NCBI GenBank assembly: GCA_965207735.1
Contig: OZ242296.1
Span: 4,608,001-4,672,000 of the forward strand
Reading direction: 5' to 3'
Source of the DNA: Candidatus Versatilivorator sp.
Lineage (GTDB): Bacteria; Acidobacteriota; Terriglobia; Versatilivoradales; Versatilivoraceae
Length of the DNA stretch: 64,000 nucleotides
Positions within the stretch are counted from its first letter, which is position 1. The number at the start of each line of letters is the position of its first letter. Both the position numbers and the translations under genes were made by a program. Positions 1 to 64,000 of the stretch are shown here, piece by piece. The notes under the pieces were generated by a model. The model did no database searches. It saw nothing but the letters and a program-made list of their open reading frames with translations, and had not been told where the DNA came from.

Positions 1-9312
<9,312 letters not shown>

Positions 9313-9399
9313 GTAAATTGAATTGACTTAACCTGCACCGCTTGTTATTTTTCTTTTCCCTCTAACCAATCCTTCTGAACTTGTGAAAGGGTTCTAGTC

Positions 9400-9645
9400 A
9401 TGGCCTCAACCGGTGATCGCCTCAAATCACTCATTGCCGACAATCTCGAAGTGGATGGACAGTCCATACCTGTGCCGGAGGATCTGAATATCAGCCTCCT
9501 CGAGTCCGGTGTGTCCTCGGTAGATCTGGTCGCGTTCGCGAAATTGGTCGCCCAGGACTTCAACATCAAATTTGCTCCCGAACATTGCACCTCGCTCAAC
9601 AGCATTCGGGAAGTGGCCGACTTCATCGATACCCAAGCCGGCTAG
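9400..9645 (+). CDS. Stand-alone acyl carrier protein
   Basis: 81 aa, acidic; LLESGVSSVDLV phosphopantetheine-type motif; lies directly after the PKS and before the PPTase. Confidence 0.85.
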   Translation: MASTGDRLKSLIADNLEVDGQSIPVPEDLNISLLESGVSSVDLVAFAKLVAQDFNIKFAPEHCTSLNSIREVADFIDTQAG

Positions 9646-9728
9646 GCTTTGCATGGGGTCGTTTGCTGGTCTTGAGGGACGGCGGCCTTCAGCGCTGCCG
9701 CGGGGTTAGTGCGAAACTTCGACAGGTG

Positions 9729-10445
9729 ATGGCTGCCTCTGTTGCCGAGTGCTGGTGGCGTCCGTTCAGGAAAATCGGTGATGCTACGGTCCTGTACGTC
9801 GATCTGGCGCCTGATGCGGCTCGTGAAGCGGCGGCCTTGACTTGGCTCGACGAGGAAGAACAATCGCGGCGGCAGCGCTTTCGGCACGACGGTGCTCGGC
9901 GCCGATTTGCCTTGTGCCGCGCGGCGCTCCGGGCAATTCTCTGTGGCCAGTTGGGCTGCCGGAACCGGCAGCTTGGCTTCGGCGCTTCCCATCACGGAAA
10001 GCCTTATGCGTTGGTCCAGGGGAAACCGGTCCCCATCGGCTTTAATGTCAGTCACGGCAGCGCACATGGCCTGATTGCCTTTGCCGCCGATGGCAGGCTG
10101 GGGGTGGACCTGGAGGAACGCAGCACGACGCGTAATCTCGATGGACTCATCGGAAGCGTACTGGGGCCGGGCGAACAAGCCGAGCTGGCCGTGGCGCGTG
10201 GGAGCCACAGGCGTCACTTGTTCTATCATCTCTGGACAGTCAAGGAAGCACTGATCAAGGCGCTTGGCACCGGACATTCCCTGGACGTGTCCCGATTCGA
10301 GGTCCCGTCGGCCATGCGCCGCGGCATGAAGGCCAGCGTATTTCGGTTCCCTCACATTCCGACCGTCCGATGGTGGCTGGAGGATCTAGGCAACGAGCGC
10401 TTTGCCGCCGCCATCGCTCATGAATTGCCCCCGGGTCTCCATTGA
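9729..10445 (+). CDS. Sfp-type 4'-phosphopantetheinyl transferase
   Basis: HGKP, FNVSH, GVDLE and WTVKEALIKA motifs. The start at ATG 9729 is my choice within ORF 9585-10445. Confidence 0.9.
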   Translation: MAASVAECWWRPFRKIGDATVLYVDLAPDAAREAAALTWLDEEEQSRRQRFRHDGARRRFALCRAALRAILCGQLGCRNRQLGFGASHHGKPYALVQGKPVPIGFNVSHGSAHGLIAFAADGRLGVDLEERSTTRNLDGLIGSVLGPGEQAELAVARGSHRRHLFYHLWTVKEALIKALGTGHSLDVSRFEVPSAMRRGMKASVFRFPHIPTVRWWLEDLGNERFAAAIAHELPPGLH

Positions 10446-11353
10446 CTACCACTCCAGAGACCGTATGGGAGATACCGGAGCCTCTCTCCACCAGCGATGT
10501 TCGGGTGGACGATGAGACCGTTATCACCCTGCGCCGCCATGGAAATCCGTCGGGACCGCGGCTCGTTCTGAGCCACGGGAACGGTCTGGCGATCGATCTC
10601 TATTTCCCCTTCTGGTCACTGCTTCTCGCCGATTTCGACCTGATGATCTACGATCTCAGAAACCATGGTTGGAATGCCGTAAGCTCCCAGCAAAAACATA
10701 ATGTGCCGACCTTCGTCAACGACCACGACCTTATCCTCCAAGCGATCGACCGTGACTACGGAGAGAAACCGAAAATAGGCGTATTTCATTCGGTTTCAGC
10801 TCTGACAACGCTGATGTCACCGGCCAAGGGCCGCGGCTACTCGGGCTACGTTCTGTTCGACCCGCCACTGTGCAAGCGCGGGGCCAGCTATGAGGAATTC
10901 GATAAGGCCGCCGAGCGACTGGCGGTCATGATCCGGCGCCGCGCGCATCGGTTCAGGAACAGAGAAGAGTTGACGGAAGTTCTTTCCTATGTCCCGACCT
11001 TCCAGCGTACCGTGCCGGGGTTTTTCGATCTGATGGCCAGGACAACGCTGCGCGACTGCGAGAGTGGTGAGGGGTATGTGCTTCGCTGCCCGCGAGAATT
11101 TGAAGCGCAGGTCACGGAATATGCCGCCCCCTATGCCGTGCTGGTGGACTTTGCAGCTTTCCACTGCCCGATCAAGGTCATCGGCGCCGATCCTACCCTG
11201 CCCTACTCCTATCTGCCGACGCTCGATCTCAGTCACATATTGACCGTGGACTACGATTTCCTGCCTGAGACGACTCACCTTCTGCAAGTGGAGCAGCCCG
11301 AGGAATGCGTGGCCGAACTGCGCGAATTTGTCGAGCGGAACGCACGATCGTGA
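10442..11353 (+). CDS. Alpha/beta hydrolase (possible PKS release enzyme/thioesterase)
   Basis: LSHGNG oxyanion region, YDLRNHG, GVFHSVS nucleophile elbow and C-terminal His (THLL); overlaps the PPTase stop codon. Confidence 0.8.
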   Translation: MTTTPETVWEIPEPLSTSDVRVDDETVITLRRHGNPSGPRLVLSHGNGLAIDLYFPFWSLLLADFDLMIYDLRNHGWNAVSSQQKHNVPTFVNDHDLILQAIDRDYGEKPKIGVFHSVSALTTLMSPAKGRGYSGYVLFDPPLCKRGASYEEFDKAAERLAVMIRRRAHRFRNREELTEVLSYVPTFQRTVPGFFDLMARTTLRDCESGEGYVLRCPREFEAQVTEYAAPYAVLVDFAAFHCPIKVIGADPTLPYSYLPTLDLSHILTVDYDFLPETTHLLQVEQPEECVAELREFVERNARS

Positions 11354-11365
11354 ACAACTTCCTAG

Positions 11366-12945
11366 GAGTCTGCGCCGCAGGACGATTTCGGAAAGTTCAA
11401 GAGCGAGAGGCTACTGCGCAAGGCCGGTTCCAAGGAGTGCTTGGGAGCCACTTGGGCGTTGATAGAGTCTCAAGCGTCCTGTGGGCTCCCACAATGGGCG
11501 GTTGAGGACCTCCGTGGCCCTGGGTATTGGGTGGAAATCCCTTGCTTCAGGCCGCCATCAACGCACTCATCCTCTTGATGTTGAGGGCCAGACACACCAA
11601 GTCCCACTCCCCCTGCACTGATTGCAAGCCCCGCAGACTGAACCGTCGGAATCCCAGCCCCTCCTTGATCCACCCATGAGGGGCTTCGGCAATCCACTTC
11701 CTCCGCCGATACTCCACCTGACCGGCTAGGCTGGCCAGCTTCTTCCTCATACGACTCTTGGCCGGATGCTTCCTGGGATCGATCTCTACCGCCCGCTTCC
11801 CCTCGCGCCCCAGCGCAACATAACCGTCCACTCCTCTCTCTTCCAGGGCCTGCAAGTCCTCCTCATTGCAGTAGCCCGCATCCGCCAGCACCTGTTTCGG
11901 TATCTCCTGGAAGCTCTCCTCCACCTCCTCCAGCAACTCCATCATCTGCCCCTGATCGCTCGCCTGCGCCGTTACCTCGGTGGCCACAATGATCTGGTGC
12001 TCTCCGTCCACCGCCACCTGCGCGTTGTAGCATTGCTGGAACCCCTCGGTGGAAGTCTTCATGATCCGGCTTTCCGGATCGGTGAAATTACTCTGCGCCT
12101 TCTCCTCCGGTTCTCCGTAGGCCCGCTTGTAGGGCCGTCGTGCTTTCGGGTTGCGGTCCTGTCCCGGTTTGCGCCCCCGCTCCTCATCGGCCTCCCGCTG
12201 GGCCGCCTCCAGCCGCTGCTTGGCCGCCTCGATCGCCGCCAGCCGGTCCTCCCGCCGCCGCAACTCCTCGGGCAACTCATCCCCACGCCGGTCTTCCCCG
12301 TACCGCTCATCTTCCTCCCGGTCCTCCCGCCGCGCCTTCTTCAACAACTCATGGATCTCTGCCTTCAGTTGCCGCTCCCGCTCCTTCATCCGACCATAGC
12401 TCATCGCCTTGCGCCGGCTCGCGTTCGCCCGCACCTTCGTCCCGTCGATCCCCAATCGCCCCAACCCCACCATCCCCATCTCCCGCGCCAAGCTCACCAC
12501 CTGTACGAACAGCTGCTTGAAGTCCTTCAAATGCCGGCGGCGAAACTCGCACAACGTCCGATGCTGCGGAAAGTTCCCCGCCGCCAGCATCCGAAACGCC
12601 ACGTCTTCCTCCAGCTTCCTCGCGATCTTGCGCGACGAGAACACCCCTGTCGCATAGGCGTAAATCAACACCTTCACCATCATCCGCGGCTCGTAGGGCG
12701 AGTTGCGCCTCCCGTCCTCTTCATAGGGCCGGTAAAACGCTCTCAACTCCAGCCCATCCACCAACTCACTCACCTGATGGGCCAAGTGCCCTTCCGGTAC
12801 CCACTCCCCCAGGTCCGGCGGCAACATCAACAGTTGCTTCGGCTGATACGGGCGAAACCTTGTCCCCATCCACCACCTCCTATGATGTCTCTAAGCCCGT
12901 TATTGTATCATTCAGCCCTGCCCGGGTTTTCTGCGGCGCAGACTC
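11366..12945 (-). mobile_element. IS1182-family insertion sequence
   Basis: Perfect 15-bp TIRs GAGTCTGCGCCGCAG (11366-11380) / CTGCGGCGCAGACTC (12931-12945); CTAG duplicated at 11362-11365 and 12946-12949; encloses a transposase. Confidence 0.92.
11547..12869 (-). CDS. IS1182-family DDE transposase
   Basis: 440 aa; YxPRMMVKVLIYAY..SSRKI N-terminus, IDGTKVRANAS, TDPESRIMK, YNAQ, ADAGY, RRKWIAE..G.IK motifs. Confidence 0.93.
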   Translation of the reverse strand: MGTRFRPYQPKQLLMLPPDLGEWVPEGHLAHQVSELVDGLELRAFYRPYEEDGRRNSPYEPRMMVKVLIYAYATGVFSSRKIARKLEEDVAFRMLAAGNFPQHRTLCEFRRRHLKDFKQLFVQVVSLAREMGMVGLGRLGIDGTKVRANASRRKAMSYGRMKERERQLKAEIHELLKKARREDREEDERYGEDRRGDELPEELRRREDRLAAIEAAKQRLEAAQREADEERGRKPGQDRNPKARRPYKRAYGEPEEKAQSNFTDPESRIMKTSTEGFQQCYNAQVAVDGEHQIIVATEVTAQASDQGQMMELLEEVEESFQEIPKQVLADAGYCNEEDLQALEERGVDGYVALGREGKRAVEIDPRKHPAKSRMRKKLASLAGQVEYRRRKWIAEAPHGWIKEGLGFRRFSLRGLQSVQGEWDLVCLALNIKRMSALMAA

Positions 12946-12949
12946 CTAG

Positions 12950-13983
12950 CCCGCATTTCTCAGTGCGCCATGGAAAGGCGCCTTCTTCCAACGGGTGCGA
13001 AACCCGTCCAACAACTGTCGCTCCGGTTGGTAGCAGCCAGGGCGGATCATGGAGGTAACGATATGGTCTGAAGCCCTCTGGTGTCAAAGGGCCGCTTAAG
13101 GCGGTTCAGCGAGCATGCGGGCCGGAACGCGAGTGAACGTCGAGCAGGCCTCGAAACGGGCAATGCGGGGGCCGACCCACCTGAGAAATGGGGAAGGCCG
13201 AAGACGGAGGGGGAAGCGAGCGACGCGGGCACCCCTTTGGACCCGCCGGGGTAGTGGCGCTGGCACGCATGGAAGGGGAAGAAGGCAGCAACATGGGAAG
13301 CCCTGTGGGTGGTGAGGCACGCACCGAACCGGAAGCTCGCGAGAGTCAGTCTAGGCCGACAGGGTGGCGGAGAGGCCTGTAGTACCGGAGAAGCCGGGTA
13401 ATACCGGTGGAGGGAAGGGGCCTCAGGTGAGGAGCGGTGACCGAAGGGGGAAGGGTCCCGGGAGTGGCGAAAGCCTGAAACCCCGACCAAAAAAGGGCCG
13501 GAGACTCCGGAAGCATCACATGCAAAAGTGAAAGGGTCGTCGGAGGAGGACGGCGTCGTCAGGGCATCAACAGGCCTGGCGGCAACCCGGGAGCGGAAGT
13601 GGATGGAGTGGGGGACGGGTGCCAATCCCATAGGAGTCGTCCACGGATGCGAGCGGGGACCTGTGTGCGAGACGCATGATCCCACTGGAGAGCCGAGATG
13701 CGGGAAAACCGCACGTCCGGTTCGGAGAGCGGGGACTGGAAACGTGATAAGGGAGCCGGACTGAGGCACGAAGCGAAAGCGACGGAATAGCCACCGGACC
13801 CTATAGTCAACGCGCCAGTCCTCGACTCTACCCAGGGGGCATGTACGCGCTGAATGGAAAAAGACAAGCCAAGGCATGCCCAGCGCGGTCTGTTACCCGC
13901 AAGCCCTTCCCATGAAGCCAATCAAAGTACTGAAGATAAACTGCTTTTCGTCATGGCACCAGCGACCTGGTGAGAAATGCGGG
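12950..13983. mobile_element. MITE copy 1 (165 bp once the intron is removed), interrupted in one TIR by a group II intron
   Basis: TIR CCCGCATTTCTCA^CCAGG ... CCTGGTGAGAAATGCGGG; CTAG duplicated at 12946-12949 and 13984-13987; homologous to 42319-43431 in the opposite orientation. Confidence 0.85.
12963..13831 (+). ncRNA. ORF-less group II intron, copy 1 (869 nt)
   Basis: 5' GTGCG and 3' ...CTCGACTCTAC; domain V GAGCCG(A)GATGCGGGAAAACCGCACGTCCGGTTC; ribozyme core colinear with the RT-encoding intron at 15980-17974; no RT ORF. Confidence 0.92.
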
Positions 13984-15717
13984 CTAGCTGTTCACTCGAA
14001 CCGTAACGATGTCCAGTCCGTGATACTTCTGGTGGCGAACGGCAGAAGCGTAGTGCCGCAAAAGGCGGAAGGATAGCTCCCTTTCGTCGTAGATCTCGGT
14101 CTGTTCGTTCAGATAGGCAAGGTGGTCTTCCAGGTTTTCCTCGTCGAAAACCGCCAGGAACTCCAGTTCCACCGCCTCGGCCTCGGGACGCGCCACCAGG
14201 ATCAAGCGCGGCGTTTCCGCGTCCGGATATTCGTTCCCCGGCTGCAACAAGCTCGCCAGGGTTTCCTCACCCGCGGAACGCAGCCGCTCGGTCGCCGCCG
14301 CATCCCAACCCATCCTGACTGCAACCTTCCGGAGGAAGGCATCGATCCGGGGAAGGTCGGCGATATTCAACCGCACCTCCAGGCGACGGCGCCGCGGGCG
14401 GGTCAGTTCCAGGAAAGCGGTCAGCGCGATCGCAGTGGCGGTGCCGACGGTCATGCCGTTGCCGAGCAGCGTGCCCCAGGGATTGCCCAGCAGGTCTTCC
14501 AGAATGTTCTGATGTTGCATGCCGAGGCCTATCGAGAACGCCAAGCCCGCCACCATGGCCTTCTGCGGGTCGAGGCCCGACCGCACCAGGGTCTGGATTC
14601 CTTCCACGAAGAGCATCCCCAGCGCGACCAGCAGGAAGCCCCCCATGACCGGGCTGGGAATGGTGAGCAGCACGCTCGTTACCTTGGGAAAGAACGCCAG
14701 CACCACCAGGAGGGCTCCCATGACATAGGCAACGCTGCGTGCGGTGACCCCGGTGAGGTTGAATAGAGAGACCGTAAGCGACGAATAGGAGGTAGTGGGC
14801 GGTGTCCCGGCAAGCCCCGACAGCAGAATACCCACCCCGTTGGCATAGATTGAGCCTTGAATCAGGCGGAAGTCGGTCGCCCGCGGCCGGCGGCGCGACA
14901 CCTGTTGGACAACCACGGCGTCGCTGATGCTCTTGATGACTTGCACCAGGGTGACAATCAGGAACATCGGCAGCAGTGCCCAGAAGCCGGCGGACGGAAT
15001 CAGGTTCAGCCCCGGAAACCCGCTTTCGGGGACTCCGACCCAGGGAGCCGCGACCAGGCGCTCGAAGTCGTACAGGCCGAAGGGCGCCGCCGCCAGGCAG
15101 CCCGCCGCGATTCCGATCAGCAGCGACCAGGGTCGCCAGATTCCGGGAGCGCGCAGGATCAACATTGTGGCTACGACCAGCGTCACGGCCGCGACGCACG
15201 GACCTGCCGCCAGTGGTGCGCTTTCGGGGACCTCTTTCAGCCGATCGAAAGCGATGGGCAGGACCATGGCTGCGATCAGCATGAGGACCGTGCCGGAGAC
15301 GACCGGCGTGATGATGCGGCGCAGTTGCGGCAGCCACGAGGCCAGCGCCAGGTAAAAGAACGACGAAAGGACGATGAGGCTTGCCAGCATGGCTGGTCCG
15401 CCCTCCGCCAGGGCAAAGACCGAGAGAGCGATGAAGCTGGGCGTGACTCCCGTAATGAGCACGTGGCCGCCGCCCAGTCGCCCGACCTTGGCGGCCTGCA
15501 GCGCAGTGGCCACTCCAACGATGATCAGCGTGGCGAAGACGGCCCACGACAACTGGAGTTTGTCCTGGCCGGCGGCCAGCACGGTGATGGCCACGATCAG
15601 CACCGTCGGGGCCAGCACAATCATGATGCCCTGGATTGCGACCCCAACGGCCACAACCGGAGGACACCGCTCGTCCACTTCGTAGCGGATATTCTGGTTT
15701 GAGCGTGCTGATGGCAA
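13984..15717 (-). CDS. NCS2 (xanthine/uracil permease) family transporter with extra C-terminal soluble domain
   Basis: Many TM segments; YEVDERCP N-terminus, ITPVVSGTV, FFPKVTSVLLTIPSPVMGG; about 130-aa hydrophilic tail; TTG start preceded by GAGG. Confidence 0.85.
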   Translation of the reverse strand: MPSARSNQNIRYEVDERCPPVVAVGVAIQGIMIVLAPTVLIVAITVLAAGQDKLQLSWAVFATLIIVGVATALQAAKVGRLGGGHVLITGVTPSFIALSVFALAEGGPAMLASLIVLSSFFYLALASWLPQLRRIITPVVSGTVLMLIAAMVLPIAFDRLKEVPESAPLAAGPCVAAVTLVVATMLILRAPGIWRPWSLLIGIAAGCLAAAPFGLYDFERLVAAPWVGVPESGFPGLNLIPSAGFWALLPMFLIVTLVQVIKSISDAVVVQQVSRRRPRATDFRLIQGSIYANGVGILLSGLAGTPPTTSYSSLTVSLFNLTGVTARSVAYVMGALLVVLAFFPKVTSVLLTIPSPVMGGFLLVALGMLFVEGIQTLVRSGLDPQKAMVAGLAFSIGLGMQHQNILEDLLGNPWGTLLGNGMTVGTATAIALTAFLELTRPRRRRLEVRLNIADLPRIDAFLRKVAVRMGWDAAATERLRSAGEETLASLLQPGNEYPDAETPRLILVARPEAEAVELEFLAVFDEENLEDHLAYLNEQTEIYDERELSFRLLRHYASAVRHQKYHGLDIVTVRVNS

Positions 15718-15900
15718 TTGAGACCTCTTTGTGCCTCTTGGTGTGAGGATCCCAGGTTAAAGGCTTCCTGGGAACGCTGGCGTACCACCCGCGACGGGGC
15801 AGATCCATCGAGAAGGACTATCTATTCAACATGGATGCACAGGATAATCAGGACGGGAGGCTGCTGCAGGAGAGACTGACTCCGGCGATGATCCCATGCG

Positions 15901-15979
15901 GAAATCGACAAACCTTTCGTGACTTTGGTATCCCGTCGCGGTTAACCCCAACGCCTTAGTGGCCCTTCGCCGTTCTTCG
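15901..15979. repeat. Repeat family A copy, first part (split by the RT intron)
   Basis: Joining this to 17975-18028 rebuilds a sequence colinear with the copies at 18234, 21181, 32930 and 37795. Confidence 0.8.
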
Positions 15980-17974
15980 GTAGAGTCGAGGGGAGGCGCG
16001 CCGGCCTTAGATCGAGGGAGTCGCTGTTGCCGGCGGCTTTCGCCACTCGCCGGTGCCTCAATCTCGTTCCTCGCTGCGTTTCCTCGCCCCCGCTCGTCAA
16101 ACCGGACGTGCGGTTTTCCCGCATCCGGCTTTCAGTCAAGATCATGCCTTCGCCCTCGGAAGGCTCTGTGGCTTCGACCCCAGGCAAGTGAGTCCATAGG
16201 TTTTCCATAGTCTCTCGTCCGAGAAGCGCACACTCCCCCCGGTCCTCACCTTGTGCTTCCGACAGAGCCACTGACGCAGCCGCCCGCCCGCGTGGCGGTC
16301 GATCGCTCGGTAGGCCGGGCTCACCTGCCCCAGAACGAAGTAGTTCGCCCACCCGGTCATCGCCCGGTTCAGGTGTTCTACCATCTGTCCTCGAAGCAGC
16401 GTCCCGTTCCTCGGCGCCGTCCACTCGCTGATCTTGCGGCAGATGCTCTGGACGCTCGCCTGGCTGGGTCGTGTGCCGATGTAGGCTCCTTTCCCTTTGG
16501 GGCGATAGTTGCGTCCGATGCGATATCCCAGAAACCCCATCGGTTCCTCCGGACACCGCAAGCATCGGGTCTTCCGCTCGTTGACCGGTAGCTTCAGCTC
16601 CTCCATGATCCGCTTGACCGCCGTCAGCATCTCTGCCGCCGGTGCCCTGCCGAGTACACGGAAGTCATCCGCATAGTTGACGATCTCCGCACAGAAGCGC
16701 CGGGCATATCCCAGCACCTTCCAGCCCAAAACGAAGCGCCGCATGTAGAGATTGCTGAGCAACGGTGAGATCGGGGCTCCTTGCGGTGTCCCCTTCCGCT
16801 CCCGGCGCCCTCGGTTCCGGCGGCGTCTGCCACCCTTCCCGTCGTCCTCCTCCACCGGCATCTCCAGCCATGCCTTGATGAGCTTGAGCATCCTCCCGTC
16901 ACTCACGCGCCGGGCAATGCTTCGAATCAGCTCCGCATGCGGAATCTCGCCGAAGTAGTTGGACAGGTCGCCGTCAACCACCTCCTGGTAACCCCTTTGC
17001 AGGAGTTCATGCACGCGTTTGACCGCGTCGTTGGCACTCCGCCCCCGCCGATAGCCATATTGCTCCGGTTGCAGGTCCGCTTCGAAGATCGGCTCCAACA
17101 CCAGCAAAGCCGCCGTCTGCGCTACCCGGTCCCGTATGCAGGGTATGCCCAAAGGCCGGAACTTGCCGGGCTGTTTCTTCGGGATCAGCACCTGCCGCAC
17201 CGGCTTCGGTACGTAGGTTCCTTCCCTCAGGTCCCGCGCCAGTTCCCCCAGCCAGCCCTCCACCCCATACGCCTCGATGTCCTTGAAGCCCTCCCCGTCC
17301 ACCCCGGCCGACCCGCCGTTTCGGCGTACCTGTGCCCAGGCTTCCTTCAGAAAGTCCTCTCGCCACACCTTGTCCGACAGCGCATGAAACCGCCGCTTGG
17401 GGTCCTCCTTCGCTTTCGCATGTAGCATGGTCTGGAATTTCCGAACCCCCTCTGACCCTGTTAGACTCTTGTCAGTGGCCACGCCTTGCCTCCTTTCCAT
17501 GCTGCTCTCAACTCAGGGTCCCTTCCCTCCACCGGCGTTACCCGGCTTCTCCGGTACTACCGACCCATCCGCCACCCTGACGGCCCGGCCTGCCCCTCGC
17601 GGGGTCCCGGTTGATGTGTGCCGCATCTCCCCCAGGGCTTCCCGTGTTGCTGCCTTCTTCCCCTTCCATGCGTGCCAGCGTCACTACCCCGACGGAAGCG
17701 GATCGGTGCCCGCGTCGCTCTCTTCCCCATCCGCCAACGGCCTTCCCCTAAAGACAGGAGGGTCGGCTTCCGTATTGTCCGTTTCGAGGCCTGCTCGACG
17801 TTCACTCGCGTTCCGGCCCGCATGCTCGCTGAGCCGCCCTTGGCGGCCCTTGACCCCAGAGTGCTTCAGACCATTTCGTTACCTCCATGATCCGCCCTGG
17901 CTGCTACCAACCGGAGCGACAGTTGTTGGGCGGGGTTCGCACCCGCCAGAAGAAGGCGCCTTTCCACGGCGCAC
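15980..17974 (-). mobile_element. Full-length group II intron (1995 nt) encoding an RT/maturase
   Basis: Minus strand begins GTGCGCCGTGGAAAGG and ends CTCGACTCTAC; domain V AAGCCGGATGCGGGAAAACCGCACGTCCGGTTT; RT ORF lies in domain IV. Confidence 0.95.
16142..17500 (-). CDS. ltrA: Group II intron reverse transcriptase/maturase (no HNH endonuclease domain)
   Basis: GSAGVDG, RPLGIP..RDR, GTPQGAPISPLLSN, YADD, FLGY and domain X (LNRAMTGWANYF); 452 aa, ends without an HNH domain. Confidence 0.95.
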   Translation of the reverse strand: MERRQGVATDKSLTGSEGVRKFQTMLHAKAKEDPKRRFHALSDKVWREDFLKEAWAQVRRNGGSAGVDGEGFKDIEAYGVEGWLGELARDLREGTYVPKPVRQVLIPKKQPGKFRPLGIPCIRDRVAQTAALLVLEPIFEADLQPEQYGYRRGRSANDAVKRVHELLQRGYQEVVDGDLSNYFGEIPHAELIRSIARRVSDGRMLKLIKAWLEMPVEEDDGKGGRRRRNRGRRERKGTPQGAPISPLLSNLYMRRFVLGWKVLGYARRFCAEIVNYADDFRVLGRAPAAEMLTAVKRIMEELKLPVNERKTRCLRCPEEPMGFLGYRIGRNYRPKGKGAYIGTRPSQASVQSICRKISEWTAPRNGTLLRGQMVEHLNRAMTGWANYFVLGQVSPAYRAIDRHAGGRLRQWLCRKHKVRTGGSVRFSDERLWKTYGLTCLGSKPQSLPRAKA

Positions 17975-18028
17975 TGTCTCTTCGTGGATAACTCTTTTTC
18001 TTTTTTCGTTTGTTTCAGACAAGGCAAG
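17975..18028. repeat. Repeat family A copy, second part (5' exon of the RT intron)
   Basis: CTTCGTGGATAACTCTTTTTCTTT...GTTTCAGACAAGGCAAG, near-identical to 33003-33074. Confidence 0.8.
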
Positions 18029-18098
18029 TGACCTTGGCGCCATTTTCGGGTTTTTGGGGAGAACCGGTCTCCGCGGCCTCGCGCTTTCTGCCCTCTGC

Positions 18099-18183
18099 TG
18101 TCGCCGCCTTCGCGGCTCGACGTGGAGCTACCGCTTTCCATGGGCTTACGCCCACGGCTACCTGCTGCCGCCGCTCCGCGGCT
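18099..18183. repeat. REP-like palindromic element
   Basis: GCCGCCTTCGCGGC and GCCGCTCCGCGGC hairpins around a GGGCTTACGCCC hairpin; single copy in the window. Confidence 0.45.
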
Positions 18184-18233
18184 CGATTGGTCGTCCGGGC
18201 GTTCGCCCGGGGATTATCAAATACCAATAAGCT

Positions 18234-18409
18234 CGGCCCCCGCCCTGGTGGGCGGATCATACAAGTGTGAAACAATCAGAAATCGATCAACCCTTCGCGA
18301 ACTTGGTACCCCGTCGCGGCCAACCTCAGCGCCTTAGTGCCCCTTCGTCGTTCTTCGTGCCCCTTCGTGGATAAGTCTTTTTCTTTGTCTTTTGTCGGTT
18401 GTTTCAGGC
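18234..18409. repeat. Repeat family A copy (about 150-175 bp, CACGAAG-rich)
   Basis: CCCCGCCC..GGGCGGATCAT...GGTACCCCGTCGCGG..AACCTCA.CGCCTTAGTG.CCCTTCGTCGTTCTTCGTGCCCCTTCGTGGATAAG plus a T-rich tail. Confidence 0.85.
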
Positions 18410-20734
18410 AAGCCGCGCTTCCCGAAAGGCGCGGTTGACCTGATCACTGGAGAGTCCGGGGCACTCCAGATAGCGCCGGCCCTCCACCGGGAGGACCACC
18501 CGGCTTTCCGTGGAGTCGAACCCTACCGGCCCCTTTCCCGGATCCTCCCACAATTGCAGGCCTTCTCCCGACAATTCCAGCTCCGCCCGGCCGCTGCCCG
18601 CGGTGTGCCAGTAGAGGACCCAGGAGGTTCCCCGGTGTTCGAAGAAGAAGGCGCGCAATTGGTCGTCGCCGTTGCCGCCGCGTTCGATCTGCCAGCAGGG
18701 CGCCAGCTCGAATTCGCCGGCCGCCGTCAGCAGCAGGGTGTGCTCCTGTTCGAGGTTCTTGAGGATCTCCCGGTGGGCCGGCGTCAGCCAGCGGCTCACC
18801 CTGACCTCTTCCCACCGCCGCAGGACTTCCAGGTTGTCCGGCGTCCTGGGGTGTCGAGAAAAGAGTTCCAGCCGGCCCCGGAAGGAAATGGGGCAGTCCC
18901 AGGCGGCGGCCCGGCTGGTGACGAATTCCAACATGTCCGGCTGGGTCCCGACGGTCTCCGCCGAGGGTTCCCAGTAGTCGATCCACCCGTAGTTGAGTCC
19001 GGTGAAGTCCTTGGCGATGCGGGGCGCTTCCTCGCCGGGATGGGCCCGGGTGGCGTCCTTCATCACCTCCGGGCGGAAGATGTCGAAGGCGTTGCCCCGG
19101 GTGAGGATGTGCCAGCTGAAGTGGGACTTGCAGGCTCCTTCCGCAAACAAGGGTCGCGGTTTCAACTGATTCCAGGTGAGCCACTGGGCCCGGGAGACGT
19201 TGAACCAGTAAGGCGGGGGGACGTCCTCGGCGCCGTCGAAGTAGGCGAACCGGAAGCCGGCTTGTCCATAGAGCTTCCCCAGGCGTTGGGCGACCTCCTC
19301 CTGGATGCCTGTCTTTTGATCGTAGACGCCCACCACCCCGGCCACCTCTCCCAGCAGGCCGAATTTGCGGCCGGACCGGTGCGGCCCGGCCCGGCTTCCC
19401 AGGGCTCCCCTGCGGCATCCCAGGAAGCGGTAGGGGCGCTCGGTGGTGAAGGAGCCGTACTCTACCAGTTCCTCCTCCAGTTTCAGCACCTTGACCGCGG
19501 AGTCGAGGTCGCAGCCCTCGGGGTTTTCCTCGACGTCGATTGTGGTCTGCCCGGCATCCGTGGCGCCGGCCAGGGTAAAGGTACGCTTCAGGTTCAGGCG
19601 AGGATCGGGCCGGGGAGTGATATAGGGGTCCTGCCCGATGGCCTTGTTGTAGTGGTGATGGAGTCCCGGAATCAGGCCGGCATCCTTGATCTTGCGGACG
19701 ATCTGCTGCAGGTCCCGGATGCCCCGGGGGAAGCGGTCCTTTCGAAAGCGGTAGTGCCCCGGGTTCGGGGCAAAGGCGGTGTAGTAGATCATGAAAGTCC
19801 GGAATCCGCCCCGCCTGGCGTATTCCAGGTGGCGGTCGATGTTTCCGGGAGTGACGTCGCTGACCCAGTAGTAGGAGTAGGGGTATTCCCTGCGCCGCCG
19901 ACTCTCCACACCGGGAGGCAGTTCGAAGTCCCTTTCCACCTGCGCCACCCCGTCCAGGATCCGGTCGGCGCCGGTCACGACAAGCGCCGCTCCCACCCCC
20001 TCCAGCTTGACCTCCCGTATGGCCGCGGCCTGCATCAGGTGGTAACCGTCCCGCTCCAGTCCGTCGATGCGCGGGTAGGGGTCGGATCCCAACAGGCAGA
20101 CGGCCACCGAGTCGTCCCACTGGACGTTCAGCCACTCCCCGAAATGCGTGCGGTCGCGCACCGGAAGCTGAAGCAGGCATACTTCGTCTAGCGGCGTCGG
20201 CCGTTTCTGGCGGAACCCCGGCTTTCCGGCCGACTCGATCTTCTCCACCGCAAAGCTGAAGTAGTCCTCGGTGACCCGGGTCTTGAGGGTCACTTCATGA
20301 TCCACCAGCTCGAACTCCAGCACCAGCCGATCTCCTTGGCGGCGAACCGAACGGGCAGGGAAGGTCCTCGATTTGGCGGGGTATCGGAGTTGCAGCTCGT
20401 TTTCGTAGGGGCGGTACTGGGTTACCGAAAAAACGGGGGTCGCGGTCCCCGGAGCCAGGCATTCCTGGCCGGTCCCCTTGTGCCAGAGGCTGCGGGCGGT
20501 GCCTTCGGGCCCGATGATCAAGCGGGCTTGCCGGTTTTCCAGGACGATGTCGTCGGGTTCCGGAATTACCGGCTTCCCGGCGGTCGAAACCCGCTTTCCG
20601 GACTTCTCCAGCCCACAGCCGGGGGCCAGCAGCCCGGCGGCCCCCGCCAGAGTTCCGGACTTCAGGAAGTCCCTCCGGCTTTGACCGCCTGGAGCCCGGC
20701 CTTGACCTGGGGATCGTTTGGCTTCGTTCTCCAT
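18404..20734 (-). CDS. Tat-exported protein, probable glycoside-hydrolase-like TIM barrel
   Basis: SRRDFLK twin-arginine signal with lipobox-like APGC; F.KDRFP.G..L...I.DAGL.PGLH and AYFDG motifs resemble GH27/GH36-clan barrels. Confidence 0.6.
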   Translation of the reverse strand: MENEAKRSPGQGRAPGGQSRRDFLKSGTLAGAAGLLAPGCGLEKSGKRVSTAGKPVIPEPDDIVLENRQARLIIGPEGTARSLWHKGTGQECLAPGTATPVFSVTQYRPYENELQLRYPAKSRTFPARSVRRQGDRLVLEFELVDHEVTLKTRVTEDYFSFAVEKIESAGKPGFRQKRPTPLDEVCLLQLPVRDRTHFGEWLNVQWDDSVAVCLLGSDPYPRIDGLERDGYHLMQAAAIREVKLEGVGAALVVTGADRILDGVAQVERDFELPPGVESRRRREYPYSYYWVSDVTPGNIDRHLEYARRGGFRTFMIYYTAFAPNPGHYRFRKDRFPRGIRDLQQIVRKIKDAGLIPGLHHHYNKAIGQDPYITPRPDPRLNLKRTFTLAGATDAGQTTIDVEENPEGCDLDSAVKVLKLEEELVEYGSFTTERPYRFLGCRRGALGSRAGPHRSGRKFGLLGEVAGVVGVYDQKTGIQEEVAQRLGKLYGQAGFRFAYFDGAEDVPPPYWFNVSRAQWLTWNQLKPRPLFAEGACKSHFSWHILTRGNAFDIFRPEVMKDATRAHPGEEAPRIAKDFTGLNYGWIDYWEPSAETVGTQPDMLEFVTSRAAAWDCPISFRGRLELFSRHPRTPDNLEVLRRWEEVRVSRWLTPAHREILKNLEQEHTLLLTAAGEFELAPCWQIERGGNGDDQLRAFFFEHRGTSWVLYWHTAGSGRAELELSGEGLQLWEDPGKGPVGFDSTESRVVLPVEGRRYLECPGLSSDQVNRAFREARLA

Positions 20735-20845
20735 CGTCTATGCTCCTGAATGGCCGCCCGCCCGGATCCACTTCGGTGGTTCGGCACAGAATCCAACGGC
20801 ACGAGCCTTTTGCAATATTCGTCGTGGAGTGCTAGGGAGGAACAA

Positions 20846-21061
20846 TCAATCTACTTCGGTAGACACGAACCAGCCTTTCACGGGACAAGCGAGGAGTGTA
20901 TCCACCAGTCCCTGGTTCTTCGGGGGTTCGGCGAGCACAAGACGATATTCACCATTATCCACCCGTTCGATATCAAACGCCTGGCCGGGTTGGATGTTGT
21001 CGTGCTTGCGCAGTTCTACCGGTATGACGATCTGGCCTTTGGTAGAGATGACGGTTTTCAT
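20846..21061 (-). CDS. AbrB/MazE/SpoVT-family DNA-binding protein (antitoxin-like)
   Basis: STKGQIVIPVELRK...I.PG signature; 71 aa. Confidence 0.8.
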   Translation of the reverse strand: MKTVISTKGQIVIPVELRKHDNIQPGQAFDIERVDNGEYRLVLAEPPKNQGLVDTLLACPVKGWFVSTEVD

Positions 21062-21180
21062 GCCAGGTAAGCTAACATCTTACCGGGATAATTGTCGACC
21101 CTGAGAGGTTCGCGCATTTATTCGAATTCGGGCCGGCAATCACACGACTTACCATTTCCGATACCATAGGACAGGCAAGT

Positions 21181-21323
21181 CCGGCCCCCGCCCTGCCGGG
21201 CGGATCATTCAAGAGTGAAAAAATCGGAAATCGATAATCCTTTCGTGACCTTGGTACCCCGTCGCGGTTAACCTCAACGCCTTAGTGGCCCTTGGTGGAT
21301 GACTCTTTTTTCTTTTGTTTCAG
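21181..21323. repeat. Repeat family A copy
   Basis: Colinear with 18234-18409 and 32930-33074. Confidence 0.85.
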
Positions 21324-21435
21324 TCCGCGGGAAAGCGAAGCTGGAGGTGGAATCAGTCAGGATGCAGAATTACCGTTGGAAGGAGTATGATGGTTCTGCC
21401 AATATAGTCCCGGAAGTTCGAAGGGAGGCACGACA

Positions 21436-22386
21436 ATGGATGCTGGCAAGGTCTTTGATCCCGAAGACAGTCAGGACGCCTGTGAATTCTTGAAGCAGCA
21501 GGGGTACGTGATTTTCGACCGGGTCTTTCGAGGAAAGGAACTGCAGCAGATCGTCACCGATTGCGACCGTCTGATGGCCAGGGAGCGCGAATTTCACTTC
21601 GATCCGGGCGACGGACCCGAATCCCCCGACGACGCTGAAATAGCGGCCTATCTGGCCCGGACCTACAAGGTGGACGAAGCCGAGCTGAACCGGGTCATGA
21701 GGAGGATCCGCCACACCCGAGCCCGCAATCACGATACTCCCTGGCCGGTGCCGGCAGAGCAGGTGAACCACAATTTTCTCCACATCCCCCTGCTCCTGGA
21801 CGAAGGACGCCTGCAGCGCTGCTTCAACCTTCCCGCCAAGCTGATCGCTTGCGACCGTCTGTTCGACCATCCCATTCTTCGGCAGCTCATGGGTGAATTG
21901 CTTGGGAAGGATTGCGTGCTGTCCGATATGGCGGCCACCCGGATCGGCCCTCAGTCGGAGCCCTCCTACTGGCATGTCGATTCGCCGTTCACCATGGTCC
22001 CCGAGCCCCTTCCCACCATCCCCATGGCTATCGCCATCGGCTGGATGCTGGACGACTTCACCGTGGAAAACGGCGCCACCCGAGTGGTGGCCGGCACCCA
22101 CCTCAGCGGCAGGAAGCCACCCTGGACCTACGATTCGGTCGAGGGCGAAGTGGCCCTGACGGCCCCTGCCGGCAGCCTGGCGGTGTGGTTTTCACAGACC
22201 TGGCACCGAGCCGGAACCAACCTGACGGACGCCCCCCGGAGAGCCGTGCTGGGGAACTTCATTTGCGCCTGGATCAAGCCCTTCACCGACTACACTCGCA
22301 GCATTCCTGACGATGTGGTGGATCGTTACCCACCCCACGCCCGCTACCTGCTGGGCTGGTCGGCGTTCGGCCCCACCCGCGGCTGA
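21436..22386 (+). CDS. Phytanoyl-CoA dioxygenase (PhyH) family Fe(II)/2OG oxygenase
   Basis: WHVD (HxD), LDDFTVENGATRVVAGTH, WHRAG.N motifs; GGAGG RBS. Confidence 0.9.
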   Translation: MDAGKVFDPEDSQDACEFLKQQGYVIFDRVFRGKELQQIVTDCDRLMAREREFHFDPGDGPESPDDAEIAAYLARTYKVDEAELNRVMRRIRHTRARNHDTPWPVPAEQVNHNFLHIPLLLDEGRLQRCFNLPAKLIACDRLFDHPILRQLMGELLGKDCVLSDMAATRIGPQSEPSYWHVDSPFTMVPEPLPTIPMAIAIGWMLDDFTVENGATRVVAGTHLSGRKPPWTYDSVEGEVALTAPAGSLAVWFSQTWHRAGTNLTDAPRRAVLGNFICAWIKPFTDYTRSIPDDVVDRYPPHARYLLGWSAFGPTRG

Positions 22387-22411
22387 CCAACCGGGGCTTC
22401 CTGACGGCTCA

Positions 22412-22816
22412 ATGCACCCACTGCTTGCAGGCCTGATGCTTATGACAGCCGGCTGCCCCCTGCTTGGCGGCTGTTCAACTGCCGACCCGGTAATTTCCCG
22501 GCAGGCAACATTAGTGACCAAACCGGTGACCTGGCGAGGTGGCTTGCGCCTGACGGCGGACTCTGAATCCGGTTGGGTGAAAGTGGCCCTCATCGGTGAC
22601 CAAGGGAAGGTCTTGGCCACCAGCCGGCCCGTCGAGGGCAGCGTGACCGACGGCGAGGTTCATTTTGAGGGTTCGAACCGGCTGGAAGACTTGGCCGGGC
22701 GATCGGTTCGTCTGAGGTTTGTCCTGCAGAGGGCCAAGCTCTATTCTTTATGTGCTGACGCGGTAGAGGCTTTTTTCGCCATTCCGCCGGCACTGACTCA
22801 CGGAACCGGGAGTTGA
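22412..22816 (+). CDS. Hypothetical small protein or remnant of a C-terminal beta-domain
   Basis: Hydrophobic N-terminus ending LGGC, then LVTKPV...L.G..VRLRF.L..AKLYS, which resembles C-terminal domains of larger planctomycete-type proteins. Start uncertain. Confidence 0.4.
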   Translation: MHPLLAGLMLMTAGCPLLGGCSTADPVISRQATLVTKPVTWRGGLRLTADSESGWVKVALIGDQGKVLATSRPVEGSVTDGEVHFEGSNRLEDLAGRSVRLRFVLQRAKLYSLCADAVEAFFAIPPALTHGTGS

Positions 22817-22874
22817 AGATCGGCCATGACTCAGCCCGGTCCAAGAATCTACAGGATCCAGCCAGTCCACCGGT

Positions 22875-24347
22875 CTACAGCAGAATTTCGTCGATGACCC
22901 GTCCGCCGATGTCGGTGAGCCGTTTGAAGCGCCCGGCATGGAGGAAGGTCAGTTGATGCTGATCCAGACCCATCAGGCGTAGCAAGGTTGCGTGCACGTC
23001 ACGCACCGGGAGCGACTCTCCGGCGCTGCGCAGCGCGAATTCGTCGGTCTCTCCGAAGGTGGCTCCGGGGCGCACGTCTCCACCCGCCATCCACATGACC
23101 AGCCCGAAGCGATTGTGGTCCCGTCCGGGTTTGTCCGAAACCACGTTGGAATCGAAAGGCGTCCTTCCCATCTCCGACGCCCACACCACCAGGGTCTCTT
23201 CCAGCATTCCCCGGGATTTCAGGTCCTTCAGCAGGCCGGCAATGGGCCGATCGACTTCATGGCACAAGACCGGCAGGCGACCGGCCAGGTCCCCGTGCTG
23301 ATCCCAGGGTTTGCCCTTGCCGTGCAGGAGCTTGACGAAGCGAACCCCCCGCTCCACCATGCGGCGGGCCATCAGGCACTGGCGGCCGAAGGTCTCTGCA
23401 ACCGGGTCGTCGAGCCCGTAGAGCTTCCTGGTGGCTTCCGATTCTCCGGAGAGATCGATCAACTCCGGCGCCGAGCTCTGCATCTGGAAGGCCATCTCGT
23501 AGGCGGCGATTCGGGCTTCGAGCTCTCCGGTTCGGGTACGCTGGTGGGCGTGCCTCCGGTTCAGCCATTTCAGCAGGTCTAGCTCGTTGCGCCGGTTGCT
23601 CGGAGAAGTCCCGGCCGGCGGGTGCAGATCGGCGATGGGATTGGAGCCCGGCCGGAAGAGCGTTCCCTGGTGGATGGCAGGCAGGAAACCGTGGCTCCAC
23701 TGGGAAGCGCCGCCCACCGCGGGAGCCCCCTGTCCCAGCACGATAAAGCCCGGCAGATTCCGGTTCTCGCTCCCCAGACCATAGGTCATCCAGGCACCGA
23801 TGGCCGCTCCGCCGGGAAGGATCTGTCCCGTCAGGGAATGATAGACAGCCGGAGCGTGATTGCTGCTGTCGACCGTGACACCGTGGAGAAAGGCCATGTC
23901 GTCGACACAGGTCGACAGGTGGGGCAGCAGTTCCGACATCCACCGGCCTGACTGGCCGTGCCGAGCGAAGCTGAACGGCGAAGGGATGATGCGGTTGTGG
24001 GCGGTTCCGAGGCTGGCCACGTCCAGGTCGGTCCCGCGGACTGAGGGCATCTGCTGCCCTGCATACTTGTCGAGGGCCGGCCGGTACTCGAAGGTGTCCA
24101 TCTGGCTCACTCCACCTTCCAGGAAGAGAAAGATGCAGTGTTTGGCCTTGGCCGGCAAGTGGGCCGGCTTGGGCAGCAGCGGATTCTCGGCCGAACCGGC
24201 CGAGGCGCCCAGATTGGTCGCCAGCAGGTCCATGAGGGCCAGGCTGCCGAGACCCAGATACGATTTCTGCAGAAACTCCCGGCGGGAAGGTCGAGCGCTC
24301 ATGTTGGAATCCCTTTGAGGGCTTCGTCGGATCGGACTCTGTGACAC
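22875..24347 (-). CDS. DUF1501 family protein (Tat signal)
   Basis: SRREFL; KAKHCIFLFLEGGVSQMDTF; CLMARRMVERGVRFV; WDQH; EMGRTP; GRDHN. Confidence 0.9.
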   Translation of the reverse strand: MSQSPIRRSPQRDSNMSARPSRREFLQKSYLGLGSLALMDLLATNLGASAGSAENPLLPKPAHLPAKAKHCIFLFLEGGVSQMDTFEYRPALDKYAGQQMPSVRGTDLDVASLGTAHNRIIPSPFSFARHGQSGRWMSELLPHLSTCVDDMAFLHGVTVDSSNHAPAVYHSLTGQILPGGAAIGAWMTYGLGSENRNLPGFIVLGQGAPAVGGASQWSHGFLPAIHQGTLFRPGSNPIADLHPPAGTSPSNRRNELDLLKWLNRRHAHQRTRTGELEARIAAYEMAFQMQSSAPELIDLSGESEATRKLYGLDDPVAETFGRQCLMARRMVERGVRFVKLLHGKGKPWDQHGDLAGRLPVLCHEVDRPIAGLLKDLKSRGMLEETLVVWASEMGRTPFDSNVVSDKPGRDHNRFGLVMWMAGGDVRPGATFGETDEFALRSAGESLPVRDVHATLLRLMGLDQHQLTFLHAGRFKRLTDIGGRVIDEILL

Positions 24348-24360
24348 TATTCTAACTCAC

Positions 24361-27099
24361 TCAGTCTATGAATAATAACTCGTTGGAATTGAGGATGACC
24401 CGGCAAAGGGCTTCCAGAGACCCCTGAAACTCCACGAATTGCTGCTGCTCGGCCTGATCGGGCAGGCGGTTCAACACGATCTCGAATAGTCGGGCCACTT
24501 GGTCCTTCCTCCGGCCGCCGGCTTCTCGTTCCACGCGGGCCGCCAGGTGGGTCGCTTCCTCGTTCAACAGCCGGCCGTTCATCATCGAAAGGGCTTGCAG
24601 GGGAGTGGTAGTGACGCTGCGGCGCTCACAGGATTCGTTGAAGACCGGTGCATCGAACGAGGCCATCATGGGCAGTGGGAGCGACCGTCGCTGAAAGATG
24701 TAGACCGACCGTCTCCGGGCGTCGCGCTCGCTTTCGATGGGCTCCCACATCGAGCCTCCGGCCCGGGCGGGACGGCTCAGATCCTTCATGTCATCCGGCA
24801 AGGGCGGAAAGACGCTGGGTCCTCTTTGCTCCAGATTCAACCGGTCGCTGGCAGACAGAATGCTGTCTCGGATGGCCTCCGCCTCGAGCCGGCGGCGGTT
24901 GAAGCGCCACAACAGGCGGTTCTCCGGGTCCGAGGAGGCACCGCCGACCCCGGGATTGTCCGCCGACTGGCAGTAGGTGCTGCTGGTCACCATGAGCCGA
25001 TGCATGGCTTTCACGCTCCAGCTTTTTTCCATGAACCGGACCGCCAGCCAGTCCAGCAGTTCGGGGTGGGTGGGGCGGTCGCCGTTCTTGCCGAAGTCGC
25101 TCGGAGTTCCCACAATGCCGCGTCCGAAGTGCTGCTGCCAGATGCGATTGACCATCACCCGGGCGGTGAGTGGATTCTCTCGGCTGGCGATCCACTTGGC
25201 CAGCGTCATGCGCCGGCCTCGGGTTGGATACTGGCGGTAGCGGTCCTTTTCCAGCACGGCCGCGCCATCGCTCCCGGTGATGGCGCTGGGGAATCCAGGA
25301 TCGACCGCCTCTCCGGGTTGCCGGTAGTCCCCGCCCTTCAACACGCGGGTCGCCGGGATTCCCGGTCCCAGGGGAGGACCGATCACGTTGGTCACCGTCA
25401 GGGCCAGCGGCCTCCAGCGCAACAGCCGGCGCCGCAGAACCTCCATGGTGTCCGAAAGTTCAAGGTGCCGCTGCTTCTCCTCGCGGGTAAAGTACTTCGA
25501 GGGTCGATTCACGCGACGGGCTTCGGCGCGAACATCCGCCAGCCCCAGCGCCCGGAAGCGCCCCGGCGGATCGACGACCCGGTCGGCATAAGCCGCGGTG
25601 AGCTTCTCTAGCAGCCATCCCTCATAGCGGGCCAGGGCCTGGTGGTCCATCTGCTCCAGCGTGCGCCCGGCGGTCTCCTTCAAGCGGTCATATTCTGTTT
25701 TTTCCTTGGCGGAAAAGACCTTCTGTTCCTTGCGCGCAAATTCGAGTTCGAGGTCCTTTGCGGTGAGCTTTTCTGAGGCTGCCTCCGAGATTTTCTTTGA
25801 GATCAGCTTGTCCAGAAGCGCCTGTTCGAACGCGTCCAACTCCTGCTTTTCCGGCCCGTTTTCGAGGCGCTTCCGGTACTGTTCGATCTTGGATTCGGCC
25901 AAGGTCCTGAAACGCGGGTCCTTGTAGGGGACGATGAACTCTTCAGGCGGAATCCCGGAGGTGTTGGGGGGCAGGGGGACCCGGATGGCGTTGAAGAAAG
26001 CCTGGAAGCGATAGTAGTCTCTGGCGGGAATGGGATCGTACTTGTGGTCGTGGCAGCGGGCGCAGCCGAGGGTCAACCCCAGGAAGATGGACCCCGTCGC
26101 CGTGGTCACTTCATCCAGGAAGTCCTGTCTCAACTGTTCGGAGGCCAGGTTGCCCAGATCCCAGGGCGCCAGCCGCAGGAAACCCGCGGGAATGTGTCCC
26201 TGAATTTCCGGATTGTACCAGGCCTTGCGGCTGTGCTCGTCGCCGCCCGCCAGTTGAAGCATGACAAACCGATCGTAGGGCAGATCGGAATTGAAGGCCT
26301 CGATCACCCAGTCCCGATAGCGCCAGGCGTTCCCAATGAGAATATCTCCTTCCATGCCGTCCGACTCTCCATAGCGGACCAGGTCCAGCCAGTGGCGTCC
26401 CCAGCGCTCGCCATATCTGGCGTCGGCCAACAGGGTGTCCACCAGTTTTTCGTAGGAGTTGGGCGAAGGATCGTTGAGAAAGCGTTGCATTTCCCCGGGC
26501 GTGGGCGGCATCCCGATCAGGTCCAGATAGACCCGGCGCGCCAGCGTTCGCCTGGAGGCAGGGGGGGCGGGGGACAACCCGTTTTTCTTCTCCAGTCTGT
26601 GCAAGATGAATCGGTCGATGGGATTGCGCACCCAGCCGGAGTTCTCGACCTCGGGAGGAACGGTTTTGACCGGTTGGCGGAAAGGCCAAGTCCAAGCCGC
26701 GGCTTGGGCTCCTTCCGTCGGTTGGAGGCTGCGAATCCAGTTCTCGATCCGTGCAATCTCGCGCTCGGTCAAGACTCCGCCCAGAGGCATCCGGGGATTG
26801 ATCTGGCCCTTGAGGAGACGGACGAGAGGGCTTCCCTCCGCATTGCCCTCCAGCACCGCCTTGCCGTGCTTGTTGCCGCCCGAAATCACCGAATGCAGGC
26901 TCGTCACCGAAAAACCGCTGGTCTGTTCTCCCTCGGAGTGACAGGCTTGACATCGAGCCAGCAACAGGGGCTTGACCTCCTTTTCAAACAGGGGATCGGT
27001 GGGCTCACCCAGGGCGAGGCAGGGAGCCAGGATGGCCTGCAAGAGCAGGCCGGTCAATCGGTGAGAAATGCGGGTTACAGCCATGGACAACTCCAACAA
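24361..27099 (-). CDS. Planctomycete-type cytochrome c protein (PSCyt1 + DUF1549 + DUF1553/PSD1)
   Basis: CQACH and [12 protein letters not shown] heme motifs; [12 protein letters not shown]; [20 protein letters not shown]; [11 protein letters not shown]. Start may be ATG 27084. Confidence 0.9.
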
Positions 27100-27182
27100 A
27101 TGCAGCCTTGGAAAGTATATCGGAGAACACCCTTACAAGTGAGCCTTTTGCAAAATTCGGATCTGCACGGGCCGCCCAATAG

Positions 27183-27357
27183 CCCCCCGGGAGCGCGGGC
27201 GTCCCGCCTGCATCCTTATGCCCCATTCCTTTCGGCGGCAACCTCAACGGTCAAACCGAAGCAGACCCAGGGCGCAGTTCCGGGTCGATCCGAGTGGCGG
27301 AGATGGCCAAGGCTGTGCCCGACATGGTGCGGGCGGGACGCCCGCGCTCCCGGGGGG
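27183..27357. repeat. Inverted REP doublet (REPIN-like)
   Basis: 30-bp arms CCCCCCGGGAGCGCGGGCGTCCCGCCTGCA and TGCGGGCGGGACGCCCGCGCTCCCGGGGGG (1 mismatch); another arm near 49598-49624. Confidence 0.75.
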
Positions 27358-27437
27358 GCATCCTCGACACCCTAAACCGAGAACATCATTTACATCATGC
27401 CCCGGAATCAGGCAAGGAGTCTGGTTCAGCGCTCAAG

Positions 27438-27510
27438 TATCACTCCCCCCTTGAGGGGGAGTCGGAGAAGCCGAGCCGAATGGCGAAGGCTGATCCGGAG
27501 GGGGGCCAAC
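27438..27510. repeat. Repeat family B copy
   Basis: TATCACTCCCCCCTTGAGGGGGAGTCG..GAAGCCGAGCCGAATGGCGAAGGCTGAT; also at 34554-34750, inverted at 34429-34454 and 48387-48411. Confidence 0.8.
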
Positions 27511-27693
27511 GCGGCGTCCCGAGAGTGCTCCGCCCGCCGTCGATCCAGAGGAGGGCAGACGCCACCTCCCGGGGATCACAACCCTTCCCGGTAATCAATT
27601 CCGCTTACCGAAGAATCTTGCAATAGGCCCAACATTGTGAACGCAGTCCCAAACTTGTACTAGGATAGCGGACGGCGAAGGCGGAAGCTCCAA

Positions 27694-29718
27694 ATGCATG
27701 ACAACAATACCAGGATCGGCAGACGCATCGACCCGCTCAAGACCGCACTCACAGCCTTGCTTCTCTGCACGCTGCAAGCCGTCTCCTATCCGGCGGTCCG
27801 GGCGCTGGACTTTCAGCTTCGCTCGCCCAACGGCAAGGTCACCGTCGCGGTCGGTCTGAAGGAATTGCGGACCCCTTATCCCAAGGGTGTGCGCCCCTAC
27901 TATCGAATTGGCTTCAATGGGGAGACGGTGGTACGGGACTCCTGGCTGGGGCTGGATCTCAAGGGCGGCCTGCCGCTTGGGCGGGATTTCGTCCTGCTGG
28001 GCTGGGACGCCACTACCGGGGATCAGCGCTACCGGCTTCCCTACGGAACTCGGGGAGAGCTTCGGGATGCGTACAGCCAGGGTGTCCTTCGCCTTCGCGA
28101 AAGCGGGTCTTCCGGGCGCCGGCTAAACCTGATTTTTCGCGCCTACGACGAGGGAGCCGCCTTTCGCTACCGCGTTCCTCCCCAGCCCGGCCTGCCGGAG
28201 GTGGACCTGGTCGAGGAGCACTCCACCTTTTTTTTCCCGGAGGGCACCCGGGCCTGGGTGCTGCAACTTCGAGGCTACGCCACCAACTACGAGTCGGAGT
28301 TCAATCCCCAGCCGTTGTGGTACCTGCAGCCCGGCGCCATCGTCGGCCTGCCGCTGCTGCTGCAGACCCTCGGGGGTTCCTGGCTGGCCGTCACCGAGGC
28401 CAACCTCACCGACTACGCCGGCATGTACCTGACCCCCGTTTCGGGCATTCCGGAAACGCTGGAAAGCCGCCTCTCGCCCCATCCGCGGCGGGCGGGAGTA
28501 AGGGTTAGGACAGCGGGGTCCCTGCAGTCGCCCTGGCGCGTCTTCCTTTTGGGTAGGACTCCGGGGAAACTGATCGAGAACAATGTCTTGCTGCTGCATC
28601 TGAACGAGCCGACCCGGATTGCCGATACCTCCTGGATCCGTCCGGGAAAGGCCGCCTGGCACTGGTGGAACGGCACCAGCGCCAAAGGGGTGGGGTTCGA
28701 GCCGGGGATGAATACCGCGACCATGAAGCACTACCTGGACTTCGCCGCCGACCACGGCCTGGAGTATCTGCAGATCGATGCCGGCTGGCATCAGGGCACC
28801 GAGGAGGAAGGGGACATCACCCGAAGCCGGCCCGAGATCGATCTCCCTCACCTGATCGGGTACGCGCGGGAGAGAAAGGTGGGCATCCTGCTGTGGCTGC
28901 ACTGGAAGAGAGCCCGGGCGCAGATGGAAGAGGCCTTCAGTCTCTATGAGGACTGGGGGGTTGCCGGCGTCAAGATCGATTTCATGGACCGCGACGACCA
29001 GGAGATGGTCGGTTTTTACCACCAAGTGGCCCGACGCGCTGCAAGCCACCGCCTGTTGGTCAACTTCCACGGAGCCTACAAGCCCGACGGCCTGCGCCGC
29101 ACCTGGCCCAATATCATTACCCGCGAAGCCGTTCTGGGCCTGGAGTGGAACCGGCTGGGCACCCGCTGCAGCCCCACCCACGACCTGACTCTCCCCTTCA
29201 CCCGCATGCTGGCCGGACCCATGGACTACACGCCCGGAGCTTTCCGAACCGCGCTCCGGAAAGACTTCCAGCCCCGGGCGCGGGAACCCCTGGCCCAGGG
29301 GACCCGCTGTCATCAACTGGCCATGTACGTGGTCTACGAGAGTCCCCTGCAGATGCTGGTGGACTATCCCGCCGCCTATCGGGGGCAGCCGGGCATCGAG
29401 TTCCTCGCCAGGGTTCCCACCACCTGGGAGGCGACTCGAGTCCTGCAGGGCCGGGTGGGAGAGTTCATCAGCGTGGCCCGCAGGAGCGGTACGGAATGGT
29501 ACGTGGGAAGCATGACCAACTGGGAGGGGCGGGAGCTGAGCATTCCCCTGGGGTTCCTGGGGTCGGGCTCATACCGGGCCGAGGTCTATGCCGATGTCGA
29601 GGGGGATCCGACCGGAGTCCGCCGGCAACAGCTCAGAGTCCGCTCCCTCGACGTGGTGACGGCCCGGCTGGCGCCTGGCGGGGGCCACGTGATGCGGATC
29701 TATCCGGAGAAGCCTTGA
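27694..29718 (+). CDS. Glycoside hydrolase family 97 (alpha-glucosidase/galactosidase)
   Basis: RAYDEGAAFRY, DTSWIRPGK, IDAGW, GVKIDF.DRDDQ, NFHG, PFTRMLAGPMDYTPG; signal peptide. Confidence 0.92.
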   Translation: MHDNNTRIGRRIDPLKTALTALLLCTLQAVSYPAVRALDFQLRSPNGKVTVAVGLKELRTPYPKGVRPYYRIGFNGETVVRDSWLGLDLKGGLPLGRDFVLLGWDATTGDQRYRLPYGTRGELRDAYSQGVLRLRESGSSGRRLNLIFRAYDEGAAFRYRVPPQPGLPEVDLVEEHSTFFFPEGTRAWVLQLRGYATNYESEFNPQPLWYLQPGAIVGLPLLLQTLGGSWLAVTEANLTDYAGMYLTPVSGIPETLESRLSPHPRRAGVRVRTAGSLQSPWRVFLLGRTPGKLIENNVLLLHLNEPTRIADTSWIRPGKAAWHWWNGTSAKGVGFEPGMNTATMKHYLDFAADHGLEYLQIDAGWHQGTEEEGDITRSRPEIDLPHLIGYARERKVGILLWLHWKRARAQMEEAFSLYEDWGVAGVKIDFMDRDDQEMVGFYHQVARRAASHRLLVNFHGAYKPDGLRRTWPNIITREAVLGLEWNRLGTRCSPTHDLTLPFTRMLAGPMDYTPGAFRTALRKDFQPRAREPLAQGTRCHQLAMYVVYESPLQMLVDYPAAYRGQPGIEFLARVPTTWEATRVLQGRVGEFISVARRSGTEWYVGSMTNWEGRELSIPLGFLGSGSYRAEVYADVEGDPTGVRRQQLRVRSLDVVTARLAPGGGHVMRIYPEKP

Positions 29719-29785
29719 CCCGGCTTCCGGCGCTCCAATCACTCCTCACCTTGAGGGGAACGCCTTTCCACAGTGCGCCATAGAC

Positions 29786-29814
29786 TTGTCGTGCACCGGG
29801 AAAGGCACTATATT
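29786..29814 (+). promoter_or_regulatory. Putative sigma70 promoter for tRNA-Arg
   Basis: TTGTCG-17 nt-TATATT, 11 nt upstream of the tRNA. Confidence 0.5.
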
Positions 29815-29825
29815 CTTCAGGAAAA

Positions 29826-29902
<77 letters not shown>

Positions 29903-30057
29903 TTCCCCGCCGGGCGGACGGAATTCAGTCTCTGCACTGGCTTGCAGCCGGCTCACATCCAGGCCTTCCTGCTTCTTTAGGTTTCTCTTCGTGCCCCTTC
30001 GTGGATAGTTCAGTGAGCTGAGGTCCGATACTTCCCGGATTTCTTTGGAATTGTGCT

Positions 30058-31335
30058 TCAGAACCGGTCGGCGCGATAGGCTTCGAACTGGCTGTCCTCC
30101 GCCCGCTCGGCCACCAGGTCGGCAATGATCTTGCCCGAGGTGGCGGCGCCGGTGAGTCCGAGGTGCCCGTGGCCGAAGGCGAAATAGACCGAGCGGTGAA
30201 TCGGTGATCGGCCCAGCACCGGCAGGGAATCGGGCATGGAGGGACGGCAGCCCATCCAGGGGACGGCCCCCCGACCGTTCAGTGAGGGCAGTGCCTGGTG
30301 AGCAGCCTGGAACAGCGCGTGGGCTCGGGCGAAGTTCGGCTTGGCGTGGACGCTGGCCAGCTCGACCGTGCCGGCCAGGCGCAGTCCCCCTTCCATCGGC
30401 GTCAGGCCGAAGTATCGGTCCCCGTGGACCACGGTCCTCTGCAGCTTGATCCCGGCCTGGGGCAGCATGAGGTGGTAGCCGCGCTCGGCCTCCAGCGGCA
30501 GCCGGCTGCCCAGCTTGGCCGCCAGGGGGCGCGAGTAGGCCCCGGCCGCCACCACCACTTGATCCGCGGGGTGGCGGGCGGCATCGGTGACCACCGACCA
30601 GGCGCCGTCACCACCCATTCGAAAGTCGGTGACCCCTTCCCGCAAGATGACCCCGCCGCGGCGCACGAAATCCTCGGCCAGCAACCGGGTCAGTCCCAGC
30701 GGGTTGGTGGTATGGCCCGACTCGGGGTAAAAGGCGCCCTGCCGGCATCGGTCCGCCAGCGCCGGCTCCAGTTCCCGGATACCATTTTGATCCAGCATCT
30801 CCACCTGGACGCCGCAGCGGCGCAGCAGGTCGAACTTGACTTGCGCCTTGGCGAAGACCCGCTCCGACTGGTAGACGTCCAGCCTGCCGTTGCGCCGGAT
30901 CAGATGCTCGGCGCCGGCCTGCTCCAGGAGCGGGTCAAAGGCGGTCAGGGCATCCTTGTTGAGCCGGTAGAGGGCACTGGCGATCTCGTCGACGCGCCTG
31001 GGGGAGCTTGCAGCCACGAAGCGCAGCAGCCAGGGGAGCAGACTCGGCAGGTAGGGCCAGCGAATGGTCAAGGGTCCCAGGGGATCCAGGACCATGGCCG
31101 GCACGTCCTTGGCGATTCCCGGAAGGCCCAGGGGCACGCAGTAGCCGGTCACGAATTGTCCCGCGTTGCCGCTGCTGCAGGCCTCGCCGGGTCCGCCCGG
31201 ATCCATGACAGTGACGCGATGTCCGTCCCGCTGCAGGTACAGTGCGCAACAGACGCCCACAATGCCGCCACCCACAACGGCGATCCGGCATCGGCTGTCG
31301 TTGGGCGAAGAATCAGTCGCCATTGCGTATTTCAA
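30058..31335 (-). CDS. FAD-dependent D-amino acid dehydrogenase (DadA-like)
   Basis: VVGGGIVG, CSSGNAG, ERGYH, WMGCRPSMPDSLPVLG, FGHGHLGLT. Confidence 0.88.
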   Translation of the reverse strand: MKYAMATDSSPNDSRCRIAVVGGGIVGVCCALYLQRDGHRVTVMDPGGPGEACSSGNAGQFVTGYCVPLGLPGIAKDVPAMVLDPLGPLTIRWPYLPSLLPWLLRFVAASSPRRVDEIASALYRLNKDALTAFDPLLEQAGAEHLIRRNGRLDVYQSERVFAKAQVKFDLLRRCGVQVEMLDQNGIRELEPALADRCRQGAFYPESGHTTNPLGLTRLLAEDFVRRGGVILREGVTDFRMGGDGAWSVVTDAARHPADQVVVAAGAYSRPLAAKLGSRLPLEAERGYHLMLPQAGIKLQRTVVHGDRYFGLTPMEGGLRLAGTVELASVHAKPNFARAHALFQAAHQALPSLNGRGAVPWMGCRPSMPDSLPVLGRSPIHRSVYFAFGHGHLGLTGAATSGKIIADLVAERAEDSQFEAYRADRF

Positions 31336-32815
31336 TGAAAATCGGATTGGAGTAGAACCAGAGGTCCTTCCAGGGGTCCTCCCCGCGAGGATCAGGCTCC
31401 GGTTCCGGCTCCCCGGTGTTGGTGCCCCGAACCCGGAGGTAACAGTTGCCGTCGATGCCTTCGAGGATATGGCTCATGGTCCGGTACTCTCCCTGGCGGG
31501 ACCAGTCGTCCGGCCCGAAGCGCCGAACCACCCGGGTGGTGGGGTTACGGTCCTGGGCGGGGTCGGGCAGCGGACCGGTCTGGCTGCCGACGATCAGGTC
31601 CACCCGGGCGACCTCCGGGTTGTCCCCGTGCCAGTTGGGGGTCTCGGGATCTCTCAACCGGATGGTGACCTCGACGGAAGCTCCGGCGGCAGTCTCAAGG
31701 GTGTCTCCGATTTCCGCACTCTGATCCTCTGAACGCGCCGTCACGAAGAGCTCGGAGAGCAGATCCCCCGTGGTCACGAAGATACGACCCCGGCGGAGGC
31801 CTTCCAGGATTCCCGGGTGCGACTTCTCGGCGAAGACATAGGTCTTGGAGTATTCACCGGGCCAGAAATCACTGCCACCCTCGGTGTAGTGCACGTGGGA
31901 ATCGGAGTTGGCGGTGATCCACCACCGGCGCCCCTCCCCCAGCATCGAGTCCCACAGTCCGCCCAGCCGAGCGGTCATGGGATCGAATCCTCCCCGGGTC
32001 GGATAGCGGCCATAGGACCCACGGGGACTCTCCGGGTTGAGGGTGCCGTCGGGGTTGAGCGTCCTTGCCTGGTGCCCGGGTGCTCCCGCCATGCCCACCG
32101 CCACCTCGGGAGCCGTATCGTTCCACCGCCGCAGCTCGGCCGGGTCGTAGGCCCCGTATTCACCAGTCTCCGAGGCCGAACGCGAGGGATGGTTGGCGAT
32201 CAGGACCGGTTTGCGCTCCAAGCCGTTCATCAATTGAATGGCTTCGATCATCCGGGGTTCGGTATCCCGAGTTTTGTCGAAGGGATGGGCCTCGTGGCGG
32301 TCGAATCCCGACTCCAGCTCGTACAACCGCTGGGCCTCGTCCGGGCCGTGGGGAATGATGAGGCTGCTGTGGTCGGCGCCCGGCGAGTTGAATTCCATGC
32401 CGTAGAACTGGATCACCTCGGGGACCAGTTCCCGCGAGAGCACCAGCTCGGGATAGGCCCGCTCCAGGTTGACCTTGCTGTGGTTGGGGCCGCCGTGGTC
32501 GGTGGCTACCGTCCAGGACAGTCCGAAGCGCCTGCCCATGAGCGCATTCATGGGGATGGGGTAGATGGCGTCGCCCCCGATGATCGGAGTGGGTGGGTCA
32601 TTGTCCCGGTTCCAACCCACGCTGAAACGGCTGTGGATGTGGTGGTCTCCCGCCAGCCAGCGGGCCTCGCCGGCGGAGTCCCCCGGGCCGCCCGTCACAC
32701 AACCCAGATAGAGGAGCACCAGAGCGGTCCCGGCCAGCCACAGCCGAACCGATGTTTTTCGTGTCAATCCAGCAAGCAGCTTTACCATTGCGGACAACTC
32801 CTTTCCCATTGACAA
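31313..32815 (-). CDS. PHP-domain metallophosphoesterase, exported
   Basis: GDHHIHS, ATDHG, NHP, ANSDSH motifs; N-terminal signal/lipobox. Start uncertain. Confidence 0.8.
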   Translation of the reverse strand: MSMGKELSAMVKLLAGLTRKTSVRLWLAGTALVLLYLGCVTGGPGDSAGEARWLAGDHHIHSRFSVGWNRDNDPPTPIIGGDAIYPIPMNALMGRRFGLSWTVATDHGGPNHSKVNLERAYPELVLSRELVPEVIQFYGMEFNSPGADHSSLIIPHGPDEAQRLYELESGFDRHEAHPFDKTRDTEPRMIEAIQLMNGLERKPVLIANHPSRSASETGEYGAYDPAELRRWNDTAPEVAVGMAGAPGHQARTLNPDGTLNPESPRGSYGRYPTRGGFDPMTARLGGLWDSMLGEGRRWWITANSDSHVHYTEGGSDFWPGEYSKTYVFAEKSHPGILEGLRRGRIFVTTGDLLSELFVTARSEDQSAEIGDTLETAAGASVEVTIRLRDPETPNWHGDNPEVARVDLIVGSQTGPLPDPAQDRNPTTRVVRRFGPDDWSRQGEYRTMSHILEGIDGNCYLRVRGTNTGEPEPEPDPRGEDPWKDLWFYSNPIFIEIRNGD

Positions 32816-32929
32816 GACGCAGGTCCTCCATCTCCGGCTACCCGGTGAACAAAGGGATGCTGTAGCGCCGTTGGTGGAAATCTTTCCCCCTGTCCAACCT
32901 TTGACGGATCCCTCTCGAGTTTTCTCCTA

Positions 32930-33074
32930 CCCTTTCGTGACCGTGGTACCCCGTCGCGGCCAACCTCAGCGCCTTAGTGCCCCTTCGTCGTTCTTAGTGC
33001 CCCTTCGTGGATAAGTCTTTTTCTTTTGTCTTTTTTCGTTTGTTTCAGACAAGGGTTGTTTCAGACAAGGCAAG
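32930..33074. repeat. Repeat family A copy
   Basis: Near-identical to 18290-18409. Confidence 0.85.
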
Positions 33075-33086
33075 ACATGCGGACCT

Positions 33087-34148
33087 TCACCCATGTTTTT
33101 CCCGCAGCACCCGGGCCGCCTGGCACATCGCCTTGAGTTTCCCATAGGCCTCGTCCAGATCCATCGGGTTCTGGGCCGAGGGCGCGAACCCGCAGTCCGG
33201 GTGCAGGGTGATACGGCTCTTGTCCAGGTGGCGCATGGCTTCCTCCACCCGCCTAACCACCTCTTCCACGCTCTCCACTCTGGGTTCGCAGTGGTCGATA
33301 CAACCCAGGCCCAGCCGCACCTTGTCCGGGAACTGCGCCAGCGAATCCAATCCCCCGGCCACCGGGGTGGCAAATTCCATGGAAATGGTCCCCACCCGAA
33401 CCTTTTGCAGGGCCGGCATGATGAGCCCGTAGGGACCCTCGCTGCCGTGTTGGCGGTCGAAATGGGCGTGGCAGAGGTGCATTCCCGTGGTCAGGCCCTG
33501 GAAGCCGTCCAATACTTGGTTGACCAGGTCCACGCACCGGTCCATTTCGTAGGAGGGATTGTCGATCCCCTCCCGCTTGCGGAAGGTCGGATCCACCATG
33601 GTGGAAAGCCAGGGCTCGTCCAACTGGACGGTATCGGCCCCGGCCTCGCGGAGGGCTTCGATTTCCCGGCGCAGGATCGGGACACAGGCTTCCATCAATC
33701 CTTCCCGAGTGGGGTAGGCCTTACGGGAGTGGTCGGGGTGCCACATGCGCCGTCCGATGATGTAGGGCGCCGGCAGCGTGATCTTGACTCGCCGCCGGGT
33801 GCGGGCCCGCAGAAAGCGCAGCTCGTGCAGCACCAGGGGGCGATAGTACTCGACGGGAGCGACCACGGCCGGATAGGGCATTCCGCTGTCGTGAAGGTCG
33901 GCCTTGAAGCCTCGTACCCGTTCGGCAAATACCTTGACGTAGCTCTCCCGGCGCCACTCGCCGTCGGTGATCTCTTCCAGCCCGGCCCGTTCCTGCAGGG
34001 CGATGGAGGACTCGATGGCCCGGTCCAGCAGCGGCTCGGCCTCTGCCTCCGAAATGCGGTCGGCCTTGCGGTCCAGGACCAGGTCGAGCACCCAGGCCGG
34101 ACGGGGCAGGCTGCCAATCACGGTGGTGGGGAACAGTGTCGATTCCAT
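33087..34148 (-). CDS. Cobalamin-independent methionine synthase II-like (MetE C-terminal-only) protein
   Basis: TTVIGSLPRP, TDGEWRRESY, QLDEP, HLC and PDCGF zinc ligands. Confidence 0.85.
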   Translation of the reverse strand: MESTLFPTTVIGSLPRPAWVLDLVLDRKADRISEAEAEPLLDRAIESSIALQERAGLEEITDGEWRRESYVKVFAERVRGFKADLHDSGMPYPAVVAPVEYYRPLVLHELRFLRARTRRRVKITLPAPYIIGRRMWHPDHSRKAYPTREGLMEACVPILRREIEALREAGADTVQLDEPWLSTMVDPTFRKREGIDNPSYEMDRCVDLVNQVLDGFQGLTTGMHLCHAHFDRQHGSEGPYGLIMPALQKVRVGTISMEFATPVAGGLDSLAQFPDKVRLGLGCIDHCEPRVESVEEVVRRVEEAMRHLDKSRITLHPDCGFAPSAQNPMDLDEAYGKLKAMCQAARVLREKHG

Positions 34149-34290
34149 GGAAGGGTCCTCGGGGCAGACTGGGAAGGGTATTGGCTGGTATGGTTCCCTT
34201 CGGGGTCGTCAAAGAAACTCTCGGCTGAGGGTCCGATTATACGCCGGGCTGATCGACTGATCCAGATTCGGTTGAATGGGACGGGGCGTT

Positions 34291-34750
34291 TGCCCCCCTC
34301 CGGCTCGACCGTGGGCGGCCCCCTCGCGACGCCGAGTATGCCCCCCTCCGGCTCGACTGCGGGCTGCGCACCTTCGGGACGCCGAGTTTGCCCCCCTCCG
34401 GCTCGACAGCGGGCTCCGCCCTCTCGCCGACTCCCCCTCAAGGGGGGAGTGATACTTGAAGCCTGTAGAGGGCTTATTGCCTGATTGCTGGGCAGGATGT
34501 AAACCATGTTCCCGGTCTACCGCATAAACTCCGTTCCCACTTCATAACACGGATATCACTCCCCCCTTGAGGGGGAGTCGCAGAAGTCGAGCCGAATGGC
34601 GAAGGCTGATGCGGTGGGGGGTTCGCACAAGGCGAGCCAAAGGCGAGATCTTGTGCGCCGTAGCGGTAACCGCCGGCGTGCGTCGGTTGCGGTGGGGGAG
34701 TCGCAGAAGCCGAGCCGAATGGCGAAGGCTGATGCGGAGGGGGGCCAATG
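34291..34750. repeat. Repeat cluster: three 19-bp repeats at 48/50-bp period plus inverted and direct family B copies
   Basis: TGCCCCCCTCCGGCTCGAC at 34291, 34339 and 34389; family B arms at 34429-34454 and 34554-34750. Confidence 0.75.
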
Positions 34751-34977
34751 CCTGACCCCGAGTCTACAGCACATCGATACAGGCGGAGCGGCTGCTGCCT
34801 TGAGGGGGAGTTACAGAAGCCGAACTGGAAGCTGCCTTCGGAATTCCCGTGCTAGAATTCCGAAGGATGTGGCGGTCCCACCCGTCATGACAAGGCCTGT
34901 CGGCAGAGCCGCAGTTTCCAAGCGGGGTTCAAGCCAGGGTGCTTGTGTGGGACCCATCCGATTGGAGAGACCCGCCC

Positions 34978-36189
34978 ATGGCCGAGTTCGACCACCTCCT
35001 CACTTCCCGCGAATACGCGCAGAGTCCCTATCCCACTTACCACCTGCTGCGCCGCGAGGCTCCCATATACTGGAGCGATCTCTGGGGTTGTTGGATCCTC
35101 ACCCGCTATCGGGAAATTGTCAGCACCCTCCAAAATCCCAGGCGCTTCACCAGCGTCGGCAGGCTTACCGCCACCATGGAGCTCCCGCAAGCCGTTCGGG
35201 AACAGGTCCAGCCCCTGGTGCGCCACTATTCCCAGGGTCTCATCAATGTGGACCCACCGGATCACACCCGTCTGCGCAAACTGGTGCACAAGGCCTTCCT
35301 GCCCGGCACCATCGGCGCCATGGCCGGTTACGTGGAGGAGATTGTCGAGGGGCTGATCGACGAGGTGCGGCATCGGGGCAGGATGGACATCATCTGGGAC
35401 TTCTCCTACCCCTTGCCGGTCACGGTCATTGCCAGGCTGTTGGGAGTCCCGGCGGCTGACCACGGCAAGCTCAAGCGCTGGTCGGGGAAGATTATCGAGT
35501 TCATGGCCACCCCCAAGCCCGTGCCCGAAGTGCTCTTGTCATCCCAGGAGGCTCTGTTGGCTCTGCAGGACTACTTTCGTTCGACCTTCAGGCGGCGGCG
35601 ATTGGAGCCGGGCGAAGATCTCATCAGCGCCCTGGTGGCTGCCGAAGAGGAAGGGGAACGACTGACCGAAGAGGAACTCATTTCGACCTGCGTGACCTTG
35701 CTGATCGGCGGGCACGAGACCACCACCTACCTGATCTCCAGCGGCGTGCTGGCCCTGATCCAGCACCCGGAACAGATGCGGAAGCTGAGAGCCGAACCGG
35801 ACAAGGCCGGGACGGCGGTGGAAGAGATGCTGCGCTACGAGGGACCGTTCCAGCGCAACCGCCGCCTCGCCACCGAGGCGGTGGAGTTGGACGGCCATCT
35901 CGTTCAGAAGGGTCAACTGGTGGTGCAGATGCTGGGTGCGGCCAACCGGGACCCGGCCGTATTCCCCAACCCGGACTCATTCGATATCGAGCGGCACCCC
36001 AATAGACATGTCTCCTTCGGTCAGGGTCCTCACTTCTGTGTGGGAGCACCGCTGGCGCGTCTGGAAGCTCCCATCGCCATCAACGCGCTGCTGCGGCGTT
36101 TGCCCAACCTTGAGCTGGCCACGGATGAGCTGGTCTGGAAAAATACGGTCTTTCGCGGCCTGGAGCGGCTCCCGGTGACCTTTGGGTGA
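34978..36189 (+). CDS. Cytochrome P450
   Basis: DPPDHTRLR, GGHETT, EEMLR (ExxR), FGQGPHFCVG heme Cys. Confidence 0.95.
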   Translation: MAEFDHLLTSREYAQSPYPTYHLLRREAPIYWSDLWGCWILTRYREIVSTLQNPRRFTSVGRLTATMELPQAVREQVQPLVRHYSQGLINVDPPDHTRLRKLVHKAFLPGTIGAMAGYVEEIVEGLIDEVRHRGRMDIIWDFSYPLPVTVIARLLGVPAADHGKLKRWSGKIIEFMATPKPVPEVLLSSQEALLALQDYFRSTFRRRRLEPGEDLISALVAAEEEGERLTEEELISTCVTLLIGGHETTTYLISSGVLALIQHPEQMRKLRAEPDKAGTAVEEMLRYEGPFQRNRRLATEAVELDGHLVQKGQLVVQMLGAANRDPAVFPNPDSFDIERHPNRHVSFGQGPHFCVGAPLARLEAPIAINALLRRLPNLELATDELVWKNTVFRGLERLPVTFG

Positions 36190-36252
36190 GTGCCGGGCCG
36201 GGCCGGACTCTCTTGCAAAATCGGAAAGCAGGGCCAGGTTCACGGAATCCCT

Positions 36253-36657
36253 CTACCGGAAAGCCATCCGGTTCCAGCCCTGATCCTCCTGCTTGCTGGG
36301 CCCCGGGGGCGGCGGAGCGAAGGCGTAGAAGTAGCAGAGGTCTTCGTGGCCGTCGTTGAAGGACTGGTGCTCGACTCCCGCCGGAATGTAGACGGTCATG
36401 CCCTTCTCGACCCTGAAATCCTGACCGTCCATGACCAGTCTCCCCCGGCCGCTCACCACGTAGTAGATTTCGGCCGACTCGGGGTGGATGTCGGCCTGGG
36501 TCTCATGCCCCGGGTGCAGCCAGAAGAATCCGGCCGCGATGTCGCCGGCGCCGCAGGTTTCGGGGCTCACCAGCAGATTGACCCGGCGGGACCCATCGGG
36601 AGCCTGCCAGACAGGGAAGTGCTTCGGGTCCAGGACCCATTCCGGATTGTGTGCCAT
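36253..36657 (-). CDS. Cupin-domain protein
   Basis: H..SAEIYYVVSG.G and VYIPAGVEH cupin motifs. Confidence 0.85.
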   Translation of the reverse strand: MAHNPEWVLDPKHFPVWQAPDGSRRVNLLVSPETCGAGDIAAGFFWLHPGHETQADIHPESAEIYYVVSGRGRLVMDGQDFRVEKGMTVYIPAGVEHQSFNDGHEDLCYFYAFAPPPPGPSKQEDQGWNRMAFR

Positions 36658-36751
36658 TGAGAATGCCTTTCTTGTGGAAAGCCGGGGGAAGATTGGGGGA
36701 GGATGGGAGCCGACTGCTCCTTGAACCTTTTCGCCGTCCGCCGGATGGAAG

Positions 36752-37507
36752 TCAAATCAAGAGCGAGCCTCCGTTGACGTGCATGGTCGAACCCGTCACG
36801 TAGCTCGACCGGGGACCGGCCAGGAACAGGACCGCTTCGGCGATTTCCCGAGGCGTTCCCTGGCGCTTCACCAGCGATGCCTCCACGTACCTTTGCAGGT
36901 TCTCCTCACCGAAGGCCTCGGCAAGGGGAGTATCGATGCTTCCCGGCGCAATGGCGTTGGAGAGGATGCCGTCGGAAGCAAACTGCTTGGCCAGGTACTT
37001 GGAGAGCACAATGACGCCCGCCTTGCTCACCCCGTAGCCGACGTGACCGGTGACGCTGCCCACGAAAGCTCCCACCGAGGAGATGTGGACCAGCCGGCCG
37101 AACTTCCGTTTCCTCATATGGGGCAGCACCGCCTTGCTGCAAAGGAAGGCGCTGGTCAGGTTGACCGAGAGCATTCGGTTCCAGCTTTCCAGCGTAGTCC
37201 GGTCCCAGGGAACCATGGGGCAGATGCCGGCGTTGTTGACCAGGATGTCGATTCGCCCGAACCGTTCCGCGGTGGCCTGAACCATGCGGTCCACCTGGTC
37301 CGGCTCGGAAACGTCGGTCTCCGAAACCAGCAGGTCGCAGCCGCAACGCTTCCGCAGCTCTGAAGCCAGGTCTTGCAGGGGGGGCGCCTGGTTGTCGGCC
37401 AGCGTCAGGCCGGCCGCTCCTTCCCGGGCGAAGAGTTCGGCCACGCCGCGGCCGATCCCGGAGGCCGCCCCGGTGACGATGGCCACCCTTCCGTTCAATT
37501 CATTCAT
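36752..37507 (-). CDS. Short-chain dehydrogenase/reductase (FabG-like)
   Basis: TGAASGIG, NNAG, YGVSK, NAIAPG. Start trimmed to MNELNGR. Confidence 0.92.
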   Translation of the reverse strand: MNELNGRVAIVTGAASGIGRGVAELFAREGAAGLTLADNQAPPLQDLASELRKRCGCDLLVSETDVSEPDQVDRMVQATAERFGRIDILVNNAGICPMVPWDRTTLESWNRMLSVNLTSAFLCSKAVLPHMRKRKFGRLVHISSVGAFVGSVTGHVGYGVSKAGVIVLSKYLAKQFASDGILSNAIAPGSIDTPLAEAFGEENLQRYVEASLVKRQGTPREIAEAVLFLAGPRSSYVTGSTMHVNGGSLLI

Positions 37508-37794
37508 GACGGGTAGTTGTTGAACCGGCTTGCGCTCGGGCCGGCAAAGTGGAGGCGCCGTTCCATCGGGCCGTCCCTGCCATGGCGGCGTGAACGGCCG
37601 GCGCGCGCCAGGCATTACCCTTTGCAGCCTTCGAGCAAGACCGGGTTTCGTGGGCTCCGGCCTCCAGGATGCTATCTTAAGTGCCTGGAGTCGAGCGATG
37701 CAACCTCGGTTGAGGACTGTCCCTCCACTTTGTTTCGTCGGCCGGTGCAGCTTGCCGCGCAGCCAGGAGCCCTCTGCTATACTGGCGGACCTAT

Positions 37795-37960
37795 TTGAAA
37801 CAAAAGAAAAAGAGTTATCCACGAAGGGCCACGAAGAACGACGAAGGGCCACTAAGGCGTTGAGGTTAACCACGACGGGTTACCAAGGTGACGAAGGGAT
37901 TATCGATTCCCGATTTTTTTGCTCTCGTATGATCCGCCCGGCAGGGCGAGGGCTGGACTT
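37795..37960. repeat. Repeat family A copy (opposite orientation)
   Basis: GAGTTATCCACGAAGGGCCACGAAGAACGACGAAGGGCCACTAAGGCG...ATGATCCGCCCGGCAGGGCG. Confidence 0.85.
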
Positions 37961-37987
37961 ATTCGGTCCCGGATTTAGAGAAAGACG

Positions 37988-39256
37988 ATGAGGATTCGCT
38001 TCGTACATGCCGCCGACCTTCACCTGGACAGCCCCTTCACCGGCTTGAAGGCCGCCGCGCCCGAAAACGTGGCGACCGCGCTGTATAGCGCCACCTTTGA
38101 CGCGTACGAGAACATCATCAACCTGTGCATTTCCGAAGAGGTGGACGCGCTGCTGGTGGCTGGGGACGTCTACGATGGAGCCGACCGCAGCCTGCGCGCC
38201 CAACTCAAGTTCGTCGAGGGGCTGAATAAGTTGGACACCCAGGGCATTCGCTCCTTCGTCTGCCACGGCAACCACGACCCCTTGGACGGCTGGCAGGCAC
38301 GGCTGGATTATCCGCAAAGCTGTCGCCGCTTTGGCACCGAGTGGGAAGCCGTGCCGGTGTTCGAGAACCCGAACCGAGCGGTCATACACGGTATCAGCTA
38401 CCCGAAGCGCGAGTTTACTGAGAACCTGGCCCGCCGCCTTGGAAGGGTCGATCCCGGCCCGTTCTCGATCGGGCTGCTGCACGCCAACGTGAGCAATGAC
38501 CCCAACCACGCGGCTTACGCCCCCTGCTCGCTAGAGGACCTTGCAACGTCCGGCATTGACTACTGGGCGCTCGGCCACGTGCACACCCGCCAGGTTCTGA
38601 GCGAGCGGGAACCGGCGGTTGTCTATCCCGGCAACCCACAGGGCCGGCATCCGAACGAAACCGGCCCTCGAGGTGTCTATCTTGTCGAGGTGGACGATGG
38701 CGGAAACGTGCACTCGACGTTCCACCCGATGGCCACCGTCCGGTGGGAAACGTTCCAGGTCGACATCGCGCCGTTCGAGAGGGAACAGGAACTGCTGGAC
38801 GCATTGCAGGAAGGAATGCAAGGTCTGCTGGACAGCACCGACGGCCGGTCGGCCGTCGGTCGCGTTACCCTCACCGGACGCGGTGCGTTGAACCGAACTC
38901 TCCGCAGGCCGAACACCATTGATGACCTCGTCGAAAAAATCAATGGGGAATGGGCCGAAAGGTCACCGTTCGTCTGGTGCGAACGCATTGAGGACGCAAG
39001 CGCATCTCCGTTCGACCGCGAAGCCAGGCTGAAGGGTTCCGATTTTCTGGCGGAAGTGCTGCGGACGGCCGACCGGGCGAAGACCGACCCCGCACTAATC
39101 TCCAGACTTGGCGCCGGGCTTTCCGACCTCTACCAGCACCACCGCTTTCGCCGATATTTGTCCAAGCTTGCCCCAAACGAGGAGGACATTGCCGCGCTGG
39201 TCGAAGAGGCTGAGGCCATGGCCGTGGACCTGCTTGCCGAGGACGACGACCGATGA
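37988..39256 (+). CDS. yhaO: SbcD/Mre11-like metallophosphoesterase nuclease
   Basis: ADLHLDSPF, AGDVYD, GNHD, ALGHVH, YPGNPQGRH. Confidence 0.88.
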   Translation: MRIRFVHAADLHLDSPFTGLKAAAPENVATALYSATFDAYENIINLCISEEVDALLVAGDVYDGADRSLRAQLKFVEGLNKLDTQGIRSFVCHGNHDPLDGWQARLDYPQSCRRFGTEWEAVPVFENPNRAVIHGISYPKREFTENLARRLGRVDPGPFSIGLLHANVSNDPNHAAYAPCSLEDLATSGIDYWALGHVHTRQVLSEREPAVVYPGNPQGRHPNETGPRGVYLVEVDDGGNVHSTFHPMATVRWETFQVDIAPFEREQELLDALQEGMQGLLDSTDGRSAVGRVTLTGRGALNRTLRRPNTIDDLVEKINGEWAERSPFVWCERIEDASASPFDREARLKGSDFLAEVLRTADRAKTDPALISRLGAGLSDLYQHHRFRRYLSKLAPNEEDIAALVEEAEAMAVDLLAEDDDR

Positions 39257-42078
39257 AGATTCTGAATCTGCACATCGACGGCTTCGGGCGGTTTGCAGAC
39301 CGGGCATTGGGGCCGTTCGAACGGCCCGTTACCGTCTTTTTCGGTCCCAACGAGGCGGGCAAGAGCACTCTCCTGGAGTTTGTTCGAAGGGTGTTTTTTG
39401 GATTCCCCGACGGTCGCAGCAGCAACAATCCTTACCCGCCGCTGGCCGGTGGCCGGCACGGGGGTACTGTCACCATCGTCAGCGACGCCGGTGAGACCGT
39501 CACCGTTCAGCGATTCCAGGGAACGCACGGCGGGCCGGTCAGGCTGGCCGCCGCATACGGCGGGCCGCTCCCCGACGGCGAATTGCCACGTCTGTTAGGC
39601 CACCACTCCAGGGATGTCTTTCAGAACATCTTTGCCTTCACGCTTGAGGAACTCAACGATGAGACCCTGCTGAAAGACGACACCGTCAACGCTCAGATAT
39701 ACAGCGCCGGTATGGGCGCGACGAAGCTGCCCGCATCACTGAAAGCGCTTGAGGTCGAGAAGCAATCCCTGTTCCTCAAGGGCGGCAACAAACACAAGAT
39801 CATCCAGGCCGGCAATGCGCTCAGCGAGATCGAATCCACTTTGAGACAGGTAAAACAGCACGCCGCGAAATACGGTGAACTGATGACCCGCCTCGCAGGG
39901 GTCAAGGAGGAGCTCGAACGGCTAAGCGGCCTCCGCCGGAAGCGTCAGTCGGAACTCGATCACCAGAAGCGGCTGGAGAGTGCCTGGGGTGACTGGAACG
40001 ACCTCAACCAGGCCGAGGAAGAGCTGGCCGGGTTGCCGCCCATCGACGATTTCCCCATCGACGGCGTCAGCCGACTGAAAACACTGGAGGAGCGGATCAA
40101 GACTGCGCAGGAGGAATACGACTCCGCAGACGAGGCGATTGAGGAAGCCAAAGCCAAGGCGGAGGCGGTGGTTGAGCATCAGACCATCCTCAACCATACG
40201 GACGAAATCCGAACGCTGGAACAGGGCCGTACCTTCTTCAACAACGCCGTCCGTGACTTGCCGAAGCGCAATGCTGAACTCGAAGATCATGAGAAGTTGT
40301 TGGCCGAAACCTTGAAGGATCTCGGTCCTGACTGGGACGAAGCCCGCCTGGAGAATTTCGACCTGTCCCTGGCCGTCCGCGAGGAAATCTCGCGATTCCA
40401 GGGGTGTCTGCGAAAGGCGCACGAGGAACTCGATCAGAGCAACTCCAATCTCACTCGGAATCAGACCCTGTTGGAGGAAGCTGTCGAGGCGAAGGGCAGG
40501 TCCGAACGGGAGCTCGAGGTTGCCGTCAAGCCGCCCGGTGGCAAGAACGGCGGCAAAGTGCTGCCCGCCATCTGCGCTGCCGTCGGCATGGCGCTTTTGG
40601 CCGTGGGGTCGGTACTTGGCGGGTCTGCTCTCTTCCTGGGAATTATCGGAGGCGTCGCGCTCGCGGCTGTCGCCGCATACTTGTTCCGGTCCGGCCAGTC
40701 ATCTACGGGCACTGAAATGGAACATGCGCGTCTCTCCAGGGACCTCGACAGTGCGAGAGGTTTGGCCCAGCAACGGAAGAAAAGGGTGGAGGATTCCCGG
40801 AAAGCTGTCGAAGAGGCGGAGCGTTCACTCGCGTCCGTTCAGAGAGATTGGCGGCAGTGGCTCGCAGACCGAGATCTGCGGGAGACGTTCTTGCCGGAGA
40901 CCGTGGTGGAGCTTCGCGGCAAGGTCGAACTTGGACGTGATCGATTGAACAGTCTAGGAAGCCATCGGCAGCGCATCGACGCAATACGGAAGAATATCGA
41001 TAACTACGTTGCAATGGCCGTGCCTCTGGCGTCGGACTTCGGCGCTCCCTTCGACAGGAACGAATCGAGTACCGTCAATGCCGCTGTCGCGAAGCTGATC
41101 GGACTGCACGATGAGGTCGACGGGAAGGTCAACGACCGGAAGGCAGCCGAGGAGGAATTGATCAAGGCCGAGAGCCGGTTGAAGGAGCGCGAAAGCAATC
41201 TCCGGAAGGCGACCGAGATGATGAAGGGGCTGCTCCGATCCGGTGGCGCCGCCGATGGCGAGGACTTTCGTACGCGGGCAGAGATCGTGCGGCAGAGAAC
41301 GAAACTGGAAGAGCAGCGACGCGGCGCGCTCGGACGACTGCAGCGCCTCAGCGGCCCCGGAGAGCCGCTCGAAGCCTTGAAGAAGCAACTTGCGGACACG
41401 GATTTTCAGACCATACGCGACGAGAAACGCTTGCTCGAGGAAAAAATTGAACCCGCCGACGCAGAGATAAGAGAGTTGTCCACCAAGCAGGGATCGATCC
41501 AATCCGACCTCAAGAGCCTGACCGGCGAGGAGGAGTCATCGAAGCTGCGGGCGGAACGGCACCGCCTGTTGGAGGAGATGCGCGGCCATGCGCGGGAGTG
41601 GGCGGTTCGAACCATCGCCCAGAACCTTCTCAAGGAGGCGCAAGGCAAGTTCGAGAAGGAGCGCCAGCCTGACGTGGTACGCCACTCCGAAGAGTTCTTC
41701 CGCACCATCACCGACGGGCGTTATCAGACAGTGTTTTCTCCGCTCGGCAGTTCGGAGATACAGGTAACGGATTCCTCGGGCATCTCCAAACAGCCCAACC
41801 AGCTCAGCCGCGGTACGCGGGAGCAGTTATTCCTGTCGCTGCGGTTCGGGCTGGTCCGCGAGTTGGGCCAGCGGTCGGAGCCGCTTCCGGTGATCGTGGA
41901 CGAGGCGTTGGTGAACTTCGATCCCGACCGGGGACTGCGGGCCGCGCGTGCCTTCGTGGAGTTGTCCCGGACCAACCAGGTGCTGGTCTTTACCTGCCAT
42001 CCGACGATCGTGGAACTTTTCCAAAACGCGGTGGCCCAGTCAGGTGTGCAAGAGCCGGAAGTGGTCCCAATTGATTGA
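39253..42078 (+). CDS. yhaN: YhaN-like SMC/Rad50-type ATPase with central TM hairpin
   Basis: GPNEAGKST Walker A; long coiled coils; LSRGTREQL signature; IVDEALVNFD Walker B; FTCH; overlaps yhaO by ATGA. Confidence 0.88.
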   Translation: MKILNLHIDGFGRFADRALGPFERPVTVFFGPNEAGKSTLLEFVRRVFFGFPDGRSSNNPYPPLAGGRHGGTVTIVSDAGETVTVQRFQGTHGGPVRLAAAYGGPLPDGELPRLLGHHSRDVFQNIFAFTLEELNDETLLKDDTVNAQIYSAGMGATKLPASLKALEVEKQSLFLKGGNKHKIIQAGNALSEIESTLRQVKQHAAKYGELMTRLAGVKEELERLSGLRRKRQSELDHQKRLESAWGDWNDLNQAEEELAGLPPIDDFPIDGVSRLKTLEERIKTAQEEYDSADEAIEEAKAKAEAVVEHQTILNHTDEIRTLEQGRTFFNNAVRDLPKRNAELEDHEKLLAETLKDLGPDWDEARLENFDLSLAVREEISRFQGCLRKAHEELDQSNSNLTRNQTLLEEAVEAKGRSERELEVAVKPPGGKNGGKVLPAICAAVGMALLAVGSVLGGSALFLGIIGGVALAAVAAYLFRSGQSSTGTEMEHARLSRDLDSARGLAQQRKKRVEDSRKAVEEAERSLASVQRDWRQWLADRDLRETFLPETVVELRGKVELGRDRLNSLGSHRQRIDAIRKNIDNYVAMAVPLASDFGAPFDRNESSTVNAAVAKLIGLHDEVDGKVNDRKAAEEELIKAESRLKERESNLRKATEMMKGLLRSGGAADGEDFRTRAEIVRQRTKLEEQRRGALGRLQRLSGPGEPLEALKKQLADTDFQTIRDEKRLLEEKIEPADAEIRELSTKQGSIQSDLKSLTGEEESSKLRAERHRLLEEMRGHAREWAVRTIAQNLLKEAQGKFEKERQPDVVRHSEEFFRTITDGRYQTVFSPLGSSEIQVTDSSGISKQPNQLSRGTREQLFLSLRFGLVRELGQRSEPLPVIVDEALVNFDPDRGLRAARAFVELSRTNQVLVFTCHPTIVELFQNAVAQSGVQEPEVVPID

Positions 42079-42318
42079 CACCACCGACGAAAAAGGACCT
42101 CTGGCGAAATGGCCTTGAACGAGGCCATGGCCATCCCGGCGATGGTCGCGCACGGGGGCTTCCATTCCGGCGCCCGGGGCGGTCCCGGTGGCGCCGGCGG
42201 CTTTGTTCACTGCTTCGCCGACTCTGGAGGGGGCTTCTCGCGGCAGGGATCTCTTCCCAGGGGAGCGGCCGCGAACCTGTCGGGTTGACCCCGCCGTCAC
42301 CGGCCGGGAGAGGCTTAA

Positions 42319-43431
42319 CCCGCATTTCTCAGTGCGCCATGGAAAGGCGCCTTCTTCCAACGGGTGCGAAACCCGTCCAACAACTGTCGCTCCGGATGGT
42401 AGCAGCCAGGGCGGATCATGGAGGTAACGATATGGTCTGAAGCCCTCTGGTGTCAAAGGGCCGCTTAAGGCGGTTCAGCGAGCATGCGGGCCGGAACGCG
42501 AGTGAACGTCGAGCAGGCCTCGAAACGGGCAATGCGGGGGCCGACCCACCTGAGAAATGGGGAAGGCCGAAGACGGAGGGGGAAGCGAGCGACGCGGGCA
42601 CCCCTTTGGACCCGCCGGGGTAGTGGCGCTGGCACGCATGGAAGGGGAAGAAGGCAGCAACATGGGAAGCCCTGTGGGTGGTGAGGCACGCACCGAACCG
42701 GAAGCTCGCGAGAGTCAGTCTAGGCCGACAGGGTGGCGGAGAGGCCTGTAGTACCGGAGAAGCTGGGTAATACCGGTGGAGGGAAGGGGCCTCAGGTGAG
42801 GAGCGGTGACCGAAGGGGGAAGGGTCCCGGGAGTGGCGAAAGCCTGAAACCCCGACCAAAAAAAGGGCCGGAGACTCCGGAAGCATCACATGCAAAAGTG
42901 AAAGGGTCGTCGGAGGAGGACGGCGTCGTCAGGGCATCAACAGGCCTGGCGGCAACCCGGGAGCGGAAGTGGATGGAGTGGGGGACGGGTGCCAATCCCA
43001 TAGGAGTCGTCCACGGATGCGAGCGGGGACCTGTGTGCGAGACGCATGATCCCACTGGAGAGCCGAGATGCGGGAAAACCGCACGTCCGGTTCGGAGAGC
43101 GGGGACTGGAAACGTGATAAGGGAGCCGGACTGAGGCCCGAAGCGAAAGCGACGGAATAGCCACCGGACCCTATAGTCAACGCGCCAGTCCTCGACTCTA
43201 CCCAGGCCGCTGGTGCCATGACGATAAGTAGTTTATCTTCAGTACTGTGATTGGCTCCAGGGGAAGGGCTTGCGGGTAACAGACGGCGCTGGGCATGCCT
43301 TGGCTTGTCTTTTTCCCTTCAGCGCGCACATGCTCCCTCGCGCGTAGTGACCGCTACGCTCTTCGGTCGCGAGCACGCGCTGAAGGGAAAAATTCTGCGC
43401 CATGTTCATGCCCCCTGGTGAGAAATGCGGG
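42319..43431. mobile_element. MITE copy 2 (243 bp once the intron is removed), interrupted in its other TIR by a group II intron
   Basis: Same 18-bp TIR as copy 1; TTAA duplicated at 42315-42318 and 43432-43435; internal 17-bp inverted repeat (43310-43326 / 43376-43392). Confidence 0.85.
42332..43201 (+). ncRNA. ORF-less group II intron, copy 2 (870 nt)
   Basis: GTGCG...CTCTAC; by eye differs from copy 1 by 3 substitutions and one extra A. Confidence 0.92.
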
Positions 43432-45459
43432 TTAATTGGCCTTCGCACGCTGCGCGTAGTCCCGGTACTTGCCGAAGAGGGTCACGAACCTGGTGGAGAT
43501 GGAGTCGAAATTTCTCGGCTGCACCGGGGACCCCGGGCCTGCCTCAGAACCAATCAGGCCGAGATTTCTGTTTCCTATGAAGCTGGTTCTCACCGTCTCC
43601 TGCATTCTGGACGGAAGGTAGTAGGATCGCTTGCCGATTCCAATCTTCTTGTAGTCGATGGTGAGCTCGTAGGCCTTGATGGGTGACTCCTTGGGGATCT
43701 CGGCGTCCTTGGCGCGAAACCGCACCACCTGGAAGTCCTTGAGGTCGATCCAACATTGTCCCTCATACCCGTAGGTGACGGATTTCTTGTCGCTAACGCG
43801 GAGAGTTCGTTTGGAGTGCTCGGACGCAACACTAAAGCGGACGCGCGCCACCTCGCGGCCGCTGATCTTCTCCAGGCGTTCCAGTTCCAGGGTGGCTTGG
43901 GATTCCGGGGAAAAGAGCTCGGCGATGGCGGGACCGAACTCCCCTGCCGTCTGGGGAGGAGCGCTGCTGGCGCCCACGTTCTTGTAATGCTTCTGCTTGG
44001 AGTGATAGGAGAGTTGGTGAGCCAGGAAATCCTCCTGCGTCCATCCCCCCCGACCGATCTGGCGGTAGCGGCGTGTGGTCTGGTTGCAGACGAATTCGGG
44101 CAGTGTGCGCTCATAGTCAAAGGTCTTGGCGCGAACGGTCTTGAGGAACAGCGGCCAGTTCTTGCTGGTGGGCTTGGTGCCCGGCTTCATCAGGTCTGAC
44201 GCTTTGCTGGCGACGCGCCGGGGGCGTTTCTTGCGGGCGACCTTGACCACTCGGGCCGAGGCCACGAATTCCACGACCTGCTTCTTGCACAGCAACTTGT
44301 CCGGGAGTTGGCTTGCCTGATCACAGGTGGCCCCCGCCACTTCGGTCGGCCGCAGCAGGGGGGCGTCCGGGTTGCCGGTGGCCAAGACCCGTCCCTCATC
44401 TCCCACCACCGCCCCGGTCAGGTTGGCTCCCCGCAGGTCGGTCTCCTTGAGGTCGCTCCCCGACAAAGAGGCCCCCGACAAGTCGGCGTTCTGCAGATCG
44501 GCTCCTGTCAGCAGCGCCTCGTCCAGGATGGCTTTGCTCAGGTTTGCCTGGGCCAGGGAGGCGTCGCTCAGGTCGGCCTGGGTCAGGTCGGCCTGGCTGA
44601 GATCGGCCTTCTCCAGCCGGGCCCCAGTCAGATTGGCTTGAGTCAGCAGGCTCTGGGAGAATTTGGCTTCCTGAAGATTGGCGCCGATGAAGTTGCCGCG
44701 GTACACCTCCGCCTTGGTGAAGTCGGCCTGACCGAGATCGGCCTGCATGAAGTCCACCTTGTCGGAAAAGCCGTTTCGAAAGTTGAGCCCGGTGAGCACT
44801 GCCTGGCTGAGGTCGGAGGAAGAGACCTCCACTCCCTCCCAGTTCCGCCCGCTCAGGTCCACCCCGCTGAGATTGACCCCGAACAGGATCATCCGGTTGA
44901 AGAGCGCCTGGTCGAACTCGACGCCCCGCAGGTCGGTGCTACGGATGACGGCCTCACTCAGGTTGGCTCGATTGAGCTTGGCTCCCTGCAGTTGGGCTCT
45001 CGATAGGTGGACGGCCGTCAGATCGGCGCCGCTCAGGTCGGCTTCCCGCAGGTCGGTTCGGGTGAGGGTGGCCTCGATAAGCCGGGCTCCAACCAGCGTT
45101 GCTCCCTGGAGATTGACGTCGGTCAGGGATGCCCCCGAGAGATTGGCGCCGGAGAGGTTTCTGCCCTGCAGGTCGGCCTTGAACAGATCTGCCTTGCGCA
45201 GGTCGCCGCACTCTCCCCGAAAATCGGTATTGAGTCCCTGAACCCCAGCGTCGTCGGTGCATCCCTGTTCGCCCCGGTACCTGAAACGCGGGGTTTCGCC
45301 GGTGGGTGCCTGTTGGACCGCCTGGCCTTTGGGCGGGACCGCGCCGGATCCGGGGTCTTGGGGGGAGCCGGCCACTAAGGGCCAGAGAATCAGCGCCGGC
45401 AGCGCCGCTCCCAGCCGCAGCCGGAGAGGCCTGATGGAGGTGTGGACACTCATATTCAC
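43432..45459 (-). CDS. Exported pentapeptide-repeat protein with unrelated C-terminal domain
   Basis: Signal peptide; long A(D/N)LxX tract; C-terminal DYERTLPEFVCNQTTRR...GEFG...WID beta-rich domain. Confidence 0.85.
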   Translation of the reverse strand: MNMSVHTSIRPLRLRLGAALPALILWPLVAGSPQDPGSGAVPPKGQAVQQAPTGETPRFRYRGEQGCTDDAGVQGLNTDFRGECGDLRKADLFKADLQGRNLSGANLSGASLTDVNLQGATLVGARLIEATLTRTDLREADLSGADLTAVHLSRAQLQGAKLNRANLSEAVIRSTDLRGVEFDQALFNRMILFGVNLSGVDLSGRNWEGVEVSSSDLSQAVLTGLNFRNGFSDKVDFMQADLGQADFTKAEVYRGNFIGANLQEAKFSQSLLTQANLTGARLEKADLSQADLTQADLSDASLAQANLSKAILDEALLTGADLQNADLSGASLSGSDLKETDLRGANLTGAVVGDEGRVLATGNPDAPLLRPTEVAGATCDQASQLPDKLLCKKQVVEFVASARVVKVARKKRPRRVASKASDLMKPGTKPTSKNWPLFLKTVRAKTFDYERTLPEFVCNQTTRRYRQIGRGGWTQEDFLAHQLSYHSKQKHYKNVGASSAPPQTAGEFGPAIAELFSPESQATLELERLEKISGREVARVRFSVASEHSKRTLRVSDKKSVTYGYEGQCWIDLKDFQVVRFRAKDAEIPKESPIKAYELTIDYKKIGIGKRSYYLPSRMQETVRTSFIGNRNLGLIGSEAGPGSPVQPRNFDSISTRFVTLFGKYRDYAQRAKAN

Positions 45460-45697
45460 AACGGACTCCTAAGGAATGGGTCCGGGTCGTGCCCGAAAGC
45501 CGCCCAGGTCAATCGGACGCCGGCATCCCGCCAAGACCCGTCGGAAGTGACCTCTAATTAGTAAAACTATAGCCCTTTTGGAATGGGGCCTCAAGCGACT
45601 AGCAATCGCTGGATGAAACCTGGAGTGTATCGGGGACGGGGGCAGCCACCCGGGACAACCGGGACCATCTCGTTCCGACCGGACAACAGCCTCTCCG

Positions 45698-47035
45698 CTA
45701 GCCGATCAGTTCGTCCTGCTTCTTTCTGAGCTCCAGGAGCTCCGAATCCACCAGCCTCACGTTGTCGTAAGTGATCATCCCATCTTCCGGGATGTCCTCG
45801 ATCACTTCGGCGCCGTGGGTCAGGCCGATGGGAACCAATCGTTCCTCCCGGGCTATCTCCGCCCGTTCCACCATTCCATAGGTGGCGTAGCCCCCCTCTC
45901 CGTCCAGAACGGTTCCCGCCTTCAAGGGCTTCTTGGCTGCCGCCACCACCTCGGAGATCTGTCCGATCACCGAGGCTACCGGTTCCCGGTGGATCATCAT
46001 GCGGGCGATCCCGATGGGGACTTCGTGCCCGATGAAATGTTGGGGGCGGTAGATCATGGCATGCTTGCTCCTGGCGCCGATGATCATGCCGGTAATCTCT
46101 CCGTAGGAGGCCATCGACTCCACCGGGAAGTCGTCCTGGCCCTCGACCACCGCATAGAGGCCGCCCCGCAGGCCGCGCTCTACCGGGGTGTCGTCGGGAT
46201 AAATGGAGCTGACGGCCTCCACCACCCCCTCTGTTTCCAGAATGCCGCCGCGCTCCTTGAGGCAGAGCTTTTCGGGGATCTCTCGCAAATCGGCTGTAGG
46301 AAAGTGCATCCCGCGGATGTCGGGGACCAGGCCGGTGGCATTGGAGAGGGCGGCCATCTCGATGGAGTGCTTGGTGCCGTCCAGGAAAGAGCAGAACATG
46401 CTGGCGTTGTAGTCCTTGCCCTTGAAGCCGTACATCCTGGGGACATCGTCGGGGTTGGCCTTGCGGAAGGCCAGCTTGAAGCGGGTGCCCTTGCCGGAGG
46501 CGATCAGCTTGAATCCCAGCGTCCGCGCCCAGTCGCAGAGCTCGGCGGCCAGGGCCGGCTCGTCTCCATAGGCCATGCTGTAAAGCACGCCCGCCCGGTC
46601 GGCCATCCGTTTCAGCAGGGTCCCCACCAGGATGTCGGCTTCCACAGTCACCATGACCAGGTTCTTCTTCTGTTGGATGGCTGCATAGCCGTTGGCGGCG
46701 CCGACCTCGGGGATGCCGGTGGCTTCCACCACCACGTCTACCCGGCTGCCGAGCAGTTCCTCGGCCCCGGCGGTCACGGCCGGCCGATCCAGATCCATGG
46801 CCCGGTCGATATCGCCGGCCGTTTTGGCGACCTGGACGTCCTCGCGGGAGACCCCCCCGAGGCTCAGGGCACGGACCGCCCTTTCCGGCTTGAGATCGGC
46901 AACGGCCGCGACTCGCATGCCTTTGATGCGGCAGGTTTGAGCCACGATTTGTGTTCCGAAGGTTCCGGCGCCGATGATTCCGACCTGGATAGGACGTCCC
47001 TCTCTTTCCAGTTCAGCCAGTCGTTGATGAAGCAT
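45698..47035 (-). CDS. NAD(P)-dependent oxidoreductase with C-terminal SAF domain (homoserine dehydrogenase-like)
   Basis: IIGAGTFG, VEATG, YGDEP, SFLDGTK, LDGEGGY. Confidence 0.85.
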   Translation of the reverse strand: MLHQRLAELEREGRPIQVGIIGAGTFGTQIVAQTCRIKGMRVAAVADLKPERAVRALSLGGVSREDVQVAKTAGDIDRAMDLDRPAVTAGAEELLGSRVDVVVEATGIPEVGAANGYAAIQQKKNLVMVTVEADILVGTLLKRMADRAGVLYSMAYGDEPALAAELCDWARTLGFKLIASGKGTRFKLAFRKANPDDVPRMYGFKGKDYNASMFCSFLDGTKHSIEMAALSNATGLVPDIRGMHFPTADLREIPEKLCLKERGGILETEGVVEAVSSIYPDDTPVERGLRGGLYAVVEGQDDFPVESMASYGEITGMIIGARSKHAMIYRPQHFIGHEVPIGIARMMIHREPVASVIGQISEVVAAAKKPLKAGTVLDGEGGYATYGMVERAEIAREERLVPIGLTHGAEVIEDIPEDGMITYDNVRLVDSELLELRKKQDELIG

Positions 47036-47051
47036 CTTGGAATTCCTCTCT

Positions 47052-48305
47052 CTAGCCGGCCAGCAGCGATTTCAGGCGCTCGGCCACAATCCGGTCCTCT
47101 CCGGGTCGCAACATCCAGACGGAAACGGTCAAGCCCTGCATATTGTCGGGGGTTTGGCGGTTGGGCCGCATCCAGTGGTGGCCGCCCACTTCGATGGGCG
47201 GATGGCCCTGCTTGAGCTGTCCCGAGGCCTCGGCAGTGGTGATGGTGATGCGGTCGTAGTCCCACTCCAGGCTGAGGTGGGGGACGTGGTTGGCGATCTC
47301 CGGCACAAACGGTTCCGCCAGGACGCCCGGGATGGAGGCCAGGGCGGCGGCAATGGTGTCCACCCGGGACTGGAGGAGGCGTTTCTCTGCCTGGTGGTCT
47401 ATCTTGAGATAGCGCTCCACCGCCGCCAGCAGGCCGATCATCTCCTCCTTGCCCACCTTCATGCCCCGGCCAATGCCGCCCCAGGGGCTTCCGCACCGCC
47501 TGGCGGCCATCACCAAGTCTCTGCGGCCCAGCAGGAGGCCGGAACACTGGGGCCCCAGCAGGCCCTTGCCGCCGCTGAAGGCCACCAGGTCGAATCCCAT
47601 ACTGACATACTCGGACAGCCGCCCCTTGGGAGGAACGTCGGCGGCGGCGTCGTTGAAAGTGGGAACCCCGTGCTTCTTTCCCATGGCGACCCAGGTTTGC
47701 CGATCGATCCGGCCCTTGGGGTTGAAGGTGTTGATAAAGAAGAGCATGGCCGTCCCGGGATTGATGGCGGCTTCCAACTGGGCGGTGGTTTCGACTTCCA
47801 CGACCCGGGTGCCCACCAGCTTGATCTGGGCTTCGTAGGCTTCCCGGTGTGATTTCTGGATGATGACCTGGTTGGGCATGCCGGTGGTGTCGGGCAGTTG
47901 GGCCGTCTTGTCCGGGTCTCCCCGGGTGACGCAGGCCGCGGTTCCCTGGGTAATGGCGCCGGCGGCCCCGCTGGTGACGGTGGCGGCCTCCACTCCAATC
48001 AGCAGGGCGAGGCGCTCGCCCACTTTCTCGTGGAGATCGGCCAGAGGGACGAAGTGCTGTGCGGCCTCGTCCATGGCCCGGACCACCTCGGGCGGCATGA
48101 TGGTTCCGCCAAGCCGTGTGACGGTTCCCAGGGCGTTGATGTAGGTGGGGACGCCCAGGCGGCTGTAGACATTGTCTTCCGTTTTTCGAGGCGAGGCCGC
48201 TGTCCGTTCAACTCCGGCGGCGGCCAGCAGGGTCGGAGACGTCGATAGCCAGGCCGCTCCCGACAGGAAACGGCGGCGGCCCCAAAGGCGATGTTTCGGT
48301 TGCAT
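47052..48305 (-). CDS. SelA-like PLP-dependent enzyme (DgaE-like), Tat-like leader
   Basis: INALGTVTRLGG, DAAAD, FSGGKGLLGPQ (PLP Lys), GRGMKVGKEE; RRRFL leader. Confidence 0.85.
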   Translation of the reverse strand: MQPKHRLWGRRRFLSGAAWLSTSPTLLAAAGVERTAASPRKTEDNVYSRLGVPTYINALGTVTRLGGTIMPPEVVRAMDEAAQHFVPLADLHEKVGERLALLIGVEAATVTSGAAGAITQGTAACVTRGDPDKTAQLPDTTGMPNQVIIQKSHREAYEAQIKLVGTRVVEVETTAQLEAAINPGTAMLFFINTFNPKGRIDRQTWVAMGKKHGVPTFNDAAADVPPKGRLSEYVSMGFDLVAFSGGKGLLGPQCSGLLLGRRDLVMAARRCGSPWGGIGRGMKVGKEEMIGLLAAVERYLKIDHQAEKRLLQSRVDTIAAALASIPGVLAEPFVPEIANHVPHLSLEWDYDRITITTAEASGQLKQGHPPIEVGGHHWMRPNRQTPDNMQGLTVSVWMLRPGEDRIVAERLKSLLAG

Positions 48306-48414
48306 GGCTCCTCCTCACCCTGATTGGAAATAGCAGTGGCTGGCGCCTTCCAGCGTATCAGCCGTCGCCCGCGGCTCGACTTCCAAGACTCCCCCTCAAG
48401 AGGGAGTGATACGC

Positions 48415-49167
48415 CTACCCGGAAATCCGCTGCGAGGCGTCGTCCCGGGGGTCATAGCCCAGCTCGGCGCGGGCATTGGAGAGGTCCCAGAAGGCTCCCT
48501 TGTTGTTGGAGATGCCGTAGTAGACGCCGTAGCTGACATTGGCGCGCAGGCAGCGCTCCACCAGGTGGACCAGGTCGCGGTGGCTCAGCCAGGTTCGCAG
48601 AAACCTGGGATCGGTGGTGGGATCGTCGTCCGCCCGCACCGAGCCGATCCTGAGACAGATCGATTCCACTCCCCAGCGGGCGCAGTAGTAGCGGGCCAGA
48701 ATCTCGCCGAAGGCCTTGCTCACGCCGTAATCGCTGTCCGGCCGCATGGGGTGGTACACCGAGATAGGGACCGGTTCCGCCTGCGTGTGGAGATGCAGGT
48801 GGGGCGCGAAGCCCTCGTAGGCGCCGGTCACATGGTTCGAGCTGGCGAAGACCACCCGTTTTACCCCCGACACCCGGGCAGCCTCGTAGAGGTTGCGGGT
48901 TCCCTGGATGTTCACCCGGAACACGGGCTCCCAGGCGGTAGCGACCGCAACCTGGGCCGCCAGATGGATAACGCATTGGACCGGCGCCAGCTTGTCGAGG
49001 ACTTGCGACACTTGCTTGGCGTCGGCGATATCGGCCTGGAAGACCCGGTCGGAAAATGGCGGCGTGAGGTCCATTCCGCAGACCTCGAAGGATTTCCCCA
49101 GAGGGCCCCGCAGGACCCTTCCGATGAGACCGTTGATCCCGGTTATGAGCAGTTTGGGTTTGGTCAT
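48415..49167 (-). CDS. NAD-dependent epimerase/dehydratase (uronate dehydrogenase-like)
   Basis: ITGINGLIG, FASSNHVTG, YGVSKAFGE, LRIGS, WLSHRD. Confidence 0.85.
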   Translation of the reverse strand: MTKPKLLITGINGLIGRVLRGPLGKSFEVCGMDLTPPFSDRVFQADIADAKQVSQVLDKLAPVQCVIHLAAQVAVATAWEPVFRVNIQGTRNLYEAARVSGVKRVVFASSNHVTGAYEGFAPHLHLHTQAEPVPISVYHPMRPDSDYGVSKAFGEILARYYCARWGVESICLRIGSVRADDDPTTDPRFLRTWLSHRDLVHLVERCLRANVSYGVYYGISNNKGAFWDLSNARAELGYDPRDDASQRISG

Positions 49168-49291
49168 GGCGAAACCCGTGGATTATAGCAGGCCGTGACC
49201 GCAAGCGTGCCCCTTCTGCCGGTCCATTCCGGCTGTGATTGGCGGGGTGAGATGTCAGCTCGGGACCGGGGATCAATAATTTTTCATTATC

Positions 49292-49445
49292 AACATCGAT
49301 GCACAGGATGCACAGGATAAACATGACGACAGGTTCCTGCACGAGATGTCGGCTCGGCTGATGATCCGGAGCGGGCTCGCGAATGTTCCGGACTAGAGGA
49401 CAAGGAACATTCAGGAAAATCCTGCAAATCCTGTGCATCGATGTT
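49292..49445. repeat. 154-bp palindrome-bounded mini-element
   Basis: Perfect 18-bp inverted ends AACATCGATGCACAGGAT / ATCCTGTGCATCGATGTT; a related left half is at 15828-15895. Confidence 0.7.
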
Positions 49446-49807
49446 AATTATTCCTGTAAGTCCCGGAACGCCGGGTTTGCCTCCCACCGGCTCGACTGCG
49501 GGCTTCGCCTTGGTCTCGTGTAAGCCATGAATAGATTGCACATCTCTTGGTGATTTCCGGGGGGTGGCTTTGAAGGGCAATCGGATCGCTTGGTGTTGGG
49601 CGGGACGCCCGCGCTCCCGGGGGGTACCGTCCGGTTTCAGGGCGAGAGGGAGCCCTGCGGGTGACTTCTCACCGATGGGTCGCACACCCGGATGGGGTCT
49701 GGCTCTTGCCCGAGGGGAGCCCAACTCGGCTATAATTCGGGAGTATCCTGAGGGGGCTCCTGCTCCCGGCGTTTTTCGCTCTCAGGTCCGGCTTTCAAGG
49801 AGTGATC

Positions 49808-51334
49808 ATGTCCTTATTTCAAGAAAGCATTTTGGAACTCATTACCGAGACCTCCACCAACCTGCCTCCGGACGTGCGGCGGGCCATGGCGGACGGCCTG
49901 CAAGCCGAGACGCCCGCCACCCAGGCTTCCCAGGCCCTCAACGTCATCGCCACCAATATCGACATGGCTACCCAGGACGAGGGCCCCATCTGCCAGGACA
50001 CCGGGATGCCCACCTTCAAGATCAGGACCCCGGTGGGCACGAACCAACTGGCGCTGCGGCAGGACCTCCACCAGGCCATTGCCGAGGCCACCCGGAGGGG
50101 CAAGCTCCGGCCCAACTCGGTGGACTCGCTGACGGGCAAGAATAGCGGCGACAACCTGGGCGCCGGCACCCCCATCGTCCATTTCGAGCAGTGGGAGAAC
50201 ACCGAGGAGATCGAGATCAAGCTGATCCTCAAGGGAGGAGGCTGCGAAAACAAGAACATCCAGTACTCCGTCCCCTGCGAGCTGTCCCACTTGGGCAGAG
50301 CCGATCGGACCCTGGACGGGGTTCGCAAGTGCATCCTGCACGCTGTCTGGCAGGCCCAGGGGCAGGGGTGCAGCGCCGGGGCCGTGGGTGTCTGCATCGG
50401 AGGCGACCGCACCTCCGGATACACTCACGCCAAGGAGCAGCTCTTCCGGACCCTGGACGACACCAACCCCAACCCGCAACTGGCCGCTCTGGAGGACTAC
50501 ATCATGAAGGCCGGAAACACCCTGGGGATCGGCACCATGGGCTTCGGGGGAGAGGTGACGCTGATCGGCTGCAAAGTCGGGGTCCTCAACCGGTTGCCGG
50601 CTTGCTTCTTCGTGTCGGTGGCCTATGACTGCTGGGCTTTCCGGCGGTTGGGGGTCATCCTGGATGCCGGGACCGGGGCTCTGAAGCGCTGGCTCTACCG
50701 GGAAGACCAACCGGCAGCTCCCATGGCGGCCGGGGAGGGATTTCCGAGCACGGGCAGGGAGGTCCGGTTGCAGGCACCCATCTCTGCCGAACAGGTGCGC
50801 GGGCTCAAGATGGGCGACGTGGTGCTGGTCAACGGCGAGATCTACACCGGCAGGGATGCCGTCCACGCCTATCTGATGAAGAACGATGCCCCGGTGAAGC
50901 TTCAGGGGAGCGTGCTCTACCACTGCGGTCCGGTGGTCCTGAAAGACAACGGCCATTACCGGATCACGGCGGCCGGACCCACCACCAGCATTCGCGAGGA
51001 ACCCTACCAGGCCGATATCATCGAGCGGTTCGGCATTCGGGCCGTGATGGGAAAAGGAGGCATGGGATCCAGGACGCTGGCGGGGCTGAAGGCCTCGGGC
51101 GCCGTCTACCTGAACGCCATCGGTGGGGCGGCCCAGTACTATTCCCGCTGCATCGAGGAGGTGAAGGGCGTCCACCTGCTGGAATTCGGGATTCCGGAGG
51201 CCATGTGGCACCTGCGGGTCAAGGACCTGCCCGCCATCGTCACCATGGATTCCCACGGCAATTCCCTGCACGCCGACGTCCACAACGCCTCGGCCATTCT
51301 GCTGTCCAAGCTGGCCGAGCCTGTCTTTACCTGA
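49808..51334 (+). CDS. Class I (Fe-S) fumarate hydratase, fused alpha/beta
   Basis: PICQDTG, KGGGCEN, TGRDAVH, AGPTTSIRE, MGKGG, EAMW; AGGAG RBS. Confidence 0.92.
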   Translation: MSLFQESILELITETSTNLPPDVRRAMADGLQAETPATQASQALNVIATNIDMATQDEGPICQDTGMPTFKIRTPVGTNQLALRQDLHQAIAEATRRGKLRPNSVDSLTGKNSGDNLGAGTPIVHFEQWENTEEIEIKLILKGGGCENKNIQYSVPCELSHLGRADRTLDGVRKCILHAVWQAQGQGCSAGAVGVCIGGDRTSGYTHAKEQLFRTLDDTNPNPQLAALEDYIMKAGNTLGIGTMGFGGEVTLIGCKVGVLNRLPACFFVSVAYDCWAFRRLGVILDAGTGALKRWLYREDQPAAPMAAGEGFPSTGREVRLQAPISAEQVRGLKMGDVVLVNGEIYTGRDAVHAYLMKNDAPVKLQGSVLYHCGPVVLKDNGHYRITAAGPTTSIREEPYQADIIERFGIRAVMGKGGMGSRTLAGLKASGAVYLNAIGGAAQYYSRCIEEVKGVHLLEFGIPEAMWHLRVKDLPAIVTMDSHGNSLHADVHNASAILLSKLAEPVFT

Positions 51335-51390
51335 GCCACCTCCGCTCCGGCAGCGGCCCGCTCGAGGGCACGGGCTTGCCGGCCGATCCC

Positions 51391-51419
51391 TTGCAAGCGG
51401 GAAGCGGACCGACTATATT
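51391..51419 (+). promoter_or_regulatory. Putative sigma70 promoter for tRNA-Gly
   Basis: TTGCAA-17 nt-TATATT. Confidence 0.55.
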
Positions 51420-51457
51420 GAGGGCTGCCGCACCGCCTTTTGGCGAGGCAGGAACGA

Positions 51458-51532
<75 letters not shown>

Positions 51533-51698
51533 TCTTTTCCTTATTCAGCAAGCCCATTAGCACACAAGACCACTGCACCCCCCGGTCAGCTCCTCAACAT
51601 CGCTCTCCCGTGAGGGGGATTCGGTCAGACGCGGGCGACGCCCGCGGTCGAGCCGATGGAATCCGGAAACTCCCTGAAAAAAGAAAAGGCGCCTCGCC

Positions 51699-53027
51699 AT
51701 GAGTGAGCGGCCCTCCACCACCGCCTCCGCCCGGCCCACAGGCATCCGCTGGCTGGTGTTGGCACTGGCTTGCGTGACCAGTTGGTTTCTCTACCTGCAC
51801 CGGTACTCCTGGGGCGTCATCAAGCCGGAGGTCAAGTCGGAATTCGGATTCTCGGACACCCAGTTGGGGTGGCTGGACTCCGCCTTCAACCTCTCCTATG
51901 CCCTGTTCCAGGTTCCCGGCGGCCTGCTGGGGGATCTGCTGGGGCCGGCGCTGGTGTTGCCGGTCATCATCTTCGCCTGGTCCGGTTGCGTGGCCGGCAC
52001 CGCCATGGTGGGACAGGCCTGGTCCTTTGCCGCCGTGCGCACCCTCTTCGGCCTGACCCAGGCCGGGGCCTATTCCAATCTCTCCAAGGTGACCCGCAGC
52101 TGGTTCCCCTTGTCGGTGCGCACCACCGCTCAGGGGCTGATCGGATCCTTTTCCGGACGGGCCGGCGGGGCCAGCGCCGCCCTGGTCGTCGGCACCTTGC
52201 TGCTCGGCTGGCTGCAGATGGGGTGGCAAGCGGCCATGGGGTGGCTGGCGCTGGCGGGAATCTGCTTTGCCGTTGTTTTTCGACTGCTGTTCACCGACAG
52301 CCCGGCCGGGCACCCCTGGGCCAATTCGGCGGAACAGGCGCTGATGGACCGCGAAGAGCCGGTCCAGGCGCCCGCATCCGGCGCCGCGCCCCGCCTGGAC
52401 CGGAGCCGGCCGGCCTTGGCCAACCTCGCCATGCTCATGCTTCATGGGGTGGCCAGCGCCGGCGCCGACATGCTCTACGTCTATTGGATCCCGCTCTTCC
52501 TGAGCGAGGCCAAGGGGTTCGACCCCGTCCAAATGGGGATCTTCGCCAGTCTGCCCCTCTGGGGCGGAGCGGCCGGCGGGGCCTTTGCCGGGGTGCTCAA
52601 CGACTGGCTCATTCGTCTCAGGGGTCGCAAGTTCGCCAGGAAGGCCGTGGGGCTGACAGGCAAGGTGCTGGCTTCCGTCCTGGTCCTGATCAGCCTCGAC
52701 CTGGAGGATGGTCGCCTGATCATGGTTCTGCTGGCGGGAGCCAAGTTTCTGACCGACTGGAGCCAGCCCACGGTCTGGGGAACCATTACCGACATTTCCG
52801 GTCCGGCCTCGGGCCGGGTCTTCGGAGCCGTCAACATGGCCGGCTCGGTGGGGGCCTTCGTGTCGGGACCCGTCCTGGGCTGGATCAAGCAACGGCTGGG
52901 CTGGTCGGTTCTCTTTCAAACCATTGCCGGAGCCTACGTTTTCGCGGGATTGTGCTGGCTGGCCATCGATGCCACCCGGAAAGTGTTCACCGTGGGGACA
53001 AACCCCTCCTCCGGACCCAACCCCTAA
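51699..53027 (+). CDS. MFS transporter (anion:cation symporter-like)
   Basis: About 12 TMs; YALFQVPGGLLGD, WFPLSVRTTAQG. Confidence 0.88.
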   Translation: MSERPSTTASARPTGIRWLVLALACVTSWFLYLHRYSWGVIKPEVKSEFGFSDTQLGWLDSAFNLSYALFQVPGGLLGDLLGPALVLPVIIFAWSGCVAGTAMVGQAWSFAAVRTLFGLTQAGAYSNLSKVTRSWFPLSVRTTAQGLIGSFSGRAGGASAALVVGTLLLGWLQMGWQAAMGWLALAGICFAVVFRLLFTDSPAGHPWANSAEQALMDREEPVQAPASGAAPRLDRSRPALANLAMLMLHGVASAGADMLYVYWIPLFLSEAKGFDPVQMGIFASLPLWGGAAGGAFAGVLNDWLIRLRGRKFARKAVGLTGKVLASVLVLISLDLEDGRLIMVLLAGAKFLTDWSQPTVWGTITDISGPASGRVFGAVNMAGSVGAFVSGPVLGWIKQRLGWSVLFQTIAGAYVFAGLCWLAIDATRKVFTVGTNPSSGPNP

Positions 53028-53037
53028 GGAGTGCCTC

Positions 53038-54090
53038 GTGCGCCTGGTCGACAACATCCTTACCGCGTTTTTCTTCTTGTGGCTGCTCCTGGCCAGCGGT
53101 TCCGCCGCCGGTCTTGCGGCAGACATTCTGACCATGGAGAATGGCGACCGCTTGACCGGCCAGGTGAAAAAGGTGACCGGCCAGAGGGTTTTCCTGAAGA
53201 CCGCCTATGCCGGCACCATTCAGATCGACTGGCTGAAGCTGCAGGGCTTCAGCAGCGACCGCCGGTTCGAAGTGGAGGTCGAGCGCGGGCGCAAGTACCG
53301 GGGCAAGCTGGTCCTGGCTGAGGGAAAGCTCACGGTCGCAACCGCCAAGGAGACGGTTTCTGTCGAGAAGGACCGGGTGGTGGCTCTGGCTCCCAAGGCC
53401 GAGAAGGAAGGCGGCAGCCTGTGGAGGGAGGTGGAGGGGACCCTGGACCTGGGCTACAACCTGACCCGCGGCCATTCCCGTCTCCATCAGTCATCGTTGC
53501 TGGCAAGAGCCGAGTACGATCAGGGCCATTACAAGATCTCGGGGGACCTCTCTTCGATCCTCAGCCGACACGAGGATACTGACCCCACCAGCCGTCAGAC
53601 TGCGAGGATCCGCATCGACCGATTCATCAGTCCCCATCTCTTCCATTTTTCCCTCGGCAACTTCGAGCGCAATGACCGGCAGAGGCTCAATTTCCGCACC
53701 CTTCTGGGAAGCGGTCTCGGTTGGACCTTGATCAAGAACAAGAAGGCGGAATTCTCCCTGATAGGCGGTCTCACGTTTACCGGTGAACGGTTTCGCATGG
53801 ACGAAGGGGCGGCGGCCCCACCGAACATACGTAGCGGGGAGGGGTTGGCGGGAGTTGAATGGAAGGTGGATCTGTTTGACTGGATTGAATTTTCCAGCAA
53901 GCTGACGACTCATCCAAACCTTAGGGATGCAGAGGACTACCGCCTTGCATACGACGGCACCATGCGAATGCCACTCTCGAAGAATCTTAGCTGGAGCCTC
54001 AGCTTCTACGATCGATATGCCCACCGACCTCCGGTGAGGGTGCAACGGAACGACTTTGGGCTGGTCAGTGCCTTCGGCATCCATTTTTAG
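53038..54090 (+). CDS. DUF481-like outer-membrane beta-barrel protein
   Basis: Signal peptide; NGDRLTG N-domain; amphipathic strands; terminal Phe; GTG start after AAGGAG. Confidence 0.75.
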   Translation: MRLVDNILTAFFFLWLLLASGSAAGLAADILTMENGDRLTGQVKKVTGQRVFLKTAYAGTIQIDWLKLQGFSSDRRFEVEVERGRKYRGKLVLAEGKLTVATAKETVSVEKDRVVALAPKAEKEGGSLWREVEGTLDLGYNLTRGHSRLHQSSLLARAEYDQGHYKISGDLSSILSRHEDTDPTSRQTARIRIDRFISPHLFHFSLGNFERNDRQRLNFRTLLGSGLGWTLIKNKKAEFSLIGGLTFTGERFRMDEGAAAPPNIRSGEGLAGVEWKVDLFDWIEFSSKLTTHPNLRDAEDYRLAYDGTMRMPLSKNLSWSLSFYDRYAHRPPVRVQRNDFGLVSAFGIHF

Positions 54091-54251
54091 GCGGCCACCG
54101 TAGCGACCGAGTAAGCAAATCGCGGCATGGTATGCTTGCCATTCTTTTTGAGGGAGTGAGCCGGCAAGTCCGGGTGCTCTGCCTCGATACGGACTGGATG
54201 GGGATTGCCGTCGCTTATTGAGATCCGAGTGTCGGTCGGCAGAGGGGAACA

Positions 54252-55742
54252 ATGGAGGCAGTCGAATTCAGCCGGTTGAACCTGCTGGTGCTGGTGGTCT
54301 ACCTGTCGGCCCTGGTCTGGATCGGCCTGAGACTGGCGGGAAAGCAGCGGAGCACCGAGGATTTCTTCCTGGGCGGACGCCGCATGCCCTGGCTCGCGGT
54401 CGGAGTCAGCATGTTCGCCTCCCTCACCAGTGCGTCTTCCTTCCTGGGTGTCCCCGGCATTGCCTTTCGAGAAAACATCTCGATGGTGGTGCTCGGACTG
54501 GTGAGCCCGCTGGTGGCCCCTCTGCTGATCCTGATCTTCTATCCCTTCTACCGCCAGTTGCAGGTCATCACCGCTTACGAGTACGTGGATCTGCGCTACG
54601 GTCGGGCGGCGCGCTTGTGCGTGGCCGGATTGTTCTGCCTGGCCCGCATGGGCTGGTTGGGAGTGGTCATTTACTCTCCGGCCCTGGCCCTCTCGGTAAT
54701 GACCGGCATCGGCCTCTATCCCGCCATTTTCCTGATGGGGATTATCGCCACGGCCTATGCCACGGCAGGGGGACTGTCGGCGGTAATCTGGACCGACGTG
54801 CTCCAGTTCAGCCTGCTGGCGGGCGGCGCTCTGTGGGTGGCCCTGGCTCTGATGCACGGCGTGCCGGGCGGGGTGGCGCAAATCATGGCCGTGGCCGGCG
54901 AGACAGGCCGCCTGGACATCTGGCAGTGGCAGTTGAACTGGTTCGAGATGACGGCTTTGGGTGCGGCTCTCTCCTACCTGTTTCAGTTGATGCAGGACTA
55001 CGGCACCGACCAGGTCTCGGTGCAGCGCCTCCTGTCGGTTCGGGACGCCCGCGGCATGGCCAAGGCGGCCATCCTGAACTCCCTGATCGATCTCGTCCTG
55101 ATGAACGTGCTGCTGTTCGTGGGATTGGGCCTGTTCGCCTACTTTCAGTCTTTCCCGGAACGGCTGGCCGAGGGGGTGTCGGGTGACGGGATTCTGGCCT
55201 ACTACATAATCCACGCCCTTCCCGACGGCGTCTCCGGGCTGTTGATCACGGCCATCCTGGCGGCGGCCATGTCGAGCCTGGATTCGGGAATCAACTCGCT
55301 CTCCTCGGTCATCATGAACGACTTCATCAAGCCCTTCCGGCGCCGGACGGTCTCCAGCCTGTCGGAGGTCAAGCTGGCTCGGACCCTGACCCTGGTTCTG
55401 GGTATCTTCGCCATCGGCGCCGCCTGCTATACGGTGCGGATCGGCGAGATTCTCAAGGCCGCCTCGGCTTTTCTGAGTCTTTTCGGCGGTCCGGTGCTAT
55501 CGCTCTTTCTGCTGGGGATGTTGACCCGGCGAGCCCATTTCCGGGGGTGGATGCTGGGTACGCTGCCTTCGTTGGGAGTCTCGGTCTGGCTGCAGAACTG
55601 GACCGAGGTGCACTTCATCCACTATTTCCCCATCGCCTTCGGCATCAGCTTCGGCCTGGGCTACCTGGCCAGCCACCTTGTTCCCGGTCCCCGGGCAAAG
55701 CCGGAACTCACCCTTTGGGGGCGGCCTCCGATGAAGCTGTGA
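54252..55742 (+). CDS. Sodium:solute symporter (SSS family)
   Basis: DFFLGGR.MPW, GGLSAVIWTD, TDQ..VQR, AAAMSSLDS.INS. Confidence 0.92.
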   Translation: MEAVEFSRLNLLVLVVYLSALVWIGLRLAGKQRSTEDFFLGGRRMPWLAVGVSMFASLTSASSFLGVPGIAFRENISMVVLGLVSPLVAPLLILIFYPFYRQLQVITAYEYVDLRYGRAARLCVAGLFCLARMGWLGVVIYSPALALSVMTGIGLYPAIFLMGIIATAYATAGGLSAVIWTDVLQFSLLAGGALWVALALMHGVPGGVAQIMAVAGETGRLDIWQWQLNWFEMTALGAALSYLFQLMQDYGTDQVSVQRLLSVRDARGMAKAAILNSLIDLVLMNVLLFVGLGLFAYFQSFPERLAEGVSGDGILAYYIIHALPDGVSGLLITAILAAAMSSLDSGINSLSSVIMNDFIKPFRRRTVSSLSEVKLARTLTLVLGIFAIGAACYTVRIGEILKAASAFLSLFGGPVLSLFLLGMLTRRAHFRGWMLGTLPSLGVSVWLQNWTEVHFIHYFPIAFGISFGLGYLASHLVPGPRAKPELTLWGRPPMKL

Positions 55743-56720
55743 TCAGGTTTCCAGCACGCAGGCAAAGATCAGCGGCGCCACGATGGTGGCATCCGATTCG
55801 ATCACGTAGCGGGGGGTGTGCACTGCCAGCTTGCCCCAGGTGATCTTTTCGTTGGGGACGGCGCCCGAGTAGGAGCCGAAGCTGGTGACGGAATCGCTGA
55901 TCTGGCAGAAATAGCTCCAGAGCGGGGTGTCCTCCAGCTTCAGGTCCAGCTTGAGCATGGGAACCACGCAGATGGCGAAGTCGCCGGCGATACCCCCGCC
56001 AATCTGGAAGAAGCCGATGGAGCCCTGCCTTGAAGTCTCTCGATACCACTCCGCCAGCGACACCATGTATTCAATGCCACTGCGTACGGTTTGGGGGTTC
56101 TTGATGGTGCCCTTGATGCAGTAGGAGGCAAAGACGTTCCCCAGGGTCGAATCCTCCCAGCCCGGCACGAACAGGGGCAGATCCTTTTCACAGGCCGCCA
56201 CCACCCAACTGTCCCTGGGATCGATCTGGTAGGAGTCGTCCAGAGCCCGGCTGCGCAGCAGTTGATAGACATACTCGTGCGGGAGATAGCTCTTTCCCGC
56301 GGCTTCGGCCTGGTACCAGAGTTCCCGGATGGCGTGATCCAGCTTCAGCATGGCGGCCTTTTCGGGAATGCAGGTGTCGGTCACTCGATTGAAGGACCGG
56401 CTGAAGAGATCCTGTTCGGCCTCCGGGGTCAGGTCTCGATAGTTGGGGATGCGGAGATACTCGTCGTGAGCCACCAGGTTGAAGAGGTCCTCCTCCAGGT
56501 TGGCTCCGGTGCAACTGATGGCGTGGATCTTGTCCTGCCGAATCATCTCCGCCAGGCTGACCCCGATCTCGGCGGTGCTCATGGCCCCGGCCAGGGTCAC
56601 CAGCATGCGGCCCCCCGATGCGATGAGTTCCCGGTACCCGTCAGCCGCATCGGACAAGGCCGCCGCATTGAAGTGGCGGAAGTGACGTCCAACAAACTTG
56701 CTGATGGGGTTGGATTTCAT
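55743..56720 (-). CDS. Deoxyhypusine synthase-like protein (polyamine/homospermidine synthesis)
   Basis: LAGAMSTAE, CTGANLEED, NRVTDTCIPE, IGGG, SYSGAVPNEKITWGK, ESDATI. Confidence 0.9.
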   Translation of the reverse strand: MKSNPISKFVGRHFRHFNAAALSDAADGYRELIASGGRMLVTLAGAMSTAEIGVSLAEMIRQDKIHAISCTGANLEEDLFNLVAHDEYLRIPNYRDLTPEAEQDLFSRSFNRVTDTCIPEKAAMLKLDHAIRELWYQAEAAGKSYLPHEYVYQLLRSRALDDSYQIDPRDSWVVAACEKDLPLFVPGWEDSTLGNVFASYCIKGTIKNPQTVRSGIEYMVSLAEWYRETSRQGSIGFFQIGGGIAGDFAICVVPMLKLDLKLEDTPLWSYFCQISDSVTSFGSYSGAVPNEKITWGKLAVHTPRYVIESDATIVAPLIFACVLET

Positions 56721-56816
56721 GGAATCTGGAAGGCGCCCGGGCGGCCGTGACGGAAGGTTTGGGAAGCGGCCGCTCCCTTGAGAAAAACGACCGGAGCGGG
56801 CTCGGGCAGGGTCGCG

Positions 56817-58859
56817 TTACTGTTTGTCGGCCTTCGGGGTGGTGGCGTTCGTGGGAACGATCAGGGTCTGGCCCGGATGGATCAGATGGCCGCGGATGGC
56901 GTTGGCAGTCCTGAGCTGTCGGACCGAGACTCCGAATTTCCTGGCAATGGAACCCAGAGAGTCTCCGCGGCGCACCCGGTACCGGCCATTGGCGGCGCCG
57001 GTCTGTCGATTGCCGTTCGCCGCCGCCCGGACGGGTATCTTCAGCTTCTGACCCGCCAGAATGCGGGACCCTTTCAGCCGGTTGGCCCGCCGTATTTCGC
57101 CTACCGAAGTCCCGAAACGCCGGGCGATGATAGTCAGTGAATCGCCTCGCCTGACGCGATACAGCTTGGGCTGGGATGCCGGCGGCTGCGGCGAACCGGG
57201 CGGAGCTTGGGCTTTGGCCGAGGCCGTCGGCTCAGGACTGGCGGACTGCTTCGGAACCTGAGGCGAATCGGACAGCTTCAGCACCTGGCCCGGGTGAATG
57301 CGGGAGCCCCTGAGGCCGTTCATTCGCTTGATGGCTCCTACAGTGGTGCCGAACCGTCGGGCGATCACGCTCAGGGAGTCCCCCCGCCGGACTCGATAGC
57401 TCTCAGGCGCGGATGCCGCCGAAGCGGGCGCGGCCCGTGCCGCCGACTGTGACCGGGGGGAGCCGCCCTGGCCGGCCGAGGCTCGGGGCAAACCGGGGAT
57501 TCTCAAGACCTGGCCGGCATAGATCCGGGTTCCCTCCAGGTCGTTCAACCGTTGAACGGCCTTCACGGATGTCCCGAAGCGTCGCGCAATGACCGTCAAC
57601 GAGTCCCCCGATCGTACCCGATAGCCGTCCGGGGGCACCTTGGCGGGGGCGCCGCGCCAGCGGACGGCCGGGGCCTTGGCCAGGGCCAGCCGAGCCTCCG
57701 CCGCTTTGCTTGCCGGGACGCGGAGTTTGAAACCCGCCGGCAGAACCCGGGAACGGGTCCAGAGGCGGCGCTTGAACTGCGGGTTGTACTCCCGCAGGAG
57801 ATCCTGGGAAAGACCTTCAATGGCTGTGAAGGTCCTCACACGAACCGACGTTTCCAGGTAGATTTCCTGATACCGGTGGGGTTCCAACAGCTCCAGCGGC
57901 CCGAAGTAGGTGCGGTAGTTCTCGGAGACCTCGACGGCAGCCAGAAACTCGGGGTAGAAGTTCTTGCTGGCATAGCGGAACGACCTGGACTGGTACTTGT
58001 CGATGATGTTGAGGAGGTTGGGACCGTGACGGCGTTTGGCGCGGGCCATCCCGGCCTGGCCATGGTTGTAGGAGGTAATGGCCAGGGGCCAGTTGCCCAG
58101 TTTCCGATAGGCGTCCTTCAGATAGCGGGCGGCGCCGTCGGTAGCGGCGATGGGGTCCAGGCGTTCGTCGACGTTACGGCCTACCCGGAGCTTGTAGGCC
58201 CTGCCGGTCCTGGGCATGAACTGCCAGATGCCGGCGGCGCCCTTGCTGGAGCGGGAAGCATAGTTGAAGGAGGATTCCACGTGAGGGAGGCGCACCAGTT
58301 CTTTGGGAAGCCCGTGGCGCTCGAAGATGGCTTCCATGGTCTCCAGGTAGCGACCGGAGCGAATGATGCCCTTCCGGAACCTCTCCTTCACGCCTCTCTG
58401 GGCATGGATGTTGTGGCGCAGCTTTCCAAAGAGGGCGCGGGTGGGTTGCAGGCCGGCGGAGCGCACTACCTTCAGGATGCTCCGTTGCACCGCGTCGGGA
58501 TTCTCGGGATTGGGGTCGTGGGTCCGCAAGCGGTTCATGGCAACCGACAGCCGGTGAATGCGGGCGCGCACTGTCCTCCGGTGGCGTCTGGAGGCGGCTC
58601 TGCTGCGGCCGATACCCTCCTTGAACTCGACCACCTCGTAGATCAGCCTCAAGTCGTCGGTGTCGTGAAGGATGACCTGGTTGGCGCCATACCGGGTGAA
58701 GACAGCCCGCCAGAAGGCGACCCTGGGCTCATATCCCCGGGAGGGAAACTGGTGCGCGATTTGTGTGAGTGAGAAGCTCGGGGATTGGGCCTGGGCCAGG
58801 GCGAGAGGCGTGACAAGCAGGAGCCCTGTCAGAACCCACGGCCAAGTCAATCGGTGCAT
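56817..58859 (-). CDS. Lytic transglycosylase (MltD-like) with four LysM domains
   Basis: VESSF, GIWQFMP, SYNHG SLT motifs; four YRVRxGDSLxxIARxFG repeats. Confidence 0.92.
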   Translation of the reverse strand: MHRLTWPWVLTGLLLVTPLALAQAQSPSFSLTQIAHQFPSRGYEPRVAFWRAVFTRYGANQVILHDTDDLRLIYEVVEFKEGIGRSRAASRRHRRTVRARIHRLSVAMNRLRTHDPNPENPDAVQRSILKVVRSAGLQPTRALFGKLRHNIHAQRGVKERFRKGIIRSGRYLETMEAIFERHGLPKELVRLPHVESSFNYASRSSKGAAGIWQFMPRTGRAYKLRVGRNVDERLDPIAATDGAARYLKDAYRKLGNWPLAITSYNHGQAGMARAKRRHGPNLLNIIDKYQSRSFRYASKNFYPEFLAAVEVSENYRTYFGPLELLEPHRYQEIYLETSVRVRTFTAIEGLSQDLLREYNPQFKRRLWTRSRVLPAGFKLRVPASKAAEARLALAKAPAVRWRGAPAKVPPDGYRVRSGDSLTVIARRFGTSVKAVQRLNDLEGTRIYAGQVLRIPGLPRASAGQGGSPRSQSAARAAPASAASAPESYRVRRGDSLSVIARRFGTTVGAIKRMNGLRGSRIHPGQVLKLSDSPQVPKQSASPEPTASAKAQAPPGSPQPPASQPKLYRVRRGDSLTIIARRFGTSVGEIRRANRLKGSRILAGQKLKIPVRAAANGNRQTGAANGRYRVRRGDSLGSIARKFGVSVRQLRTANAIRGHLIHPGQTLIVPTNATTPKADKQ

Positions 58860-59136
58860 AGCGCTATTAGAGTACAACTGAATGGGTTCGAAATCCAAAA
58901 ACTCTTTTCCGGGTGGCGATGAATTTCTTTGGGAACGGCCGGCCCGGTGATGCTTGTCCGCGGGGGTTGCACTCTTGCGAAGAGTGCCGAGGATTCAGCC
59001 ATTGGCGCAACTCGCCGCCAGGCGATAGCTTCAACCCTGAGGCTTTTTGTCCTTCAGATCGATCCTCCAGGTCTGTCATAATAGGCGCCGGTTTGGCTGC
59101 CTGCCTCTGTCTCGATGCTCCCGAGGAACTCAAGGT

Positions 59137-59643
59137 ATGGGAAAGGACCCACAGTCCAGCTCGCGCAGAACCTTCTATCAGAGGATGATCTATGGCGTGA
59201 GCAGCCTGATCGCGGCCTCGCTGACAATTCCTGCCGTCGGCTACCTGTTTCCGTCTCGAAGGAAGGGTGACGGCCAAGAAGGCTGGACAGACGCGGGCGA
59301 TGTTTCGGCTCTTCCCCTGAATGAACCCCGCGAACTCGCTTTCCAGCGCAAGCGGGTTGACGGTTGGAAGACCTCCACCGAGCGGTCTACCGCCTGGGTG
59401 GTCAGGACCGAGCGGGAGTTGATCGCCTTTTCTCCCCGATGCACCCACCTGGGATGCGGCTACCACTGGGAAACCGACAGCGATCGATTTGTCTGCCCCT
59501 GCCACACCTCCGGCTTTTCCATGACGGGAGAGGTGCTGGAGGGACCCGCCCCACGACCCCTGGACCGTTTCGAAACTCGTACGGAAGGGAACCGCCTCTG
59601 GCTCGGTGGGGTTCGTCCCATTTCGGAGAACGGCGGCCAATGA
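59137..59643 (+). CDS. Rieske Fe-S subunit of cytochrome bc complex
   Basis: SRRTFY Tat-like anchor; CTHLGC and CPCH; GPAPRPL. Confidence 0.92.
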   Translation: MGKDPQSSSRRTFYQRMIYGVSSLIAASLTIPAVGYLFPSRRKGDGQEGWTDAGDVSALPLNEPRELAFQRKRVDGWKTSTERSTAWVVRTERELIAFSPRCTHLGCGYHWETDSDRFVCPCHTSGFSMTGEVLEGPAPRPLDRFETRTEGNRLWLGGVRPISENGGQ

Positions 59644-61286
59644 GGGACCTGATTCGAAGAATCCTGGATTGGGTGGACCATCGCACCGGGTTCGAGACGG
59701 CCGTCAAGAACTTCCTCTACGAGGACATCCCCGCTTCCAGCAGCTGGCACCAGGTCTTCGGCAGCATTGCCCTCTTCCTCTTCTTCGTCCAGGCCTTTAC
59801 CGGCGTTCTGCTGGCCTTCAACTACGCCCCCCAGCCCGGGGATGCCTACCACAGTCTCCAATACATTGTAAGCGAGATCACCGGCGGACGTCTGATCCGG
59901 GGGCTCCACCACTGGGGGTCCAGCCTCATGGTAGTGGTGGTGGGGCTGCACATGATCCAGGTGGCCTTGTGGGGAGCCTACAAGAAACCGCGGGAGGCGA
60001 CCTGGATTCTGGGGGTGTTGCTGCTGTTGCTGGTGCTGGCCTTCGGGCTGACCGGCTACCTGCTTCCCTGGGACAACCGGGCCTACTGGGCCACGGTGGT
60101 GACCATCCAGATTGCCGGCCTGGTGCCGCTGTTCGGGGAGTACATTCTGGAGTTTCTGGGCGGGGCCGAGGGCGTGGGTGTTTCCACCTTCACCCGTTTT
60201 TACACCCTGCACGTCCTGATGCTGCCGGCCTTGACCGTGCTCCTGATGATGCTCCACATCCACCTGGTGCGAAAGCACGGAGTAACTCCGTCTCCCCGGG
60301 CGATCGGGCAGCCCAAGAAGAAATTCTATCCCGGGCAGGCCTTCAAGGACCTGATGGCCTTTTTCGCCGTCTTCATCCTCCTGTTTGTTCTGGCAGCCAC
60401 GGTGGACGTGCCCCTGGAGGGCCTGGCCGACCCCAGCGACAGCACCTATGTCCCCCGTCCGGAGTGGTACTTCCTCTTTCTTTTCCAGACGCTCAAATTC
60501 TTCGAAGGCCGCTGGGAAGTGGTTGGGGCGGTGATCCTGCCCACCCTGGCCGTCCTTGCCTTGCTTGCCGTCCCTTTTCTGGATCGCGCCAAGGTCAAGC
60601 GCATCCAGCAGCGGACGCTGGCCTTCGCCGTGGTGGGCCTGGTATTGGCCGGTTGGCTGGCCCTGACGGTGGCCGCGTTCTTGACCACCCCCGAGCCGGT
60701 GGCATCCGCTCGGGAGACGAGTCCGCCTGCCGCGGACTGGCGGTTCCTGACGCCGGTCGAGCTGGCCGGCCGAGCCTACTTCCAGCGGGAGAAATGCGCC
60801 CGTTGCCACAACCTGGCCGAGGGTGAGCCCAAGATGGGACCCACCCTGGCCACGGTTTCCCATCGAAAGTCGGCCGAATGGCTCATGGAGCACTTCAAGA
60901 ATCCGTCCGAAGTGGTTCCGGGCAGTCCCATGCCGGCCATGACCATTTCCGACGACGAGTTGACCTGTCTGGCAGCCTTTGTGCTGAAGCTGACTCCGGG
61001 CAACGCCACCGCTCTGGAGGTCGTACCCGACTACGCCATGCGCGGGGCTGTGATCTACCACGAAAGCCAATGCGCCTCCTGCCACGTCGTCAATGGAAGC
61101 GGAGAAGAGAGCGGTCCCCCTCTCAACGGAGTGGGCCAGCGCCGCACGGCCCAATGGCTGGAGGACCACTTCCGCGACCCCCAGAAGTTCGACCCCCAAA
61201 GCGTCATGCCCCCCTACGATTTCCCCCCCGACGACATGAAAGCCATCGTCGACTATATGAAGGCTCTGCCTCCGGCCAGTGAATAG
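59640..61286 (+). CDS. Cytochrome b (b6 + subunit IV fused) with two C-terminal c-type heme domains
   Basis: RGLHHWG, TGYLLPWD, PEWY; CARCH and CASCH; ATG overlaps the Rieske stop codon. Confidence 0.92.
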   Translation: MRDLIRRILDWVDHRTGFETAVKNFLYEDIPASSSWHQVFGSIALFLFFVQAFTGVLLAFNYAPQPGDAYHSLQYIVSEITGGRLIRGLHHWGSSLMVVVVGLHMIQVALWGAYKKPREATWILGVLLLLLVLAFGLTGYLLPWDNRAYWATVVTIQIAGLVPLFGEYILEFLGGAEGVGVSTFTRFYTLHVLMLPALTVLLMMLHIHLVRKHGVTPSPRAIGQPKKKFYPGQAFKDLMAFFAVFILLFVLAATVDVPLEGLADPSDSTYVPRPEWYFLFLFQTLKFFEGRWEVVGAVILPTLAVLALLAVPFLDRAKVKRIQQRTLAFAVVGLVLAGWLALTVAAFLTTPEPVASARETSPPAADWRFLTPVELAGRAYFQREKCARCHNLAEGEPKMGPTLATVSHRKSAEWLMEHFKNPSEVVPGSPMPAMTISDDELTCLAAFVLKLTPGNATALEVVPDYAMRGAVIYHESQCASCHVVNGSGEESGPPLNGVGQRRTAQWLEDHFRDPQKFDPQSVMPPYDFPPDDMKAIVDYMKALPPASE

Positions 61287-61400
61287 ACAGTGGAGAGTGG
61301 AGAGTGGAGAGTGATTGGCCGTGCCCCCGCCCGTCCGCGCGGATCATTCGAGGAAAGACGGCCGATCGTTGAATGAAGACGAACCACGAAGGAAAGTAAG

Positions 61401-62398
61401 GGGGACGTTGTTGAATTACTGGAATAACTTGTTTCTCACTTCCGCGCCTTGGCTTGCGGAAAACCGGCATCCGACGCCAGGTCAAACCCGGCTGAGCGGT
61501 CCCGGTCCGCGGCACGCCCTATCACATTGTAGGCAACGAGTCCGTCTCGCCAGATCCAGAGCACTTCAGACTCGCCCTCCCCGCTTTTTCCCGGGCCAAC
61601 TCGCGTTGTCTCCCCATCGTAGGGGCAACCCTTGCGGTTGCCCGGTTGTTCGCGGTGGCCTGGAGGCGGAGGCAGGGAAACAGGGCAAGGATTCGTGGCG
61701 GCAAGCGGGAGCCTGTCAGGGTATACTCTTCAAGGTATGGTTTCGCCGGTGCCGATCGGTCCCGGTCCCCGGCGTGGCTGCACCTTTCTCCCTCTTCGAT
61801 TGAATCGTTTCCACGGGTTGGGTGAGGGAAATCACCCCGTCCGGAAAGGGAGAAAGTTGATGCCGACCTCGTCCAAGCCTGAAACCAGCGCAATCCATCG
61901 GGTCCTGATCGACAGCGGCGCGGACCCCAAGCTGATTCATCCCGCCATCGAGGAGATGCGTAACTTGAGTGGGCAGAACGTCATCACCGCCATCGGCGCT
62001 CAAATCACCGAGCTTCGGGCGGAGATGCAGACCCAAATCACCGCGCTCCGGACGGAGATGAACACCCTGAACAAGTTCATCTGGACGCTCGTCAGCCTGC
62101 TGTTCATTCCCATGCTTGGCCTGCTTTACAAGATTCTCACGTCGTGACCCAAGTCGATTTTGGCCGAGAAAAAATAAGGCGACGTTGTTGAATCACCGCA
62201 AAAACTTTGTTCCGGCTTTTACGTCTTGGCTGGCGGGTTACGAGCAGCCGAGGCTCCGAAATGTCCAGCTGGACAGCGCTGGTTTGCAGCACACCCTGTC
62301 ACACGGCGCGGTATCGAGTCCTTGAGCCCGTATCCAAGGCATCACAGAATCGCCCCTCCCAGTCTTTCCACTTATTCCACTAATTCAACAACGTCCCC
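61401..62398. mobile_element. 998-bp non-autonomous TIR-bounded cassette carrying a small ORF
   Basis: 27-bp TIRs with one mismatch: GGGGACGTTGTTGAATTACTGGAATAA (61401-61427) / TTATTCCACTAATTCAACAACGTCCCC (62372-62398); no transposase; no clear target duplication. Confidence 0.6.
61860..62147 (+). CDS. Small coiled-coil protein with C-terminal TM anchor (hypothetical)
   Basis: 95 aa; QITELRAEM/QITALRTEM repeat; hydrophobic C-terminus; GGGAG RBS. Confidence 0.65.
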   Translation: MPTSSKPETSAIHRVLIDSGADPKLIHPAIEEMRNLSGQNVITAIGAQITELRAEMQTQITALRTEMNTLNKFIWTLVSLLFIPMLGLLYKILTS

Positions 62399-62442
62399 TG
62401 TTTTCACCGACAAGGATCTTGTGGCGAGTGTCCCGCGTACCA

Positions 62443-63450
62443 CTAGCTCAGCGCCAGCATCTCCGAGACCTGTTCAAAAACTTCCTCCACCTCGATCTCC
62501 CCGACCGGGATTTTCCTGATGATCCGGCTATCGTCTCCCAGCGGCCGGTAGTGCAGGGGATCGCTGAGGCTGAACAGGCCCAGGGTGGGAACGCCCAGGG
62601 CGGGGCCGAAGTGCATGGGGCCGGAGTCGTTGCTCACCAGCAGGTGGCAGCGGCTGATTACCGCGGCCAGGTCCTTCAGTCCAAGTTGACCGGCCAGGGC
62701 GTAGTGGACGGTTTTCAGGGAGGACTCGGCTTGTCTGAGCAAGTCCTCTTCTCCGGGCCCGCAGAGTAAGAGAACGCCCAGGTCGAACCGGCCGGCCAGT
62801 TTGTCGGCCAGGGCTGCAAAGCGCGGCGCGGGCCACATCTTGTCGGCGGCGCTGGCTCCCAGGTTCATTCCGATCAGGCAGGGACATCCGTCCATCCCCT
62901 TTTCTCGCAATAATCGTTCCGCCGTGGTGCGGCTTTCGGCAGGGACTTCCAGCCGAATGTCCCGGGCGCCGGGGCTCGCCCTCAAGGTTTCCACCAGGGA
63001 ATCGAACCGATCGGCCACGTGCAGGCTCTGGTCTTCCGGCACCGGGTCCAGGTTGAAGCAGAAGGGCAGATAGGAGGGTTCGTTCCTTTTGAGACCGATC
63101 CGCCAGGGGGCCCGGCTGTACCAGGCCAGCAGGTTGGTTTCCCGAAAGCCGTGGAAATCGATCACCAGGTCGTAGCGGGCTTTGCGAAGCTCATGGGCCG
63201 ACCGGAGTGCGCTGAGAGCTCCCGACCACCAGGGGCTGTCGCGCATGCCGATGCGATCCGATGCAATCACCCTGTCGACGGCGGAACACATCTCCACAAC
63301 GGGAGCGTAGCGTTGATCCACCAGGGCGGAGATGTGGGCGGCGGAATACTGCCGGCGCAGGGCTCGCAAGGCGGGAATCAGCAGCACCAGGTCGCCCAGC
63401 CGTCCGTAGCGAATGACCAGGATCCTGGATATATCGGAGAGAGTGACCAT
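62443..63450 (-). CDS. Glycosyltransferase family 9 (LPS heptosyltransferase-like)
   Basis: ILVIRYGRLGDLVL, KMWP, SNDSGPMH. Confidence 0.9.
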   Translation of the reverse strand: MVTLSDISRILVIRYGRLGDLVLLIPALRALRRQYSAAHISALVDQRYAPVVEMCSAVDRVIASDRIGMRDSPWWSGALSALRSAHELRKARYDLVIDFHGFRETNLLAWYSRAPWRIGLKRNEPSYLPFCFNLDPVPEDQSLHVADRFDSLVETLRASPGARDIRLEVPAESRTTAERLLREKGMDGCPCLIGMNLGASAADKMWPAPRFAALADKLAGRFDLGVLLLCGPGEEDLLRQAESSLKTVHYALAGQLGLKDLAAVISRCHLLVSNDSGPMHFGPALGVPTLGLFSLSDPLHYRPLGDDSRIIRKIPVGEIEVEEVFEQVSEMLALS

Positions 63451-63823
63451 GAAAGTGGGAATCCGATTCCCGACAAGCGGCCGTACGTGTTCACCCGGCC
63501 CCCGCCCTGCCGGGCGGACCATTCGAGGAAAAACGGTTGATCGTCAATAAAGATGAACCACCAATGGACACGAATGAACACAAATTGCTTTTGAAGTACC
63601 CGTGGTCCTTGGCGGATCGTCGCTCAGTTTCTGCCGGCGAAGATTGTAGGGAAGCCCCTCGACTCAGTCAAAGCAGGGAGATTTGACGACAAAGGGGTCC
63701 GCCCGGGTGGGCCGCCGGCCTTGCCCGGAAACCAGTTGCTTTGTTCGAATCGCTTGATTATGCTTTGTAGCCCTGCGAAAGGTCCTTTTCAGTCTTTGTT
63801 TTGCGCTTCCAGGAGTCCAAACC

Positions 63824-64000
63824 ATGCTCCGGGCACCCTCACCTGGATTTTCTCGAAGGAACTTCCTTTCGGCCGCGCCGCTGACGGCCGCCGGAGGAAT
63901 GGCCGCCGCTGCCCCCTCCCGAAAGAGGCCCCGCATTGCCGCGGTGGTCAGCGAGTACCGCCGCTACTCTCACGCCCAGCACATCGTGGATCGATTCCTG
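63824..64000 (+). CDS. Tat-exported hypothetical protein (3'-truncated by window)
   Basis: AGGAG RBS; MLRAPSPGFSRRNFL...RIAAVVSEYRRYSHAQHIVDRFL, open to the window end. Confidence 0.65.
   Translation, partial: MLRAPSPGFSRRNFLSAAPLTAAGGMAAAAPSRKRPRIAAVVSEYRRYSHAQHIVDRFL

Follow-up and report, generated by a model that had tools for sequence, protein, structure and literature searches.

The window, that is, the whole stretch of 64,000 nucleotides analysed here, contains two group II introns without an open reading frame (ORF), each lodged in a terminal inverted repeat (TIR) of a MITE, together with a related intron that encodes a reverse transcriptase (RT) and an IS1182-family element (Table 1). 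The two ORF-less introns differ in alignment at four positions (three substitutions and one indel), in agreement with the roughly 4 nt given in a preliminary description of this DNA, and have the same 5' flank, CCCGCATTTCTCA, and 3' flank, CCAGG, which confirms the shared insertion point between nucleotides 13 and 14 of the TIR. Both pass the gathering score of the Rfam DI and DV-DVI models (RF02003 and RF00029) and display the hallmarks of group II introns: a GUGYG 5' end, an AY 3' end, the AGC triad of domain V (DV) and a bulged A in domain VI (DVI). The fold of DV-DVI has a z-score of -4.9, with none of 200 shuffled sequences equally stable; in alignment, DV carries one bulged A more than that of RT-coding relatives. 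EBS1-IBS1 and EBS2-IBS2 each comprise 6/6 pairs in both copies, and comparison of related introns indicates that EBS1 varies together with the target; no EBS3 was located in the ORF-less intron. Assignment to class C (IIC) was rejected because the introns have a match for EBS2 and enter a TIR, whereas IIC introns have no EBS2 and occupy sites after terminators or attC. The long DVI resembles the description of IIF introns in the accessible text of PMC3753933, which is a lead only. The RT-less status ascribed to both introns holds, since the best tblastn match to ten related intron-encoded proteins (IEPs) has an E-value of only 0.18; local alignment scores for an ORF remnant in domain IV (66-77.5) lie below the shuffled maxima (85.5-87.5). 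Two long ORFs that run across the intron (13047-13877, minus strand; 11766-13058, plus strand) have no Pfam matches and are regarded as spurious.

Table 1. Features of the window (positions counted from its first nucleotide).
Feature	Position	Strand	Details
IS1182-family element	11366-12945	-	Transposase 11547-12869; NF033551 389.6 bits, cut-off 270; between two CTAG
Host MITE 1	12950-13983		165 bp minus intron; 78-bp internal deletion; TIRs of 18 bp; flanked by CTAG (12946-12949, 13984-13987); end A filled
5' exon (TIR nt 1-13)	12950-12962	+	IBS2 CCCGCA 12950-12955, spacer T, IBS1 TTCTCA 12957-12962
ORF-less group II intron, copy 1	12963-13831	+	869 nt; GUGCG...AC; RF02003 80.8 bits, RF00029 41.2 bits
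Predicted alpha element	13017-13023	+	Complementary in sequence to putative alpha' 13218-13224
Putative EBS2 (UGCGGG)	13164-13169	+	Complementary in sequence to IBS2; copy 2, 42533-42538
Putative EBS1 (UGAGAA)	13182-13187	+	Complementary to IBS1; d3 hairpin loop, seen in fold; copy 2, 42551-42556
Domain V	13690-13723	+	AGC triad 13691-13693; fold z -3.2
Domain VI	13726-13829	+	Long; bulged branch A 13825 in fold, 7 nt before 3' end
Empty TIR, MITE 1	13966-13983	-	Counter-directional to fork
RT-coding group II intron, candidate helper	15980-17974	-	ORF 16142-17500, 452 aa, YADD, RT and maturase domains
Host MITE 2	42319-43431		243 bp minus intron; TIRs of 18 bp; flanked by TTAA (42315-42318, 43432-43435); end B filled
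ORF-less group II intron, copy 2	42332-43201	+	870 nt; RF02003 74.7 bits, RF00029 41.2 bits
Empty TIR, MITE 2	43414-43431	-	Counter-directional to fork

The 18-bp TIRs are perfect in both window MITEs, and the introns occupy opposite ends; the use of opposite ends, the host lengths and the different target duplications were all as originally reported. The hosts are indeed more diverged than the introns, by about 12-fold, although the "many substitutions" noted initially amount to nine mismatches over the 165 common bp plus one 78-bp deletion. Unmentioned in the preliminary description, as were the RT-coding intron and the IS1182 element of the window, is that the same type of TIR also bounds a full IS1380-family element in this genome (NF033539, 410.6 bits; NCBIfam cut-off 180), which is 1698 bp long, encodes a DDE transposase and generates a 4-bp YTAR duplication. 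There are 21 copies of this element, 20 of them with identical 4-bp flanks, and 42 MITEs of 130-254 bp, 27 with identical 4-bp flanks. The short, TIR-bounded, multi-copy elements thus have target duplications and a cognate transposase-encoding element, as is required of MITEs. The outer 17 bp of the TIR are common to MITEs and the IS1380-family element, and on the basis of this common TIR and the YTAR flanks, the MITEs are probably mobilised by the IS1380 transposase. Since their interiors have no similarity and only the TIR is common to both, simple deletion within this IS does not explain the MITE.

The genome, a single 5.26-Mb contig, encodes 28 near-identical ORF-less copies with distinct flanks at each, all between TIR nucleotides 13 and 14. 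No copy in the genome was found in a non-TIR context lacking IBS pairing: 28/28 introns are at IBS-matching TIR sites, with the insertion motif CCCG(C/T)ATTTCTCA^CC in every case, the single C>T change being confined to one copy. The hosts are MITEs in 19 cases, full IS1380-family elements in six and unpaired TIR-like repeats in three. The initial view of an intron parasitising a MITE therefore stands for the majority of copies but not as a statement of specificity, because 6/28 lie in the full IS. The 28 copies fall into six haplotypes, with 22 identical; together with the many hosts, the use of both ends and a strong fork bias, this bears out the proposal of independent, recent retrohoming by a non-autonomous intron.

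Among 147 perfect sites in the closed genome, 27 are filled. Filled sites are fork-aligned in 24/28 cases, as against 40/116 empty perfect sites (Fisher p = 1e-6), and in two-ended elements carrying an intron the fork-aligned end is the filled one in 22/25. The earlier suggestion that each MITE offers two sites is hence correct in that both ends are used, but it is mostly the fork-aligned site that becomes filled. Insertion may also immobilise the host element, as was suggested there. Four of the 28 copies are counter-directional; local GC skew, when used instead, gives 23/28 fork-aligned, and fork direction is uncertain at ~3.95-4.5 Mb because the skew reverses there. No element (0/25) is doubly occupied, where a rough estimate predicts about two, a deficit that is not significant alone. 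For a possible need of the YTAR duplication upstream, the difference falls short of significance: among fork-aligned perfect sites, 22/52 that have TA at -16/-15 are filled, versus 2/14 that lack it (p = 0.07). Three other assemblies have 14, 13 and 7 instances of the same junction, 34 in total, and in these related genomes (G005, G011 and G009) 29/34 junctions are fork-aligned when ori is set at dnaA and ter is taken as opposite. This bias is as expected for endonuclease-less retrohoming. In G005, two ORF-less copies lie at a site where IBS1 alone is fully matched.

The IS1182 element abuts the intron-bearing TIR of copy 1. Fork-aligned perfect sites that adjoin an IS1182 end are filled in 7/7 cases, compared with 15/45 of the others. 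No outward promoter was detected in the IS1182 end; the sole sigma-70-like match is antisense and within the intron.

A pattern scan of metagenomes returned five stretches, and four metatranscriptome runs from three studies have Logan contigs across the stretch, many only 90-95% alike. Their depth is a sum over relatives and copies, and ligated exons would have the same sequence as a TIR that is empty at the DNA level. Among the 15 joints listed out of 16 in the metatranscriptome contigs, there is no exon-ligation, lariat or circle joint; these contigs are taken neither for nor against splicing.

The RT-coding intron of the window lies 2.1 kb from copy 1 and is 86% identical to it along the 5' half; its EBS1 and target repeat are different, and an endonuclease domain was not found in its 452-aa IEP. 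It is one of 15 RT-coding relatives in the genome, 14 of which have an ORF of 452-455 aa, and the relative at C1:5004992 has the same EBS1 and EBS2 as the ORF-less introns and occupies the same TIR. Interruptions affect the two TIR-type RT copies of G009, where the single intact RT intron seen has another EBS1. Homing to the TIR is not general to the clade, since TA at -16/-15 is present in only 17/52 distinct 5' exons of RT relatives. A plasmid search for the IEP yielded generic "ltrA" names only, with a best identity of 54%.

On the basis of these data, the favoured explanation (with a probability of roughly 0.85) is that the ORF-less intron, with EBS1 and EBS2 complementary to nucleotides 1-13 of the IS1380-family TIR, most likely retrohomes in trans via the RT encoded by relatives in this genome that lack an endonuclease. 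The counter-directional copies, the state of the RT introns in G009, the extra bulged A of DV and the two incompletely matched copies of G005 count against it. A read-through transcript would be spliced with the aid of a relative's IEP, the lariat would reverse-splice into the single-stranded lagging-strand template at the fork, and the nascent lagging-strand 3' end could then prime cDNA synthesis; whenever IS1380 or a MITE inserts anew, two further sites would arise, of which one is fork-aligned. The copy pattern and the fork bias point to mobilisation in trans, and the features typical of trans-mobilised introns are present, namely the lack of an IEP ORF, near-identical copies at EBS-matched sites and a related intact IEP. 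The proposed mechanism matches those of RmInt1/RmInt2 (PMC4615759, PMC5894124) and TeI3 (PMC2882425), as far as the accessible portions of these sources describe them.

Alternatively, a few TIRs might have been entered once and the IS1380 transposase would then have moved the intron-bearing MITEs and ISs. The TIR does keep its outermost 13 bp intact, and ISEcp1, a member of the IS1380 family, tolerates imperfect right ends. Furthermore, the MITE hosts at C1:5027596 and C1:5213340 are identical, the sole such pair among 35 full-length MITEs, and both carry the intron in the same end, which is expected from a composite move or equally from gene conversion; the IS copies are mostly identical, so the six IS-borne introns are indistinguishable. 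Such passenger spread is nevertheless improbable: filled hosts are 0-12 substitutions apart (mean 7.3 for end B and 10.2 for end A), yet 22/28 introns have one and the same sequence, the occupied host ends are of at least six types, an end-A and an end-B host have in common a derived variant of the intron (433 C>T), and the fork bias tracks the filled TIR rather than the whole element.

Spread or homogenisation of the copies through DNA recombination alone, in which filled TIRs would convert empty ones without an RNA intermediate, is very improbable, even though recombination between introns is evident and conversion between intron subgroups has been published for c-Ha.de.I1 (PMC3522654, available portion). 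The upstream homology is only 13 bp long, the three unpaired sites have unrelated downstream sequence, and such exchange predicts neither the fork bias nor the cross-family EBS-IBS match. Equally, a repeat-rich and probably metagenome-assembled genome invites the suspicion that repeats were collapsed or misplaced, but the single contig, the distinct flanks at each copy, the intact duplications and the recurrence of the junction in three other assemblies, make an assembly artefact, which the preliminary description had envisaged, hardly credible.

The two halves of the intron appear to have different histories. In a tree of the 3' part, ORF-less and RT-coding introns are separated at 100/100, whereas in the 5' tree the introns cluster by target, and the grouping of each half is rejected on the other (AU p ~0.0004). 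Informative sites switch at nucleotides 388-411 in three ORF-less variants from three genomes. Thus, an ORF-less 3' chassis apparently bears 5' targeting halves common to RT-coding introns: the ORF-less lineage, defined by DIII-DVI, is old, and its target has likely changed through exchange of the EBS-holding DI-DII with RT-coding relatives. A broader scenario, for which we see the chances as evenly balanced, is that an RT-less DIII-DVI chassis, persisting across an acidobacterial class, has been repeatedly re-aimed by swapping its DI-DII guide with co-resident RT introns at the DII/DIII junction, tracking whichever repeat or transposon end expands, and that an IS1182 inserted at the target duplication of IS1380 turns the neighbouring end into a preferred site, giving a nested community of four members (IS1380, MITE, intron and IS1182).

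The preliminary description considered TIR homing by an ORF-less intron unusual, which, as stated, is not supported in the light of published systems, here cited from their accessible portions. In Sinorhizobium meliloti GR4, RmInt2 targets ISRm17 at its two inverted repeats (PMC4615759, PMC5894124) and resembles the present case in its use of left and right IS inverted repeats, two opposite-strand sites per element, the lack of an endonuclease and the lagging-template bias. However, RmInt2 encodes its own class D IEP and has seven copies, whereas the main invader here is ORF-less with 28; the present insertions are mostly in MITEs, the IS belongs to the IS1380 family, and the class D C-terminal motif LX3AX3PXLF[V/A]HW (PMC4615759) is absent, by eye, from two of the present IEP translations. 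In Thermosynechococcus elongatus, "driver" IEPs mobilise ORF-less TeI3 introns in trans, and family F4 has a fixed site in ISEL1, of the IS200 family (PMC2882425). There, too, ORF-less copies outnumber RT-coding ones and EBS differs between families; in contrast to the present intron, which has no detectable remnant, TeI introns still show clear N- and C-terminal remnants of the ORF in domain IV, and an endonuclease domain is part of their IEPs (PMC2882425). The ORF-less TeI3 families are described as deriving from a single ORF deletion early on, after which EBS diverged (PMC2882425), whereas the present 5' halves track RT-coding relatives. The c-Ha.de.I1 intron of Hamiltonella defensa likewise has two subgroups that differ in target, of which one lies in an IS, and a gene-conversion tract between them, but this is a single 700-bp conversion, and ORF-less chassis re-targeting is not so described in the portion of PMC3522654 available. 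In the open full-text literature, with most subscription papers outside this scope, we found no description of an ORF-less intron in MITE TIRs, of any intron in IS1380 TIRs, or of ORF-less retargeting by DI exchange.

IS-end homing and a borrowed RT are both known from other bacteria, and the apparent swapping of targeting halves with RT-coding relatives is less familiar. The main behaviour follows a known principle, of which it is a clean further example, and its value is that of a natural experiment in which 147 perfect sites in one closed genome, 27 of them filled, give a direct measure of fork bias and occupancy. If the module swap is real, non-autonomous introns can re-target by recombination and not by EBS point mutation alone, and DI-DII would be a naturally portable guide for an 869-nt ribozyme, of relevance to targetron design. 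The genome holds 29 ORF-less and 15 RT-coding introns, and RT-based surveys overlook most of the copies here.

The intron feature is real: both copies begin with GUGCG and end with AC, with an AGC triad in DV, a bulged A in DVI seven bases before the intron end and a DV-DVI fold predicted at z = -4.9, and no trace of RT coding was detectable in either. The copies differ at 4 positions and occupy opposite ends of MITEs of 165 and 243 bp, which have perfect 18-bp terminal inverted repeats (TIRs), are flanked by CTAG and TTAA, and stand 9 substitutions and one 78-bp deletion apart; the preliminary description is correct. At each MITE, a target duplication (window 13984-13987 and 43432-43435) coincides in part with the stop codon of a gene in convergent orientation. 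Antisense within intron domain I, a sigma-70-like promoter match (10/12; window 13058-13087, minus strand) faces the adjacent IS1182 transposase; one such match was found against 0.2 expected, and it is not conserved in all relatives.

Features of the window that bear on the introns, their hosts and their targets
Feature	Window coordinates	Strand	Remarks
ORF-less group II intron, copy 1	12963-13831		Rfam domain I and DV-DVI models above gathering threshold
ORF-less group II intron, copy 2	42332-43201		Rfam domain I and DV-DVI models above gathering threshold
EBS1, copy 1	13182-13187		complementary in full to TIR bases 8-13
EBS2, copy 1	13164-13169		complementary in full to TIR bases 1-6
IS1182-family element	11366-12945		adjoins copy 1; inserted in CTAG of MITE
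Permease gene	13984-15717		convergent; stop codon overlapped by target duplication of MITE 1
Repeat protein gene	43432-45459		convergent; stop codon overlapped by target duplication of MITE 2
RT-coding intron	15980-17974	minus	member of 13-copy family; target is another repeat
Dispersed intergenic repeat	15899-16008, 17975-18413, 21177-21334, 32931-33070, 37800-37963		target of the 13-copy RT intron

The genome is a single contig of 5.26 Mb, in which BLAST counted 28 full-length ORF-less copies at 99.5% identity or more, together with one diverged ORF-less copy, one internal-deletion copy of 117 nt and 15 RT-coding relatives. All 28 are inserted at CCCG(C/T)ATTTCTCA^CC; introns occupy 27 of the 147 perfect 14-base sites counted after in-silico intron removal, and the site of the 28th intron has one mismatch at which G-T pairing is possible. 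The TIR bounds 42 MITEs (130-254 bp) as well as a 1.7-kb IS that is present in 21 copies and has an IS1380-family transposase; identical 4-bp flanks occur in 27 of the MITEs and 20 of the ISs. All 28 copies lie at a TIR site, as originally proposed. The hosts are MITEs in 19 cases, the IS in 6 and unpaired TIR-like sites in 3, so it is the IS1380-type end that is targeted rather than MITEs specifically. A TIR-only 38-bp element and back-to-back TIRs with one common 4-bp site were also seen (contig positions 2315632-2315670, 2586495, 3557895 and 4913395). The 117-nt mini intron (4260992-4261108, L045) has an RT-type 5' end fused to an ORF-less DVI end, and its site is a palindromic target common to 1135573 and 4589468.

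Relatives with a different EBS1 are inserted in other repeats, each matching its own EBS1, and an RT-coding intron at 5004992, with the identical EBS pair and an intact 452-aa ORF, is located in the same TIR. The intron-encoded proteins (IEPs) of RT-coding relatives carry RT and maturase domains; a domain search found no endonuclease domain in the IEPs examined. The dispersed intergenic repeat has about 200 motif matches genome-wide and holds a motif one base off the DnaA box consensus. A 27-bp inverted-repeat pair (window 61401-62398) corresponds to the 5' exon of another EBS variant of this intron family in relatives (L010, L011, L071, L072).

Genome-wide, 22/28 introns are identical and the filled full-length MITEs are on average 7 to 10 substitutions apart, with the caveat that one host pair is identical and filled at the same end. 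With fork direction set from the positions of dnaA (3.54 Mb) and of maximal skew (0.73 Mb), 24/28 introns are co-directional with the fork versus 40/116 empty perfect sites (Fisher p 1e-6), a figure to be read with the reversal of cumulative GC skew between about 3.95 and 4.5 Mb in mind. Two-ended elements offer one site per strand; 22/25 are filled co-directionally and 0/25 at both ends. TIR junctions, RT-coding ones counted too, are likewise co-directional in related genomes (G005, 11/14; G011, 11/13; G009, 7/7). Where an intron is co-directional with the fork, its target strand is the lagging-strand template. Near-identical introns at opposite ends of diverged hosts, together with the fork bias, support the earlier claim that the window introns homed independently. 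The pattern is best explained by independent retrohoming in trans at replication forks (probability about 0.85). The skew reversal suggests a large inversion; an IS1182-IS1380-intron stack lies at ~3.947 Mb and an RT intron at ~4.519 Mb. Among unpaired perfect TIRs genome-wide, 25/39 are counter-directional.

The RmInt2 literature describes targeting of both inverted repeats of ISRm17, with the argument that two repeats double the sites and guarantee one on the lagging template (PMC4615759), and a lagging-strand-template bias of RmInt1 and RmInt2 (PMC4615759, PMC5894124). The present intron is ORF-less and shares this mode of working and this bias; in contrast to RmInt2, its system is not class D, judged by the C-terminal motif. 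TeI3 ORF-less introns are mobilised in trans, with family F4 inserted in ISEL1 (PMC2882425). According to a review, few bacterial introns are ORF-less, and those that are almost always have related IEPs alongside them (PMC4424553). The long DVI seen here is reminiscent of IIF introns (PMC3753933). The accessible parts of PMC8643678, PMC7923331, PMC3073962, PMC12584367, PMC2504315 and PMC3552965 held nothing decisive for comparison with known introns.

Two aspects merit pursuit: the proposed retargeting by domain swap and the association with IS1182. In trees of 20 introns (genus-level plus outgroup), ORF-less and RT-coding introns separate on the last 150 nt (support 100/100), whereas the first 455 nt sort the introns according to their target and place the TIR homers of both kinds together. 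The 5' half, with the EBS region masked, rejects monophyly of ORF-less introns (AU p 0.00036) and the 3' half that of TIR homers (AU p 0.00035), values that are somewhat generous because the groups were picked after pairwise identities were seen. Informative sites in three ORF-less variants with other target repeats (window genome, G005, G008) change at nt 388-411 from RT-coding-relative type 5' to ORF-less type 3' (51/3 then 2/63, 45/2 then 5/57, 46/5 then 2/56; permutation p <=0.0005; DIV excluded as unalignable); the G005 and G008 variants may have one common origin. The shared portion of the TIR-aimed ORF-less/RT-coding pair extends to about nt 460-475. Gene conversion between intron subgroups, described in PMC3522654, is a precedent.

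Thirteen near-full IS1182 copies are present in the genome, with the transposase-start end against a TIR in 9, and 7 of these 9 TIRs are filled. Fork-aligned perfect sites with TA upstream are filled in 7/7 cases beside IS1182 versus 15/45 elsewhere (p 0.0013; post hoc, small numbers). The single IS1182-TIR junction in G011 is filled; in G009, where empty CTAG-TIR sites number 161 and junctions only 7, all four IS1182-TIR junctions are empty, and IS1182 therefore does not require the intron. The IS1182 target is CTAG in the window copy and 12 others; an IS1380-type TIR lies on at least one side of 10/13 copies, and only 92/1689 CTAG sites adjoin a TIR.

The closest IEPs (82-94%) are chiefly from Candidatus Versatilivorator, Versatilivoraceae and Terriglobia. 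One related RT family has 7/14 loci at base 13/14 of a YTAR-flanked element of roughly 2085 bp, in which the one ORF checked belongs to the IS1634 family, and a Gemmatimonadota intron likewise lies at base 13/14 of an IS1380 element; many other relatives lack YTAR-type context, with TA at -16/-15 in 17/52 distinct exons. ORF-less relatives of 721-909 nt from two other families of the class (L012, L016, L018) are inserted 12-13 bases past CTAA, at sites starting CCC. Head-to-tail copies, reported for RmInt2, have a likeness in tandem intron arrays of relatives (L057, L091, L092, L094, L096, L102, L106), that at L096 being a mixture of RT-coding and 719-nt ORF-less units.

Follow-up and report, generated by a model that had tools for sequence, protein, structure and literature searches.

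Three guides and a mosaic ORF-less lineage among class E/F-like group II introns of a Candidatus Versatilivorator genome

The window analyzed here, a 64,000-nucleotide stretch of DNA from Candidatus Versatilivorator sp. (GCA_965207735.1 OZ242296.1:4608001-4672000), carries an ORF-less group II intron (intron A) and an RT-encoding one (intron B), and introns of both types recur in the genome. From the sequence patterns described below, we think it quite probable that these are endonuclease-less IIB-type (class E/F-like) introns with guides matching three repeated targets, which would have spread by retrohoming at replication forks, mobilization in trans and replacement of domain I. The match of three guides to repeated targets follows a strategy of spreading that is known from other introns: EBS divergence, trans-mobilized ORF-less introns and targeting of IS ends have already been published for Thermosynechococcus and RmInt2, and the available text of PMC2882425 described natural EBS divergence within one genome in 2010. 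The less familiar part is a protein-less form whose guide domains appear to have been copied from protein-coding siblings, likely via recombination.

Introns of the window and their repeated targets

An earlier sequence-only reading had taken both elements for group II introns, and this is confirmed. Rfam models RF02003 and RF00029 match group II intron domains in introns A and B and in a further copy at 42332; the 5' GUGYG, 3' AY, domain V and domain I structure of group II introns are present; and the RT of intron B scores above the TIGR04416 cut-off. Intron B has the YADD RT/maturase in domain IV that marks a group II retroelement, and intron A is without RT. In the intron B protein, Pfam gives RVT_1 and GIIM only, with no endonuclease domain found. 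The features are as follows.

12950..12962, plus strand: 5' exon of intron A, the first 13 nt of an IS1380-derived MITE terminal inverted repeat, comprising IBS2 and IBS1
12963..13831, plus strand: intron A, ORF-less group II intron with guide A (869 nt, no ORF; Rfam match)
13157..13161, plus strand: EBS2 of intron A, CGGGC in a bulge, pairing with exon -14 to -10 (covariation and fold)
13165..13169, plus strand: 5' strand of a domain I internal helix, supposed to be EBS2 in the sequence-only reading (partner 13242-13246; compensatory changes)
13182..13188, plus strand: EBS1 of intron A, 6 nt with a seventh pair possible (covariation)
13254..13254, plus strand: EBS3 of intron A, a G pairing with the C at +1
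13832..13983, plus strand: remainder of the 165-bp MITE hosting intron A, with the other inverted repeat at its end
15980..17974, minus strand: intron B, RT-encoding group II intron with guide B (1995 nt; Rfam match; 13 copies, 9 identical)
16142..17500, minus strand: RT/maturase ORF of intron B (452 aa, YADD; TIGR04416 above cut-off)
17684..17684, minus strand: EBS3 of intron B, a G (covariation)
17751..17756, minus strand: EBS1 of intron B, UGUCUU (covariation)
17777..17781, minus strand: EBS2 bulge of intron B, CGGAC, with only 3 bp to the usual exon
17975..17991, minus strand: 5' exon of intron B, one unit of the dispersed intergenic CCACGAAG repeat
42332..43201, plus strand: second ORF-less guide-A copy, inside a 243-bp MITE (Rfam match)

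The MITE hosting intron A has CTAG at both flanks (12946-12949 and 13984-13987). The closest relatives of intron B are 85-98% identical and occur in Terriglobia, Acidobacteria or Ca. Versatilivorator/Versatilivoraceae. Other elements of the window include an Rfam Acido-Lenti-1 match adjoining intron B (18138-18183), a 675-aa pentapeptide-repeat protein adjoining the second ORF-less copy (43432-45459), two Rfam tRNA genes (29826-29899 and 51458-51529) and an ORF of at least 3102 aa (4-9312) with internal repeats ~7.4-7.7 kb apart.

BLAST with both introns located 45 intron 5' ends in the 5.26-Mb genome, which carry three guides. Guide A (EBS1 UGAGAA) is found in 29 copies, 28 ORF-less and one RT-encoding (at 5004992); guide B (UGUCUU) in 13 copies, all RT-encoding; and guide C (UGUAAU) in three, namely an RT-encoding copy (4589468), an ORF-less copy (1135573) and a 117-nt deletion derivative (4261108). 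RT-encoding copies total 15. Judged by sequence identity (22 of the 28 ORF-less guide-A copies and 9 of the 13 guide-B copies are identical), the copies are young and the family has recently expanded.

The guide-A target is the terminal inverted repeat of a 1698-bp IS element and of its 243-bp MITE. Long BLAST hits number 21 for the IS element and 35 for the MITE, and the target 13-mer occurs in 157 exact copies against 0.14 expected from base composition. The IS element has terminal inverted repeats, 4-bp flanks and a PF13701 (DDE_Tnp_1_4) transposase (E 8e-150), a domain that we take as a marker of the IS1380 family. The guide-B target is a dispersed intergenic repeat with 265 pattern hits in 209 loci, 9 of them occupied under that pattern, and the commonest guide-B exon (6/13 copies) makes three G-U pairs in EBS1. 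For guide C the target is a palindrome with 15 sites, 3 of them occupied. On these counts, the sequence-only reading was right that different EBS1 guides match different high-copy repeats.

Several individual sites deserve mention. One guide-B copy (1747494-1749506) has a broken RT frame. The 117-nt mini-intron (locus L232, 4260992-4261108) sits at a C target and consists of 84 nt of a B/C-type 5' end and the last 37 nt of the ORF-less type, joined across a 4-nt microhomology. At 572757, the insertion point of a MITE end holds no more than the first 7 bases of the intron, probably a scar left by intron deletion. A second IS (DUF772 and DDE transposase; window 11547-12945) abuts the MITE of intron A, and guide-A sites directly beside that end of it are occupied in 7 of 9 cases, compared with 22 of 160 elsewhere (Fisher p 6e-5). 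Its outward promoter or its target preference could explain this excess.

Covariation of the guide loops with the exons

Relatives for covariation were drawn from related genomes (part of their copies), 79 genome loci and 80 metagenome loci. From 229 loci, 175 intron 5' ends were parsed, to which the 44 full-length copies of this genome were added; three duplicates, two mis-called starts and rows with another intron's end upstream were left out. The resulting set has 208 rows, 156 of them distinct, in 57 guide classes. Relatedness was reduced by repeating the test on 34 clusters below 90% identity, with two misaligned rows dropped, among which kin are still partly dependent.

Across the 57 guide classes, the six strongest Watson-Crick signals between intron and exon join 13182-13187 to exon -1 to -6, and all four pair types occur at every one of these positions. 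The next strongest join 13159, 13161 and 13160 to -12, -14 and -13, and 13188 to -7. In the 34 clusters, EBS1 covaries with the exon at z 13.7, and the bulge from 13157 covaries with exon -10 to -16 at z 7.0, a value reached in 0/1000 shuffles. EBS3 at 13254, an added compensatory pair that the sequence-only reading missed, is Watson-Crick with +1 in 37 of the 39 classes having a 3' exon (23 G-C, 8 U-A and 6 A-U) and G-U in the remaining 2. By covariation, EBS1, EBS2 and EBS3 pair with both exons in the manner of a IIB ribozyme.

The motifs named earlier all lie where they were said to lie: the loop TGAGAAAT at 13182-13189 and TGCGGG at 13164-13169, proposed as EBS1 and EBS2 of intron A; their supposed exon partners ATTTCTCA and CCCGCA before the GTGCG at 12963; and, for intron B, TGTCTT (minus strand, 17756-17751), which pairs with exon GAGACA with one G-U. 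The role of the loop as a guide holds for 13182-13187, but its proposed length of eight nucleotides does not. The last T, 13189, closes the Id3 stem with 13179 (A-U, U-A, G-C, C-G and G-U pairs, 32/34 clusters), and because this base belongs to the stem, EBS1 spans 6-7 nt and an eight-nucleotide EBS1 was rejected.

EBS1 follows the exons and TGCGGG does not, so that the EBS/IBS comparison bears out one proposed guide and not the other. Measured on rows identical to those used for the bulge, pairing of the TGCGGG site to exons is at chance level in the 34 clusters (z 0.1, reached by 494/1000 shuffles); in the 57 guide classes it gives z 1.4 (p 0.085). The site is near-invariant, does not follow exon changes, and at 13165-13169 pairs internally with 13242-13246 in 32/34 clusters. 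TGCGGG was therefore rejected as EBS2, the true EBS2 lying ~7 nt away at 13157-13161, and its match to the guide-A exon is a coincidence, because both G-rich stretches face the same CCCG. The sequence-only reading had itself held that a motif outside the EBS2 loop would count against it, and both fold and covariation place TGCGGG there.

A few guide classes pair poorly with their own exon (e.g. L073, L155, L125). TA is common at exon -16/-15 (T in 17/34 and A in 20/34 clusters) and is likely read by the protein, by analogy with T-15 of RmInt1 in the available text of PMC4615759. Distant relatives in other hosts (L122-L129, L155, L190, L202, L224, L225) share the IS-end target exactly or nearly so, and most of them carry guide UGAGAA or CGAGAA.

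Spread of the copies and the mosaic ORF-less form

Of the guide-A copies, 4 and 3 lie in the two IS ends, 12 and 7 in the two MITE ends and 3 elsewhere. Their multiplication might have been passive, the intron being carried along by the IS1380 element and its MITE without homing; in keeping with this, 26 of the 29 are in ends of these elements, the flanking 4-mers match in most cases, and the 22 identical ORF-less copies would also be accommodated. We nevertheless regard passive multiplication as very improbable. Identical ORF-less introns stand in four different element ends and three other sites, and several independent insertions are therefore needed; the insertion splits the inverted repeat after 13 of its ~17 nt; and the strand bias of the insertions compares occupied with empty ends of the same elements, each of which offers one repeat per orientation. 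Cargo movement may have added some guide-A copies.

Sites following the local GC skew account for 24 of 29 occupied guide-A sites and 50 of 140 empty ones (Fisher p 3e-6), and the same comparison with a global origin gives 23/29 and 54/140. The local skew was used besides the global one because the global GC-skew curve is irregular, and fork direction is therefore an estimate. For all guides together, 33, 35 and 36 of the 45 copies follow the local skew at three skew-window sizes, and 37 of 45 the global one; the bias is not significant for guide B alone (7/9 vs 114/256, p 0.08) or guide C alone (3/3 vs 7/12, p 0.5). Priming of an endonuclease-less intron at replication forks would give the guide-A pattern, as is reported for the En-minus RmInt2 in the available text of PMC4615759. 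Related RT-encoding introns share the genome with the ORF-less form (15 copies, one of guide A), and together with published cases their presence makes it likely that the ORF-less form is moved in trans by a sibling RT.

The two introns of the window are 87.8% identical in domain I, 79.6% at nt 336-470 and 64.4% in the last 165 nt. The earlier description of domain I as largely near-identical is thus overstated, and because the 3' end is so much less similar than domain I, the pair is not one scaffold with new loops. That one scaffold changed only its EBS1 and EBS2 loops, with TGCGGG as EBS2, and so switched between two repeats has some points in its favor: the motifs exist, TGCGGG pairs 6/6 with the guide-A exon, and among RT-encoding copies EBS1 does vary (UGUCUU, UGUGUU, UGUAAU, UGUUAA and UGAAUU) on a closely similar domain I. 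However, TGCGGG-type sites are near-invariant, internally paired and independent of the exon, and introns A and B differ at 12% of positions in domain I and at 36% in the 3' end, so that a loop switch between these two introns, whose 3' halves are distantly related, is extremely unlikely. Cleaner natural guide pairs are RT-B with RT-C (94% identical overall) and ORF-less A with ORF-less C (same 3' half). To call such a pair a natural programmable targetron, as was proposed for introns A and B, restates an established property of IIB introns.

Trees were built from 28 selected introns (25 of this group and 3 outgroups), with the EBS loops removed for domain I. In the domain I tree, introns sharing a guide fall together: ten guide-A copies, whether or not they have an ORF, at 100/100, ORF-less C with RT-C at 99/97, and ORF-less B' of genome G004 with RT-B' at 100/97. 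In the tree of the 3' part, all ten ORF-less copies form one clade at 100/100. AU tests were run after the trees had been seen, with the groups already fixed by length and guide. They reject a single ORF-less clade in domain I (p 2e-5) and, after omission of one row whose 3' end was undetected, a single guide-A clade in the 3' part (p 1e-38). The ORF-less 3' half is found with four guides, A, B, B' and C, and the domain I that accompanies it is 95.2%, 98.2%, 99.4% and 98.2% identical, respectively, to that of the RT-encoding intron of the same guide. At its 3' end, the ORF-less intron with guide B (L264) matches ORF-less A at 97.6% identity and RT-B at 63.8%. The position at which informative sites switch from one parent to the other varies among hybrids (320-323, 385-387, 398-411 and 444-462); the breakpoint of the ORF-less A of this genome is noisy, with 41:13 informative sites to its left. 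As a sequence pattern, the mosaic ORF-less lineage is well supported, and the simplest reading suggests that domain I has been captured repeatedly, through recombination within the conserved stretch near domains II-III.

It could be argued that the hybrids arose as chimeras during assembly, or that they are gene-conversion products that are inert and have never moved. The genomes were assembled from metagenomes and the repeats are multi-copy, a single full-length copy represents each of ORF-less C and L264, and gene conversion between group II intron copies has been reported (available text of PMC3522654). Four observations make this very improbable: ORF-less C falls short of full identity to its two nearest parents (98.2% and 93.6%); genome G004 has three ORF-less guide-B' copies at three sites (L007, L021, L057); the 117-nt deletion derivative, with its ORF-less 3' end, lies at a second C target; and hybrids recur in four genomes with differing breakpoints.

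The ORF-less 3' end is ~82% identical to that of an RT-encoding intron of another host (L310) and 64-66% identical to those of the resident RT introns. No RT remnant was found in ORF-less domain IV by tblastn, whose hits lie in domain I only, at E above 0.1. On these two grounds, an origin of the ORF-less form by ORF deletion from a resident RT intron was rejected. In 17 genomes of other loci, a search with the ORF-less domain IV matched mainly DV-DVI, with short, weak domain IV matches in two; within the genus, 6/14 genomes gave matches. Genome G045 (L293-L306) has many ORF-less relatives of 902-908 nt with three guides (61 matches, 13 loci parsed), and their targets are varied and apparently non-repeat. 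An ORF-less guide-A copy in genome G005 (L286) has a ~50-nt insertion in the EBS1 stem. Head-to-tail tandem introns are seen in L066 (genome G011) and L145, one directly at the other's end, and resemble the head-to-tail copies of RmInt2 (PMC4615759, available text).

Under the favored explanation by fork retrohoming, trans mobilization and domain I replacement, point changes in EBS1 would gradually bring RT-encoding copies to new repeat families. The older ORF-less 3' half (domains IV-VI, ~64% identical to the local RT introns at its 3' end) would recombine with RT-encoding introns between nt 320 and 460. Since a crossover in this interval leaves domain I joined to its own 5' exon, EBS1 and EBS2 stay matched, and the hybrid could splice at once. 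After splicing, it would home to the donor's targets with an RT acting in trans, presumably that of one of the 15 RT-encoding copies. Crossover, gene conversion and RT template switching are all compatible with the data on the hybrids. We lean somewhat toward a more specific form of this explanation, in which the ORF-less lineage would be a parasite of group II introns, having its own catalytic 3' half, using RT in trans and repeatedly capturing the entire targeting domain of whatever RT-encoding intron shares its genome; domain I would then act as a swappable guide cassette, with no mismatched EBS states to pass through during retargeting.

Swapping domain I in its entirety between the protein-less chassis and its protein-coding siblings would be a second route to new targets. 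If the hybrids are mobile, domain I and domains IV-VI are compatible even when their lineages differ by ~35% at the 3' end, a result of interest for modular targetron design and for the question of how introns escape saturation of their targets. The copies and relatives also allow EBS1, EBS2 and EBS3 of class E/F-like introns to be mapped by covariation, and the difference between the EBS2 of guide A (5 bp) and guide B (3 bp) makes the homing role of EBS2 testable.

Among RNA runs that contain the stretch, those with a readable label are sponge metagenomes. Of 24 runs listed, 4 sponge metatranscriptomes have contigs that cover the ORF-less intron, and in these related-strain contigs its summed depth relative to the adjacent MITE is clearly higher in two runs, modestly higher in one and not higher in the fourth. 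No joint linking the ORF-less intron 3' end to its 5' end was present among 15 of 17 joints. Because the contigs come from related strains, with no silent control and no 3'-5' joint, this coverage is not counted as evidence.

Class assignment and comparison with known introns

The introns appear class E/F-like by structural marks read from sequence and folds. The criteria in the available text of PMC3753933 (Nagy et al. 2013) are an alpha-prime located terminally in a stem-loop and a DV loop of 5 nt; here alpha-prime GAGCGAC lies in a terminal loop and is complementary to a 5' loop, with pairing invariant in the copies, the 5-nt DV loop is GAAAA, and the 452-aa protein has no endonuclease domain. 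The YADD motif argues against g2, which has FADD (Toro and Martinez-Abarca 2013, PMC3552965, available text). Likeness to group IIE/IIF, as far as the accessible portions of these two papers go, comprises the terminal-loop alpha-prime, the 5-nt DV loop, a long DVI, an En-minus YADD RT and a covarying EBS2; the multi-guide expansion in one genome seen here is not described in those portions. In class E/F, EBS2 is dispensable for in vitro splicing, and a role in homing is only presumed (PMC3753933, available text). EBS2 layout and the rarity of bacterial ORF-less introns are covered in the available text of PMC8643678 and PMC4424553; that of PMC2504315, PMC3522654 and PMC13190283 deals only with gene conversion between copies and endonuclease-module recruitment. 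In the literature on chimeric or recombinant guides and on sponge or Acidobacteria introns, we found no description of domain I capture, which is weak evidence of novelty, as the sources included little subscription literature.

RmInt2 of Sinorhizobium meliloti GR4 (PMC4615759, available text) resembles the introns described here in being En-minus, in targeting both inverted repeats of an IS (ISRm17 there), in its relaxed EBS2, in its lagging-template bias and in its head-to-tail copies, and its RNA and IEP cross-complement with those of RmInt1. It differs in being a class D intron with 7 RT-encoding copies, whereas here the occupied elements are IS1380-family and MITE and 28/29 occupants are ORF-less.

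The TeI3/TeI4 introns of Thermosynechococcus elongatus (Mohr, Ghanem and Lambowitz 2010, PMC2882425, available text) likewise have many copies per genome in EBS-defined families (six there), some of them in IS elements, and ORF-less copies moved in trans by sibling IEPs, as is proposed here. Those introns are CL/IIB1 with an endonuclease, whereas the introns here are without one. Their ORF-less copies have one deletion origin and keep ORF remnants, and each EBS family forms its own clade; the ORF-less copies described here are without ORF remnant, have a distinct 3' half and hold guide domains in common with the RT-encoding introns.
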